DNA from: Spirogloea muscicola | Taxonomy: Eukaryota | Length of the DNA: 64,000 nucleotides | Assembly: GCA_009602725.1 (NCBI GenBank) | Contig: WELB01000023.1 | Span: forward strand, 733,977 to 797,976 | Direction of reading: 5' to 3' | Notes under the pieces: model-generated | What the model saw: the letters and a program-made list of their open reading frames with translations, nothing else | The model's database searches: none | What the model was told of the DNA's origin: nothing | Part shown: piece by piece, positions 1 through 64,000 of the stretch | How positions within the stretch are numbered: position 1 is the first letter of the stretch | Layout: each line of letters opens with the position of its first letter | Made by a program: the position numbers and the translations under genes

Positions 1-263
1 TCCCTCATCCTGCCACTGCTGCCAGGCCAGGTCGACAAGACCCTCATCGGCACTTCCGGCCATCCTTCCCCACCCCCCCATCCCTCCTGCTATGGATGCT
101 GCCTCACTCCTCCTCTAGCAGCTCCAGCAGGACAGGATGTCAAGGCCCCAATCGTGGCACTTCCAGCCCTCTTTCCCCCCCCCACCCCTCTATTGCTCCT
201 GGCACAGCTGCTGCCTCACTCCACTAGCAGCTCCAGTAGCTGCTAGATGCTAGCTGCTACGTC

Positions 264-665
264 ATAAGATGTGCTTACCTCTGTACTTGGCCATACTGGC
301 CTTCGATTGTTTCAAATACACAAGATTTCCCTTGAGACAAGCTGCCGCTTCTTCCTCTCTTGCGGGCGCCACTAACTCTGCATCCACTCTCGCCAGCGGC
401 AGCCTCACCTGCTGCACTTCGCAGACAATTAACAGCCGCTGGCACTTCGCAGCCACCGTCCTCGACTGAAAAACGTTCTCTATCAGCGTCGCCTTGTGCA
501 CACCGCAGGACTTTCTAAGTGGGCGTCCTATTACTGGCAACTGCGCCTAACCCTTGTCCATGATCCTTCAGCTGGCCCCTTACAATTACCTGATCTCCTC
601 CGGAATTCATTATTTTTTCTGGGCTGGCCTCTCACAGCCATCGCCCTCTGGTGGAAAGCGTCTAT
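264..665 (+). repeat. Degenerate 3'-end fragments of the CRE-like retrotransposon families
   Basis: GTGCTTACCTCTGTACTTGGCCA at about 270-292 matches the family-B 3'UTR at about 4533-4556. TTTTCTGGGCTGGCCTCTCACAGCCATCGCCCTCT at about 615-650 is the shared terminal hairpin unit. Confidence 0.6.
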
Positions 666-1684
666 TCTCCTTAGCTCCACCTATACCTGGTCGACCATCC
701 ACGGACAAGCGCCCTTGCGTAGGCCAATTCTCGTGTCTTAGACAGTCGTAGGCACTCGCCTTCGTTCTCTGATAGAAGCTCCACCTGTTGCTGACGATGG
801 CCGTTGGGGGTCTCACGACCTACCTTGCCCAGCTTGTCTTCACCCAGCCACAACCCCCCTTGCTCAGGCTGCAGCTTACTGACCATATCAGTGTACATGG
901 ACCTCAACAGTGAAGCCCATGATGATCTTGGTCGTATAGGCAGTGTTTCTGTTCATTTGAATCTCAAGCCACTCGTTTGGCATTCCATCATCATGTAATT
1001 GCTTCTTGCAGGCACAATCGATGCGATAGACAGATACAGGAGGAGCATGTGCCACATGGCACTGGCGGACATGCCCATCCCCGACCAAGTGGTCCGATAC
1101 GTTGAGGGGCAAGGATCTGAATGACCTCATTTCAGAGAGAGCCGGTTGGCTAGCAGGTACTACAGGGAGGGGTGATATAGGAGAGTGACATCATGCAAGA
1201 TGAACAAGTCTTACAACAAGAACTCGTCATAACTACTACATCAAGGCAGCCAAGGTTCATTGCAATATGCACAAAGTAAAAGTCACCAAAACATGGCAGC
1301 GAAGTAGGAACCAATGCTGACTAGCTATGCTGTCCTCCTGAAACAGAGAGCGTCGAGGTTTACATGAGGTAATTTGTTTGCGAAGGACCTAATGAAAGTG
1401 TGATAACACGCCCTTGCATGCAGAGGTCTGAAAGCTTGCCAAATTGTGAAGCCAATCACCTGCATCTACAAAGCAGCTGACACCAGTGCAGTGATGCTGC
1501 CCTGCTGACAAAATGCACAACCACAAGAACCTGCTCCATCCTTTCGACCTGCTAGTTCTAAGGTATCAGCGCCGTTAACAGTCATCGCAGCTGCCTCTAA
1601 GCCCAGTCGCTCAGTGATCATCTTCCCCAAGCGGGAGGACGGGCAGTGGTGGTTGCTTGTAGATAAGGGTCACACTCTTCCCAC

Positions 1685-3919
1685 TCATAGCACTTCTGGC
1701 ACACCTAGCTGATCGGGAACCCTGCAGTAGTTCAGAGAAGCACTGTGAGGAGCATCTTACATAAGAGAAATGACTTGCCATGGCAAATCTGCTTCTGCTA
1801 CTGTGCCATTACGGAAGGCAGGGCATCCTCGCCAACAGTGGGGGTAGAAATGGAGGACAAACTTGTGATCCTGGGGATTTGGCATTGCCTCATAGACAGC
1901 TGTCGCAACCACTTCACGAGACATCTGCTCCAAGAAATGCAATGCTTATCAGACATGTGGACTGCTAATCCTTGATGTCCAACAACAAGGTGGCCAAAGA
2001 TTAGTAGAAATATTGGCCTTCTGCTTAGCACCAATGCAATTGAAGACAGTTCCCCTGAAATTGTAATAAGATCAACATCACGAGACAAGAGGCTCCAACC
2101 TGAGTCGCCTCCCCGCGAAAGCCTATGTAGTGTATTCTTGTTGTACTACCCCCATGATTGCTTTGAAAGTGCATGCTGAGATTTGCAATGCCCTGGAATT
2201 TTGCATACCTGCACAGCCAAGACATACATCGCCTGAGCTGTTCAGTACTTGAGCATGCAACATGCTTCAGACAAGCTGCTCTCTTTGGTGAGAAATACAA
2301 GTTGCTCTTCAGCAAGCAAAATTCCATGATAACGAGGGCCGATGCTTACTTGGTCACGTACTCTACCTCCCCTCTTGTATTTTCCGCTAACTCCCATTCC
2401 TATGCAGTGCATCATTTGACAGATGTCAGGCAACTCACTCCAAACTTCCTGGTTGTGCTTTATTGCCTGACAACACATGTACTAGGCCTGTGGACCAACA
2501 ACTTATCAGTGACTCAGACTGAGTCGTCACACTTGTGCAATGTGGATTTGCTCCTGACAGGAGGCATGAGAAAACTCTGCAATGACAAGTATTGGCCGCA
2601 AAGTCTGTGCTTTACTGTTGACATCAATGCTGTCATGCAAATATCCAATTTTTTGACCAAATGCCCAGAGTCAGCTTAGAACGGCAATTTCAGAGTAAGA
2701 CCTGTCTGAGAGTCTACTCTTCCAGTCATTATCGTCATCAATGTCTCAGATGCATACAAGGACGCAAAGATATTGCTGTAGCTTGTCATGACCAGATTTA
2801 AGAATCACACACCTGGAGGGGCGGTAAATCCTGAACATTGGAGAAATCAATATCTTCTCGATTGGAAAACCTGTCAGAGCAAACGATGGTCTTCAGAGGA
2901 GCTTCGACAGCATCATCTACAACATATGATATCACCTTCAAGTTGTGAGCTTGACTTGTCTGTTACACCGGGGTCCACTAAATGCTGGAGCTATACTTTG
3001 AAACTCACACTCGCATGCGTGAGGGGCTTGTGCCATCCACGCCCCCCACAATACAGATGCTCTTGATCTTCACATCGGTCGTGAACCTGAGCAGGTATCC
3101 TACTGCTGTCAGTTGCATTAGCTCTTCTGCTGCCTGTAAAAGAAGTGACTGCTGCTTTCCAGCATATACACAAACATGGAGCCAATACCAAAGGAATGCA
3201 GAAAGTGGAGCTTAATGTAAAATTTCATGATTGACTTACGGGACAAAGATAAGGAGCTCAGGATCGTCGTCGTTGCTCTCCAGGCTCTGCAATCAAGCAC
3301 AGACAAAAGTGGAGCGTACGGCTGCAATGACTACAAACAGCAACTTATGACGACCTTGTCTTGCCGTTCACACTGATATGAACTGCTATTATGTGAGAGG
3401 GAGCAAGAGGAGAGGAGAAGGGTCGTCTCACAAAGAGCTCACAGTGGAGAAGTCCAAGCGCTCCTCCCAGCTCTTGAAGACCAATCCAGCACTGCCCTCA
3501 ACAGCCTCATTCAACGCCCGGACCTGGGACAGACGTCAGGTAAGTCTCATACGCCATGTAGCCACAGGGACATAGCATTCTGAGGAGCACTCATCACTGT
3601 CGATGGTCAAATTCTCCCCGCACCTACATGCTCATGCGAAGAAGAGTGAAGAAGCTGTGACATCTGTTCGATACCTCAAGCAGACAGGACCAGAATGTGA
3701 TGCAAGTAGTGGATTACTCATGCCCGCAGTATGGATTGCAGCGAGCACGTCGGCGGTGCGGTGCTAGGCTTCGGAACCTCACGAGTGGCCTACCTTTGGC
3801 ACATCCACGTGGCGGTACAGGGACCAGGCAGCGCCGCAGTCATGCTCGCCGCAGTCGTGGTCGTGCGAGCAGGTTGCGCCGCCGCCAGCACCGCCGCCGC
3901 CGTTGCCGTGGCCCGCCAT
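1685..3919 (-). CDS. PITH domain-containing protein (PITHD1-like), multi-exon
   Basis: Spliced exons read CSHDHDCGEHDCGAAWSLYRHVD / VRALNEAVEGS / LESNDDDPELLIFVP / FTTDVKIKSICIVGG / NREDIDFS / EWELAEN / YAKFQGIANLSMHF...IHYIGFRGEATQ / VYEAMPNPQDHK. The last exon (1721-1685) is tentative. Confidence 0.9.
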
Positions 3920-4099
3920 GGCGGCGCCGCAGCCGCCGCAGCGCGAGGGGTGCCGAGCAAGTTGTGCACTGCGCCGCGCGGTGAGGACTAGGAGGCGAGT
4001 GACCAAGCGAAGGAAAGCGGCTTCTGATATGAAAGAAGCGGAGCTCGGGTTGGCCAGGTGGCGGCGCGCCACCGGCGAAGCTGACCCGGCCCCTCTGCG

Positions 4100-7000
4100 A
4101 ACGAGAGGCGCCTTTCCGGCGGCCAGTCTTTCTGACTTGCGGTTACTATCGAGAGGTTACGGAGAGAAGGCGCGCGGGGCGCATGAATTGAAAAGGGAGG
4201 CCAATTCAAGCCAATACATTGTTCAGGCAGAGTCGAGTGCAGACAAACTTACTGAGCGATAGTTCCTACGGGCAGTATTTTGGGAAAAGTACTTTGGGAA
4301 AGCGCTTGTCGGCCCCTGTTTAGCAGGGGTTACTGAGTAGTTAGTAGCTGCTTTGTTTCTTCTTGTGTGCTTCTTTCTTAGTGCTTCGCCTTAGTGCTTC
4401 GCCTGGCCCCCTTCTTCTTCTTGGAGGTTGTCGAGTGCCGCCCGGTGTTCGGGCATCAATTAGTGACCTCTATGTGCTGACTCGTGGTTACTGAGCGGGT
4501 CAGCTTAGCAGCAGGGTGACGTACATTTGTCAATGTGCTTACCTTTGTACTTGGCCACACATGGCCCTCCATCTCTTAATACACACTCCTTGCGTTCAAC
4601 AGCGTCGAGCGCAGCGCCATCGCCGAGGAGCTGCGAGCGGCCTTCCCGTCCCTCATCCCCTTCTTCCGCCTGGGCTACGGCCAGCCCAGCGACCTTCTAT
4701 GCCGGACAGGGAGTGGCGAGATGGAGACGCTGCAGTCGAGGACGGGCACACGCCAGGCGGATCCTCTAGCAGGGTTTTTCTTCGCGCTGGCTCACAGCCG
4801 CGCTCTCAGGGCCACTGCGGCGGCGCACCCCGGCGTCCTTCTGCCGTCCTACGCCGACGACACCACGCTCGTCGGCAGCCCGGGGGAGGTCTCGGCAGCC
4901 ACCGTCACCTTCCAGCAGCAGCTGGCCGCCCTTGGCATGACCATCCGCCCGGAGAAGTGTACCGCGTGGTCGCCGCGTGTCCTCCCTGCCGCCTTGCCCC
5001 TGCCGCCTGGGTGCCAAACTCCCCCAAGCGGCCTCACCATCCTTGGGGTCCCGTTCGGCACGCCAGCGTTCGTCGACGGGCAACTGCGCGTCCGCCTTCA
5101 GGAGCACCTCCAGCCAGTGGCCCGCCTCCCCGAGCTGCAGGACATGCAGCTGGCGCTTGCCATGCTCAATCGATGCATTGTGCAGCGTCCTCACTACTTG
5201 GCGCGGACGACCCCTCCCTGCCCCGCGGTGCTGGCGGCCTACACCACATTCGACGCGGGGGTCATGGAGGGCGCGGCGGCCCTCATCCGCCACGATGGCT
5301 TCCTTGCCTCGTCAGCCGCTACGCTCCAGGCCACACTGCCCCCTGGCCAGGGCGGCCTCGGCTGCCGCTCGCTCGCGCGCGTCTGCAGGCCAGCATTCCT
5401 CGGCAGTTGGGCACAGGTCGCCACGTCGGTGGCGCAGCGCTTCCTCCATGATGGGCGGCCCCTGCTGCAGCAGGTTGTGGAGGAGGTGGCGACTGGCTCG
5501 CTGCCTTTCCAGGAGGCCCTCCGCTCAGCCCAGGACGGGTTACTCGCGGAGCATCCGGCCCTTGCAGAGAGCGTGGTCCCCTTCGCTCACCTCGCCCACA
5601 CCTCCGACTCGCAGGCGCAGGCGCGATACATGGCTGCTGTGGACAAGGCGACGTTCACGGACACGCTGCAGCTCCTCCCCGCAGGCGACGTGCGCGGCCG
5701 TGCTCGGCTGCTGTCGGCCGCCTCCCCCGGCGCGGCAGCCTGGCTCTCTGCGCTCCCACTGTATGATGCGCTCAGGCTGCCGGACGAGCTGTTCCGCACG
5801 GCCACGCATCGCCTGCTGGGCCTCCCCCCGCCCTGCCTGCTGGGCGTGCTGCAGTGCGAATGTGGGGAGCGGTCGACGGACCCGGCGGAGCTGGCGGCGC
5901 ATCTCCTCCGCTGCGCCACTGGAGGCGAACGAACAGCTGCGCACGACCTCTTGCGTGATGCTATGTTCGGGATCTTTCAGGAGGCGGGCTACACGGTGGC
6001 GATGGAGAACGCCTCGGTCATGCCCATCCTCGAGAGGGCTGACGGACACCATACGCGTCGTGTGGACCTGGTGGCGTCCACGCCGGGAGGTGGCGCGCGG
6101 ATCATAGCCGATGTAGTCACCACCGATGTGGTCGACCGCTCCAACCTGGGGCTCTCTGCCTCGCGGGCCGGCCACGCTGCCTCGAAGGCCGCTCGCTGCA
6201 AGGCGGCCAAGCACTCCGACCACCCACCTGCCGACGAGTTCGTCCCCTTGGCGGTGGACGTGCACGGGGCTCTTGGGTCCCAGTGGCTTGACCTATTGGC
6301 TAGGCTTGCGCGGCGGGCTGTGTCCCGCAGACGCGGCGAGCCAGCCGACTTCAACGCCGCGGGCTCGTGGGCTCAGGTATATCGGATGCGCCTCTCTGTA
6401 TCCCTGCAGCGGTCCATGGCCCACGCTCTGCATCTGCGAGCTGGCCGTGCTCTCGCTGCGGGCTCTGGCTTTCGTCAGGGTGATAGCTTCCCGGCAGCTA
6501 GTCTGTCGGATCTGAGGCTCCTCACTCGTACTTATTGAGTGATCCATCCTCCCCCTGTTTTACCATTGCATCCTCAGGCCCCTTTGTAGCTGCTCACCGC
6601 TCTTAGGCCCCTCTGAACCTTTGTGAACTCTTTTTGGGCTGGCTTTTCGCAGCCCTTGCCCCCATTGGGAGTGCCACTTCTCTCTTCTTCTTGGGCTTCT
6701 TGTACTCTGCTCATTCTTTTTTGGGCTGGCTGTTCCAGCCCCTATCCTCAATGGCCGAGCTCTTTCTTCTTTTTGGGCTGGCTTTGTCAGCCACTCTTCT
6801 CTACGGGCGCGCTCTAAGTCAGGCCTCCGGCTTTCGTGGCGGCGCTCCAGCTCCCCAAGTTAGCTTGTCAGATTTGTTTGTGCTCACCCGTGGGTACTAA
6901 TGTCATCTTAGGTACCTTAGATTAGGTCTCCGTATTATGTAGCATTGTTTAGTCTGCACTCGACTCTGCCTGAACAATGTATTGGCTTGAATTGGCCTCC

Positions 7001-7131
7001 CTTTCAATTCATGCGCCCCGCGCGCCTTCTCTCTACGGGCGAGCACATCCGCTTGTCGGCCCCTCAGGACCTTTCTTCTCGTCATTGGCCTCCCATTCAT
7101 TTTTATGCGCCCCGCGCGCCTTCTCTCGTCA
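4100..7131. repeat. Nested cluster of retrotransposon 3'-end fragments (at least 4 families) in the PITH/LIP divergent intergenic region
   Basis: Peptide termini ASLSDLRLLSRGY (about 4123-4160), LSRGY* (about 4319-4336), SDLYVLTRGY* (about 4462-4494), SDLRLLTRTY* (ends 6538) and SDLFVLTRGY* (ends 6900). Direct repeats 4303-4317/7050-7064, 4413-4424/6683-6694, 6798-6809/7030-7041 and 7077-7084/7124-7131. Confidence 0.9.
4592..6682 (+). mobile_element. 5'-truncated CRE-like non-LTR retrotransposon (family A): RT, CCHC zinc knuckle, restriction-like endonuclease (RLE)
   Basis: Open frame 4592-6538 begins mid-RT at AFNSVERSAI and contains GTRQADPL (QGDPL-like), YADD, LGVPFG, GGLG, CECG-x10-HLLRC...HD, RRVDL...ADVVT...KAAKH and FVPLAVDVHGALG. 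An in-frame TAA lies just upstream at 4577. 3'UTR is about 145 nt. Confidence 0.92.
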
Positions 7132-7264
7132 CGGAATGAACGAGGTCCAAAAGGTCTGAAGGTCTCTTCATAGGGTCTTTTCATCAGCGGCAGCAACTGT
7201 CCTTCAGAACTCCGCCGACCTGTCCTCGCCGCCGCGCTCAGTGGCCGGCGCCGCCGTTGCGGCC

Positions 7265-9875
7265 ATGGCGGGCGGCCCGGCAGCCGCCTCCTGCGCCGCG
7301 CCGCAGCCGCTGGCGCGCTTGTCCTCGAAGGCTCAGAACAATTGGCGCCGTGTGGCCTGCGCCACTCTCACCGAGGAGAGGGCTGCGCCGAGCGCCCGCC
7401 CTGCCGTGGAGACGGCTGGCGGCCGCGACGCTCCGGCAGTGACAGCGCCACTCCGGGCCGGTGAGCTACTTGCCACCGATCTCGGCTCCTCAGCTCCAGC
7501 AACTTGTGAGACGGCCGCTTTGGAGGCGAGCTGCATCATTCACTGGCACTGCCTGCCTTCATGGTCTGCCTACTAGAACTCAGCGTCGGCGTAGCAACTT
7601 GATACCACTAACGCGCTAAGATTGGCCTTCGCGAGCTTTATGTCACACAAGTCCTGCTGCTGCTGTCACATTTGACGAATAGAGAGGTGGATGTCATTGC
7701 AACCCCTGCAACTGCTTCGATGTGTGGTTGCACAGGCGGCGCCCCTGGAGCGGCGAAGAAGCCGGCGTGGCTCCGTCAGAGGGCGCCGCAGGGGGACAGG
7801 TATCAGGAGCTCAAAGAGTCGCTGAGAGACCTGAACCTCAACACTGTCTGCGAGGAGGCCCAGTGCCCAAACATCGGAGAGGTGAGTCGATCCACCTTCG
7901 CTCGAACAGCGGCTGACATTGACCCGGATGCGGGAACACGCTGATCACAACGATGCTCATCCTTGGCGCTCCATAATCTAGTCACTGGCAAGGAGCTGAT
8001 GGCTTGCTCTGTTGTTGGGACCCCCTTATCTTGTGGCAGTGCTGGAACGATGGCGGAGGCCCAGAAGGGGAGGGTGGCGGCGTGGGCACAGCTACAATCA
8101 TGTTGCTCGGCGACAGCTGCACACGGGGGTGCCGGTTTTGTGCGGTGGCGACAAGCCCATCCCTGGCGCCTCCTGATCCCATGGAGCCTGAAAATACTGC
8201 ACGCGCCATTGCAAGATGGGGGTGCGTGCAGACTTTGCAGCACAAGCTTTGAGTCTTGCGCGTCTACAATGTCAGCATCAAAATAGTAGTGTACATTGTG
8301 ATCATCTACCAGGCATTATAGAGTTTCGGAAGGATGCCCAGGAGCATTGTGCTCCCTTTTCAACTCAGACACTCCACAGCAGAGTAGCCTGCATCATTGT
8401 TTTCATTTCCACTACTATATGAGCAAGTGCAGGTAGCTCTTACCATGCGGTCAGTCAGGATCGAGGCGCCTTTGTCCTTTTTGTGAGCTGCGCTTCAGCC
8501 TGTCGTACTTGAAGCCTGAGCTTAGGTTGCTTCTCTGCAGGGTTGGTTATGTGGTGCTAACAAGTGTAGATCGCGATGATTTGCCTGATGGGGGAAGCGA
8601 GCACTTTGCACGAACAGTACGCACCTTGAAGGTACACAATCGGACCATCTAATATGGTGCCTCTATGTCCAAATATGTATTGTTTATCTAGCAAACAGTA
8701 TTTCAAGTCTAAGGTACCAGCATGCTTGTAGTCTCTGTGCTGATGTGTTGAAAGTCTTCTGAGGGTTCTGTTGCACTTTGGTGCAGGCAGAGGCACCGCA
8801 CATACTGGTGGAGTGCTTGGTGCCTGATTTTCGAGGTGATATGGACGCTGTCATCAATGTAGCCCAGTCAGGTCTCGATGTCTTTGCGCACAACATCGAA
8901 ACCGTTGCCAGGCTGCAGCGACCGGTTCGTGATGCACGAGCAAAGTAAGCCGCTACCTGTGCTAATTGCTGTGCTGCAAGTCTTGCATGCCTCCCATATC
9001 ACAGGCGCTTCCCAATAAAGATGGGTGCTCTCGATCTAGTTAAGGGCTTTACCATGTCATCAAAGCATGACCTCTGAGAAGGACAGCTTGCTACATGCAG
9101 GGGTTCTGTTGTCACAAAGGCAGGCCTTGGGGGTTAGCTCTATTGACCAGCCGCAAATTGTGTGCATGGCAGTTACGAGCAGAGCTTAGCTGTCCTCAAG
9201 GCAGCCAAGAAATGCAAGTTGGGGATGGTGACCAAGTCCAGCATTATGCTCGGGCTTGGTGAAAAAGACGAGGAGGTCAGGCAGACAATGCTGGACCTGA
9301 GAAGCGCGGAGGTGGACATTGTCACACTCGGTCAATACCTACAGGTTTGCCTCTCAAACAGGCTCTTTCACATTGTATCATCTCCACAAGCAGGCACCAT
9401 CGATTTCCTTGATGACTAGGTAGGCTTACAGTCGTGCTGCTGAGGTTGTTCCATGCTAGATAAATTGACCTTGTTCAAAGGAAGGACACTGCTCATATCC
9501 TTCTAGGACACTTTGACCAGCTTTTTCCGTCACCTGAAGAAGCTCTGGATGTGTGCAGCCTACTCCCTTACACTTAACTGTCAAGGAGTTTGTCACACCG
9601 GAACATTTTAAGCATTGGCAGGAGTATGGCTTGTCAATTGGCTTTCGCTACGTCGCCAGTGGCCCCTTGGTAAGATTGACTCTTGTTCTATACATGAGTC
9701 TGAGAAGTCACACGGCCAGTATGAGTGATTCTTGGCTAGCAACACTGCTACATGCAACATAACATAACGGTGCTGCTTCTCCTCCTGTGTGCAGGTCCGA
9801 TCCTCGTATCGGGCAGGTGAATTCTTTGTGGAAACAATGCTCCGTGGTGGCCATGATTACACCACACATAAGTGA
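7265..9875 (+). CDS. LIP1: Lipoyl synthase (radical SAM), probably the plastid isoform; 8 exons
   Basis: [72 protein letters not shown]; Ala/Arg-rich transit-like N-terminus. Confidence 0.95.
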
Positions 9876-10686
9876 CAGATGGATACACGTGGCTCAATCA
9901 CGTCAGATGCTGGCAACTCCTTGAGTACCTGGTCATCTCGGACTAACAGCAAGTTTACTCATCGCTTGTCCGAGCTGGACTACATCATTCAATTTCATAA
10001 CAGCTGATGATTGTCAGCTTCCCGGACAGGTCTGTTGCTTTAGTTAATGTCCCCTCGTTCAAAGAACGAATGACTAGATCGAAGTCGTCCCTAGATGGGC
10101 TATACACCTGCAGCAATCCTATCTTATGCCATACACGCTGTACAGAATTTTTTGAGAGCCCTGCACAAAGAGCAATCGAGTAAATGAGCTATTAAAAGCC
10201 TTCTGCCGTCATCAGGGCTTTAGGATTATGTGGACAATCAGATGCACCTGCACGACCAAGCAATCCAACATCTTCCTCCAATCTCCTTGCCCAACTGGTA
10301 CTTCCAAACCTACAGTACCGTAAGCAGGCGTTGGAAGGGAATGGCATCCAGCTTTGAAGATTGAGACAACATTCAAGAGGTTACTTGTGCAGGTGATGAC
10401 CCTTGCGGGTCAGGATTCACAGATCCAACAAGCTAGCATGAGAGCGAACAGACACACTGGCAGCTTGAATAACTGTACGCCCGACAAACAACATGATGAT
10501 ATACTAGCTATTATTCTGATAATCAGAGAGTGACAAAGTGTAATCAAAGTTCTCTTGACTCTTTCGGGTAGTTCATGAATAGCGCATTGATCATCATGTT
10601 AGTGCCTAGGAATCCATGAATAGAGTGCAGGTGTGCTTGCTGGTGAGCTTTTCAGTGGCAAGTGGCAACTGCCAATTGCACAGCTA

Positions 10687-13600
10687 TCAAGTTGCTGAAG
10701 AGACTGATTGCCTTTCTGCATTGATCAGCATGGAAAGGTGAGAGCGCATGTCTTTCAGTAGCTCGAGGGGTTGGCCGTCTTCCACCTGTAGGGCACATGG
10801 CAACTGTCACGTCCTGCCAAGAGAGCATGCTGATGGAAGTTCAAGGTTGCCGTGAGACTAGCATAACTTACGTTACACGATGCAGGAATAGGACCTAGAC
10901 CTCAGCCAATGGCCACTGTATGACCTGACATATGGGCTGATGAGGTGATGGAAATGCCTTACCACGCTGCCTCGATCCATGACAATGATGCGTGGCAAAG
11001 TTACAATAATTGCAGGATTATGCACTATCACAATGACAGTCATGCTTTTGCATTCCCGCGCAACCGTTTCCTGTATCTTCTGAGTTGTGACAGGATCTAT
11101 GCTGGCTGTGCACTCGTCCAGACAAAGCACCTGTGCATGTCAGAGCTGCATTTAGTGGCAGACTTTAATTGGTGTCACTGAATAGGAGAACAAGAGAAGT
11201 CATTAAAGGATGGAGAGAGCGTGTAGCAACTCCAAGTTATCACTTCACCACCATCGTCTTCATGACGGACTTGTGAGTCAGGACAGTAACACCACGTATA
11301 TAGCATGTATGCAATCATACAATGTCCCCTTCGCAAGGTCTTCAGTCTACCTGTTGTCTCTGAAGAATGGTTCTGGCCAAACAGAGAAGCTGCTGTTGGC
11401 CTCGAGAAAAGTTGGAGCCTGACTCAGCCACTTGCATTTCCAGGGATGAAGTTGACGCTGCCAGATGACACTTCTTCAATGCCTCCCAAATCTGGTGATC
11501 CGCATAAGCGCCTGCAGGATCCAGGTTCTCCCTGTTGACCAGCAATATGTTGTTGTATTGAATCTTTGCTCAAACACTCTTAATGAGCAACCCACGCGAA
11601 TAAAACAGAGACATTGAGAGAAGGATGGGAGAGGAAACAAGGCGCCTTCACCTGACACTCCCACTGAAGACGAAGGGGCTCTGTGGAACAACTCCAATCC
11701 TGCTCCGGAGCTGACTGAGAGGTACGCTGGCGATGTCTACGTTATCAATGAGGATACGACCTGCCGCCAGTTTGTACAACCGGAAGAGAGCAGCTAACAC
11801 GCTGGACTTGCCAGCTCCCGTCCTCCCCACAATACCCACCTGCAGGATCCATGAACTGCTCAAAGTAAGGTGAAGATCTGGGCCGAAGCATGCGGAAGAA
11901 TTGGAATAACTCGGAAAAGGTGTGACTGGCAATACTTGCTAGTGACTTACATGCTCAGGGGCAGCAATTGAGAACGTTAGACTGTCAAGTGCAGGAAGCA
12001 GTCCAGGTCTGTAGACCAAGCTGACGTTCTGAAAGGTGACCGATCCCACAGTAGGCCAAGAGTTGAGCTTCACAGGCAACGTCTCACCAAGCTTCCCCTC
12101 CTCCTCCTTGCTGATAGTCATGTACTGCAAGCCCAGCACCACAGCAGCACCTCTGGACACGATGTTATTTGGCGCTGTGAGAGCAACTTATAGCAGGACA
12201 GTGACTTTCCACAATAAGCACAATGAGCATCAGCCGCAGGACTTGCCACTTGTGACAGTTGATACCAAGGTCCTGGATGCCCCTGATTTGGTTCAGACCT
12301 CCTGTGGGAATGGCTAAGTACCTGTTGCACTCGCTCCACTGACACCAAGTCCTTCTCGGTCTCAGTGAAGACGGTCAAAATTGCATTCAAGAGCTCGACA
12401 ATGGGCATTGCATACGAAAGGCCTAAGCCAGTCTGCATAAGGATGACATGTTAGAAAGCCCACATCAAAAGCATAAACTGCCTGTTTGCTTACAGGTGAA
12501 CAAGATAATTCCCCAACTCGCAATAGCTGCATTCTTGCCATTGTAAGTCATGCTTGTTTACTTTCTACTACACAAGAGGAGCTCCATCTCGTGGTAAAAT
12601 CCAGTGAAGAGCCACAGCATACCATGCCAGCTGTGCTCTGTAGGAGGAAAGTAGGGCTCCAATGATGCTTCACGACTGCAAAGAGTGCGATGGTGGTAAC
12701 CAGAAAGGCTGCCATCAGCTGAGCCAGAAGCATCAACCGTAGAGAGTTAGTGTCTCCTGGCCATGCTTTGGCATAAGCTTTGACACGGGCAAGCTGCACA
12801 AGGTTTGGTCTCGTCCAGTAAATTATGCAGCTCTGAACCACTTCCGCTGAAGAAAAGTCCAGAATTTAGATGCACATTATGACCTCTAAGTGCCTTTGCT
12901 CGTGGAGGAAATAGTCTCTATGAGCAAGTCACCTGAAGACGCACTGAAAGCCACAACGATGCTACTGTCTCAGAGAAGGATGTCTGCTGATTGCGCGATA
13001 CCAGCTTTGCATGAGCCGCTGCAAATGTTGCCTGGAAAGGAGGGCAAGTCCCATGAGCGATTACTGCCAAGGATCAGGCTGCTCACAGATGCCTAAACAT
13101 GCTTATACATGTGTTAGACCTGCTTTGCTAGGAACGGCTTGTGGTGACTTATAAGTACACTTTAGTGGCTATGTGATTGACCTGCTTGTCAAATGCACGG
13201 ATGAGAGGAGCTCCTTCTAGAACCTCAAAGAAGGTAGCGTATATCGGAGACAGGGACAAGCTGTGCAGTCGGCGAAGCTCTCTGGACGTCTCCCTGTAGA
13301 ACCTCTGCAAGACAGGAAACGTGCAAGCTCAAGCGGACCAAAAGGGCTGTGCTGCACAATAGGTCTACAAGACACGCTTGATATACATTAGGCATAAGTG
13401 GAGGACCTGAGGTCAAGACCATCAATTGACATGACATCGTAAGAGCAGAACAACATCCAGGTATATGACGACCAAATTGATATGGAGTCAGACACAAGAT
13501 AAGAGTATGACATGAGTTGGGTTGTCAGATTGCCTGCATTCTGAGGTAGATATACAGGAGAGGCACCAGAACCAGTAGGAGTAGTGGCTGCTCAGACCAG

Positions 13601-16600
13601 AAGATGTTGGTTAGGTTGCAGCAGTCATAAGTACGCTACAGTGCGCAGATGATACGAGCCATAGGTGATTTACAAGTACTGCAGGCACTTGTGCAATAGT
13701 CCAGGATGACAACCATGATTAAGCAGTCAAACACCCTGAGTGTATAAGTAGGCAAGATGATGGTAAGTGCAAGCTACTTCTTGAGCTGGCCGATCAGATG
13801 GTCATTCTGACCTGTGTGTAGCATACAACCACAAGGACGCCCCCCATCTCAAAGACAATCGTAACCAGGATATTCACAATGAATGGCAAAGAGTCGTCAA
13901 TTGTATTCTGGTCAGAGGAGAACCTGCTCCAAAAGCAACACCTTGTCAGCGGAGCAGGATGATGGGTACATTTTGGCAGCACTAAGGTCTCAAGGACCAT
14001 CAACGGCCTCAAATAGGAGGCTTTGATAAACTGAACAAGCAATCACATGTAAGATGTGCTAAGTAACAGCTTGAACTTCGCTTGTAAAATTATCGCTGTA
14101 ATTCGCTGTCTCTATTCTAGTCTAGTGCAATCAAATTAAGATTGTTAGATCTTAAAAATTGAGAACCTGACAGATTGAGAACCTGTTGAGGATTCGACCA
14201 CGAGGCGTGCGATCAAAGAAGTCAACAGGAGCTGCGAGAACGCTTGATAGCAGCTCCTGGTGGAGGCCTTTGGCCGCACGTAGGCCCCCATAAGCGAAGG
14301 AGAAGGAGCGAGACAGCGTGAAGATAGTGTTCGCCAATGCTAGTGAAGCATATACTTCCTGCCACTTAGACAATGTTTGCTGTGGGTCAAGCGTGACAAC
14401 TTGCACCAAGCACATGCAAAAAGCTAACCAAGCATCTCATGCAACTTATACCTCCTCAAGAACATACTGATCAACGCGAGATTCATATTTGCAAAAAGTT
14501 AGTGTTGAGCTCAGGACCTGTGCAAGAGCATTAAACTCACTAGGTAGAAGAAGCCTCCTGGAGGCTGAGACACTGAAGACGGAGAGGTGTGGTCGTCCCA
14601 GAGGGACAACCAGACATCAGCTCCATTCTGGGTGGCTTGCATGAGGAAGATACTGGCTGCCACCAGAGCTACTACTGCCCATCCGACTGCAGCCAAATAT
14701 TGCCTGATGATATAGCACAAGGAGTCTCAAATATAAGAGTCCCAGGTAACAGCTGCTAAAGAAGAGCTACAGATTGTAACACGCAGTGATTCAATACAGG
14801 TGACCAGTAAACAACACAGTGCCGCTAAACCCTAAACCCTAAAGCCTACAAGGCATACATTTCCATACCTGTACACAACGAGGCGGACACTCCCTATCTC
14901 CCGCTCCTCTTCCTCCACATAGCTTCTTCCTTGCTACTCCTTGCTACGCACAAGACCACAAGCCTGATTGTGATCCTCTCCATGCACCCTGTTGTCGCCG
15001 TAGGCTCCAACCTGAGACGGTGTGCTCAAACCAAAGGTTGAGGCATTGCCTTGACCTGTTGCAGGCTGCTGCAGATCCTTAGCCACTTGGCTGTCAGCTG
15101 TCGTCACATCTGCATATGCGCCGGAGTGGCCCTCAAGATTGAAGCTCTTATCGTATGATGTAAGTGGTGGACCCACATACTCCACCAGGCCATCCTTCAA
15201 ACTCACGAGCAAATCTGCTCGTGCCACGGCCTGTTGTGGAGGGAGAGTGTGCTCAGACCACAAAGGATCTGACATGAGCATCCTCTAAAGTTGGCTGAGC
15301 GCTACTCATTAACCTGAGTTGCCAAGCTTGTCGCATAGTGCTCATCAAAAAGCATTGGAATGTCAACAACACCTAGCAAGGCGGAACAGCGAGACTGTTT
15401 CGGGAGACAGACAACCGAGCTTGCTGAGCTTCATATAGCACGTGTCACGAGAAGCATTGACTGCAATGCAATTATGACTTACCTGTCGATGGTGTGTACA
15501 TATGATTCTTGTAGTCGATTGCATAACAGGGCCGCAGATGGCATTTTCGAGAAGGTGGCTGGCCACTTTGACATCAACCTCGCTTAAGGGGTCATCCAAG
15601 AGGTACACTTGTCGCCGTTGGTATATTGCCCTTGACAAGACTAAGTCAGCGTTGTCATTACTAGTGAAGCAGCACCACTTGTGAACTCTTAGTCTGTCCA
15701 TACTTAGATGTCACTTGACAGATAGCTGCTCAACGGAAGCCCGCCCGACTACTCTTTGTGGTGCTTTGCTGGTCCTACACAAGACAGTGTAAAGAGGAAC
15801 TTTAGCCAATCTGTTAGTCACAGAATCTGACTCACCTCGCAAGTGCAAGCCGAGACCGTTGACCACCCGAGAGATTGAGCCCTCGCTCTCCCAGTTCCGC
15901 CAGGTCGGAGCCTGGCATTTGCTCGAGGTCAAAGGTCAAGGCGCATGCCTGCAGGACCTCAGCATACCTGAGCACGACAGGCACTGAGAATAACTCATCA
16001 GCACTACTTGTGGCATCTGATGAACAACGCATCGCTTCTTATGACGACTGCTAGGATTCAGGCCGGATGTAGCTTCAAGAATGCGCACACAGCTGGTAGG
16101 TGGTGTGCTCTATACTGGGCAGAGACAAAGCCCAGGTTCGACTGAAGCACGCTGCCATTGCCCTTACATACTTCACTTTATTTACCTTTCAGCTTCATAC
16201 TCCTCGCCAAAGAGGACATTGTCTCTGAATGTTGCAGCTTGTATCCAAGGTACCTGCAGAAAGAATGAACTTGGGGGTGGCAGCATTCTCACAACCTTGC
16301 AGGTGCTCATAGAGAAGGATCAGAATGTTTCTCAATGAGGCAATGATCAAATGCTTACCTGGGACACATAGCCTACTGTGCCTCTCAACACAGCTCCACC
16401 TTCTAAGCACTTCAGCTCGCCCAAAAGGCCAGCCAGTAGCGACGTCTCTCCAGAAGCCACCTGCACAGAGGAGTTGCTAACATCAAGAGCTGCTTGTACA
16501 TGCATTTGAGCATGCCTGCTATAAAGGTGGCCATGTGTTAACCTCGTTGCGAGATAAGCATCCCTGGAAGCTTGTCAGAGTTATGCATGGCACTGTGTGG

Positions 16601-19600
16601 TAGAAAGCTTGAAGAAGTTGATTCCTGTAAGAACAATTACTGACCTCGCCAACAACTGCCACAAGCGCCCCTTGAGGTACTGCAAGCCAGATACCCTTCA
16701 GGCAGGGGGCAAGCTGGTTCGACCAAGTAAAGCGAGCCCCTGCCACACTCAGAGCAACCTCTTCCTGCCACGCATCTCCCTCTTGTACTTGCCCTCTCGC
16801 CCTCTTAATTGAGTTACTTGTACCTTTAGTGGCAGGTCCATGTGAAGCATGGCCGCAAGCAGAGTATGCCCACTGCGGGTCAAGCTCTGGACACGAGAGG
16901 AAGCGCAATAGACGCCGCAAGGACACTGTGGCCTGGCAAGGAGGTCAAGGTAGCAGGTATTAACTGCAGTACCCGTGGGCAAAACAGATGTGAGCAGGAG
17001 TGACTTGCATGCTTAGACTAACGACAGGTTTAAGCATTGTCGTGGTCAATGCATGCAAATTATGAAAAGGTCTGCAAGCTATGAGCTGTTGGAGGCTAAA
17101 CTTGGTCAGAGGAGCACTGATTATGCTTGCCTCAACTACACCATTTATGACCCACGGAAAGCAATTGAGCGGGGCTAAGAGAACGTTGAAGAGCGCCAGG
17201 CTGGTAAAGACCTGTGGCACAAGCATACTTCTTATCAAGACCTCTGAATTGTGTGCTCTTGCTGTAATCTTGCTGTCAGCTTGATTGGTATGAAGGACCA
17301 CTTCTGTATCTCCATGTGGCAACTAGCAACTTTTTGACTAGATCTTAGTACTCTGCCACAATTGTTTGGATACACCAATGCTTTTAAAGAATGTAGCCCA
17401 TCTGTGGCCTGGTCAACGTCAGATTCTGACATGGTTCAAATACAGTGGCACAAAGGCGTATAGGAATACCGTGGAAGCACGGAGTGGATTTCCGAGGAGG
17501 GCGTAGAGCCCAAAAGTCAGCACAGAAACCAAGATGGACGTGCACGCCCAGAAGTAGACACAGAATGCATCAAGGTACTTGATCGTCTGCAATGATGTTG
17601 GCCAACATAGAGCTTCAAGAAGTTACAAGGCTGGTAAATGAGATAATTGTAAGACACGCTCTGTATTATATATGTTCTTTTGAAAGATGGGTTGTTGATA
17701 ACAGATCATGTCGACGTACAATAGATTTGGCAGTGGCAGAGGTCATAGTATAGGTCCAAGGGCAGCTCACCGTAAGGGACTGCAGCTCCTTCTGACGAGC
17801 GCAAGTTGTCTGCTTTATGAAGAAGGGCTCCCAAGCATAAAGCTTCACTGTTCGGATGCCAGCCAGCAGCTCGCCCATTCGCCTGACCCTGGAAGCAGAG
17901 AATCAATTATCCTTGAAAATACTGACACATTTCCCCTCAAGCAAGGGATGCAATGAGGATGCATGCTTAGTATATCCACTGCGACATTCACTTGCAGGTG
18001 GGCTTCATCGAGGAGCAGGAGACCAAGCTTCACTCCATGAAGTGGGGCTACTTGTTACTACTCCTTAACAGCACGGTACTATCAAAAGTAAGGGTCACAT
18101 ATCTAGTCATGAATACCTGACATCTTTAGCTTCCATCATTGCTTTGCAGGCAGCCGCAATGCGTGCTGCTAGCCACTGATTCACTGCATCATCCAGAGAA
18201 GCCACACCTCTAATCATAAACTGCTGCAATGGCGACCTCTGGACTGACCACATTGACTCAAGCTCTCAATAGCACAGAGGCAAGAAGTGTGTCAAACAGG
18301 ATGGCCGGTCTCTACAGATATGAAATTGCTACATAGATGTAGATGTAGACAGATGAGACAGGCACAACACATTGTAGTGGGGCAAATTGCATGTGCCATC
18401 TCATCAATGATGGCTGTGTCAGTGGCACTGCCATGTCCACTATAATGGCCATGTACTTGTAGGGGAAAGAAACTTAGATTCATAACAACAAGAAACAGCC
18501 TGCATGGGACCTTTAGACTTACATGGGATGAGGATCACAATGAATGCAAGTCCACCCAGGAACGCATACTGAACTTGGAAGTAGAGCAACAAGAGAGCCA
18601 CAGCTATCTGAAAAGGAAGACTGATGCCAGAAATAATAATCACAATGTGCCCAGCATAGGCGATGTCAAGGCAACTATGAATGGAGCTATACAAGGTTGT
18701 AGTATGCTATGGCCACCAGGATCAGGGAAGGAAGATAAAGGACTGGAGATGGTCCTCTGGCTGCTCACAACACAAAGCTGTGCCAATATTCTGCATGCAT
18801 CAGCACCTATAGTCATCGCCGCTAGACGAGAGTAGATTCAGACCCACTTGTACCTCCACAGATCGTGAAGGCACATGCAGAGGCCCGTAACGCGTTCAGC
18901 ATCCACTGACATAAATGTCTGGACCTCTCCGCTTGAGAAGATGCTCTTGTCCGCCAAGCTAAGACACAGAGCCTGGGCAGCAGAAACAAGACACATGCTC
19001 CATCACACTATATCAGAGAAGACATCCTTGTACCTTGTTTCCTTGACCTCACTAGAGTGTTCTTGGTATATCACGATGGCAGCAATAGCTGCATCAGAAG
19101 TAGCTCACTGCTGGCTTGTGGCTTGTCAACAATATCACACGTAGTATCTATCTGCAAAGATGACACTCCAATTGAGCTATGTCTCGCAGACTTGTATGAA
19201 CCTCATTGCAAGCCTGGAAATGATAGTGCTTCTGCTGGAGTGATACTGTTAATCATAGGCCAAGTACCTTCTTGTACACAGCTGTCATAAGCGCAGCATT
19301 CATTTGCAGGCGAATAGTTGCAATGATGTAGGTATACTGAGATCCCAGAAGTGCCCTGAGCATCCAGTGTACACCGAGCTTTATAAATTTCCACTTTTGA
19401 CAGGCTGGAGCAAGCAGGACAACGGCTGATGAACGAAGATTACAGGACCATGACAAGTTGGGCAATGTGCTTGACATATGGAGCCATGTGCTGTAAGGCA
19501 GTCAGGTAGTGGAAAAAATGTTCGGAGCTCTGCTGTACCTGATTGCAGCCGCACCTCCTAACGCAATGGCACAACTCAGGCCATAATGAAACCCTCGGAT

Positions 19601-20681
19601 ATCTTCAGGAGGTGTGTGAGACGAATGATCACCTGATTCAATAGAGCTAGACACGATGTAGATTGAGTGCGTCTTTATCTTCCTCTGTGAGGAGCAGAAA
19701 TCCAGATCATCAGCAAGGTGCAATCAAATACTTGCCAGAAAGCTTATGTTGCTTGGAGATGTGATGAGCAGGTCTTACCTTGATCAAGAAATGCTATGAC
19801 TTCGTGAAGCAGCAGCGGCCCCACAAAACAAAGTGCATCGTTTATGAGCTGCAAAAAGCAAGCCATGCAGAGAGAACGCTCTACAGGATCACAGACCACC
19901 TCTCATTCCAATGTGGGCTGGTGGAAGGATCTAGACTTCTTGGCGTCTGTCTGAAGTTGATACAAGCCAATATAGGGCAGGAGTTTCGCTCCTCTGACCG
20001 TGGTATGATCTCAGGATTGGAAAGTGCATCTTGCTTGACAATCAGTGGAGGACCATCATATGACAGCAGGCTGAGAATGCCTGCGACGAATTATCCAAAG
20101 GGGGTCCTGGCAGGCTGAGGTGACAGATGCCGTGGAAGGACACTGCAGTGCCTACTTAACCAGGCCGAGCATAACAGGCAGCCCACCTTGATCAGCCCGG
20201 CAGCTACAAACAGGTAGCGGTATCCATCAAACACGGCCCAGAGCAGATCGAGACTGCCGGAGTCGGGCCGCTGCCGGCCTGCCCACAGGCACCACAGCCG
20301 GTTGCCGCAGGCCTGCGGCTGCATCGCTTCCGGCAGCTCAAAGAGGTCTGCGAATTCCAGCTGCCGCTCCGCGCCCAGGGCCAGGAGGGGGTCCACCCAG
20401 GAGAACGTCAGCTGGCTCCAGACGGAGCGCTTGCCGGGACTCTGATTTCAGCAACAGGGCGAGGCGCACGGAAGTGAGAGGCGAGAGGAGCTCGTCGAGG
20501 CCAAGGGCGATGAAAGCAAGCTGCCTCGACCAAATCAGCAGCTCGAGTTGTGCAGAGGCTGGAAGATGGCTGGCAAAGGACGGGAGCGCGCCTGCCAGCG
20601 GCCTGCGGCGGAGCAAGGGCCGGCCTCCGCAGGCAGCAGCGGCTCCGCCGGGCCGGCGCCGCCGCCGCGGGCGCTGGCCAT
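10687..20681 (-). CDS. ABCC13: ABC transporter C family member 13-like (MRP), about 30 exons; possibly damaged
   Basis: [16 protein letters not shown]...[92 protein letters not shown]. The start codon at 20681 is inferred through a GC-AG intron. Confidence 0.9.
14825..14843. repeat. Short interstitial plant-type telomeric repeat (CCCTAAA)n in an ABCC13 intron
   Basis: CTAAACCCTAAACCCTAAA, about 2.7 units. Confidence 0.6.
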
Positions 20682-20914
20682 CGCCGGCGGGCTGCTGCGG
20701 CGGCAGTGCGTCGTCGCAAGGAGGCGGGAGGGCCGCAGCTGGCCCTCAACCCTTAGCGTTAAACCCTACATCCGGACCAGCCGCCTCACCTGCCGCCGGC
20801 GCGGCCGGCGCCGCGGATGCGGCCGCCACGCGCGGCGCAGCGGCGCGGAGAGGCCGGAGAGAGACTGCGGCTGCAGTAGGTACGGGGCGACTGTGGAAGT
20901 GTGAGCTACACGAG

Positions 20915-23215
20915 CGGAGAATTGAGTGTGTATTGGGTGCTGGAAGGTCTGAGTGGCTAACTACAAAGGCAAGCACATTGACGAATGTACACATAGGGGG
21001 TCCCAGCGAGCCCGTATTTCTGCTGCCGGGGGAAATCCCGTCAGCGGTGACGCTGACCCAGCCGCTGACGCTTCGGGCCGCCTGCCGAGCTGAGCGACTG
21101 CAAGACTCAGATGGGCAATGCGCGCATGAGATGGAAGCAAACAGCTCGTCCGTTGTAAGGCAATGGCTGTGAGAGGCCAGCCCAGAGGAATGTACAAGGG
21201 CTGCAAGGGCAGGAAGCCGCTAAAAGCAGGATTCTATTTGCCGTGACTCCTGCAAGTGGGCTCTCAATAAACTCTAGTCAGCAAGTGCGGATCAGAGTGA
21301 GTAGAGAGCGAGAAGCGTCCCCCTGAGGTGAAAGGTAGGCCAAGCCGAGCACGTCCAAGCGCTGCGCACTTGACTTAGTCGCGGATCTCGGTAACGAGCA
21401 TGATATCCGACACCTTTATTCGCCTTCATCACTTGACACTTCCATGGAGAAGAGAGAGCGCGATTCGCGTATATTGAAAAGGGAGGCCAGTTGGGGCGAT
21501 GATTATGACGGCAAGACCCGAGGCACCCCACGTCCCCTCTGCAGCCTGCCATGACGGCCTTCAAGCCGGGACCGGCCCCCTGGCCAGCCCCACGCACCTG
21601 CGCTGGCTGTGGGCCTTCTGGCTCGGAGGCCCGTGGCCAGCCCAGAAGTGGCTGTGCAGCCCATCCTGCTGCGACCATCGCCGGCCTGCTACGGTAGCAC
21701 CGGCCAACACGCCGTCACTGAACGATGCGCTAGCGGCCATGCACAGAGCTGTGCTCCCTCTCCAAGCCCAGGACCCTTGGATCATCACCATCCTTGAGCT
21801 TCAGCCAGGCAGGCCTGCGCAGCCAGTCGCCTACTCGTAGGCCCAGCCTAATGCTTGTGTAGCCTGCTCGCAGAGCCCTGAAACGTCAATTTCATATCCA
21901 GCACAACTTCGAGCTCGTGCCATTGCCGTCCATGCATGCATCGTTCACTTACAGCGCGGCCAGGCCAAGACGCAATTATCTGGTAGCGCAATGAGTGAAA
22001 GTCTTTTCGTCCGCCCAGATGCGTGGGCCACTGCAAGAGGTGATGCGCACCAGGTCGACGTGCCATGTGCCCGTCAGCAAGTCGGCACGGTGCCGTGGAC
22101 CTCTGCACGACTTGGTAGGCAGCCTCTTGGAATAGGCCGAAGGTGCCGTTGCAATAAAGCACCGTAATCGGCTATTGCTCGTGGCCATGCTGCGCAGCGC
22201 AGCATGTGCGCCGCAGTATAGGGTGGACGATTGCGCTTCTACAAGGACCTACAACGTGCTCATTGCGTGCTCACCACATGGAGAACGTTGAGGTCGCAGG
22301 CGAGATGGAATTGAGCCTCTTGCTTATAGCGGGCGGGTGGCAAGTCCCCAGCCTGTGCCCCCTGTACCGTAATCCTAAAGCTCCAGGCTTGGGTTGGCAA
22401 GGAAGCCTTATAGATAAGGCTATGCTGGACGTAGCCTTAATGAGGAGCGAACACTTTTAGAACGATGTAATTCTTCCATAAGGGCGATGGCAATGTCGTG
22501 CCGCCCATTAGACTGAACCAGGTCCAAAGAGGTCAGAAGGCGAGCACCACTCAGGAAAGAAAGGGACCACTAAGGATGGCGACTCACCTGATCAGCAGCC
22601 GCAAGTCGGAATGTCTAGCAGCCAGACAACAAGTAAGCTCTTCTGAAGGGGCGATGGCCAGGAAAGGCCAGCCCAAAGGGAGTTGACAAGGTCCACAAGG
22701 GGCCTGAAAGAATAAGGTAAACCAAAGACACAGCTCCTTACAAAGTAAGTAACAGCTTTCTCAATGTAAGACAGTAGCTGTGAGAGGCCAGCCCAAAGAA
22801 AAATGACTCTTCCAGTAGAGGGCGATGGCTGTCATTGAAGAAGTGGCACTCTCAATGGGGGCAAGGGCTGCAAAAAGCCAGCCCAAAAAGAATTGACAAA
22901 GGTTGTCATTGGCCAAAGCATAGAAAAGAAAGAAGAAAACCCAAAGCCCAAAGGAATGAACAAGATCGGAGAGAAACGCTCTTTCCATGTAAGGCAGCTT
23001 TTGTGAGAGGCCAGCCCGAGGAATGTACAAGGGCCGGAAAGGGCAGGGCTGTGAATGGCCCGCGAAAAGAGAGAAGCTCTACTCAAGGGGGCGATGGCTG
23101 TGGAAACAGGCCCAATGCAGTAAAACAAGAGAAGCAGCCCCACGGCGGGCGAGGGCTGTAAAGGAAATTGCCGCCCATGTAGAAGTGGCTCTCCCGCTAT
23201 AAAAGCCAGCCCGCC
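20915..23215 (-). repeat. Cluster of CRE-like retrotransposon fragments, including a decayed endonuclease-region copy and a tandem array of 3' ends
   Basis: Family-B 3'UTR at about 20915-20992. SDPHLLTRVY* at about 21263-21300. Degenerate FGLFQEA...ADGH..R.DLV at about 22050-22145. SDLRLLIR at about 22585-22612. Repeated GGCTGTGAGAGGCCAGCCC-type units at 22640-23215. Confidence 0.8.
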
Positions 23216-23379
23216 ACGAGAGACCTCTTGGAGCGCCAATAGAACGTCAATGGCGTCGGGTTCGTGGCCGCACCAGCCGCCGCCGCCGTTTTCACGGTTC
23301 TTTCCACCGTTTCCATCCCAGTACAGTACTTGTCCACTACCGGTCATTCGACAAAGCTGATTTCATCGCGTAGGAGCTG

Positions 23380-23408
23380 GCCACGTGTAGACACGTCAAC
23401 CGCCACGT
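23380..23408. promoter_or_regulatory. Triple ABRE/G-box cluster
   Basis: GCCACGT (23380), GACACGT (23390) and GCCACGT (23402), which read ACGTGGC/ACGTGTC on the minus strand, about 360 bp upstream of the ATG at 23768. Confidence 0.55.
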
Positions 23409-23767
23409 CGGACGGTCCACCACCGCGCCCCGTCTGTCAAGCACGCAATGTGGGCGCCGCCGTCGTTGGCGAGGCGGCGGCTTCCTCTGGCCCTCAACGG
23501 CACTAGCTGGGAGCTGATAGATGGGAGCCCCGTCTTGTTAGTGGCGCCCACACTGCGTCTGCGTCTGCGCTTGCCGCGGCCTGAGGCACCCGCCTGTGCG
23601 GCACTCTTGCGGTGAGGTCCTCGTCGGCGTGGGCCGGCCCTGCGCCTGGCGTGCGGCTCTGCGGCGAGGCTGCGCTTGCGGGCTGCCCAGCGGCAGGAGC
23701 TGGCGTGGTAGCCACGCCGGCAGCGACGCGGAGGGTAGGCGTGGTAGTGGGAAAGCAGAGGGTAGGC

Positions 23768-37668: not shown

Positions 37669-39809
37669 TCAACGCCCCTCCAGACTGCAGGCCCCCTCCT
37701 CGCCGCAATCCAGTGCACCCCATCGAGCATCGACTTGGCGGCATGGAAACTGAGGCTTGTCGAGGCTGCACGCAAATGCAAACAAATGAGAAGGATCAGT
37801 GCTGAGGGATCAGCAGAGAGCAATCACAATGCATGGGAGCTTGCCAAGTCAAGGATAACCTCCGGTTGACGATGTTGTGAACCCTGCACATCCACTGTGC
37901 AAGCTCCACTCCTGACCCTGTTTGAGGTGGACTGGACCTGTGCTCAGAATAGCGCCAAGATCAGCCACCTCATCAACTGGAAGTTTTGATAAGCCAGAAC
38001 GCAGACACTAGACAAGGAACACAACGGCTCCCTCATGCAATAGAAAACAAGACATACTACACTATCGACTTCCTCCAGACCGTTGATTTCTGAGCTTCCT
38101 GATTGGAGAGTGTAGGGACGAACTTGAGTACTTCTTTGAAATGGTCCGCACATTGCTTGCAAGGATATATCCTTGTCATCAGGCCCATCTGCACAAGACA
38201 CGGATTTGCGCATGAAGTTGGCATATGTCGACTCAGACCCACCTGCAAGCCTCTGAGCCGTATTGAGCACCCTTTGATATACAAATAACAGCAACTTAGC
38301 CTTAGCAGCACTATGTAGGATGCTCAAGTAGGATGGCAACGAAGTAAGTGACTGCAAGTCTGCTGTAGACACCACTTTGTCCTGCATACCAAGTCTTTCA
38401 CATCCCTCTGCTGCTGTTTCGTGGGCTTGTCGGGAAACTGCCATCAAGATGGATGAAAGTCAGCACACGCATGACCATTCATGACGAAATAGCTCACAGT
38501 GACCAGCAACATCTACGACGGGAGCAAAAGTGGCGATTGCATGCTGATTGAAATCTTCCACTTTTCTCCAGTATGGGCATCAAGCATGCTCAACTTTGGC
38601 TTCACAGCTGTGCTTGTTGAGCCAGCTTCGCAGAGCTTGTGCAGCTTTCTCATGCAAATCACGTGCAGCTTGCTGCAAGCAAGGAGCCACTAGGCAGCAC
38701 ACACTGGCAAGACATTAAGCCTCACCTGAGCAGCCAGCGTGTGCAGAAGCGTCCACGTCGCAACCCCCAGCTCTTCTCTTGTCACGGCACCGCCAGAGCG
38801 ATCATGCGACTGCAAGGCCAGTCACAAAGGTGCGGCCTCAACTACAAATTTCAACCGATAGTCCTCCTAGGCAACAGCTCAACCATATGACAGTCTGTCT
38901 TTTTCTAGCTTGCAACATGTGTGCTGATGAAGACCTTGCCTGGCTGTGCGCCAGCCCCGCACTGAAGTCATAATCGAGCTCGTCATGTGCCCGTGGAGGT
39001 GGCGGCAGCCTGTCGAGGTAGCCCGCATCAGTGTCCCAAGCCTGCAGCACAGCGAGCATTATGAGGACCGACTGCTGCCGTAGCTGCTGCCATGGCAGCT
39101 TCCTCAAAAGTGACTCCGCCAACAAAGAGCGACGTACAATGAGCCAACCTCGGCAGCCATCCAAATTATTAAGTCTGACTGAACAGCAGGCCGAGACGGC
39201 GCTACAGCCCTTCCTTAGAGCTGCCAGGACGGCCATGCGACAGAAATACTGCTCATACGCCGACCTGGTCAGTGGCACCCGGCGAGATGCCGCCGTAGCG
39301 GTCCTGGCCGGCAGATGCTCGGCTCGCCTCGAGCCAGGGGGCCCCGGGCTTGCCGCCGCTGGCAGGCACCGCCACCTCCACAACGGCCTCGCTTGCCGGG
39401 TGCACGCTGCGCCTCCGAGAGCGAGGGCGCTGCGAGCCCATCCTGTCGTCGTAATGGGGCCCTGCCGACATGACCGCCCGGCCGCCGTCCCCCCCCCTGG
39501 CCTGGCCCGGGAGGGCTTGCACGAAGAGCCGCGCGAGCTGCGACCTGCGGTAACGTCCGGAACGCGCGGCCAGCGGCCCGGCCTTGAGGCCTCGCCTCAA
39601 TTGGAGACGGTGCACGTCAAGCGCCATGAGCGAGCGCCGACCGAGCAGAAGCGGCCGCTCCTGTGGCCGAAGTGGCCGCGGGTTCGAGGGCTTGAGCGAG
39701 CGGCCAGCCGCGCGGACCTGGCGCCGGCGGAGGCGGCGGCGGCGCGGCGCCGGAGGTCGTCCCATGCGGCGCGCGCGGCGTCGAGGGGCCCTCCAGGCGG
39801 CGCTGCCAT
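37669..39809 (-). CDS. ERV1: Erv1/ALR FAD-linked sulfhydryl oxidase with a long N-terminal extension
   Basis: TREELGVATWTLLHTLAAQFP, IYPCKQCADHF, WMCRVHNIVNRSLDKPQFPC, C-terminal CGEEGAC. The N-terminal exons are less certain. Confidence 0.9.
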
Positions 39810-39861
39810 CGCTCGGGAGGCTGCAGCTGCGCAGGAGCTGAGCCACTGACTCGGCCCAGGA

Positions 39862-40275
39862 GCGGAATGGAGTGTGGATTGACTGATGGAGAAAGAGCTC
39901 GCCCATTGAGGATAGGGGCTGGAACAGCCAGCCCAAAAAAGAATGAGCAGAGTACAAGAAGCCCAAGAAGACGGGGGCCAGGCGAAGCACTAAGGCGAAG
40001 CACTAAGAAAGAAGCACACAAGAAGAAACAAAGCAGCTACTAACTACTCAGTAACCCCTGCTAAGCAATCGCAGGTCAGAGAGGCTATGTTCCTGGAAGG
40101 AGGGCTCCAGTGGCCAAGTGACATGGCAAGCGTCGACAGACGTGCATGACCTGCTGCTAAGCTGACCCACTCGGGGAACCACGAGTCCGCACGTAGAGGT
40201 CGCACTAATGCCCAAATACCTGACGGCAATTGACAAGCCCTTTGTGCCACCAGCTAAAGCTCGACCAGAAGCCTA
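39862..40275 (-). repeat. Family-C 3' end nested in a family-B 3' end
   Basis: SLSDLRLLSRGY* plus UTR (about 40097-39890) is near-identical to 4319-4424 joined to 6695-6766. It interrupts the family-B UTR between GCCCTCC and ATC...CACACTCCATT. Confidence 0.85.
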
Positions 40276-40435
40276 GCAAATCCACTTCGTGGTTGGGACA
40301 GTACAAGGCAGCAAGTAGTGGTGACTAGTCGATGCCCGAAAACAGCATATACCGCGCGAGCCCAGCCAATCTTCAGCTGCACCGGCGCTCTCTCGCAGCC
40401 CCGCCGTCGGCAATGCTGCAGCCCGCGCCGCGGGC

Positions 40436-41877
40436 ATGGCGGAGAAGCTTGCGCCCACGGCGCGCCACGAGCTCGTGCACCAAGGTGCGCCGCACACGGC
40501 AGCCCTTTCCTTTCCTGTCCTTTCCTTTCCATTCCACGCTTGGCAGTGGGCCACCCTGTGCTGCATGTTGCTCGTGACGAGGACATCCTGGGCCGTCCGG
40601 CCGCAGGGCGGGTGGTGCTGGAGTGGGACCAGACGGTGGAGGAGGTGAACCTATACGTGCCGCTGCCGCCTGGCGCGCGCGCGCGCCAGGTCTTCTGCGA
40701 CATTGCGCCGCGCAGCATCGCAGTCGGCCTCAAGGGCGCCTCCAGCCGCTACCTTGATGTGCGTCAACACCTCTCCTCCTTCACGCCTGCCATGTAGTGC
40801 TGCCTCCTCGTGTTGGTCTGGACTTGGGAGAGACTGCACCGCACTCAGGAGAGTTCGGAAGCAAGCAGAGTATCGGCTGGGACGCAGACTGACTGGGCAT
40901 GGGGGCCTTCTCTGCCTACACTCTGGCCTTTGAGTACTGTGATGAAGCTCAATCCTAGCTTCTTGTATTCATAGCCTAGACTAGCATGTCAAGAAGTCTT
41001 TTTAGCACAAGTCCAGAATGATGTGAGCTGTTGACTCTTAGAGACATGAGAGACTAAATATTACCAGAGTGGTATGTCAATCGGAACTCACGTGCTGAGT
41101 GCTAACGGTTGTCGCCAGCTGTACGTACTCCGTTCTGACTGAGCAGATGGGTGGCCCATGACAACAGCATGTTTTGGAGGCGGCGGTGAAATCGTCCGAG
41201 TCTTTCTGGACGATAGGTAACACTTTGAGACTCCTGTTGCTATCACTCCATTCCCTATCACCAGCTTGAGCATTCGCTGGGCAGTGGGTGAAAGCCCTTG
41301 ATGTCCTTTCCTCAGGGCAGTTGTGGCATATGCTGAAGCTACATTCTGGTTGTGATCATGCAGAGGACGGTGTTTTGCATGTCACCTTACAGAAGGTCGA
41401 GAAGGCTCACTCGTGGACATCCCCTCTTGCGGGACAAGGCCAGCTTGATCCGTACTCTGCCGATATGGAAAAGCGGCGTCTCCTTCTGGAGCGTTTCCAG
41501 CTAGAGGTACTTCCAGTAAAACCTTGCCGTCTCATTTGATTGCACTAGGCAATTGGAGGCTGCATGTGCTCACTGCATGTGTTACCGTGATTGAAGCTTT
41601 TCAGCAATCACCAATGCGACCATGACATGAGCAAGCTGTGTATCTAGCTGTTGTCACGTGTTCACTGCTTCTTTGGTTCTCTGAGCAAAGCGTGGCAGCT
41701 TATGGATGGGTGCTGTCTTTCAAGTCGGGCCAAGCGTGTCCAGCATGTCGGCATGTTAATGACCATCGAAGCTCGTTGATGCAGCATCCTGGCTTTGATT
41801 TCTCGGGGGCCAACGTCAACGGCGCCTGCCCAGACCCTGACCAGTTCATGGGAGGACTTGGGGGTCATGTTGAGTGA
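40436..41877 (+). CDS. NudC-domain (CS/p23-like) protein, NudCD2-like, 5 exons
   Basis: MAEKLAPTARH, EWDQTVEEVNLYV, SFWTIEDGVLHVTLQK, LLLERFQLEHPGFDFSGA...PDPDQFMGG. Confidence 0.9.
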
Positions 41878-42874
41878 TTCCAGGCATGAGCAATTGAGCG
41901 AAGGTAACGGGCTCAGCATGAAGGCTGAACAGTTAGTCTCACCCATATGTGCTCATCACCAACGCTTCCTACTGGAAGATGTTGGACAAAGCGATGGCGC
42001 TGCATCATGGTTGTACTCAGGCAGAGAAGGATATGCATAAGCAATTTCCAGTTGGCAGGCAATGTTCAACGAGTTGAACATTGCAGCAGCTTCCAGCCTG
42101 AAGCCATGGGTTCGTCAAGGTTGGATGCCACTCTGGGCTTGCAGCTGAGATCGGCAAGCAGCAACTTCTGCTGGAGCATGGCAAAGTCGAAGAGTCGGAC
42201 CTGAATGCCCATCCGAGCCCTTGATAGGGCTGCGCAGCTGCATGGCGGAGGGCTTGCCTATCAGCTAGTGAAGGGTGCTTTGTGATTCCTCTTGCCACCC
42301 ATTGCCATCTTTTACTCCACTCTTCTATTCAGCTTGTGCTTGTTCTGGGCCGTCCTCATGAGCAGGATGGCTGCCAGGCGAGAGGCATGGGTGGTGGTGC
42401 ACCTTGCCCAGGATTTTTCCGAGAGACAGCAGCTTAGAATTTCTCTATCAAACATTTTAGACATAGCTCAGAATCCATGCCTAGTAGAAGGCACACATAC
42501 ATGGCTTGCTTGACAAAATGCGAGCAGATTGATTCTAAATGACGACTATACACCCAATCAAGGGATGCTCAAGTTGATGCCACAGAGCAGGGGTAGCACC
42601 AGGAATAATGAGGAGGGGAGGAAAAGGTTGGCAATGTTGAGGCTGGGGACTAGGGCTATCGTGCAGCAAAGAAGATGGGAGGTGACACTACAGATTGGAA
42701 GGAGGGCCCGTGATGACCAGCACAATGCCTTACACAAGGCAACAAATATTTCCAGTTGGCAGAGGCTAGGATTCTACTGATGATGGCTTGATTGATGTGG
42801 AAGCAAGTAAAACCTGGCATGGAAGAATAGGCCAATGCAGCTAAACGCAGCTCCAGCGACATTCAGCAGTCCTC

Positions 42875-43455
42875 AGGACGGAGGGCCTGAGTGGCCAAGT
42901 ACAAAAGCAAGCACAATATTAAATACATCACCTGCTGCTAAAGTGACCCGCACAGTACCACGAGTCAGCACGTAGAGGTCGTTAATTGATGCCTGAATAC
43001 AGGACGACAATTCACAAGCCCTCATGCCACCAGCGAAGGCTCGACTAGCTTTCTGGTGCAAAGCATGAGCCTAAAAGAATGAACAAGGTCTGCCAGGGCC
43101 GGAAGGCGAGGGGACGAGGGCGAAGGCGAAGGCGAGCAAGCGAGGGCTCTGACCAGCCAGCCCAGAAAATGGACAGGGACAAAAGTGGGATACACCAATC
43201 CCGACGAACTTCCAGAGAGAAATCAGAAGCAGCAGCTAAAGCGCGGCCTGCATCGCCTGACTCCGGAGAGCTGTTTCCCGTCGCTGACTCGTAGTTACTG
43301 AGCGGGTCAGCTTAGCAGGGTACGATTCTCCAAGACGTCAGCAAGTGGGCGCTCCATTAACCTCTGGTCAGCAAGCGAAACCTCAGCTTTGCTTAGCAGC
43401 AGGTGATGTACATCTGTCAATGTGCTTGCCTTTGTACTCGGCCACTCAGGACCTC
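42875..43455. repeat. CRE-like 3'-end fragments in both orientations upstream of the peroxiredoxin
   Basis: HQKASRAFAGG...NDLYVLTRG (minus strand, about 42880-43061). GCTGACTCGTAGTTACTGAGCGGGTCAGCTTAGCAG (plus strand, about 43283) resumes at about 43391 after an inverted insert. Confidence 0.8.
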
Positions 43456-43657
43456 CATGACTCATCAACACCCGATATAATACTTTCTTCATCATTTCCC
43501 TTCTCTCTCTGCCCTACGTGAGCACCCTGACGTCTCAGCCTCCTTTTATTCTTCCGATTCTTTAATATCAGCAGCCGCTTTTGTTTTATCCAGCACGCTT
43601 CTTTATGAGCACAGCCGCGCTGAGCTGCCGTGCTTCTCCTACCCCGCCCTCCCAGCC

Positions 43658-45424
43658 ATGGCTGCCGCGCTTTGGGTCCTCGCCGTCGCCGCCGCAGCCG
43701 CCACCGCCGCCGCCGCCGGCGCTGCCGAGGCGCCGCCCGCGTCCNCGCCGCCGCTGGTGGGCGGCAAGGCGCCGGACTTCGAGGCGGAGGCGGTGGCGGG
43801 CGGCGCGGTGGTGCGCCTGCGGCTGTCGGACTACCAGGCGGCGCGCAAGTACGTCGTCCTCTTCTTCTACCCGCTCGACTTCACCTTCGTCTGCCCCACC
43901 GGTGAGGCCTTCCTTCCGCCGTCGCCGCGGCCGTTGCTGCTGGCCCCTCCCGCGCCTTGTGGTCGCCACCCCAGCGCCTGCTTTGGTCACTGCACTGGGC
44001 GCTGAACCCCACGACAGACCAGCACGCGTTGTCAGCCCCCTCCTCTGCGCCGCCGTCTGCCTCGTCGGCCACACCTTCGGGAATTACGTGGGCCGCACTC
44101 GGCCTGTCCTGGCCGGCCAGCTGAGCTGTGGTGTTGGAGCTGCTGGACTTGGCAGTCTCCCCTCACCCATCCCGCAGGACCTTGCAAGCAAAGAGTGGCC
44201 AACAGTGGGGTCCGCCTGGCACGGCGTGCCTTGCCCTTGCCTTGCCTCTGACTGTGTTGAGGAGCGGAATGGGGTCTGGCCTTGCAGAGATCACGGCGTT
44301 CAGTGACCGGCACCAGGACTTTGTGGACCACAATGCGGAGCTCTTGGGCGTCAGCGTCGACAGCGTGGTGAGTATCGCAAGAAGCTATTCCAATTGCTAC
44401 ACTGTTTGCCCTTGTGCTCCGTCAGCCTGTGTTCATAGCTGGAAGTGGCTCCTGTAAAATTGACTTGTCGTTCTAGTCAAAATACACATACCAATCCCAG
44501 CTATTTTCCAGCCTATCTAGCCTATTGAGGCTGTTCAAAAATCAATATGTCAATTTTGGCACTTAGCAAGGTCTTTGCTCATCTGGGTGTGATGCGGCTC
44601 CATTTGTCCTTCCGCTGCTCGTTTTATTGGGCTCACAGGAGCTGATTCAGCACCTTTCAGACCACTTTAGATGACTATACCATGCCGACTTGCAGCCGCT
44701 CTGAACACTACTGGCGTGCTTCCTCATTGCCCTTCGCAGTCTGAAGGCACTTTCATGTGGCAAAGAGATCCTTATCTAGGGTCCTGTTCTCCTTCTTCCA
44801 GTTCTCGCACCTTCAGTGGACCCTGACAAAGAGGTCGGAGGGAGGAGTTGGCGACCTCAGATATCCACTGGTGTCTGACCTGACCAAGAGCATCTCGCGC
44901 TCGTACGGCGTGCTCCTTCCGGACCAGGGGATTGCCTTGAGAGGCACCTTCATCATCGACCCCGAAGGCGTCATACAGCACTCCACCATAAACAACTTGT
45001 CCCTGGGGAGGAGCGTGAATGAAACCCTCCGGATGTTACAGGCCATCACCTATGTCCAGGTAATGCAAAGATTTTCAGTATGACTTAAAGTCCTGAGGCT
45101 TGTCGAATAGTATGTCAAGAGCATCTGTTAAGCTTGAACACACACACCTCTGGGTTTCTTAAGTGACGAAGCCACCAATTCTGGCGTCATTGGCTGTTTC
45201 CAGCAAGTTTGAAGCGGATATGTTACCTTAGCCAGTGTTGAACAGCACCGTAAGCTGTGCTGCTGTATGCGTGCTCACTATCCAACTCAAGGATGCAGGA
45301 GAATCCAGAGGAAGTTTGTCCAGCTGGGTGGCAGCCAGGAGAGAGGACAATGAAGCCTGACCCAAAACTCAGCAAAGATTACTTCCATAGTGTGCATAGC
45401 CAACAGGCTGCTGCAGCTTCTTGA
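43658..45424 (+). CDS. Typical 2-Cys peroxiredoxin, 4 exons
   Basis: [50 protein letters not shown]. Confidence 0.95.
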
Positions 45425-47428
45425 CCGCTTTCTTGAGCAGGGTACTGCTGCTGAGGTCTGTTCTTCTGTGACACTTGTCAGTGCAGAGCATGCCAAGTAC
45501 GTCTTGGCAGCCTGAGCTTCTAGACTACCCTGTTGAACAATATGCATTCTATTTGGGGGCATCTGTACCGAGCTCAGGGCAGTCCTGTGGTCCTTCATCA
45601 GCAGATGCTGCTGCCATTGTCAAACTTGAGTCTCAGGGGTTCTGGGGCCAATTTCGGAGACAGGCTGCCCAGTTTAGTCTTGTAGTATCAAGAGGGCGTG
45701 CTGCTCAACCAATCGCAGACGAATATATGAGGGCATTGAATTGTCCTGAATGTCTGGGTGGCGGCTATGTGTTGTGGTCTCATAGTGGATGTCTCTCTGA
45801 CAAACATAAATTTTGGGTGAAGAGCCACATTGGAACACTGAATTGGCAGGCCAGATTCACAGGCAATGCCATGCTTACCAAGCTGGATAAGGTAGCAGCA
45901 CTGCTTAGCGCCAAGACAACGAGTTGAGTCTGGAATCCTTTTCTCGATTCGCGTCATGGTGCTTATCAGCTCACTCCAAGGTGCCAGCAAGTGGCACCAC
46001 TTGCAATTTGCAAGCTGGTGAAAGTGGACGTGTGGATTTTATGTACTACGTGAGCTTCAGGGTGCCGTTGAGAAAGTGAGGGATACGAGTGTGAACATGA
46101 CAGTGTCAAGGGGGGTGTTGAAAGACGTTAGCTGTCATGTTATTTTGGGCGTCGGAATTTGGGCACAAGGCACTTGGAAGCCAGGAAGGTGTCTGTGCTC
46201 CTCTTTGCCGAGGCTGCAGTTGCATAAGTATCTGCTGAGCGTAGCACCAAACGTGGCATGGAAGCCCCCCAACTTTCATGGCATGATATGAAGCACCACA
46301 TCTGTGTACAGCACGCTTGAGTATATGGAGGATGAGGGTCCCAAGTGAAGGACCCACATAAAGGAACACAAGAACAAATCTTGACACATCAAATCCGTCT
46401 CAGCTGTCGTTGCAACCAGAACCGCGACAATACACGGAACCATCCTGAGCAACGTGCTTGTACCGTGCAGCTGCAGCTTACCGAGCATGTGCCCATGAAG
46501 GAGCAAATATGAACTAAAGATCTCAAAGTAACTGCGAACGAGCAGTTGGCAAAGGCAGCTTGCGTGCACCTGGCCACCACCACTTATCGTCCTCAATGGC
46601 ATGCAGCACGAGCTCGATCACAGTGCTGGCGCCTTGCCAGCAAACATGCTCGTGACGCTCAGGTCAACACGGACAATCTTGGAACAGCACAAATGTGGAA
46701 GAGTAGTCTAAGAAATAGTCCTTATGCCTACGGCCTTCCTTGGTGTGCAGCCAGTACCAATTGCGGACTCACTACGTTCCTGATTGATTGCTCAAATGCT
46801 ATTTATATGTGACGTTCTACTGGAGCACAACCTGGCACCGTTTGGCCCTACAATTGCCTCAATCTATTTACTGTACCTTTCCAACGGTAAGGTAAGACTT
46901 AAGGCAGCAAAGATTTGGTGGTTGCATTGGCAAGGCCACAGATCTGCATCTACTTTGTCATCAGCGAATGCTGCTCCAGTTTGTCAATCTAGCTGCTGAC
47001 AAAGTATTGCAGCAGGAGTTCCCTTGGACTTTTGATGCGCTTGCAGCTGTGCAATGAGCTATTTGCCAAGGGAACTGCAAGCAAACCATCCTTGAACCCT
47101 CGGCTCACAGGTGCAGGGAAAGCATATGCAAGCTGGCCTCAAAGTAAGGCAGCCTAGCAAGACCTTCATGATAGTGCTATTGTCAAGAAGCTTGCAACAA
47201 GAGGGATGCTGTAGTTCTAAGGCATCATGCCTATTCCATCTGCAAAATGCTGTGAGCAAGCTGTCAACTAAGAATAGGCCAACTGTATAAGTAGTTGGTA
47301 AAAGAATCTGATTTTGGAGAAGCAGCAATGGCCGCCGTCTAACTATTTGACTTGGCAAAAAAGTCACAGGCATGATGTTGTATCCTGTCGACTCCGTTTA
47401 ATGAGTACTCCTCACTGTACAACGGGCA

Positions 47429-50092
47429 TCATTGCCGATGACCGTCAGGTAGCTGCACAACATGGTTGTATGGCACCTGTCTTTGCGGCATGCATGGTAC
47501 GCCATCCAATCCTTCCTCTTCGTCGTCATCGAACTCCAGCAAGTAACTAGTGCAGCAGCACATCACCCAGATTGCTGGATTAGTGATATGAACCGAGAGC
47601 AACAATCTCAACACAATGATAACCAATACAAGATCGGAAATTTGTGAGGAACATACACTGGCACCAAGTTTTTGTCAAGACTGGCAGCAGATGGTTCAGA
47701 CTCCCTAGACAATCTCCGTAATAGCCCGTGGAACAAATGCTGACCAAAGGGATCTCCTGCTCTTGCTCTTGTAAGGTCTAAAGCCATCGGAATTGCATGC
47801 ATTGATCATGCAGGCTTGCCCTGGAGAGCATGACTTACTCATCAGACTTCCGCTGCAATCGAGCAAGAGATTTGGAGAAGGTTGTAGTGCACACACAGAG
47901 GACGTGAAACACCAAGTGGATCAAGATTAGTCTTTGCAACTATTGGTGGATTATTCACCATGCCATGACAAGCACTCAGAGACAGTAGACGAGCCTTTCA
48001 GGTACTACTTAAAAGGTAGGTTGGGATCTCATGATGTTGTGCAAGCATTGGCTGCTGCTTGTATGGATGGTGTGAAAGTTTCAACATCCAAGGTCAGCAC
48101 ATTGACGGTAGCAGCTAGCTGACCTTCCTGGGTGGTCCTGCAACTCGAGCTCTATAGAGAGCAGTTGTGCCCGGGTAGACCGCCAGCACTTGGCTTCCAG
48201 GTGGGAACATGGATATATTTATGAGTTCTGGCCTCTTGGGAAGAGGAATGATGCAGGAAGCAGGTAACCTGTACTTTCTGTTGCCACACCAACTTAAGCA
48301 CTAAGTCACAATCTGCTGCAACAGCATCAGGGGCCACTGGAACAGTTAACTGTACTATGCAAGGGCAAGAAAGCAGCATGCATAGGATGTGTATGCTACT
48401 TATATGCAGCACCGTCTTGTAATTGAGTTGCACTGCATGATAGCTCACAAACACACCTCTGACTGCTCTCCTCATCATCGCCCGGCTCCTCATCTATTAC
48501 CTCATACCTACATGACATTGTAAGATGCATAATTAGGTCGGCTCTTTTCTCCATATGTTGCAGTATATAGTGAGATAACAAAACTATATGCCTGCTCAAA
48601 GTAATATGAGTTCTATCCATTTATGAATATCTGACTCTCAAGGCGTTTCCGACAAAGTCGTCCCTGACTTGAAAGGGTCACAAAGCGAAGACTCATTGAG
48701 TGCTTCACAGAGGTGTCACACCTGTTATTCTCACGGTCAAAGCGAGTAACCTTGACCACAATCCAGTCGTCCTTTTCAGCATCGTCTGGAGACCGTCGAG
48801 CAGCGACCTGCGACAGGAATGATCCACGATCACAATGATTGCAGCACATCTTCATGTCAGATCACCAGAAGCTTAAGCTTGATAAAGAAAAGTGTGTCTG
48901 CTTGCACGCCTCTGACAACAGCAGAACACATCAATGTTCTTGCTACCAGAATATTCAGAGTCACAGCTAGAAAGCTAGCAAAGTGGTTATATCAACGTAA
49001 GAAGCAAAATGTACGTGACATCAGTGGTGACAACAACATATGCAAGGACAAGGTAATATACCTGATCACCAATAGAGATGCTGTGGTCAAGCGAAGCTGG
49101 TGAATGGGACGACGACAGGAATGTGCCAGCCCGATTGGATACTCCGAGGCTCTCAGTCCTGACCTTCTTGCGCTTGTGGTCGTTCAATTCTGCCTCTGTG
49201 CCTGCTGGCCAAGGAGACAGGGGCCAATGCCATCCAGAAAGGAACCATGTGTCAGATAAGTATGTGCTTCGCTTTTGCGGATGCTATGGGCTTGATTCAA
49301 TAGCACTCATGCAGAGGGGCTATCTCAAATAACACGAGGTATAATAATGTGAAGAGGGTGTCATGTGAATTAGCCTTACCTGACTTTCTCCGCTGTGCAG
49401 ATTGGTGATTCGGCGAATTCAATGCCTCCACTTCTTTGATGCAATGCTGGAAAGCACTGCACAGTGAGAGGCCGCAACATTTATAGGTCCCAGTAATGCA
49501 CAGGTAGGTATCGAAGGAGGGCACGAAGTGCTGCCTGCTGAGTGCATCTTTAGACAGCATTCGTTACATCCACCTTAGGCACACCATGCACACGTGCAGA
49601 CATTGTCTGAGGCACTGCAAACACAGTAGATTTGGTCTACCTTTCTTCGGACTCTGCAAGCTGCTTCGCATCAGTGTAGAGCGTCCTTAGCTTCTCCCAG
49701 AGCTTCTCAGGATACTTCTCAGCCTTCTCTGTAGCTGTTCGCGAGTACAGTAACGTGTATGGCTATGAGAACACATGGTGGATTGAGAGATAGGCATTCA
49801 CAAGATAAGAAAGATATGGATTGCAGGCAATCTAAGCTGAGCCCCTGTGATCCACTTCAATGCAGCAAGATTGCGTCTCTGAGTGCCGGTGCGGCCCATC
49901 CAATGTGGGCCTTCAGTACCCAGGCCATCGAAATAGCCTGCCAAGTCAGGACCACGCTGTGATGCCGCACTCACCGACTTCCACCAGCTTGAGGTGGAAC
50001 TTGTTGATCTTCTTGAGGACCTCGTCCTCGCTCCGCCGAGCCCGGTCGAGTTCCCGCAGGCGCAGGTGGAAAGAGTCGGGCAGTGCAATCAT
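47429..50092 (-). CDS. SGF29: SAGA-associated factor 29 (tandem Tudor), multi-exon
   Basis: ELDRARRSEDEVLKKINKFH, QVAAR...DDWIVVKV, YEVIDEEPGDDEE, VLAVYPGTTALYRA, YLLEFDDDEEEG...VPYNHVVQLPDGHRQ*. The start codon is tentative. Confidence 0.9.
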
Positions 50093-50374
50093 GTCGCGGC
50101 GCCGCGGCCCGGACCCCGCCTCCTCCTCTCTCTCCACGCAGAGGCGAGAGCCAGGAAGGCGGCGACGGCCGGGCCGGCGGCGGCAGCGGGAGGCGAGCAG
50201 GAGTGGGAGCGCCGAGGATTGATCGCCGCGCCGGCTCGCGAGAGAGACGGGGCAGTCGGGGTGCTCGCGGCGGGCAGGCCACCATTCCAGGCGCCGCCGA
50301 TGCCAGGGCACCCGCGCTGACCGGACACCAGCCACGCCAGCCGCCCCTCCGCTTCGCCTCTCCCATCCCCAGCG

Positions 50375-50930
50375 CTTTCGAGGCCCCTTCGGACCATGTC
50401 CGTTCTCGTCGGGCTGGCTTTCCACAGCCCCTCGCCTTCTCTCCTTGTACAGTATTGGCATGAATTGGCCTCTCTTTCATGCGCCCCGCGCGCCTTCTCT
50501 CTTGGATTAGCTTACTTTACATTTATTGGCGCGCAGTGCCCAGTGGGCCCCTCGCGAGAGGACCTGGCCAGGTGACATGGCCTTCTGGGACCGAGAGCCC
50601 GTTTGCCGTTGGCAGTTGCACTAGACGCTGGCGGTCACCAATGGCAGCCTTCCGGCCCTTCTTCCGGCCCCTTCGGACTTTGTCTCGGCTTCTGGGCTGG
50701 CCTTTCACAGCCGTCGCCCCCGTTTGAGAAGACCGTTCTTCCGATCCTTTTACTGGTACTGGCGACGAGCGTCCTCCAGCTCACGTGCCCTGTTCGTGCT
50801 TCCCAGCTTGTGCTGGCTTGTCACCAAGTACACCTTACAGGTGGCTGTGAAAGAAGAGAGCTCTTGTGAAAGGCCAGCCCCAATTGAGAATGGACAAGGT
50901 CCGAAATGGTCGGAAGGGGCAAACGACCAA
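50375..50930. repeat. CRE-like 3'-end units upstream of SGF29
   Basis: GGGCTGGCTTTCCACAGCCC at about 50411; family-D end ATTGGC...CATGCGCCCCGCGCGCCTTCTCT at about 50454-50501; further units at about 50694 and 50843-50882. Confidence 0.75.
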
Positions 50931-51968
50931 TTTAATTTCCGCCACACAAAAGCACTCGTGTTGGTACCTCCACTTTTTATCCTGGGAGCCCCGACTTTCT
51001 CGTCACTGCTCGCCTTGATCCACTTTGTGCTTGCAGTGAGTAAACTTTTGCCTACCCGCTTGCTCGACGCATGGGCAGCCGCTTCATGCGCACATACCCG
51101 GGGCCCGGGTCCCTTCCTGCTGCTGCTGCTGCTGCATGAAATACTAATATTGATGCAGCAGCTATGACTGCTTACTTCGACATGTTCTGCACTGCTGCCG
51201 TAAGTGAGAACTACCATGGAGTACTGCATGCACAATGAGTTGACATGTTTGCTCACAATGAACTGCACCTGAATGGGGTGCATGGCGGTGCCATTCTTTA
51301 CAGGAACAGCAACTAACATTGTGCTCAATGTGATCTTCAACTCGGTGTGCATGTGCTCCTTCTTACATAGTGAACTCATGTAAAGCTGGGCACCATGACA
51401 TTAACAAGATCCTCTTTGTGCAATTTGTGAGGTTCAAAAGCTTCTGTCCGTCTTATGGGCATGGCAAAAAGACAAGCAGAATGATGTCCATAGTGGCAAA
51501 CACTCGATGCTTTCCCTGCAAGTCATCCCTCTTCCAACCCTCACCAGCTCTCCCTCTTTTGTCTCTGCCCAAGTGTTGTCACATTCTTCCTCTCTGTTCT
51601 TCCTCCCGTCGTCCCTCGACTTGCAAACCCCCTCAGTCCTCTCACCTTTTTGTCTCTGATAAGAGCCGCCTCTTTGCGATATCATCATGACACTACCTGC
51701 CATGCTCTCAATATATTAAGACAAGCAACGTATGATACCTAAGACAAGCACTGGAAGGGGCAAAGGCAGCCGCCAGCGCTTGGCCTAACGGATGAGCTCA
51801 CTCCATTCTAAGATGTTGACAAGGAGCTGCCACAGATTTAGACACACAGAGACGATTGCAGTGCCAGGTGCCATGATGTATGAGGTCAAAGATTAACCAT
51901 CAAATGTCCGATTTTTTGAGTGGCAAGAAAAAGTGCCCACAATGGCATTAGATAAGCAATGCAGTCGT

Positions 51969-52833
51969 CTAATGTTCTGCCTTTGCACAGTGCTCCTTGT
52001 AAGCACTTTCGTCGAGCAGGGAGTCTGTGGCAGATGTATCATCCAACTTCACCTTCATCATCCACCCTTCTGCAAATGGGTCATCGTTGACCTGCCACAA
52101 GTTCCACTTGCGAAGCATGTAAGGTACACAGCGGAGTCTGAAGATGAAGATAGGTCAATCCAGCAGCCATAGCTTCTGAACAGAAGCAGCGCTGACCTTT
52201 CCAGGCGAACTCTTTAGCTCTTCATTGATTTCCACCACCTTTCCCGAGACAGGAGAGTAGACATCGCTTGCAGCCTTCACGCTCTCTACCACTCCGAATG
52301 GCTCGTCCTTGGTAACTGTAGCCCCAACCTCCGGCAGCTCCACATAGACTATTTCACCAAGCTCAGCCTGTGCAAAATCGGAGATCCCTACAGTGCCGAT
52401 CTCGCCATCCAGCGCAATGTACTCGTGGGACTTGAGGTATCTCCGGTTCTCTGATGCTGTGTGGAGCATTGGTCAATTCCAATATCTCTCAATGTCCACC
52501 TCAGATCCCATGTCATTTGAGCACCTGCTTGATCATCTCGAGGTGACAAGAAGTGGTGCAAGCAATGCTTCTCACATACAGGAGGCGTAGTGGCGGCTGA
52601 GCAGAGCGAGCCGTCCATCCACGGGAGCGAGGCAGCGCACCCTCAGCTGGCAAGCCACCTGAGATGCAAGCAACCTGGTTGCGCACAATGCAGGGTGTTA
52701 TGAGGGGGGTGTGATAGAGGCTTTGAGGCTTGGTAGCATTTCTCGTGCAGTTCAAGCAAGGCACTGCAGTCCTGCTGGAATGCCGATCGAGTGCGACCAC
52801 AGGCAATGCAGGGCAGAGTTACCGGACGGCCAT
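51969..52833 (-). CDS. GDCH: Glycine cleavage system H protein, mitochondrial, 4 coding exons
   Basis: KSHEY, GISDFAQAELGEIVYVELPE, lipoyl motif VESVKAASDVYSPVSG, VNDDPFAEGWMMKV; presequence MAVRLLASQVA...SRHYAS. Confidence 0.95.
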
Positions 52834-53834
52834 CTTCGCTCTGCCTCTGGCAAAGACGGCCTGCGAAGCGCCTTTGTCCCCCGGTGGCGGATCGCGGCAG
52901 ACACCAAAGACCTGCCGGGCCGGCGCGGTCAGGAGCGCCGCAGTCGCTGCGCGGGCAGGAGGCGCCGCCGCCGCCGCTCGACACGCGCAGCCGAGTGGGG
53001 TACGGCGCGAAACTGAAACCCTCGGATTGAAGAGACACGAGATGTGGAAGGGGCCCCCGCTTGACGGCTGTGCCGCTCCCGGCAGTCAGCTCCTGGCCAA
53101 TACAGTAAGCGGTTCCCTGAGGGGGGGGGGGGGGCCCGGTAATGCGAAATGCATGAGGAGAATATTGGCTCGGTTTGGTCTCACAGTCTATTTTCCATGT
53201 CCGGTGTGCTCCTTTCTCGATAAATCCGCGTCAAGTGGCCCACCATCCCCGCTTGCCGCAGGGGAAATGCAAGGACGAGATACCCCCCGGCCCCCCGGCG
53301 CCGCCCATTCCCGGGGCGTTATCCACGGCCTGCCTGCCGTTGCTGGTGGTGGCTGGCGAGACGGGTGGCCGGCGAGAGCGCCGTCGTGGGAGAACGCGAG
53401 ACGTAACGAAAAGGGTGGGGAGAAGAAATAGAGCACTTCCAAACGGGGAGTGGCGACGCGGGTCCCCGTGGCCGCACGATGGGGCTGCGCTCCCCGGGAG
53501 GGGGCATCCTGCCGTCGGATGGCAGGACCCCTATCCGGCTCCCCCAGCGGCGCCACGGCGGCGGCTGCACGCTGGCCGTCGTGGGGCCCGCCGGAGCGAA
53601 GCGAGCGGCCGTCAGCCGGGGATCGTCATTGGCGTTCGTCGTTCCCCTCAGCGGCGGCCTTCGTCGGGGCGTCGTCGGGGCGCAGCTGCTGGCGCCGCTA
53701 AGCCCGACAGTGGTGGCCCGAGACGAGCCCCCCGCTAAGACGGGACGAGCGCTACTGGCTCCTCGGCCCTGCCGTCGTTACCCCGGTGCTCCATGAAGCT
53801 CAGAAGAAGCTCAGTGAAGCTTTTCCCAAGGCTG

Positions 53835-54388
53835 AAATTGGCCTCCCTGTCCTTTGCTTCTCTCTCATTTGCATGCGCACCGCGCGCGCCTTTCTTCCAA
53901 AGTGGGCGAGGGCTGTGCAAAGCCAGCCCGAAAGAGGGAAGGCGCGCGGGGCGCATGAAATGAAAGAGAGGCCAATTCAAGCCAATACATTGTTCAGGCA
54001 GAGTCGAGTGAAAGAGAGAGTGACTATTCCAGTAGAGGGCGATGGCTGATTGGCCACCCCATGAACAGAAATTGACAAGGTCCGAAGGGGCCGTAAAGCT
54101 CAAAGCTGACTTAGGTCCAGCTTAAGGAGGGATCGTGTATTAGAAAGAAATGTAGGCCAAATGGCCAGGTACAAAGGCAAGCACATCTAAAAATCTACAT
54201 AACCTACAGCAGATTGACCCGCTCAATAACCACGGGTCAAAACATAAAGGTCACTACTCGATGCATGAATACTAGATGCCAGGAACGGAGCCCTTCTGCC
54301 ACCTACTAGAGCTCGCCCAGCTTTCTGGTGCAAGGCACTAGCCTGAGCACGCTGCAAACAGGCCGAAACTCGACGTCGCAAGAGCGAC
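53835..54388. repeat. CRE-like 3'-end cluster between GDCH and aldolase
   Basis: Family-D end at 53937-54009 flanked by GAAAGAG (53930-53936/54010-54016). Family-B-like LRRRVSACLQRAQASALHQKAGRAL...SDLYVLTRGY* on the minus strand at about 54388-54223. Confidence 0.85.
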
Positions 54389-54491
54389 NGAGCTTAGAGA
54401 CCATCAAGCCCTTTCGCCAACCCTTTCTTACCGCCCCGTCTCGTACCTCAGTTGCCGGAGCATCCGCCGCCGCCGCCGCCGCCGCCAACGC

Positions 54492-54522
<31 letters not shown>

Positions 54523-54537
54523 GCCCGGCCCGCCACC

Positions 54538-55835
54538 ATGTCTTGCTACGTCGGGAAATATGCTGGTGAGCAGCGCAGCCCTGGCCGCGGCGAACTCGCG
54601 CCGCCATCCGCGGTGCAATCGGCCGCCTCCGCCGCCGCCCCATTGCGTCGCAAATGCTGGTTGTCTCGGAGACGCGACTGCCATTGGATTGCCTTCACGC
54701 CCTCGACGTAAAGCAAAGCTAAATAGGTCCTCCGAAGCGGATGCGGCCCACTGAATCGCCTCCTCGGATGCTGCACCGGACGCCGCAGAGGAGCTCGTCA
54801 AGAATGCCAAGTACATCGCGACGCCCGGGAAGGGCATCCTGGCGGCGGAACGAGAGCACGGGGACCATTGGGAAGCGCCTGGCCAGCATCGGCGTGGAGA
54901 ACGTGGAGGCCAACCGGCAGGCGTTGCGCGAGCTCCTCTTCTGCACGCCCGGTGTGCTGCCGTTCCTCAGCGGCGTGATCCTGTTCGAGGAGACGCTGTA
55001 CCAGAAGACCATGGCGGGCAAGCCGTTCGTGGACGTCATGCTCGAGGGCGGCGTCCTCCCGGGCATCAAGGTGGACCTGGGCGTCGTGGACCTGGCGGGC
55101 ACCAACGGCGAGACGACGACGCAGGGCCACGATGGGCTGGCCGGCCGGTGCGCCAAGTACTACCAGGCGGGCGCGCGCTTCGCCAAGTGGCGCGCCGTGC
55201 TCAAGATTAGCGACTTCGAGCCGTCGGAGCTGTCGATCCAGTTGAATGCGCAGGGCCTGGCGCGCTACGCCATCATCTGCCAGGAGAACGGCCTCGTGCC
55301 CATCGTGGAGCCCGAGATCCTGGTCGACGGCAGCCACTCGATCGAGAAGTGCGCGGAGGTGTCGGAGCGCGTCCTGGCGGCGTGCTACAAGGCGCTCAAC
55401 GAGCACAAGGTCCTGCTGGAGGGCACGCTGCTCAAGCCCAACATGGTGACGCCCGGATCCGAGGCCGCCAAGGTGGACGCCGAGACCATCGCCAAGATGA
55501 CCGTGCGCACCCTCCAGCGCACCGTCCCCTGCGCCGTGCCCGGCGTCATGTTCCTCTCCGGCGGCCAGAGCGAGGAGGAGGCGACCAAGAACCTCAACGC
55601 CATGAACCAGCTCCAGACAATCAGGCCGTGGACGCTCTCCTTCTCATACGGCCGCGCGCTGCAGAAGACCACCCTCTCGACGTGGGGCGGGAAGCCCGAG
55701 AATGTACAGGCTGCACAGCAGGCTTTCCTGGAGCGGGCCAAGGCGAACTCAGAAGCCACGCTGGGCAAGTATGGCGGCGGTGCAGGCGGTGCTGGTGCCG
55801 CTGAGAGCCTCCATGTGACTGGCTACAAGTACTAG
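54538..55835 (+). CDS. FBA: Cytosolic class I fructose-bisphosphate aldolase; apparent +1 frameshift near 54849
   Basis: [29 protein letters not shown], then after an extra [10 protein letters not shown]...GARFAKWR...VPIVEPE...[13 protein letters not shown]...GYKY*. Confidence 0.95.
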
Positions 55836-57172
55836 AGCAATCATTCGGACTGTCTTTTTTTGTTGGTAAGGATATGGATCTGTTAAGATCGGGTGAACGT
55901 CTTTGTCCCCAATCAGGCAGGGCTGTGAGGCAGGGGCTGCATTCTGCAGGAAGAAGCAAGACTGTTGAGCACTTACGAACTTGCTTACGGGCATGCATGA
56001 GATATCTGCTACTGTGAGCTGCACGATCACTGGCCATTGAGCACATTGTTGGGCACATATCAGGCACAGAGCTCTCTGTCTTCGTTGATTGGTCTGCGGA
56101 TCACATGCTAGGTCCAAGGAGACAGACCACTGAAACCTCTGCATCCCTTTACTAAAGAAACAGCACACCTGTCAGTTGACCTGATAGGGGGCTGAAAAAT
56201 TCTCACTCCCATGTTTCAGCAGCCCATAAAAGCACGCATCTGTACAGGTCCTGCGTGAAGACCTGCAATGTAACAATGCGCTGCCTGCCTTGTGCAGCCA
56301 TCATTGTTGACATCTTGATGGGCCGATCTTCTATGTTGGGAGTCTACCCATCGCCCCACTTTGCTTTGCAATCATCAAATATACTTCAGATTTCTCTACT
56401 ATGCTTGTGGTCTCAAGAAGCTCGCATTCACAGCTAGTGTGCATGCTTGTGCTGTTTAAGGAGCCTCTTCCTTGATTGCCTATATCTCACTGCTAGCCTT
56501 GTACGCCATTTCTCCCGGCTCTGAGGAAGCTCCTGTACAATACATTGCCAAAATGTTGACGGATGAAGAGATCTGTGTGGCACCTGAATAACCACTCAGT
56601 ATCAGCTGGCCTACTTGGCAAAAGTGTCTGGTGGCTTTGGCCACCAAGTTTCTCTCAATAACCTCTTCCTAGTCTGAGTTGAAATGTTCAACTTAGACAC
56701 AACGCACCTTGACGAAGCAACAAGCCGCAAATCGGGGCTTGAAATAATGGCACGCTTCTCCACACAAGCTTCTCTACCTCAACAGCACCCAGCCATAAAG
56801 CAAGAATCTAAGGACGTCTTGTAACGCTGCCTAATGCCTCCCTAATATACACAGCCCTGAGGTCAAAGTTTGAAAGGTTGGCAACTGCTCATTTTCCGGA
56901 GTTGGACTTTCTTAGCCTGTGAGAAAACAAAGCATCACGTAAGAGTTGGTATACGAAATTGCAGAAGGCTAGTGCATTCTCTGGGTAATAGTCTCTTCAC
57001 TGACTCTGATTAGACGAACCTGTGACAACTGTTTGCTATGAAGCAATTCATGTCTTCTTTTTAGAAGGAGTGACAGGATCTATATCTTACTATTGACCGC
57101 CTGCACATAGGCAGCAGCTTTCGCTGACGGAAATGCAGGGCTGATTGCCACAGCGCCAAGCGCTGATTATGC

Positions 57173-60100
57173 TTACTTGGGCGCCGTGGCATGCTTGTCA
57201 TCAATTTCTGGTAGGGGTATCTTCCAGTAATTCCACGAGTTGTAATCCTCCTGCAGGTATAACGGTACAGGGTCCAGAGATGCCAAATGCTCAACAACTA
57301 CGGAAGAAAGACTGGCACTGCGACCTTCGCTTTAAAATATCCATTACCTAAGAGAAGTAGCTTCCCACTGGAAAGCAAGGTCACAACTATGTAATCTGCA
57401 TCAACTGCATTGCCAATTTTGACTGTGGTGAGTACACTTACAGCCTCAGCAGAATTGACAGGAGGGAACATATCGTCAACAAGGTCATGCAATGTTGTGT
57501 ACGACCTCACGTCCACTCGCTTGTTGACCACAATCTCTCCCTGCAATGCAGAAGTCCAGGTAGCAAGTGCCACTGTGAAAGCCCATACAAACTGCACAGA
57601 CCATAAAATCTTGCTGCCTATGCATGTCTTCTGCTTCCAAGAGCTTCAAGCTCTGCAATGGAGTATATGAGGCATCAACTGTACTGGGCACGACCCAGCA
57701 CTTCAGAGCAAAAGCTGCAGTCAAATACCTTGGGATTGATCGTATAGATCTTCCCCTTAGGAATCCCCACAGCCTCATAGCTTATTTCGTCAGTGTCGCG
57801 GTTTCCAAAACCAGCATAGAAAGGGTTGACATCATTTGGAAACAAAGCCCGAATCGCCTGCACAAGTGCACGTGACAACGGGTCTGAGCATTGACTTGAT
57901 ATTGCAAGTAGTCAGCTGCCCATAACCTGCCACCATAACAGCAGATTTCACAAGAAGCACCAAGGAGGACAACCGGTGATCAAGACACTGCTGCTCACCT
58001 GCAGGCAGTTGATCTTAAATTCGTGAGGCGCCCTTCGTATGACTGCCAGCACAAGAATCTTCATGAGCTGATCTGTGTAGCTGCCCTGACACACCTTTTT
58101 GCAGTAATCTTCGCACAGATGTATGACTCCAGAGGACTAGGATATGGGCCAAACTACAACTTGTAGTGATGCACAACCCACTTGCACTGAACTCTGAGGA
58201 GATACTTTTGGAGGTGAGCAAGGAGAACCTTCACGATAAAGAGACGGAAATAGCCCATCAGGCGATATTACGACAGGTCCTTCCGGCAAGCCCATGCCAT
58301 CCTGCAAGAGCTTGTCAGATACTAGACTTAGAGGAGCAGCAATGTACTTAGAGGGCACCTATTTATTGCCATGCATCTTTCATGAATGCATCTTTCCAGC
58401 CAGGCTGGATAGCTCACACATGTGCGCAGGAAACTGTATGGCAACCCGTAATGTTCAAGCAAGCAGCATCATGGAGGTTGTTGGACACTAACTTGTTTCA
58501 GATTAAAAAGAAAGGTACGAGTAAGGTAAGCTTGGGAGATAGCCCGTGCACTCAGGAACATGAATTCGTAGCCATTCTCCTGCAAGCACAGGTAAACGAT
58601 CTGAGCACCTCGATAGACCAGCACGAGCATCACGTAACATTGCCTGATACGACAACAGTCAAATGTGACAATGTGGATGTCACATATGCCATGCAAGAGC
58701 ACCAAGAACGTGCATGTGGTGCCTTCGTCTGTGCAAACTTATTTGCATCTGCATTTGACTAATCGATCGTCATCTCGAAGTGAATTACCTTAATAGCTGA
58801 GAAAAGGCGAGCCACACCCAGCTGAGACCAGTCCCTTCCAACTAGGGGCATCACTTGCCCAAGGAGGTCAGACCTGCACAGAGAGGTTCATCAGCAATGC
58901 CAGGCAACTATGTTTCTTGGGATTGTCTTGAAGTCCCACTTCATTGCATACATAAGAGCTCTAGGTGCTTTCACTTAAGCAAATTATCAGCAGTTGAGCA
59001 ACATGAGTACCTGGTTATTGTGCCATCCACGTCTGAAATGACTATCCTTGTTTTCCACTTCCACAGATACAATGATGCTTCAACCTGTGACAGCAACCAA
59101 CTGTGCTGCAATGAAATAGGATATGTAGATTGTCACGCAGCACAATATCTTGCACAGAAAAAATGACCTTTGGCACAAATAGCCGATACTACAACAGATT
59201 GTGATAGTGTACAGACCTGCTGGCGACCGAGGACGCGAGTGACGAAGTTAAAGTGAATGCAGCTCTTCCCCTCCTTCAAATTCAGCAATTTTAGCTGCTC
59301 CGAAGTTGGCAAGTAAGAACGCACTTTCCTTTTTCTGAAGTGGAATCCATTTCTTCCAGCGAGTAGGTCCTGTACAAGGGGACTGTCGTGGGCGGTCCCT
59401 GTCAAAAGAGCAACGGTATAACACGTAAGTCCAGATTACCCTCTACGAGGTGCTGCATCTCTTCTCTACACACTTACATTTGCCATCTTCTATTTGCTGA
59501 CTTCCCAGGCATCATGTACAATCAAGAATGGCTCATAGGATAAGACACAGCAACAAAGAATTATTGCTCCATGCTCCATGCTTACCAACAGCAGCCAGAA
59601 GTGCAGCTTGAGAGATTCGATCTGCCCGTGAGGGAGGGCTTCCAGTCCCTCCAAACGGCCAGAGCTTCCACTGGCTGCTTGCAGCAGCAGTCGGTCTCGC
59701 AGGCACGATCGCCAGTGCAGATGTGCTGGGTGCTTCTGGTTTCTCCACTGCTATGGAGCCATCTGAGGCACCATCTGTCACAGGGATGAACCTGCCGAAA
59801 GCAAGCATGCCCAACAGGAGGGGCTGCACCGTATGCCACGGATAATACTTGCCCCCAACTCTTACAACCAGCAAGTTGCTGGACGTCACCTCTCTGTAGG
59901 AGCTGACGAAATGCTCAAGTGTGACCACCTTGGAGGAAAATGCTGCTGCTGCTTCTTTCGAACCCATTCCTTCCACAAGTAGGTCTCTGCAGAGAGAGAG
60001 CTCCATCCCAGTGCCTGACAATTGACTGATCTCAGCTCCTGCACCAGCATGCGTCAAGTCACTTTCTTGTTCCTGCCCCTCCAGCATGTCACTATGCGAC

Positions 60101-63100
60101 ACTGGGCCAGGGGAATGGCCCATGTGCTCGTCCTGCAGGCCATCAAGCTTGTCTGTATCACTTTCTGCGTCTCCTGTACTACAGGTTTGCTGTGGAGCCT
60201 GAGGGTCAGCGATCTGCAATCTTTTACTCTCTGCAAGAATCTGAGCTGGCAAGTCATTGGACAGTTTTGCCAGTGAGCATCCTGCCTTGGCCAGACCTTC
60301 GGAGGACATGGGCAAAGAGCTCAGATCCTTGTCAAACGATGCCGCGGCGGCAGCAGAAGCTGCAAGAGCAGCAGCAGCTCCTGCGATTGCTGCTGCAGTA
60401 CTGGGACTCCCTGTGTAAGGAGACGAACCTCCAGCAGGACTTGACCGCAGGCTGGCTGCCTTCACAGCACTGCGAGGGCTGGAGAAGTGACGTAGCTGCG
60501 TGCTCTTGAAGTTGGGGCTACCTGCAGGTTGAGGTGTGGCTTTCCCATCACCATCAGGTGTTGAGTATCTCTCTTCTGGTGATCTTGGCCCTGCCATATC
60601 TGCTGCCTCTGTCTTGGTTGAGGGCGACTCACAAGGGCCGACTGCATGCTCCTCTGCTTCATCAGCCTGCTGCCCACTGGGCTCCGAGCAGGCCTGTGCC
60701 TGCTCCTCTTTGTCCTGCCCCTCGCTGTCAGCAACTTCACCAGAGTTGACATCTTCTTCCTCAATACACGACTCCAAGACTGAGTGCAAGCCATACTCCT
60801 GCTTCACCACTATGTCTCCTGGCATTTCAAGGGCAGAACTGGCTTTCTCATCCTCATCAAAGGTCCCTATACTAAGTGCATTATGATCTCCCTGTTGCTG
60901 GATGCTAGCCATGTTGTCATCTTCATGTGCAGGAACTTTTGAGTTGCTCTCAAGCGCTACACCATCGACTTCTGCACCCTCAGATTGTTCCTGGCTGACG
61001 ACCTCCTCACCTGCTGGGCCAGCATCATCGTGCCCAGGGTCACCATCAGAAGTCAAGGTTGTCACTGTTCCAACACTCTCCTCTACGGGCAAACCAGGCA
61101 GATCAGAATCACTGTGAATGCCAGTAGCTGCTTGTCGTTCTGTCTGACTCCCATCTGCTGCCTCGGTCTCTTCCTTGTGAGCCCCCTCCCTACCTTCTGC
61201 TGCCTCCCCCTCTGCCTGCAATGAACTCGTGCAATCAGGCCCACCATTCAATCGCCTTTCTCGTTCATCACCTGCAGAGCTGGGCAACTGTGGTGCTGCT
61301 GCCTTGGCCTGCTGCGCTGCTGCAGGACTGACCTCGGCATCCCGTATCATGGACTGGCCCATCTCAAGCAAGCTGACCCTGCAGCTCCTGAAACCCTCAC
61401 ATTCGTCATCGCTGAGGCTGGTCTCACACAAGCGCAGGTCCCGCGCGTGCCAGCCCTCAGCCTCTGTCTCTGTGCCCTGGCCGAGATCGCTGAGATTGCC
61501 GAAAGAGAAGTACCTGGACGATGTCCTGTTTAGTGCCAGAGCTCGAGCAGTCTCCTGTGCAACCTGCTGCCAGCTGCTGGGCGTGTCAGGCGATGTTATA
61601 GGAGACTCCCCTCTTGAGGTGGTCTCCAACGGCAGGGTGACCTCCAGCATCTTCCTGTCACTCTCAGCCTCGCTGGAGTACTTTCCAGTGGCATCGTCCA
61701 CTGGCAGACTCACCCGCTGCTCAGAGCCCTCTGTGCTTGCTTCATCACTCACTCGCCTCTGAACAAACGTGACATGTAAACTATGTTTTCCACTTACATC
61801 CCCTCTCCCTGAGCTTGTCCCTATCAACTCGCTTCCTTCTTCCTCCGCGGCCGATGATCTGTCCCCACGCTCGCCATGCTTCTGTGACTCCTTGTTGCTG
61901 CTCTCTGGCTCAGCTGTGTCATCCCCCAGGTCAAGTGGAAGCCCTCCCACCCGCAGAGCGCCTACCTCAGGACTGGTTGATGCTCCAAGCCTTTCGTCGT
62001 CTGCGACATTGGCAACCACTACCCGACCATCTACAGTCATAAGGACAAATGTCTCATCCTCCCCTGTGCTGCCTTTGGCCCCTGAATTTGCTTGTGAATT
62101 GGATGCCACGTCCTCCACATCCATCTCAACAGCAGCGCCTACACTCTGCCAAGCGCGAGACTCATCAGCAGTAGCAACCGAGGCGGCTAGCGTAGGTGGT
62201 GCACTTCTCCTTCTCTCATAGTCCCTCTTCTTCCTCCTGCCCTTCTCACTGGCAATCCACTTGCTGTCGAGGAGCTCAGCTACCATGAGTGCCCTCTCCT
62301 TGGCCTGCTCTGGAGTATCTGTTGCTTTCCCCCTCCTCTTGCCTTGAGCACCACCTTTTGAGTTTACTGGGGTCCGTGCTGCAGCTGCTTGCTCAGATCG
62401 GTCCGAGGCTGATGAGCCAGCCGAGGCCTGCTTGTCAAGAGGTGCGGATACAGCAGGACGTGACCTCCAGCCCCACCATCCCCAAGATTTTCGATCTTGC
62501 AGGTGCTGCATTGAACATTGCCAACAGTACAGCATCAGTACAGGTCTGCAATGCAGATGTCACAAGAGGTAACAGTATGCTGCATGTGCCTGTCAAGATC
62601 ACCTTTGCTGTCTCTTTGCCTTCCTTCTGCTGGCTTGCCTCCAGAAAGAGCTTGGCAGACATGGGAGCCTCCCTGCATATGCAGGTGACTGGACAAAGCG
62701 TAAGCGACGTGGCAGTGCATCTCTCCTGCTGCCAATGATAGGCAACAGTAGCAAGGCATTGCTTCATTCCAATATAACCTATGGCTGACCTTAAAGCAAC
62801 CGAAGCCTTCTCCACAACCTGATGCCACGCAAGCTCCTTTTCAATTTCCTGCTTGAGTTTCATATCCTCCTCTGTAAGGAATTCTGACATATTCACAGAA
62901 TCCACAGAGCTGGACCTGTCCCGTGCTCCCAATGCAGGCTCGTCTTCAGCAGCGACGACTTGTTCGGAAGTGCAGGCCTCCGCTTCCATTGGAGAGTCTG
63001 GGGCAATATCTGCGTCTGAAGACTCGCCTTCTGGATGGCGGAGGGCATCTGGCAGCTTCACAAGGTTCTCGTCCTTGCCACTCTGGACATCATCTACAGA

Positions 63101-63787
63101 GTTCTGCCGAGAAGTCTGGACATCATCTGTTGAGTTCTGCCGAGAAGGTGCTGCTGACGTAGTAGTGGACATCTCTCCAGCCTCAAGTAGCAGAGGCTCC
63201 AGGGAGGGTCCTCCATCCTCTGCTGGAAGCGGGTCAAACAGCGGGTCATACGTGCCTTTCCTGTCCTCTTGCTATTCAACTCTTGACTGGGAACGTGTAG
63301 GGTTGCTCAGACGCTGAACCAGCTCAATGACTGGCAGTGCAGGTCATTTCATAAGGAAGGTCCAGCTGTGAAGCACACACCTCGCTCGTCCGCGTCCTGC
63401 AGGAAGTAGGCCTCGCCCTTGTGGTCGAGGAACATAGTCAAATTGGCTTCGACACCGTCCACCGCGATCTGGACGACCTTCTCGCGCCGCTTGAGCACGC
63501 CCTGGAACTTGCCGAAGCGCACGTACCAGGGCGACGTCTGCAAGGCCGCCAAGGCCGTCGGTGTACGTCAGGTGAAGCCAGAGCCATGCGGCCGAGTTCC
63601 AAGCTTCTCGGCGGCAGCTTGAGGGCCTAGGCGCCTGCGCGAGCTGCGGCAAAGCGGCTGGCAGGGCCACCTTGAAGGTGCCATCCTCCTGCTCGACGAC
63701 GATGATGTCCACGGCGCCGCCAAAGGGGTGGAAGGGCCCGGAGACGGTGTACAGGCCCTGCGAGAGGAAGCGCCCCGCGGAGTACAT
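57173..63787 (-). CDS. PAH: Lipin / phosphatidate phosphatase PAH with a very large acidic low-complexity middle region
   Basis: [39 protein letters not shown]. Middle domain: MELSLC...[53 protein letters not shown]. Confidence 0.95.
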
Positions 63788-64000
63788 GCCGGCGGGGCGG
63801 GCGCCGCGGTCATGGAGGGGGGGCCCCGGCGCGGCCCGCGGGGGGGGATGGGGGGAGCGGCGGCCCCCCGCGCCACGGGGACCCCCGCGACGGCGGCAGG
63901 AACGGGGGGAGACGGTGTTGGTGACTGGGCTGATACCAGGCCGCGCCCGACGGTCGGGGGGGGGCGGCGGAACGTGCTCGCCGCGATGGGCATGGGACAG

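Follow-up and report, generated by a model that had tools for sequence, protein, structure and literature searches.

Results

The window (the whole 64 kb stretch of Spirogloea muscicola DNA analysed here) is gene dense, with 16 genes, and 37 of the 39 retrotransposon fragments found in it lie inside promoter-side intergenic regions. The fragments are 5'-truncated 3' ends of non-LTR retrotransposons encoding a reverse transcriptase (RT), a CCHC motif and a C-terminal PD-(D/E)xK restriction-like endonuclease (RLE), and for this 64 kb window alone our data show a promoter-side bias. We put at about even the probability that these nested, mostly same-orientation arrays of R2-like tails owe their promoter-side confinement to a promoter-proximal insertion preference, reinforced by insertion into earlier copies.

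Element identity and families

The open frame of the longest fragment, a family D copy (frame 4580-6538), contains YADD, a C..C..H..C motif and the conserved D, D/E and K of the PD-(D/E)xK site, as aligned with 10 relatives. C426, H441 and C445 are invariant across the relatives, and the D of RVDL, the D of ADVV and the K are also conserved. An AlphaFold model of the 652-residue family D fragment (pLDDT 77) has R2 proteins as its top seven PDB matches, over ~700 columns with E values of 2.6e-12 to 1e-9. The R2 alignment spans the whole fragment, C-terminal part included, and LINE-1 ORF2p aligns over 317 columns only. R2 is also the best sequence match among solved structures, at an identity of ~14-15%, and all relatives with a solved structure are R2 proteins. 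The motifs and the fold matching R2 support the initial annotation, which read these fragments as 3'-terminal pieces of non-LTR elements carrying a restriction-like endonuclease.

The RVT_1 score was 28.6 bits in the truncated family D copy, just below the 29.6 cut-off, and 26-91 bits in 10 full-length relatives. In 11 relatives RVT_1 was the sole credible domain in a Pfam scan with one library, in which no AP endonuclease and no zinc-finger or Myb domain was matched; by eye, a zinc-finger-like CxxC...H...H/C motif is present N-terminally in relatives P0003 and P0004. The family is very large, as 8037 clusters matched at E<=1e-30 when 1.84 billion representatives were searched with a profile. 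Matches in the ESM Atlas and in the cluster look-up were RVT_1 clusters only, and the cluster look-up records are environmental.

At least four related families (BE, C, D and F) share the ORF end ...SLSDLxxLTRGY* and pyrimidine-rich 3' termini. No LTRs were found, and in the profile scans all fragments retain the 3' terminus, indicating 5' truncation. Fragment length has a median of 69 nt and a maximum of 2.1 kb; 30 of 39 are 110 nt or shorter, and most fragments measure 32-110 nt. Of the four tails, only that of BE folds better than shuffled RNA (z -3.4; z -0.3 to -1.6 for D, F and C), and a shared 3' hairpin signal is therefore not established. A metagenome scan for the tail motif returned one match, due to chance, in a 51% GC contig that is unrelated and encodes no element protein.

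Clusters in the window

Profile scans gave 42 calls at E<1e-3, which were reduced to 39 fragments by merging two split calls (a D body with a D tail, and a C body with a C ORF) and dropping one borderline call. The dropped match (38616-38699; E 2e-4, ~60% identity) lies where depth is single copy and could be an old fragment within an intron of Erv1. The fragments fall into the following clusters, with depths given as multiples of single copy.

1-700, +: further cluster at the left edge of the window, downstream of PITH, absent from the initial list
266-322, +: left-edge family C terminus (E 0.0012, below the cut-off)
438-481 and 598-666, +: left-edge D-like units
4100-7175: cluster 1, between PITH (-, ATG 3919) and lipoyl synthase (LIAS; +, ATG 7265), a nested array of at least eight fragments, seven on +
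4162-4249, -: family F tail in opposite orientation, 98% identical to 6949-7033
4312-4419, +: family BE tail, left half; the C+D insertion interrupts the tail, with TCTTCTT(GG) duplicated at both junctions
4424-4589, +: family C tail (ORF end ...VLTRGY* and 3' UTR), head-to-tail with the truncated D copy
4590-6686, +: 5'-truncated family D copy of 2.1 kb, 3' UTR end ...GCCACTTCT
4580-6538, +: family D open frame, with the C-terminal half of RT (YADD), CCHC and PD-(D/E)xK endonuclease
6684-6766, +: right half of the split BE tail, 99% identical to 39890-39971
6816-7033 and 7035-7126, +: family F tail, then a shorter F tail, both ending ...GCGCGCCTTCTCTC
20915-21500, -: cluster 2a, by the ABC transporter first exon (75-182x)
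20919-20991, 21139-21207 and 21451-21492, -: family C terminus, D-like unit and F-like piece of cluster 2a
22500-23215, -: cluster 2b, six D-like tail units upstream of gene 4 (+, ATG 23250), each of them on - (356x)
23198-23204, +: TATAAAA, ~52 bp upstream of the ATG of gene 4; a 14-nt deletion within a D-like tail unit created it
25915-26870, -: cluster 3, between gene 4 and TPT (471-982x)
26165-26869, -: family C copy of cluster 3 with RLE domain, ORF end and UTR; short units lie besides
32715-33680, mixed strands: cluster 4, between gene 6 and zf-UBP (564-1998x); + units reach 33072; - units and a D tail (33363-33649) follow, the two sets tail-to-tail
39862-40275, -: cluster 5, between Erv1 (ATG 39810) and a CS-domain gene (ATG 40437) (1559x)
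39891-40095, -: complete BE tail of cluster 5 inside a C tail (40090-40270 and 39862-39889), CTCC[A/T]TC duplicated
42875-43465, mixed strands: cluster 6, upstream of Prx (ATG ~43658); C tail 42876-43074 (-), one unit, and family C termini 43281-43319 and 43386-43463 (+)
50375-50930, mixed strands: cluster 7, upstream of gene 12 (-); D-like pieces 50387-50434 and 50671-50739 (+) and 50865-50905 (-), F terminus 50446-50501 (+)
53835-54388, mixed strands: cluster 8, upstream of aldolase (ATG 54539); F terminus 53835-53893 (+, by eye), then a unit, F tail, unit and C tail (all -)

All eight clusters first reported are dispersed repeats by self-blastn and profile scans. Self-blastn of the window gave 14 repeated intervals, 12 of them inside these clusters; a tandem duplication (23-239) and a palindrome (34550-34726) lie outside. 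The span 20915-23215, originally given as a single cluster, is repetitive in its two ends (20915-21500 and 22500-23215), but by depth the bin 21835-22501 is single copy.

Copy number was taken from contig depth in a DNA run covering 20501-40500 (single-copy median ~420). Cluster pieces stand at 75 to 2000x single-copy depth. All eight bins at or above 75x single copy overlap clusters and 21 other bins lie near the median; between 20.5 and 40.5 kb, introns and convergent spacers fall without exception in single-copy bins. Because depth is limited to 20501-40500, the other convergent spacers and the ABC-transporter introns were judged by within-window similarity, profiles and tblastn. A 741-nt contig spans 25470-26210; its source run is only guessed to be RNA. 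If so, cluster 3 may extend partly into a transcribed 3' region, which would count against the best explanation.

Distribution relative to genes

Fragments occur in 8 of 9 promoter-side regions versus 0 of 6 convergent regions (Fisher p=0.0014), and the two fragments elsewhere belong to the left-edge cluster. Gene models are predictions from Pfam matches to open frames and a codon-usage score. The Pfam scan took stop-to-stop ORFs of at least 70 aa, a cut-off at which short exons are missed, and covered 395 of 413 ORFs, the other 18 all lying within the long lipin exon (59.5-62.6 kb). The orientation or existence of gene 6 and of putative gene 13 is uncertain; with the least favourable gene orientations the comparison becomes 8/11 versus 0/4 (p=0.026, hand calculation). 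Tblastn with 62 element proteins matched seven intervals, all inside clusters, and neither this search nor the profile scans found a credible fragment in the ~43 kb of gene span. The absence of fragments from convergent regions and introns, as first described, is thus borne out in the window. A GC-rich stretch (52700-53835) considered as derived from an element ORF was not supported by tblastn with the element proteins.

At six genes the cluster borders unique DNA at a distance of ~35-190 bp from the ATG, namely at gene 4 (~35 bp), Erv1 (52 bp; 39862 versus 39810), LIAS (90-138 bp), aldolase (151 bp), PITH (181 bp) and Prx (~193 bp). Independently placed gene starts thereby reproduce the earlier distances for Erv1, aldolase, PITH and Prx. 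The statement that clusters lie immediately 5' of a gene fits these six, but not TPT (ATG ~27495), which is ~625 bp from its cluster, or GcvH, whose coding start is ~1.1 kb away. Similarly, the proposal that gene-upstream regions are built from tails applies to eight of the nine promoter-side spacers but not to the one upstream of PCNA (36640-37900), which has no fragment. The empty PCNA spacer, the more distant starts of TPT and GcvH and the position of the left-edge cluster downstream of PITH were all counted against the best explanation.

The bias could also have arisen by retention only. Insertion would then be near random, copies in transcribed DNA (introns, and UTRs filling the convergent spacers) would be lost to selection or deletion, and untranscribed promoter-side copies would persist, some as promoter parts. 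The gene density of the window is consistent with such a history, as is the share of promoter-side spacer that fragments occupy (~8.4 of ~13.9 kb), and the TATA-like motif inside a tail unit suggests, from its sequence, co-option. However, most fragments are of a size that introns usually tolerate, yet the gene span lacks a credible one, and the five youngest pieces already lie in clusters, although five is a small number. Furthermore, promoters are generally not more tolerant of insertions than 3' spacers. We regard retention alone as unlikely.

Nesting of young insertions

Five pieces (two BE and three F) have a 95-99% identical partner, and all five lie within clusters and on the promoter side in this window. 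Two young insertions can be resolved. Each lies within an older tail, in the orientation of that tail, and has a pyrimidine-rich target duplication of 7-11 bp (motifs TCTTCTT and CTCCATC); the C and D pieces of cluster 1 have one common target duplication. Adjacent fragment pairs show only 6 orientation switches in 30 (p=0.0007), indicating same-orientation nested arrays. Head-to-tail and tail-to-tail joints recur in genomic contigs and, among the joints listed, 7 of 15 share the BE terminus at 39890, joined to truncation points that vary. The strong orientation concordance fits strand-specific homing or template jumping, and is unexpected from chromatin targeting alone.

These features would also follow from self-homing only, in which the pyrimidine-rich 3' UTRs of the elements themselves are recognised, either by the endonuclease or at the priming step; arrays would then grow at surviving first copies, with promoter position as a by-product. 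Both resolvable young events, the concordant orientation and the recurrent joints are in keeping with this, and CTTCTTC is 3-4x denser in clusters than elsewhere. Self-homing nevertheless leaves unexplained the seeding of 8/9 promoter-side versus 0/6 convergent spacers, and the cluster edges meet unique DNA close to ATGs; as the sole cause it seems to us distinctly improbable. Because every young insertion is found within an older copy, the window does not separate promoter targeting from self-homing, and since the youngest are there in the same orientation, homing and selective retention stay live alternatives.

Target sequence

Copies at other genomic sites have heterogeneous flanks, with a loose-end consensus agreement of 0.38-0.63 in DNA-run contigs. 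The whole window has no tRNA gene by ARAGORN and no Rfam family at gathering score, hence no rRNA, snRNA or spliced-leader gene match. A CRE-type target (spliced-leader genes or telomere repeats) was rejected on the Rfam result and the heterogeneous flanks, and the 28S rDNA R2 site on the lack of an rRNA match in the window, the copies lying between protein-coding genes. These results uphold the earlier view that no fixed sequence is used, while its further inference, that promoters or open chromatin are chosen, rests on one 64 kb window.

Targeting of a short motif would have the elements cut at CT-rich tracts, which are common around plant-type transcription starts, like microsatellite-specific RLE elements. 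The element termini and both target duplications are indeed pyrimidine-rich, but CTTCTTC, TTCTTC and CTTCT are about equally frequent per kb in gene spans, convergent spacers and non-repeat promoter spacer (for CTTCTTC, 0.37 in gene spans versus 0.29 in non-repeat promoter spacer), yet gene spans and convergent spacers carry no fragments, making this explanation very improbable. Targeting of multicopy RNA genes (tRNA, snRNA, spliced leader or rDNA, as by CRE/SLACS, R2, Utopia and TRE5-A), although usual for RLE-bearing clades in the extract of PMC4640811 consulted, is contradicted here by the empty tRNA and Rfam scans and the heterogeneous flanks, and has a negligible likelihood.

Discussion

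We favour a promoter-proximal insertion preference reinforced by insertion into earlier copies. Insertion would occur by target-primed reverse transcription, usually aborting early, with the target chosen by a feature of the promoter region (open chromatin or initiation-associated factors) and not by sequence. Part of each array may come from one event, if the enzyme switched between element RNAs and resumed synthesis at the 3' end of the next; the reverse transcriptase of R2 is known to make such template jumps. Some tail sequence may have been taken over as core promoter, for example the TATA-like motif before gene 4. On a larger scale, it is possible, though we doubt it, that the algae forming the sister group of land plants harbour an R2-like, endonuclease-bearing LINE lineage that targets polymerase II promoters via promoter chromatin or initiation factors rather than sequence, and that thousands of abortive nested insertions have rebuilt most promoters of the genome, now supplying core-promoter elements such as TATA boxes.

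R2 (Bombyx mori, Taeniopygia guttata and Platysternon megacephalum; PDB 8gh6, 9nl3 and 9nl2) resembles the window elements in its single ORF with RT, linker, CCHC and C-terminal PD-(D/E)xK, and in its 5'-truncated copies. In contrast, R2 occupies one 28S rDNA site, whereas the window elements lie beside protein-coding genes with heterogeneous flanks and no rRNA gene, and R2 has N-terminal zinc finger and Myb domains, whereas no Myb domain was detected by Pfam in relatives of the window elements. The CRE clade (CRE1/2, SLACS, CZAR; MoTeR, Cnl1), after which the initial annotation named the elements, likewise has an RLE C-terminal to the RT, and the zinc-finger-like motif seen by eye in the relatives is N-terminal as in that clade; CRE elements, however, sit in spliced-leader genes or telomere repeats, neither of which is in the window. 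In Chlorella, 5'-truncated tails of the LINE Zepp have inserted one into the next and build nested arrays of a single orientation, but Zepp is L1-type with poly(A) tails and lies at telomeres or centromeres, not promoters; the window arrays are Zepp-like in nesting and orientation and differ in lying beside promoters. Tf1 (Schizosaccharomyces pombe), P, MULE and mPing prefer polymerase II promoters or gene 5' ends. These are LTR or DNA transposons with an integrase or transposase, whereas the window elements would use target-primed reverse transcription.

TRE5-A of Dictyostelium, a non-LTR element, has an AP endonuclease. In gene-dense genomes, TRE5-A and yeast Ty1/Ty3 insert at a fixed short distance upstream of transcription units, guided by the transcription machinery and not by sequence, according to extracts of PMC5391098, PMC3159450 and PMC5911963; they target RNA polymerase III genes, whereas the window elements adjoin polymerase II genes and no tRNA genes. 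HERO elements are, like the window elements, RLE-bearing and in many families without a single target sequence, which runs counter to the initial premise that RLE elements are typically sequence-specific; no promoter-side bias is reported for HERO in the extract consulted (PMC4640811). A search of one library of papers found no description of promoter-side RLE LINEs, nor of LINE targeting in Spirogloea or Zygnematophyceae, and a promoter-adjacent insertion habit is likely undescribed for this element class.

Current R2 gene-insertion tools are built on RLE-bearing LINEs, the standard example of sequence-specific retrotransposition. If our reading is true, the RLE machinery would have a new targeting mode, in which a relative selects polymerase II promoters independently of any fixed sequence. 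Promoters in an alga closely related to land plants would then be largely transposon-built, bearing on regulatory DNA turnover and on annotation of such genomes. If retention or self-homing only is at work, the window would still be a clean example of LINE debris confinement in compact genomes. At another locus of the same genome, what is annotated as one protein is several truncated copies in series, so that at least one public gene model of this organism is a string of fragments.

Gene map and intergenic spacers

The window is gene-dense, with GC-rich exons and AT-richer introns. Strand and identity of 12 genes were obtained from Pfam matches on stop-to-stop ORFs, and the strands of genes 4 and 12 from a codon-usage score trained on the exons of those 12 genes.

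Genes of the window (position, strand, identity, basis)
ATG 3919, −, PITH, Pfam
ATG 7265, +, lipoyl synthase, Pfam
~10.8-20.8 kb, −, ABC transporter, Pfam
23.25-25.8 kb, +, gene 4, codon-usage score
ATG ~27495, +, TPT-family transporter, Pfam
31.4-32.7 kb, −, gene 6, small open frame by eye only
+, zf-UBP, Pfam
35240-36640, −, PCNA, Pfam
ATG 39810, −, Erv1, Pfam
ATG 40437, +, CS-domain gene, Pfam
ATG ~43658, +, peroxiredoxin, Pfam
−, GcvH, Pfam
47.4-50.3 kb, −, gene 12, codon-usage score
50.9-51.8 kb, gene 13, doubtful
ATG 54539, +, class-I aldolase, Pfam
57.2 kb to past 63.8 kb, −, lipin, Pfam

The window has 15 intergenic regions, six divergent, three tandem and six convergent; divergent or tandem regions holding at least one gene start are termed promoter-side spacers. 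Several genes have GCC/GGC trinucleotide tracts at their 5' ends (27355-27445, 32510-32580, 43678-43755 and 54444-54536). Three of the four single N bases in the window (27415, 43745 and 54389) lie in or beside such tracts or at a cluster edge, and the fourth is at 33833.

Retroelement 3' ends are confined to promoter-side spacers in this window

The initial annotation had read eight clusters (4100-7131, 20915-23215, 25915-26850, 32715-33680, 39862-40275, 42875-43455, 50375-50930 and 53835-54388) as retroelement 3' ends, a reading borne out by self-comparison, profiles and ORF ends. Self-comparison of the window gave 14 repeated intervals, 12 of them within these clusters. Direct reading of the clusters, together with a search for S(D/E)Lxx(x)L(T/S) or L(T/S)R(G/T)Y, with which the ORFs of all families end, shows them to be made up of retroelement 3' ends, or tails, with the 3' terminus kept and a variable 5' cut-off point. 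Final residues and UTR distinguish four families.

Element families (ORF end)
BE, LLSRGY*
C, VLTRGY*
D, LLTRTY*
F, FVLTRGY*, terminus GCGCGCCTTCTCTC

Many units of 32-80 nt with GGGCTGGC...CAGCC are D-like tails, and a profile from 14 D-like units recovered 25, of which 23 are in the eight clusters and two at 438-666. Pooling all profile matches at E<1e-3 gave 42 calls and, after two split calls were merged and one call was removed, 39 fragments. These sum to 6137 nt (median 69 nt, range 32-2096), with 30 of the 39 at or below 110 nt. Promoter-side spacers hold 37 fragments, and the remaining two are in a left-edge cluster absent from the initial annotation. A tblastn search of 62 element proteins against the window gave no match outside clusters.

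Left-edge cluster
1-700, +, C terminus at 266-322; D-like units at 438-481 and 598-666

This cluster is downstream of PITH and its left neighbour gene is beyond the window, so that it may be promoter-side or not. A tandem duplication (73%) is present at 23-130 and 128-239.

Given its ~60% identity and single-copy bin, 38616-38699 in the Erv1 span (− strand; weakly similar to the end of the family C ORF, 16 bits, E 2e-4) was not counted as a fragment. It is either a chance match or a single very old intronic fragment, and is the sole candidate exception to fragment-free introns.

In this window the fragments are confined to promoter-side spacers. They occur in eight of nine such spacers and in none of the six convergent ones (Fisher p=0.0014; p=0.003 without the doubtful spacer between genes 13 and 14). 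With gene 6 placed on the + strand and gene 13 on the − strand the counts become 8/11 vs 0/4 (p=0.026, hand calculation). The probability that eight random seeds in non-repeat intergenic DNA would all be promoter-side is 0.0085 (7.0 of 12.7 kb being promoter-side), and far lower when introns are counted as available.

The distances to ATGs noted earlier, about 50 bp for Erv1 and about 150-200 bp for the aldolase, PITH and peroxiredoxin, were reproduced as 52, 151, 181 and ~193 bp. Six ATGs are ~35-190 bp from cluster edges, and hence core promoters would have to lie at or within tail-derived DNA. Upstream of gene 4, a TATAAAA at 23198-23204 was created at a 14-nt deletion within a D-like unit. 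TGGGCT, a possible match to the 'site II' motif that TCP factors bind in plant promoters, occurs within TGGGCTGGC, the core conserved among tail units (at 6635-6643 and in others).

The elements carry a restriction-like endonuclease

The frame at 4580-6538 encodes the C-terminal half of a reverse transcriptase (YADD), a C..C..H..C motif and a PD-(D/E)xK-like site; it is without the N-terminal half and the copy is therefore 5'-truncated. The best protein match of this retroelement ORF is the eukprot record SM000129S26142, with one stretch identical at 108 of 109 positions, followed by dozens of Closterium proteins. Full-length relatives, many of which occur in Closterium genomes, are single ORFs of 1000-1400 aa, and the only credible Pfam domain in 11 relatives is RVT_1. 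The best seven PDB matches of a predicted model of the fragment (pLDDT 77) are R2 proteins, over ~700 columns, LINE-1 ORF2p matching through the reverse transcriptase only; R2 also ranked first in a PDB sequence search. Taken with the reverse transcriptase and the PD-(D/E)xK-like site, the R2 matches identify the element as a non-LTR retrotransposon bearing a restriction-like endonuclease (RLE). The family is large, a profile search having returned 8037 representative clusters at E<=1e-30; the ten cluster records looked up come from contigs 3.6-33 kb long, with nine below 7.3 kb.

Nested arrays of high-copy families

A BE tail is intact at 40095-39891, and its copy in the first cluster is split into 4312-4419 and 6684-6766. 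Between the halves lie a C tail (4424-4589) and, head-to-tail with it, a 2.1-kb D copy (4590-6686), with BE positions 129-136 (TCTTCTT, then GG) duplicated on either side. A single event involving a template jump would fit this one duplication around two pieces, and so would two separate hits at the same point. The intact BE tail is itself inserted within a C tail (40090-40270 and 39862-39889), flanked on both sides by CTCC[A/T]TC. Both resolved young insertions (n=2) have the orientation of the host tail, and across clusters orientation switches in only 6 of 30 adjacent pairs (p=0.0007).

Joints in genomic contigs show that the array grammar is also present elsewhere in the genome, 7 of the 15 listed running from varied truncation points to the BE terminus at 39890, one of these across opposite strands. 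P0003, a public gene model from another locus of the same organism, is a 1499-aa annotated 'protein' composed of five or more truncated element pieces in series, all oriented the same way, which means that tail arrays are being annotated as genes.

Depth was taken over 20501-40500 from contigs of one DNA run, which has 76% of the words of 32001-42000. Summed depth is near the median (~420) in 21 of 30 bins and 75-1998x higher in eight, all overlapping clusters; one bin, at a GCC microsatellite, is 8x higher. All introns and both convergent spacers in this interval are single copy. The element families are thus high-copy in the genome, and the introns here hide no other high-copy repeat. A single-copy stretch at 21835-22501, in the middle of cluster 20915-23215, gave no Pfam match and no element similarity; since its depth is 0.68 of the median, it may be missing from one homeologue of this polyploid genome.

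Target sequence and cause of the confinement

No tRNA genes or Rfam families were found in the whole window. Flanks at repeat termini are mixed: the 115 contigs leaving the repeat at 39890 have a flank agreement of 0.38, and five other exit places (62-117 contigs each) 0.40-0.63. Element termini and target duplications are pyrimidine-rich, and CTTCTTC occurs at 1.19 per kb in clusters, 0.37 in gene spans, 0.29 in promoter spacer outside the repeats and 0.18 in convergent spacers. Such a short CT motif can promote nesting but cannot account for the empty gene spans and convergent spacers.

Together our data show what the fragments are, how they are built and, for this window, that they keep to promoter-side spacers. 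As to cause, we give about an even chance to the likeliest reading, in which insertion would prefer promoter-proximal DNA and nesting into earlier copies would reinforce the bias. This reading is favoured because introns can tolerate fragments this small, the bias is visible in the youngest pieces, and seeding itself reached eight of nine promoter-side and none of six convergent spacers. Random insertion with survival only in untranscribed promoter-side DNA is an unlikely sole cause, and insertion only into the elements' own tails is slightly less probable still; both keep some weight because all young events lie inside older copies and the window spans only 64 kb.

Tf1 and several DNA transposons have a promoter-side habit at polymerase II genes. 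TRE5-A and Ty elements likewise have such a habit, but at polymerase III genes (PMC5391098, PMC3159450 and PMC5911963). In PMC4640811, four of the five RLE clades are described as mainly target-specific and HERO as holding many non-specific families, so the absence of a fixed site is not in itself new. Our literature search found no report of a promoter-side habit for RLE LINEs or for zygnematophycean algae.

DNA adjoining the clusters

A 741-nt contig of a sequencing run guessed to be RNA matches 25470-26210 with zero mismatches. It extends from gene 4's unique downstream DNA into tail units of cluster 25915-26850, part of which may therefore belong to a transcript, either as its 3' UTR or through transcription coming from the element. 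Two GC-rich stretches (~61-65%), 52700-53835, including a 14-G run at 53121-53134, and 26870-27300, each separate a cluster from the gene that follows and gave no match to element proteins or repeats. Candidate identities are long 5' UTRs, exons missing from the annotation and element remains of great age. The convergent zf-UBP/PCNA spacer contains a perfect-register inverted repeat at 34550-34726, present at single-copy depth (59-nt arms, 86% complementary, 59 nt between them). Possible identities for it are a terminator hairpin and a lone foldback element.

Follow-up and report, generated by a model that had tools for sequence, protein, structure and literature searches.

Between two genes of the zygnematophyte alga Spirogloea muscicola lies a block of about 3 kb in which pieces of mobile elements appear to sit inside one another. 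What kind of element built this block, in how many insertions and in what order? A reading from the sequence alone had proposed repeated recent target-primed insertions into earlier copies. Here, we analysed the block within a window of 64,000 nucleotides, the whole stretch of DNA under study, and compared it with contigs of four public runs, X4 to X7. We conclude with good confidence that the block is a stack of about nine 5′-truncated copies that likely inserted into each other by target-primed reverse transcription; they belong to several subfamilies of a single non-LTR retrotransposon lineage, whose protein carries a restriction-like endonuclease (RLE).

Organisation of the nest

The nest stands between a minus-strand PITH-domain gene and a plus-strand lipoyl synthase gene, and likely occupies their divergent upstream region. 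Its pieces (A to F and H), its target-site duplications (TSDs) and the neighbouring exons are as follows.

2028-2345, minus: left neighbour exon, PITH domain, pointing away from the nest (Pfam PF06201, E=3e-10)
4095-4160, plus: piece E, end of a LINE ORF (..SLSDLRLLSRGY), interrupted immediately upstream of its stop codon by the antisense D copy (tblastn E=0.003; C-terminus; continuity over TTAC)
4161-4248, minus: antisense 5′-truncated copy of subfamily D, 97.7% identical to 6949-7033; TTAC at 4157-4160 and 4249-4252 is a probable 4-bp TSD
4253-4302, plus: stop codon and probable 3′ UTR of piece E, from the reading frame; a second copy is absent from the window
4303-4317, plus: TSD1, left copy, 15 bp, exact repeat at an element end
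4318-4412, plus: piece C, first part, with last ORF codons and 3′ UTR (98% to 40067-39965, minus)
4413-4424, plus: TSD2, left copy, at most 12 bp (repeat; joint 4410 to 6684 in three runs)
4425-4589, plus: piece A, ORF end and 3′ UTR of another subfamily, fused to B (91% to 26332-26169, minus)
4591-6682, plus: piece B, 5′-truncated LINE (native sequence aligns from 4591 in X6 and ends at 6681)
6683-6694, plus: TSD2, right copy, exact repeat at an element end
6695-6764, plus: piece C, second part, up to its TC tail (98.8% to 39971-39890, minus)
6765-6797, plus: piece F, first part, a short 3′ end that carries the shared hairpin motif and is fused to the end of C (77-82% to the C and B 3′ ends)
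6798-6809, plus: TSD3, left copy, the final 5 bases of which are shared with native D (the alignment of X7 record 32 starts at 6805)
6810-7029, plus: piece D, ORF end and 3′ UTR of a further subfamily, homology 6805-7034 (0 differences in 230 nt to a 2185-nt X7 contig; C-terminus)
7030-7041, plus: TSD3, right copy, whose first 5 bases also match the D tail (repeat, contigs)
7042-7049, plus: last bases of piece F (continuity with C-type ends, p=0.026 and 0.035, two of two references)
7050-7064, plus: TSD1, right copy (repeat; bridged by X4 record 6)
7065-7076, plus: continuation of the older UTR cut by TSD1, with a shared GGCCCCT..GACC motif (continuity test)
7077-7131, plus: mini-insert, the last 39-43 nt of subfamily D (7085-7123; 91% to 6991-7033) between the TSD4 copies 7077-7084 and 7124-7131
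7132-7165, minus: piece H, possible antisense fragment of the shared UTR motif, found by eye; its blastn match is to itself only
7612-7941, plus: right neighbour exon, lipoyl synthase N-terminal domain, pointing away from the nest (Pfam PF16881, E=2e-11)

The antisense D copy at 4161-4248 is a fifth insertion that was absent from the sequence-only reading. The call draws on the continuity of piece E across TTAC (p=0.0095 and 0.027, below 0.05 against two of the four window references), because the 4-mer itself has a chance of 0.09 once slop is allowed.

Repeat pairs at element ends

The four direct-repeat pairs first described, at 4303/7050 (15 bp), 4413/6683 (12 bp), 6798/7030 (12 bp) and 7077/7124 (8 bp), are exact at these positions, and each is a maximal repeat. 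Between 4050 and 7250, eight exact repeats of at least 12 bp were seen, against a mean of 0.77 in 200 Markov-1 resamplings. Repeated 8-mers are common in the same region (179 seen, mean 125 in such resamplings), and the TSD4 8-mer has a third copy in the window, at 50998; TSD4 therefore carries weight by its position alone. For all four pairs, significance comes from their position on element ends. We fixed these ends from contigs of the public runs, without reference to the repeats, using the best 24 of 1592 loose ends and 32 of 28,653 contig pieces. Among the loose ends listed for X4, 126 contigs break at 6681 and 181 at 7034; B aligns from 4591 in X6 (record 17), and D aligns over 6805-7034 in X7. 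Allowing a slop of 6 × 6 bases, the chance of a repeat at such ends is 3.6e-7 for TSD1, 3.7e-6 for TSD2, 5.8e-6 for TSD3 and 6.7e-4 for TSD4.

What the pairs enclose agrees in part with the first description. TSD1 had been said to bracket the whole block; it spans 4303-7064, but the mini-insert falls outside it. TSD2 does split family C as claimed, but encloses two elements, A and B, rather than one RT element. The brackets proposed for the other two pairs hold, with TSD3 around the D homology and its X4 loose end, and TSD4 around the D-like mini-insert. Three of the four TSDs start with TC, whereas TSD1 starts with CG. The proposed TSD lengths of 7-15 bp match two further 7-bp TSDs, at an A copy (26850/26159) and a D copy (54016/53936), but the antisense D adds a probable 4 bp, and with microhomology present at both junctions the lengths have to be read as maximum values. 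In TSD3, five bases at the end of the left copy and five at the start of the right one also match native D; microhomology from the element thus accounts for as many as 10 of the 12 bases, leaving a true stagger of 2 to 12 bases; in TSD4, four plus one of the eight bases are common to D. TSD lengths judged by eye overstate the cut stagger.

Continuity of the interrupted sequences provides a second line of evidence. We joined flank, one repeat copy and opposite flank, and scored the product against window references, which were picked after the motifs had been seen, with the right half shuffled as control. Deleting the TSD2 insert and one repeat copy restores C, with a score of 140 versus 65 and 80 for the two halves (p=0.0005). 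The TSD3 result given above for piece F is modest, as is that for TTAC, and TSD1 gave p=0.003, 0.012, 0.065, 0.13 and 0.16, below 0.05 for two of five references. Family C had been described as contiguous near 40060-39890, and a paralog indeed lies at 40067-39890 on the minus strand, 98% and 99% identical to the two halves and with one CTT unit fewer at the TSD2 site. The joint from 4410 to 6684, that is, C without the insert, occurs in X4, X5 and X6 (three of the four runs). These are paralogs, not alleles, and give a direct empty site for TSD2 only. Among the contig pieces listed, the bridged junctions are the right-hand ones only (7050-7131), and X4, which bridges them, may be the window's own source: X4 record 6 (7008-7245, 0 differences) runs through the right TSD1 copy and the mini-insert into unique flank. 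X4 also holds a second version of the flanks, at 3500-3850 on the left (about 86% identical) and at 7387-7429, probably the homeolog.

It could be argued that the repeats are UTR motifs shared between elements rather than TSDs, or that the block is a misassembly of high-copy repeats. Five of the eight repeats of at least 12 bp are indeed shared UTR motifs or an internal tandem, LINE UTRs here contain further copies of the TSD1 core GGCCCCT, and two B bases (4702 and 4758) are almost unsupported in X4 contigs. Such an account is nevertheless very improbable, given that all four pairs sit on independently defined ends, that removing one insert with one repeat copy restores C, and that a contig spans 7050-7131 without a difference.

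Encoded protein and lineage

The 2.1-kb piece B encodes a reverse transcriptase (RT) and an RLE with a predicted R2-like fold. The frame 4580-6538 is open for 652 codons, of which the element's part starts at 4591-4592, inside the RT; from 4592 to 6538 it reads through the C-terminal half of the RT (YADD), a CCHC knuckle and the RLE. The YADD and RQ.DPL motifs are those of a non-LTR type RT. The Pfam RVT_1 match (E=1.5e-6) falls under the curated cut-off because the domain is cut by the 5′ truncation point. The knuckle and a PD-(D/E) endonuclease motif, in relaxed form, occupy residues 422-507. A structure model built from 29 sequences (pLDDT 88.1) aligns to R2 over 676-715 columns; for this predicted model, all seven PDB matches with E≤0.001 are R2 proteins, and L1 ORF2p appears at E≥0.011. 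With RT, endonuclease, 5′ truncation, a fixed 3′ end and TSDs, and with LTRs absent, the block elements are non-LTR retrotransposons with a restriction-like endonuclease. Base 4758 changes the conserved QGDPL motif to QADPL; at 4702, 4758 and 4777, B differs from nearly all X4 contigs, by private change or assembly error.

Among named proteins, gene models of Spirogloea muscicola come closest (78% over 40% of the query), followed by proteins of Klebsormidium nitens, Closterium and Porphyridium. Full-length relatives are 1015-1068 aa long and 40-44% identical. The RT and linker motifs of the window element are, as we take them, CRE-like. Neither the protein nor the structure matches to the window ORF include a named CRE protein. 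The strict SLACS/CRE endonuclease pattern, as printed in the portion of PMC12857005 used here, matches 0 of 41 proteins, and with relaxed spacing it is found in the window ORF and in 4 of 40 relatives. Membership of RLE clades is decided by RT phylogeny (PMC4640811, in part). The element works like an R2/CRE-type LINE; we do not file it as CRE, since spliced-leader targeting and poly(A), trypanosomatid features in the relevant part of PMC12278014, are not found. A literature search, with Repbase, subscription journals and the genome paper and its supplements (which may list the lineage) outside its scope, returned no description of such a LINE lineage in streptophyte algae, where it is probably undescribed. 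The processes are already known, and what is new is probably the lineage.

Subfamilies, 3′ ends and abundance

Families A to E had been treated as separate repeat kinds. They share the same ORF C-terminus and are subfamilies of one lineage: the terminus was read in eight of ten stretches examined (E, A, B, D and copies located 26 kb, 33 kb, 40 kb and 54 kb into the window), the other two being the block's C piece, which is too short, and one A copy, which did not parse. A 720-bp copy of subfamily A at 26880-26160 (minus), with a 7-bp TSD, contains part of the endonuclease. In X4 to X7, a second B-like subfamily of about 88% identity covers 5261-5890.

In its 3′ UTR, B has a GGGCTGGC..AGCC hairpin motif followed by a TC tail, and the motif recurs near the 3′ ends of C, F and others. 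It is conserved, but its stability is ordinary (z of -0.8 for the B and C ends); we rejected a special stability of the hairpin, with z between -0.5 and -2.5 and one of seven below -2. All 3′ ends are pyrimidine, with poly(A) in 0 of the 15 ends listed. In four 3′ UTRs, the words TCTC, TCTT and TTCT reach 47.9 per kb on the sense strand, 3.4-fold more than in the rest of the window (13-15 per kb), and 0 on the antisense strand. The hairpin motif and TC tail were absent from the 3′ regions of seven related loci (of 28), and the 3′-end pattern of B had 0 matches in metagenome contigs. Two full-length relatives, L001 (3725-3900) and L002 (3637-3800), have ATTGTT-like repeats in place of the TC tail, so lineages vary in how they end.

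In X4, the summed contig depth is about 165 in the flanks, 64,000 at 4823 (mid-B) and 2.5 million at 6587 (B 3′ end); summed depth is not copy number, but it shows a steep 3′ bias, which points to many copies, mostly 5′-truncated. B differs from an X6 contig at 5 of 1300 bases (99.6% identity) and D from its X7 contig at none of 230 (100%), and these near-identities place both in young subfamilies.

Two composites within single repeat pairs

The sequence-only reading equated one TSD with one insertion of one family, and here it fails. TSD2 encloses 165 bp of A (4425-4589) and B, with one base between them, and TSD1 encloses C and a 50-bp end, F, later split by D. In each composite the pieces are co-oriented, directly joined and held inside one TSD pair, the left TSD copy is exactly where the upstream piece begins, and neither the A/B nor the C/F inner junction contains a copy of the TSD start. 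Four of the five TSD-flanked inserts are co-oriented with their target, and the antisense insert has the shortest repeat. Later insertion of A at B's 5′ junction was rejected, since the two pieces would then be separated by a TSD copy. We also rejected a relative dating of A and B from their departures from the majority sequence, as other copies have the same A variants.

A template jump in one event is the likeliest origin of each composite, at about even odds. The enzyme would finish a short or broken first RNA (B, F) and jump onto a second RNA, from another subfamily (A, C), at its 3′ end; with the jump preceding the 5′ joint, one TSD pair would surround both pieces. R2 jumps templates in vivo (PMC3414825, in part), and part of PMC2104539 describes one-TSD chimeras of 5′-truncated retroelements in Magnaporthe, with SINE and LINE parts within one 14-bp repeat pair. 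A tandem from double insertion should carry an inner target duplicate, according to the section of PMC5932611 on tandems. Against an end-to-end jump, A is short by about 4-10 nt of tail compared with copies at 26160 and 20918, a loss that target-site deletion predicts.

This clipped tail bears on strictly serial nesting, the sequence-only model extended to nine events, in which the second insertion lands on the first one's TC tail with a duplication of 0 or 1-2 bases and a small deletion of A's tail. Tails are preferred targets, as at 54010-53934, where a D copy with a 7-bp TSD lies on the 3′ end of a different element, and the same section of PMC5932611 reads Drosophila tail-to-internal tandems as repeated insertion. 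However, other insertions leave visible repeats of 4-15 bp (seven cases) where both inner junctions lack any, and in both composites the upstream piece begins exactly at the left TSD copy. Serial nesting is, in our judgement, possible but somewhat doubtful. Head-to-tail joints are common in X4, where 8 of the 15 joints listed (of 311) run from a B or D 3′ end into a 3′ piece, and short spacers occur at 7 of the 12 head-to-tail joints listed (of 207). These spacers fit both jump and serial models because microhomology can absorb most of a TSD, and spacer length was rejected as a model test, as microhomology hides TSDs.

Alternatively, A+B and C+F may already have stood in tandem at donor loci and been copied from one transcript as spreading units (3′ transduction). 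X4 head-to-tail joints at a depth of 300-870, versus about 90-165 in single-copy flanks, could mean repeated composites, although summed depth does not equal copy number, and such ends form chains in two Spirogloea gene models (P0001 and P0003). Yet neither the 4589 to 4591 joint nor the C to F joint has a second copy in the window, and the listed joints differ in their truncation points, as expected of independent events. We regard such read-through mobilisation as unlikely.

A model of the insertion history

The proposal of repeated recent target-primed insertion into earlier copies is borne out by the RT and R2-like endonuclease, the depth rising toward the 3′ end, the TC tails and the 99.6% (B) and 100% (D) identity to contigs of other runs. 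Target-primed reverse transcription is established for R2-like elements and would be the route taken here. The pyrimidine tail of the RNA may pair with a nicked TC-rich site, and the richest local source of such sites would be the sense strand of earlier 3′ UTRs. Since sense-strand 3′ UTRs offer most TC sites, new copies would pile up in the same orientation. Reverse transcription would mostly end early, with the cDNA joined through short microhomology. E would have come first, followed by C+F at TSD1; A+B would next have entered C, and D would have entered F, in either order, with the antisense D and the mini-D standing outside this sequence of events. On the template-jump reading, we infer a history of seven events, or nine if the composites were made in two steps.

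Setting of the nest

The window contains ten LINE 3′-end clusters covering about 13% of its length, delimited at 267-680, 4095-7200, 20918-21300, 22640-23230, 25900-26880, 32943-33643, 39860-40330, 42870-43460, 50376-50745 and 53830-54385. Nine of the ten lie at most 400 bp from one of 16 GC-rich islands, compared with 35% of element-free sequence at up to 600 bp (binomial p=5.5e-4 at 600 bp). The islands stand in for gene starts, with Pfam supporting a gene at or behind a few (4 of 26 frames matched in one scan). The clustering may reflect targeting or selection, and could affect promoters. Tail-to-tail inverted pieces stand beside head-to-tail chains at 32943-33643, 53830-54385, 42870-43460 and 7065-7165.

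Outside the clusters, the window holds an intronless class-I aldolase frame (54723-55832, plus), a 1008-codon lipin frame (59536-62559, minus) and exons for zf-UBP (33824-34198, plus), AhpC-TSA (43481-44002, plus) and PCNA (36481-36963, minus). Four single N bases occur at 27415, 33833, 43745 and 54389, three of them in GCC-repeat tracts at GC-rich islands. LINE fragments already corrupt gene models: P0001 and P0003 are chains of LINE ends, one fused to an aquaporin-family (PF00230) stretch, and are likely annotation artefacts.

Comparison with known systems

As a single locus, the nest is ordinary transposon archaeology, if unusually legible; beyond itself it points to an RLE-type LINE lineage that is young and very abundant in a zygnematophyte alga. 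Should the composites prove to be template jumps, this genome would contain an extensive natural archive of such events by an R2-like enzyme.

Like the CRE-group RLE LINEs (CRE1/2, SLACS, CZAR; MoTeR1, FoTeR, Cnl1), the lineage has a single ORF, of about 1000-1070 aa in full-length relatives. The order of RT, CCHC knuckle and RLE, the many 5′-truncated copies and the variable TSD size are also shared, as far as described in parts of PMC12278014 and PMC12857005. Unlike that group, the window element is dispersed beside gene starts rather than in spliced-leader genes or telomeres, its insertion targets being earlier LINE 3′ UTRs between protein genes and not spliced-leader RNA genes. It also ends in a TC tail rather than poly(A), has a very high copy number and leaves the strict endonuclease pattern unmatched. 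R2 (R2Bm, R2Tg) is the best structural match to the window ORF and shares the template jumping proposed above, but identity is 14-16%, and R2 targets one 28S rDNA site.

Zepp of Coccomyxa belongs to the L1 clade and has an AP endonuclease. It resembles the present case as a green-algal LINE in clusters of nested copies (PMC3446292, in part), but forms one cluster of 1.5-42 kb per chromosome, unlike the ten small clusters of several subfamilies in 64 kb here. Lastly, the chimeric retrotranscripts of Magnaporthe (MINE; WEIRD-MgSINE-MGL) and U6-L1 likewise consist of two or three co-oriented 5′-truncated pieces, directly joined within one TSD pair, in the account excerpted from PMC2104539. In those chimeras the 5′ part is usually a full-length cellular RNA, whereas the composites described here start with a truncated 3′ end from a sister LINE subfamily.

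Follow-up and report, generated by a model that had tools for sequence, protein, structure and literature searches.

Ordinary nesting explains a two-family LINE composite in Spirogloea muscicola at least as well as a template jump

Within a pile of LINE ends in Spirogloea muscicola, pieces of two families, here called B and A, lie between the two copies of a single 12-bp target-site duplication, and two further units, C and E, share a 15-bp one. Ordinary nesting explains B+A at least as well as a template jump, and both have precedent. Our leading reading, with a rough probability of 0.45, is that B and A came to share one duplication when two insertions hit the same TTC run one after the other; a template jump is possible but rather unlikely, read-through of a nested donor is less probable again, and other causes are very improbable. 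The odds for B+A and C+E are judgements and not computations, and the order of insertion is what we infer from families, nesting and duplications that are seen directly. The window is the whole stretch of DNA analysed, 64,000 nt of contig WELB01000023.1 (positions 733,977 to 797,976).

Layout of the pile

The window, eukaryotic and intron-bearing, includes a lipoyl synthase exon (7735-7881), and the pile at 4085-7127 is sited between two genes, with several related LINE families stacked inside one another. Element G holds an inverted D copy and C+E, C holds B+A, and E holds a D copy. The features of the pile, and two copies used for comparison, are as follows.

4085..4317 (+): host element G, 5' part; ORF end SLSDLRLLSRGY; broken by the inverted D copy; boundaries by eye
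4162..4247 (-): D 3' end within G; 4-bp duplication at 4157-4160 and 4249-4252
4303..4317 (+): outer 15-bp duplication, left copy, CGCTTGTCGGCCCCT
4318..4412 (+): family C, left part, 5'-truncated; ORF end and 3' UTR
4413..4424 (+): 12-bp duplication, left copy, TCTTCTTCTTGG, a TTC run; G4424 fits B too
4424..4589 (+): family B 3' piece; ORF end and 3' UTR, without the ATT(C) tail; CTTG at 4420-4423 and 4589-4592
4591..6681 (+): family A, 5'-truncated within the RT domain; hairpin and CTT tail in the 3' UTR
6683..6694 (+): 12-bp duplication, right copy, TCTTCTTCTTGG; C6682 is one letter out of register with the A tail
6695..6770 (+): family C, right part; 3' hairpin and tail; loose end at 6770 in run X7
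6768..6809 (+; start 6768/71): unit E, first part; C/A-like 3' hairpin end, 77-80% identical to C
6810..7033 (+): family D 3' end within E; own 12-bp duplication at 6798-6809 and 7030-7041
7042..7049 (+): unit E, last bases, beyond the D interruption
7050..7064 (+): outer 15-bp duplication, right copy, CGCTTGTCGGCCCCT
7065..7127 (+): host element G, 3' part; D-like end
26160..26842 (-): longest B copy in the window; codes for an endonuclease domain; runs past ACACACTCC; candidate 7-bp duplication
39890..40100 (-): unsplit C copy (empty site), inserted with a 4-bp duplication into a B-like copy

Both duplications are exact, 4413-4424 being identical to 6683-6694 and 4303-4317 to 7050-7064; random boundary pairs match over at least 8 bp in 0.1-0.3% of cases (20,000 draws per setting). 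The 12-bp pair splits C, whose two parts (4317-4419 and 6686-6767) share 98-99% identity with the unsplit copy at 39890-40067 (-), in which 9 of the 12 letters of the repeat are present. The first letters of this TTC run also match A's own CTT tail. A sequence-only reading of the window had placed a B 3' piece joined to the truncated edge of A inside the 12-bp pair, and C followed by a second unit inside the 15-bp pair. Both arrangements are seen: B abuts the start of A at 4591, and E, of about 50 nt, follows C, while the C copy at 39890 has no E after it.

The B piece (4424-4589) is 91% identical to B at 26169-26332. It had been said to end in ATACACACTCC as other B copies do, which is not the case: all five other aligned B copies have AT three bases past ACAC, where the 4425 copy has TT. 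ATTC occupies the tail position in three copies (26169, 20915 and the B' tail near 39870). Going by the tails of other B copies, the 4425 copy stops short of its predicted RNA 3' end. Nor are the composites strictly free of internal duplications: the matches around A and E (3 bp each) and around C (2 bp) are at chance level, whereas B alone is flanked by 4 bp of its own, CTTG, with a chance of 3.7-4.4% at 2 x 3 registers and 12-17% at ±2 registers. T4590 fits neither B, whose next base is A, nor A, which fits from 4591, and C6682 is an extra base under all four parses of B+A. An AT microhomology between the B tail and the A break point is unsupported, as the residue ahead of AFN is D, N or T in relatives and the window has TT. 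In the run contigs, B differs from the common B type by three listed substitutions and one indel; for A the difference is about 0.4%. The divergence of B reflects its source copy and not its age, because B must postdate its host C, which is 98% identical to another C.

LINE families and insertions in the window

Judged from sequence, A, B, C and D are sister LINEs with a reverse transcriptase (RT) and a putative restriction-like endonuclease of CRE/MoTeR-like motif. B, C, D and G have homologous ORF tails, about SLSDLxxLTRGY, and P0008 ties the ORF end of C to an endonuclease-coding LINE. A SINE identity was dismissed, the families being LINEs and B and C being tied to endonuclease-coding ORFs. 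In A, a frame open over 652 codons (4580-6538, +), up to the stop at 6536-6538, encodes RT, a CCHC knuckle and a restriction-like endonuclease motif. The start of A corresponds to residue 426 of its 1,068-residue relative P0009, which puts the truncation inside the RT; the truncated domain matches RVT_1 with E 1.5e-6 and 28.6 bits, just below the 29.6 cut-off, P0009 and P0010, relatives of greater length, reach 62-63 bits, and the RT has a YADD motif.

The C-terminus of A reads C-1-C-12-H-3-C-8-AHD-19-E-17-RVD-14-D, a knuckle and a PD-(D/E)xK-type endonuclease by motif match only. Compared with the CRE/SLACS/MoTeR pattern published as C1-3C7-8H3-4C9-10RHD/N..E..R/KPD..D/E (PMC12857005, in excerpt), the order and most spacings agree, the departures being a C-H spacing of 12, AHD for RHD and RVD for R/KPD; none of five relatives matches a regular expression of this pattern, so that it is a loose test. 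A PDB search with P0009 as query gave no matches. Hallmarks of non-LTR elements are present, namely 5' truncation, depth rising toward the 3' end and duplications of 3-15 bp. Strict site specificity of the CRE/SLACS/MoTeR kind is not seen, the 13 duplications differing in sequence and being mostly pyrimidine-rich.

Among named proteins, those nearest to A are gene models listed under Spirogloea muscicola (P0008, identical at 97% across 18% of the query), together with a Klebsormidium nitens cluster. Four annotated gene models (P0001, P0006, P0007 and P0008) look like patchworks in which the ends of several LINE families are combined, in some cases with host domains attached, and LINE piles appear to corrupt gene prediction in their genome. 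No further copies with flanks were found in JGI metagenomes with the B pattern, in GTDB genomes or in IMG/VR, and none was confirmed among the 119 stretches that a protein search of the JGI metagenomes returned.

Our census of the window comprises 17 tests with boundaries set by eye: two composites, the four internal cases above and 11 other insertions. The duplications of the latter measure 12, 9, 9, 8, 7, 7, 6, 4, 4, 3 and 3 bp; a match of at least 3 bp is thus present in all 11, four have 3-4 bp, of which the two at 3 bp do not exceed chance (12-35%), and the 7-bp one at 26841 requires a 9-base offset. By eye, nine of the 11 sites fall inside a copy of another family or at its end, the hosts of the remaining two (26841 and 21212) being ambiguous, and the ten sites measured lie 15-88 nt from the host 3' end. 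Landings at a boundary do happen, because a D copy (54010-53933) sits at the tail of another element with its own 7-bp duplication. Joints between families are frequent in X1, with at least 15 among the matches listed (304 more); those joining a 3' end to the interior of another family were dropped as evidence for jumps, since any nested insertion yields them.

Elsewhere A has duplications of 8-9 bp in two of two cases. Between a 9-bp duplication and the truncated edge (33643) of an A copy on the minus strand there are 8 extra bases (33644-33651), which resemble the reverse complement of the nearby upstream target, in a snap-back-like way. In two stretches on the same strand (22640-23210 and 33060-33650), 3' ends of 50-100 nt are packed head to tail; they belong to at least five hairpin-bearing families, and almost all ends in a pile share one strand.

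Piles of LINE ends occur at 269-656, 4085-7130, 20918-21215, 22639-23047, 25981-26870, 33011-33643, 39888-40300, 42877-43458, 50375-50916 and 53893-54383. Nine of these ten lie at most 400 bp from a GC-rich stretch with the look of a gene start (random mean 4.0, P = 0.0017), where some GC stretches overlap piles and the gene starts are mostly putative; promoter targeting or selective retention of piles there is possible. Other features of the window are a 59-bp inverted repeat at 34550-34726 (86% complementary, 59-nt spacer), possibly a small DNA transposon, and two long uninterrupted frames, for fructose-bisphosphate aldolase (54723-55835, +) and a lipin-domain protein (59533-62559, -).

Origin of the two composites

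Neither composite is a fixed consensus element, the alternative that the sequence-only reading had set against its own template-jump account: C is found without E (39890), and A continues upstream with non-B sequence. In our comparison with contigs of four runs, a match to 4591-5890 with 5 differences starts at letter 96 of record 9 in X5, whose preceding 95 letters are foreign to the window. Summed depth in X1, which is not copy number and of which just the step across B|A is used, drops from 458,710 in the bin with the B end to 29,436 at the A start, with 1,092,360 at the A 3' end and 77-108 in the last two flank bins. The RT of homologues also continues upstream of the break point of A; a protein search with A's own upstream sequence found two gene models, neither of the same subfamily there. 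The region is highly repetitive and the B|A junction is bridged by no contig among the 32 matches listed, with 20,103 more beyond the listing, as would fit a fixed composite, later recombination between copies or an assembly error; we nevertheless regard all of these together as very improbable, given the evidence above and, for assembly error, the lack of any overlap between B and A open to mis-joining and the exactness of both duplications. A 281-nt piece of A matches an X1 contig without differences at a depth of 5,413, compared with 31 for a flank piece, and for this reason the A subfamily looks young and multi-copy.

In the successive reading, A would first enter C, giving rise to an 11-bp duplication, its truncated edge joined through a TG microhomology of 2 nt, and B would next land at the edge of A, with the 4-bp duplication CTTG and a clipped tail. 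We hold this order tentatively. In an improbable variant B would come first, with an ATTCTT tail that overlaps a TTC run of 13 bp, and A would then enter the B tail without duplication and with loss of one or more bases. Deletions of upstream target are known at truncated R2 junctions (PMC2718515, in the text available), but the variant fits less well than A first and is weakened by the match of at least 3 bp in all 11 other insertions. Succession is supported by CTTG, which flanks B exactly; by the A-first parse, which assigns all bases at both B junctions, T4590 included; by the 3-4 bp duplications elsewhere in the census; and by the prevalence of nested or end-placed insertions, the frequent X1 joints and the short distances to host ends. 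It is weakened by the loss of significance of CTTG under register freedom and by census 3-bp cases within chance. Further, B must hit no more than a few bases from the edge of a young A (5 of 1,300 sites differ in X5) and its tail must be clipped, when D, A and C copies in the window seem to have precise ends; C6682 is unaccounted for, and the internal duplication of C+E is not above chance. By a rough estimate, two composites in one pile also exceed what boundary landings alone would give. No intermediate allele is seen, X5, X7 and X8 yielding no allele of the site because they leave its unique flanks almost uncovered.

A single event could give the same product in two ways. By a template jump, the RT of A would prime at the target, copy 2.1 kb, add one base and switch to B RNA near its 3' end, copying 165 nt before joining the target. 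This would leave one clean 12-bp duplication around two pieces of the same orientation, with one unassigned base at their junction, as observed, and agrees with the 8-9 bp duplications that A yields elsewhere; the extra bases at the 5' edge of the A copy at 33643 suggest that such enzymes add sequence there. Two- and three-part LINE chimeras within one duplication are described in Magnaporthe (PMC2104539, in part), as are "extra template" junctions of R2 in cells (PMC11371274, in part). Against it, B lacks its tail, whereas R2 jumps are end to end according to a title cited in PMC2912911; B is 5'-truncated, when the 5' partner of the chimeras in the portion of PMC2104539 at hand is a full-length cellular RNA; CTTG would have to be coincidental; and RNA ligation could also yield such R2 junctions according to their authors (PMC11371274, excerpted). 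The jump inference of the sequence-only reading withstands one of its own two refuting conditions, since B+A and C+E are not fixed elements, and is borderline on the other, as CTTG flanks B and such short duplications occur in these families; with the B tail clipped as well, the jump itself is unestablished. We consider it doubtful that RTs of co-active sister LINE families jump in vivo onto one another's RNAs to make single-event cross-family chimeras.

Read-through from a nested donor gives the same product as a jump and is a third route absent from that earlier account. A donor with B inside A (or C inside an E-type element) would be transcribed into one RNA spanning both, as in 3' transduction, and copying from the host 3' end would halt within the guest, in one event with no jump. 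Nesting is the rule here, which favours this route, but neither the B|A nor the C|E junction has a further match in the window at up to 4 mismatches and no donor is seen; for B+A it also requires an insertion of clipped-tail B and mobilisation of a 2.3-kb interrupted RNA. We judge it unlikely for B+A.

For C+E we lean slightly toward read-through, at a little under even odds, ahead of succession, which is more tentative, and a jump seems unlikely. The C tail is whole and overlaps the T/C-rich stretch of E ahead of the hairpin. The same kind of site hosts two other nested insertions (K in H and K in F), and since A, C and E have a hairpin in common, the E end could be a start point for read-through. 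A GGCTG/CAGCC stem lies about 35-45 nt from the end in 14 aligned 3' ends, A and C included; E has the motif too, and B and D fold otherwise. None of five pairs shows a compensatory change, so that the hairpin is a conserved sequence and not a proven structure. Recognition of 3' ends across families, which had been drawn from the composites, does not follow for B+A, as B is without the hairpin motif of A, C and E; a template jump there would not need it either, and extra templates of R2 in cells are almost always U6, an unrelated RNA (PMC11371274, in the part available). For C+E under read-through, such recognition is plausible.

If B+A is a true jump, this genome supplies many natural junctions with which to gauge in vivo template switching by an endonuclease-bearing LINE, a process for which U6 or WEIRD chimeras and the biochemistry of R2 are the main sources; cross-family jumping, if true, would be frequent enough to appear in a 64-kb window, and ORF and 3' modules could swap between families. 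If nesting or read-through is responsible, the case shows that a duplication shared by two families makes a poor criterion in genomes with piled-up LINEs. Of greater interest than B+A may be the piles of several families next to gene starts.

Comparison with known systems

Nested LINE arrays and LINE chimeras are both already known. In L1 3' transduction, read-through RNA takes the downstream flank along inside one duplication; here there is no poly(A) tail, and the copy ends at the 3' terminus of another element. Among the literature matches listed, with few subscription titles and partial texts, none concerns these algal families and none describes chimeras of two endonuclease-bearing LINE families, which is weak evidence of absence. 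Nested and template-switch insertions are pooled as uncharacterised in the accessible text of PMC2912911.

As in CRE, SLACS, MoTeR and Cnl1, a single RT is followed here by a CCHC knuckle and a restriction-like endonuclease motif (PMC9942834 and PMC12857005, both in excerpt), although the knuckle spacing and two motif letters differ (PMC12857005). Cnl1 of Cryptococcus forms tandem nested arrays (PMC9942834) and, like the present families, has mostly 5'-truncated copies and inserts in tandem orientation into existing copies. Unlike Cnl1, which in these excerpts nests one family in itself at telomeres, many sister families inter-nest here, and the piles lie between genes by GC-rich stretches (PMC9942834, PMC12857005).

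The MINE chimeras of Magnaporthe (WEIRD-MGL and WEIRD-MgSINE-MGL) and the mammalian U6/L1 chimeras resemble B+A in having two same-strand RNA-derived pieces within a 10-20 bp duplication, the 3' piece being a 5'-truncated LINE (PMC2104539, in part). The 5' partner of MINE is a full-length, recurrent cellular RNA, with 31 MINEs reported in that text (PMC2104539), whereas here it is a truncated, tail-clipped LINE piece seen once, and nesting can mimic the product.

The 5' junctions of R2 include microhomology, deletion, non-templated bases, snap-back and extra template (PMC2718515 and PMC11371274, in the portions available), and junctions here likewise show microhomologies of 1-5 nt, added bases and, at a 5' edge, an addition of 8 nt. 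R2 is rDNA-specific, with an upstream junction that in Drosophila is mostly blunt or deleted (PMC2718515, PMC11371274), whereas the insertions described here have duplications of 3-15 bp at varied, pyrimidine-rich sites.

Follow-up and report, generated by a model that had tools for sequence, protein, structure and literature searches.

A nest of short retroelement 3' ends in Spirogloea muscicola, probably built by successive insertions of related CRE-like families

An array of related termini

The window (the whole 64-kb stretch of Spirogloea muscicola DNA that was analysed) holds exons for aldolase, lipin, lipoyl synthase and an ABC transporter; a class I fructose-bisphosphate aldolase occupies 54723-55835 (+), mostly as one open frame. 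Retroelement pieces make up roughly 12% of the window, as measured on hand-drawn intervals. Among them is an array of short units at 22636-23214 (Table 1). Just past its 5' side, at 23585-25355 (+), are probable coding exons without a Pfam match. What may be an old ORF fragment lies at 22055-22256; it is weak (tblastn E=0.007 within the window; missed by the profile) and was left unused.

A DNA profile HMM trained on 14 termini from outside the array recovers eight units at 22636-23162, six of them at 12-45 bits and two at 6-8 bits, whereas in the shuffled-window control (n=5) the top score was 6.9 bits and nothing reached 10 bits. All eight matches lie on the minus strand, which is the element sense of the array, in agreement with the original prediction of about eight same-orientation units with a conserved core and with the orientation bias that it proposed to test. 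The plus-strand core it described is the reverse complement of the terminal motif, which in element sense consists of T-rich sequence, GGGCTGGC, N4-6, CAGCC, (A/C)TYGCC and, further on, GGAAGAGC with a short pyrimidine tail. A ninth, internally deleted unit (a) was spotted by eye only and is missed by the profile.

Contigs of run X1, among those listed, show no differences to 22300-22830 and 22884-23500, at a depth of 117-169. The sequence at 22831-22883 is common to very many other loci, and among the contigs listed no exact one spans it. Because X1 may be the window's own source sample, this match serves as a check on the assembly, not as independent biological evidence. Summed contig depth peaks at 2.7 million at unit g versus 117-145 in the flanks, a depth that is not a copy number.

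Table 1. Features of the array and of related copies, in window coordinates
Feature	Position	Strand	Evidence or remark
Further degenerate terminus	22475..22529	-	6.9 bits, equals best shuffled score; just beyond the reported range
Unit j, 105-nt terminus	22638..22742	-	74% over 81 nt to 50662-50740; 78% over 59 nt to 6605-6662
Unit i, 3' half	22750..22798	-	86% over 37 nt to 21154-21190
9-bp duplication around h+g, right copy	22790..22798	-	exact repeat of 22945-22953
Unit h, 3' half	22799..22837	-	89% over 38 nt to 54011-54048
8-bp target-site duplication of g, right copy	22830..22837	-	exact repeat of 22904-22911
Unit g, 66-nt 5'-truncated retrocopy of family A	22838..22903	-	94% to 6616-6681; 91% to 33361-33428
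8-bp target-site duplication of g, left copy (CAATGACA)	22904..22911	-	exact repeat of 22830-22837
Unit h, 5' half, C-type terminus (72 nt for h once g is removed)	22904..22944	-	split alignment against 54015-54075
9-bp duplication around h+g, left copy (CTTTGGGCT)	22945..22953	-	exact repeat of 22790-22798
Unit i, 5' half, B-type terminus	22945..22968	-	split alignment to 21139-21215
Unit d+e, B-type terminus with upstream UTR	22976..23068	-	82% over 76 nt to 21139-21213; 33.6 bits
Unit c, degenerate terminus	23070..23127	-	12.6 bits; family not assignable
Unit b, degenerate terminus	23128..23180	-	6.2 bits, marginal
Unit a, A-like terminus with internal deletion	23178..23214	-	by eye; top local match is family A
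Second nest, inserts of 2732, 2258, 220 and 39 nt	4303..7131	+	exact 15-, 12-, 12- and 8-bp duplications, respectively
X+Z insert	4303-7064		15-bp duplication
D+A insert (D at 4425-4589)	4413-6694		12-bp duplication
Family A reference, 5'-truncated ORF P0001 (652 residues)	4580..6538	+	C-terminal RT half, CCHC knuckle, restriction-like endonuclease motifs
3' UTR and terminus of family A, to which unit g belongs	6539..6682	+	sequence match
Second family A copy, ORF end and UTR, in a B-type terminus	33359..33643	-	291 nt between 9-bp repeats

The locus has the superficial look of a repeat-spacer array, and one could imagine it as a functional one, namely a CRISPR-like memory, a small-RNA locus or a promoter element for the neighbouring reading frame. 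Contigs of run X5, which is RNA by guess only, do fall on the termini, but they are restricted to the repeated termini and leave the unique junctions uncovered. Moreover, the repeats are not invariant (55% mean column identity), the apparent spacers are UTR pieces of the same elements, Rfam gave no match (none at gathering score in the window and none at E<=1 in the array), and similar nests occur at about 11 sites in the 64 kb. A functional array thus seems extremely improbable.

All eight units compared (a, b, c, d+e, g, h, i, j) score higher against a locus outside the array than against their neighbours. The margins are clear for g (110 vs 37), d+e (77 vs 43), h (52 vs 27) and j (54 vs 37); for a, b, c and i the outside match is ahead by just 3-8 points, which means little because 19 outside candidates stood against 7 inside. 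The proposal that the units are 3' ends of different retroelement families is borne out by these matches and by a terminus that follows an RT-RLE ORF (below), and none of the eight is nearer to its neighbours than to an outside locus. Assignment to a family succeeded for g (A), h (C-type), i and d+e (B-type) and a (A-like), but not for c; types B and C and the degenerate units were assigned from the terminus alone.

That the units are nearer to outside copies, four of them clearly, speaks against an origin by local tandem duplication, or by unequal exchange of a single terminus, with later divergence. Such an origin would suit units e and i, which are both B-type and 78% alike over 46 nt, but g, h, d+e and j are far closer to distinct distant loci than to their neighbours, and Tandem Repeats Finder calls no array at this locus. 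For the central units it is already contradicted by duplications that are nested, and overall we consider it very improbable.

Nested duplications

The homology of unit g to both longer copies of family A begins at 22904 and stops at 22839 or 22837, which are the edges of its duplication. Excision of g in silico restores a C-type terminus, unit h, and the best among 5050 blind splits of h against 54015-54075 breaks within both copies of that duplication. The block formed by h and g measures 146 nt, and the best blind split around it excises exactly 146+9 = 155 nt (156 with a second reference). This 155-nt excision restores a B-type terminus, unit i, which against 21139-21215 scores 66 when split and 50 when unsplit, with seven tied best splits out of 13695, all within the duplication. 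It is this coincidence of the duplications of g and of h+g with blind split breakpoints and homology edges that leads us to read the array as nested: given the exact nested duplications and the split alignments, h is a 72-nt insert in i, and g is a 66-nt insert in h and likely the innermost and youngest insert of the array. With two tails of about 70 bases lying within older tails, between duplicated target sites, the array likely grew by repeated insertion into earlier copies.

None of the outer units (a, b, c, d+e, i and j) is flanked by a secure duplication. Unit d+e has a weak 7-bp candidate and unit c a weak 8-bp candidate in a low-complexity tail; a, b and i have no candidate. Unit j was possibly inserted into the tail of unit i, as weakly suggested by a 7-bp sequence present both at 22743-22749 and at 22631-22637 (blind duplication test, p=0.21).

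Bounded inserts in the array are 66 and 72 nt long, possibly also 50, 93 and 105 nt, so the originally suggested unit length of 30-60 nt does not hold in general. The pieces of about 30-50 nt are not cDNAs: later inserts divided older tails, leaving these halves. Ultra-short cDNAs, as such, are represented by the 66- and 72-nt inserts with their exact flanking duplications, and the series of g in h and h in i supports repeated insertion at one hotspot; iterative addition at an end finds no support, since growth was nested from within and not polar. Identity to the nearest relative in the window drops outward, from 91-94% for g through 89% for h, 84-86% for i and 82% for e to 74-78% for j. This outward fall of identity and of depth from g is the gradient expected of nesting, with the relatives sampled from one window only. 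A test for a divergence gradient along the array had been proposed; the gradient is present and runs outward from g rather than end to end.

The linked open reading frame and similar nests

The terminus of family A, to which unit g belongs, lies about 100-145 nt past the stop of P0001. The RVT_1 match of this ORF (E=1.5e-6, 28.6 bits) is just below the curated cut-off of 29.6. Its motif order, C-x-C..H-x3-C..HD..E..RVD..D, with a longer C-H gap and AHD instead of RHD, agrees with the knuckle/endonuclease pattern printed for SLACS/CRE and MoTeR in the available part of PMC12857005. P0001 is without its N-terminus and is 42-44% identical over 96% to full-length-looking relatives of 1017-1068 aa; the relatives P0007, P0011 and P0013 have one CCHC-type N-terminal motif, and PF00078 alone is listed for them. 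The closest named relatives come from Spirogloea muscicola (78% over 40% of the query), Klebsormidium and Closterium, in each case as gene models. P0001 had no PDB match, the protein atlas gave only unnamed RVT_1 clusters for the element protein, and no labelled CRE reference was among the matches in protein similarity searches.

An RT followed by a CCHC knuckle and PD-(D/E)xK-type endonuclease motifs in a single ORF, together with 5' truncation, variable 5' ends, a conserved 3' end, duplications of 8-15 bp and no LTRs, is the combination that marks an RLE-type non-LTR retrotransposon. From the domain order, and from a presumed resemblance to the CRE group, the element is likely a CRE-like member of this class. 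A fixed insertion site in a multicopy host target, typical of CRE elements if not universal among them, was not seen here, the offsets ranging from about -40 to +45 around the motif. An initial LTR/PPT interpretation (Tat- or Sirevirus-like) was abandoned because no pair of LTRs is present and the ORF linked to the terminus is of RLE type.

Nine ORF ends with a common C-terminal motif in the window represent at least five families (A, X, V, W, D/C), with 32-59% nucleotide identity between families; A and X carry the GGGCTGGC-type terminus, and W and D end otherwise. No full-length element lies within the 64-kb window. Endonuclease-region ORF fragments of divergent sister families, about 30-40% identical in amino acids to family A relatives, are found at 26524-26841 (-) and 54235-54390 (-), each followed by a D-type UTR and then more termini. 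A terminal hairpin is plausible, with 82% and 93% of cells paired in two models; a covariation test of both models gave no compensatory pair and nothing exceeding shuffles, and 9 of 11 folds were no better than shuffles. A pattern scan also returned 32 metagenome loci, which were rejected as chance (0/32 with blastn or tblastn similarity to the elements).

Outside the array, exact duplications of 8-15 bp flank inserts of 39, 69, 128, 220, 291, 2258 and 2732 nt. The family X host in the second nest is split at 4419/6686 and contiguous at 39890-40067 (98%), so that one host is found both split and intact. For the family A copy at 33359-33643 the split test was mixed, one of two references breaking near the repeat; over all split tests, two of six (33k against B21; Z against X) put the breakpoints off the repeat. 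The wider nest at 4095-7131 has five levels and at least six families around a 2-kb RT-RLE fragment, and within it an inverted W terminus (4162-4247) sits at the stop codon of family V.

Two inserts in the second nest, D+A and X+Z, each hold two families head to tail under one exact duplication (12 and 15 bp). They would suit concatemer synthesis, in which the RT jumps between the 3' ends of short RNAs and lays down several termini in one event, as in the LINE template-switch chimeras flanked by one duplication that the available part of PMC2104539 describes; that units a-e and i are without secure duplications of their own would suit it as well. However, both loci are equally explained by read-through transcripts of older nests, and the own duplications and split hosts of g and h are not producible by end-to-end jumping. 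Concatemer synthesis, which the original prediction had offered as one possibility, is thus not needed for the array, and we think it unlikely.

Several smaller observations belong beside these nests. Two termini lie tail to tail, in opposite orientations, at 33010-33140, and inverted units occur at 26012-26060. A D-type 3' UTR at 43310-43399 (+) contains an unrelated 72-nt insert between 9-bp repeats, and an inverted repeat with 59-nt arms (86%) at 34550-34726 is MITE-like. At 50852-50871 (-), a terminus contains a 12-nt piece like the end of another, with a copy of the same 7-mer on each side; the piece is possibly a 12-nt cDNA, unproven because the nests show no enrichment of short near-tandem repeats (3.0 vs 2.5 per kb; the background of short 7-mer repeats is 2.5-3 per kb). 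The predicted gene models P0004 and P0006 are partly made of retroelement ORF/UTR pieces, and the fusion of such pieces to an unrelated PF00230 domain in P0006 is likely an annotation artefact. A practical effect of the nests is that predicted gene models come to include retroelement pieces.

Across the window, 21 of 27 termini (>=10 bits) lie within 150 nt of another, with 3.1 expected, and 15 of 21 do so when the focal array is left out. The clustering holds if the usable target is 4-fold smaller (p=0.0007) and weakens to p=0.04-0.05 if it is 7 times smaller (about 9 kb of the window), 7-fold being the upper end of the pyrimidine enrichment of the UTRs, in which pyrimidine 4-mers are 4-7 times denser than in the window. 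Close neighbours share a strand in 19 of 23 cases (p=0.001; the 27 termini plus 8 W and D ends) and, for the 27 termini alone and outside the array, in 8 of 12 (p=0.19). The blind duplication test on 26 termini gave a marginal and weak excess (mean best repeat 7.6 vs 6.6 nt, p=0.028), just 4 of the 26 being individually at p<=0.1; duplications were searched solely inside clusters. Their starts lie between about 40 nt upstream and 45 nt downstream of the motif, family A included, and with insertion points spread over about 85 nt there is no fixed target site in this sample.

Mechanism and comparison with known systems

We are fairly confident that the array represents a nest, made up of 3' ends from several related CRE-like RLE families and built by successive target-primed, short, 5'-truncated insertions. 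Target-primed reverse transcription is established for RLE elements, and in its ordinary form, with early abortion, it is the most likely mechanism. The element protein would bind the conserved terminal motif, a predicted hairpin, of its own RNA; its endonuclease would nick DNA with loose specificity; and the pyrimidine tail would prime, favouring the pyrimidine-rich 3' UTRs of relatives. Reverse transcription would often abort within about 100 nt, and 5'-truncated copies of about 50-105 nt would be inserted within older 3' ends or next to them. In a gene-dense genome, copies that fall into earlier inserts are likely spared by selection, and the bias toward relatives' 3' ends would then probably reflect tail-to-target pairing plus selection.

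A sharper version of this explanation has an endonuclease or zinc finger that reads the terminal motif of its own lineage in DNA, so that the elements carry their landing pad with them. The hosts of bounded inserts are mostly relatives' 3' ends, close neighbours are co-oriented, and the clustering survives both the 4-fold smaller target and removal of the focal array; in addition, most RLE clades are target-specific, HERO less so, according to the available part of PMC4640811. Against such recognition, the duplication starts are scattered around the motif, within family A too, tail-to-tail and inverted inserts exist (33073/33076, 4162-4247), as do isolated termini (662, 21140), and the 7-fold target bias nearly accounts for the clustering. 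We regard self-recognition as conceivable but doubtful. We would place no more trust in its fuller form, in which an undescribed algal RLE lineage targets its own shared 3' terminal region in place of a host repeat, abortive cDNAs of 40-100 nt seed new landing pads, and some inserts come from jumping between sister-family RNAs. If self-targeting were true, it would be a safe-haven strategy without a host repeat, and the nests would be a natural data set on how RLE target specificity relaxes or switches.

Successive insertion, for its part, makes the nests a source of a relative age order of the families. Further, inserts of 39-72 nt with clean duplications mean that copying little beyond the conserved terminal motif suffices for a complete insertion. 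Nested LINE insertion is itself already known; the algal RLE lineage is apparently undescribed, as we found no description of it or of such nests in streptophyte algae in a literature scope that excludes most subscription journals, Repbase and algal-genome supplements.

Among known systems, the CRE group (CRE1/2, SLACS, Cnl1, MoTeR, FoTeR) shares with the present element a single ORF with RT, then CCHC knuckle and REL motifs (PMC12857005, available part), and truncated copies that outnumber full ones. Cnl1 also forms arrays, which in the accessible portion of 10.1101/2021.08.11.455996 are subtelomeric and 5-80 kb long. The CRE group, however, is site-specific or telomere-associated, whereas here there are dispersed nests, tails of 40-300 nt, several families and no fixed site. 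In Ectocarpus, dispersed CRE families reach thousands of copies, according to the available part of PMC12477816. The LINE template-switch chimeras (Magnaporthe MGL; U6/L1) place two RNAs under one duplication, as at 4413-6694 and 4303-7064 (PMC2104539, as above), but they are not needed for the focal array, and read-through fits the two loci equally.

Human nested hotspots of transposable elements resemble our system in that new inserts prefer older elements (PMC2836564, accessible part); those involve other element classes, whereas our inserts are shorter and lie in the terminal ~100 nt of sister families. An algal parallel is Zepp of Coccomyxa, a LINE that accumulates as nested copies (partial text of PMC3446292), as are found in the array; its Chlamydomonas relative ZeppL is termed an L1 LINE in PMC9977147. 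Zepp, though, is one family forming one cluster of 1.5-42 kb per chromosome, in contrast to an RLE lineage of at least five families in about 11 sub-kilobase nests per 64 kb.
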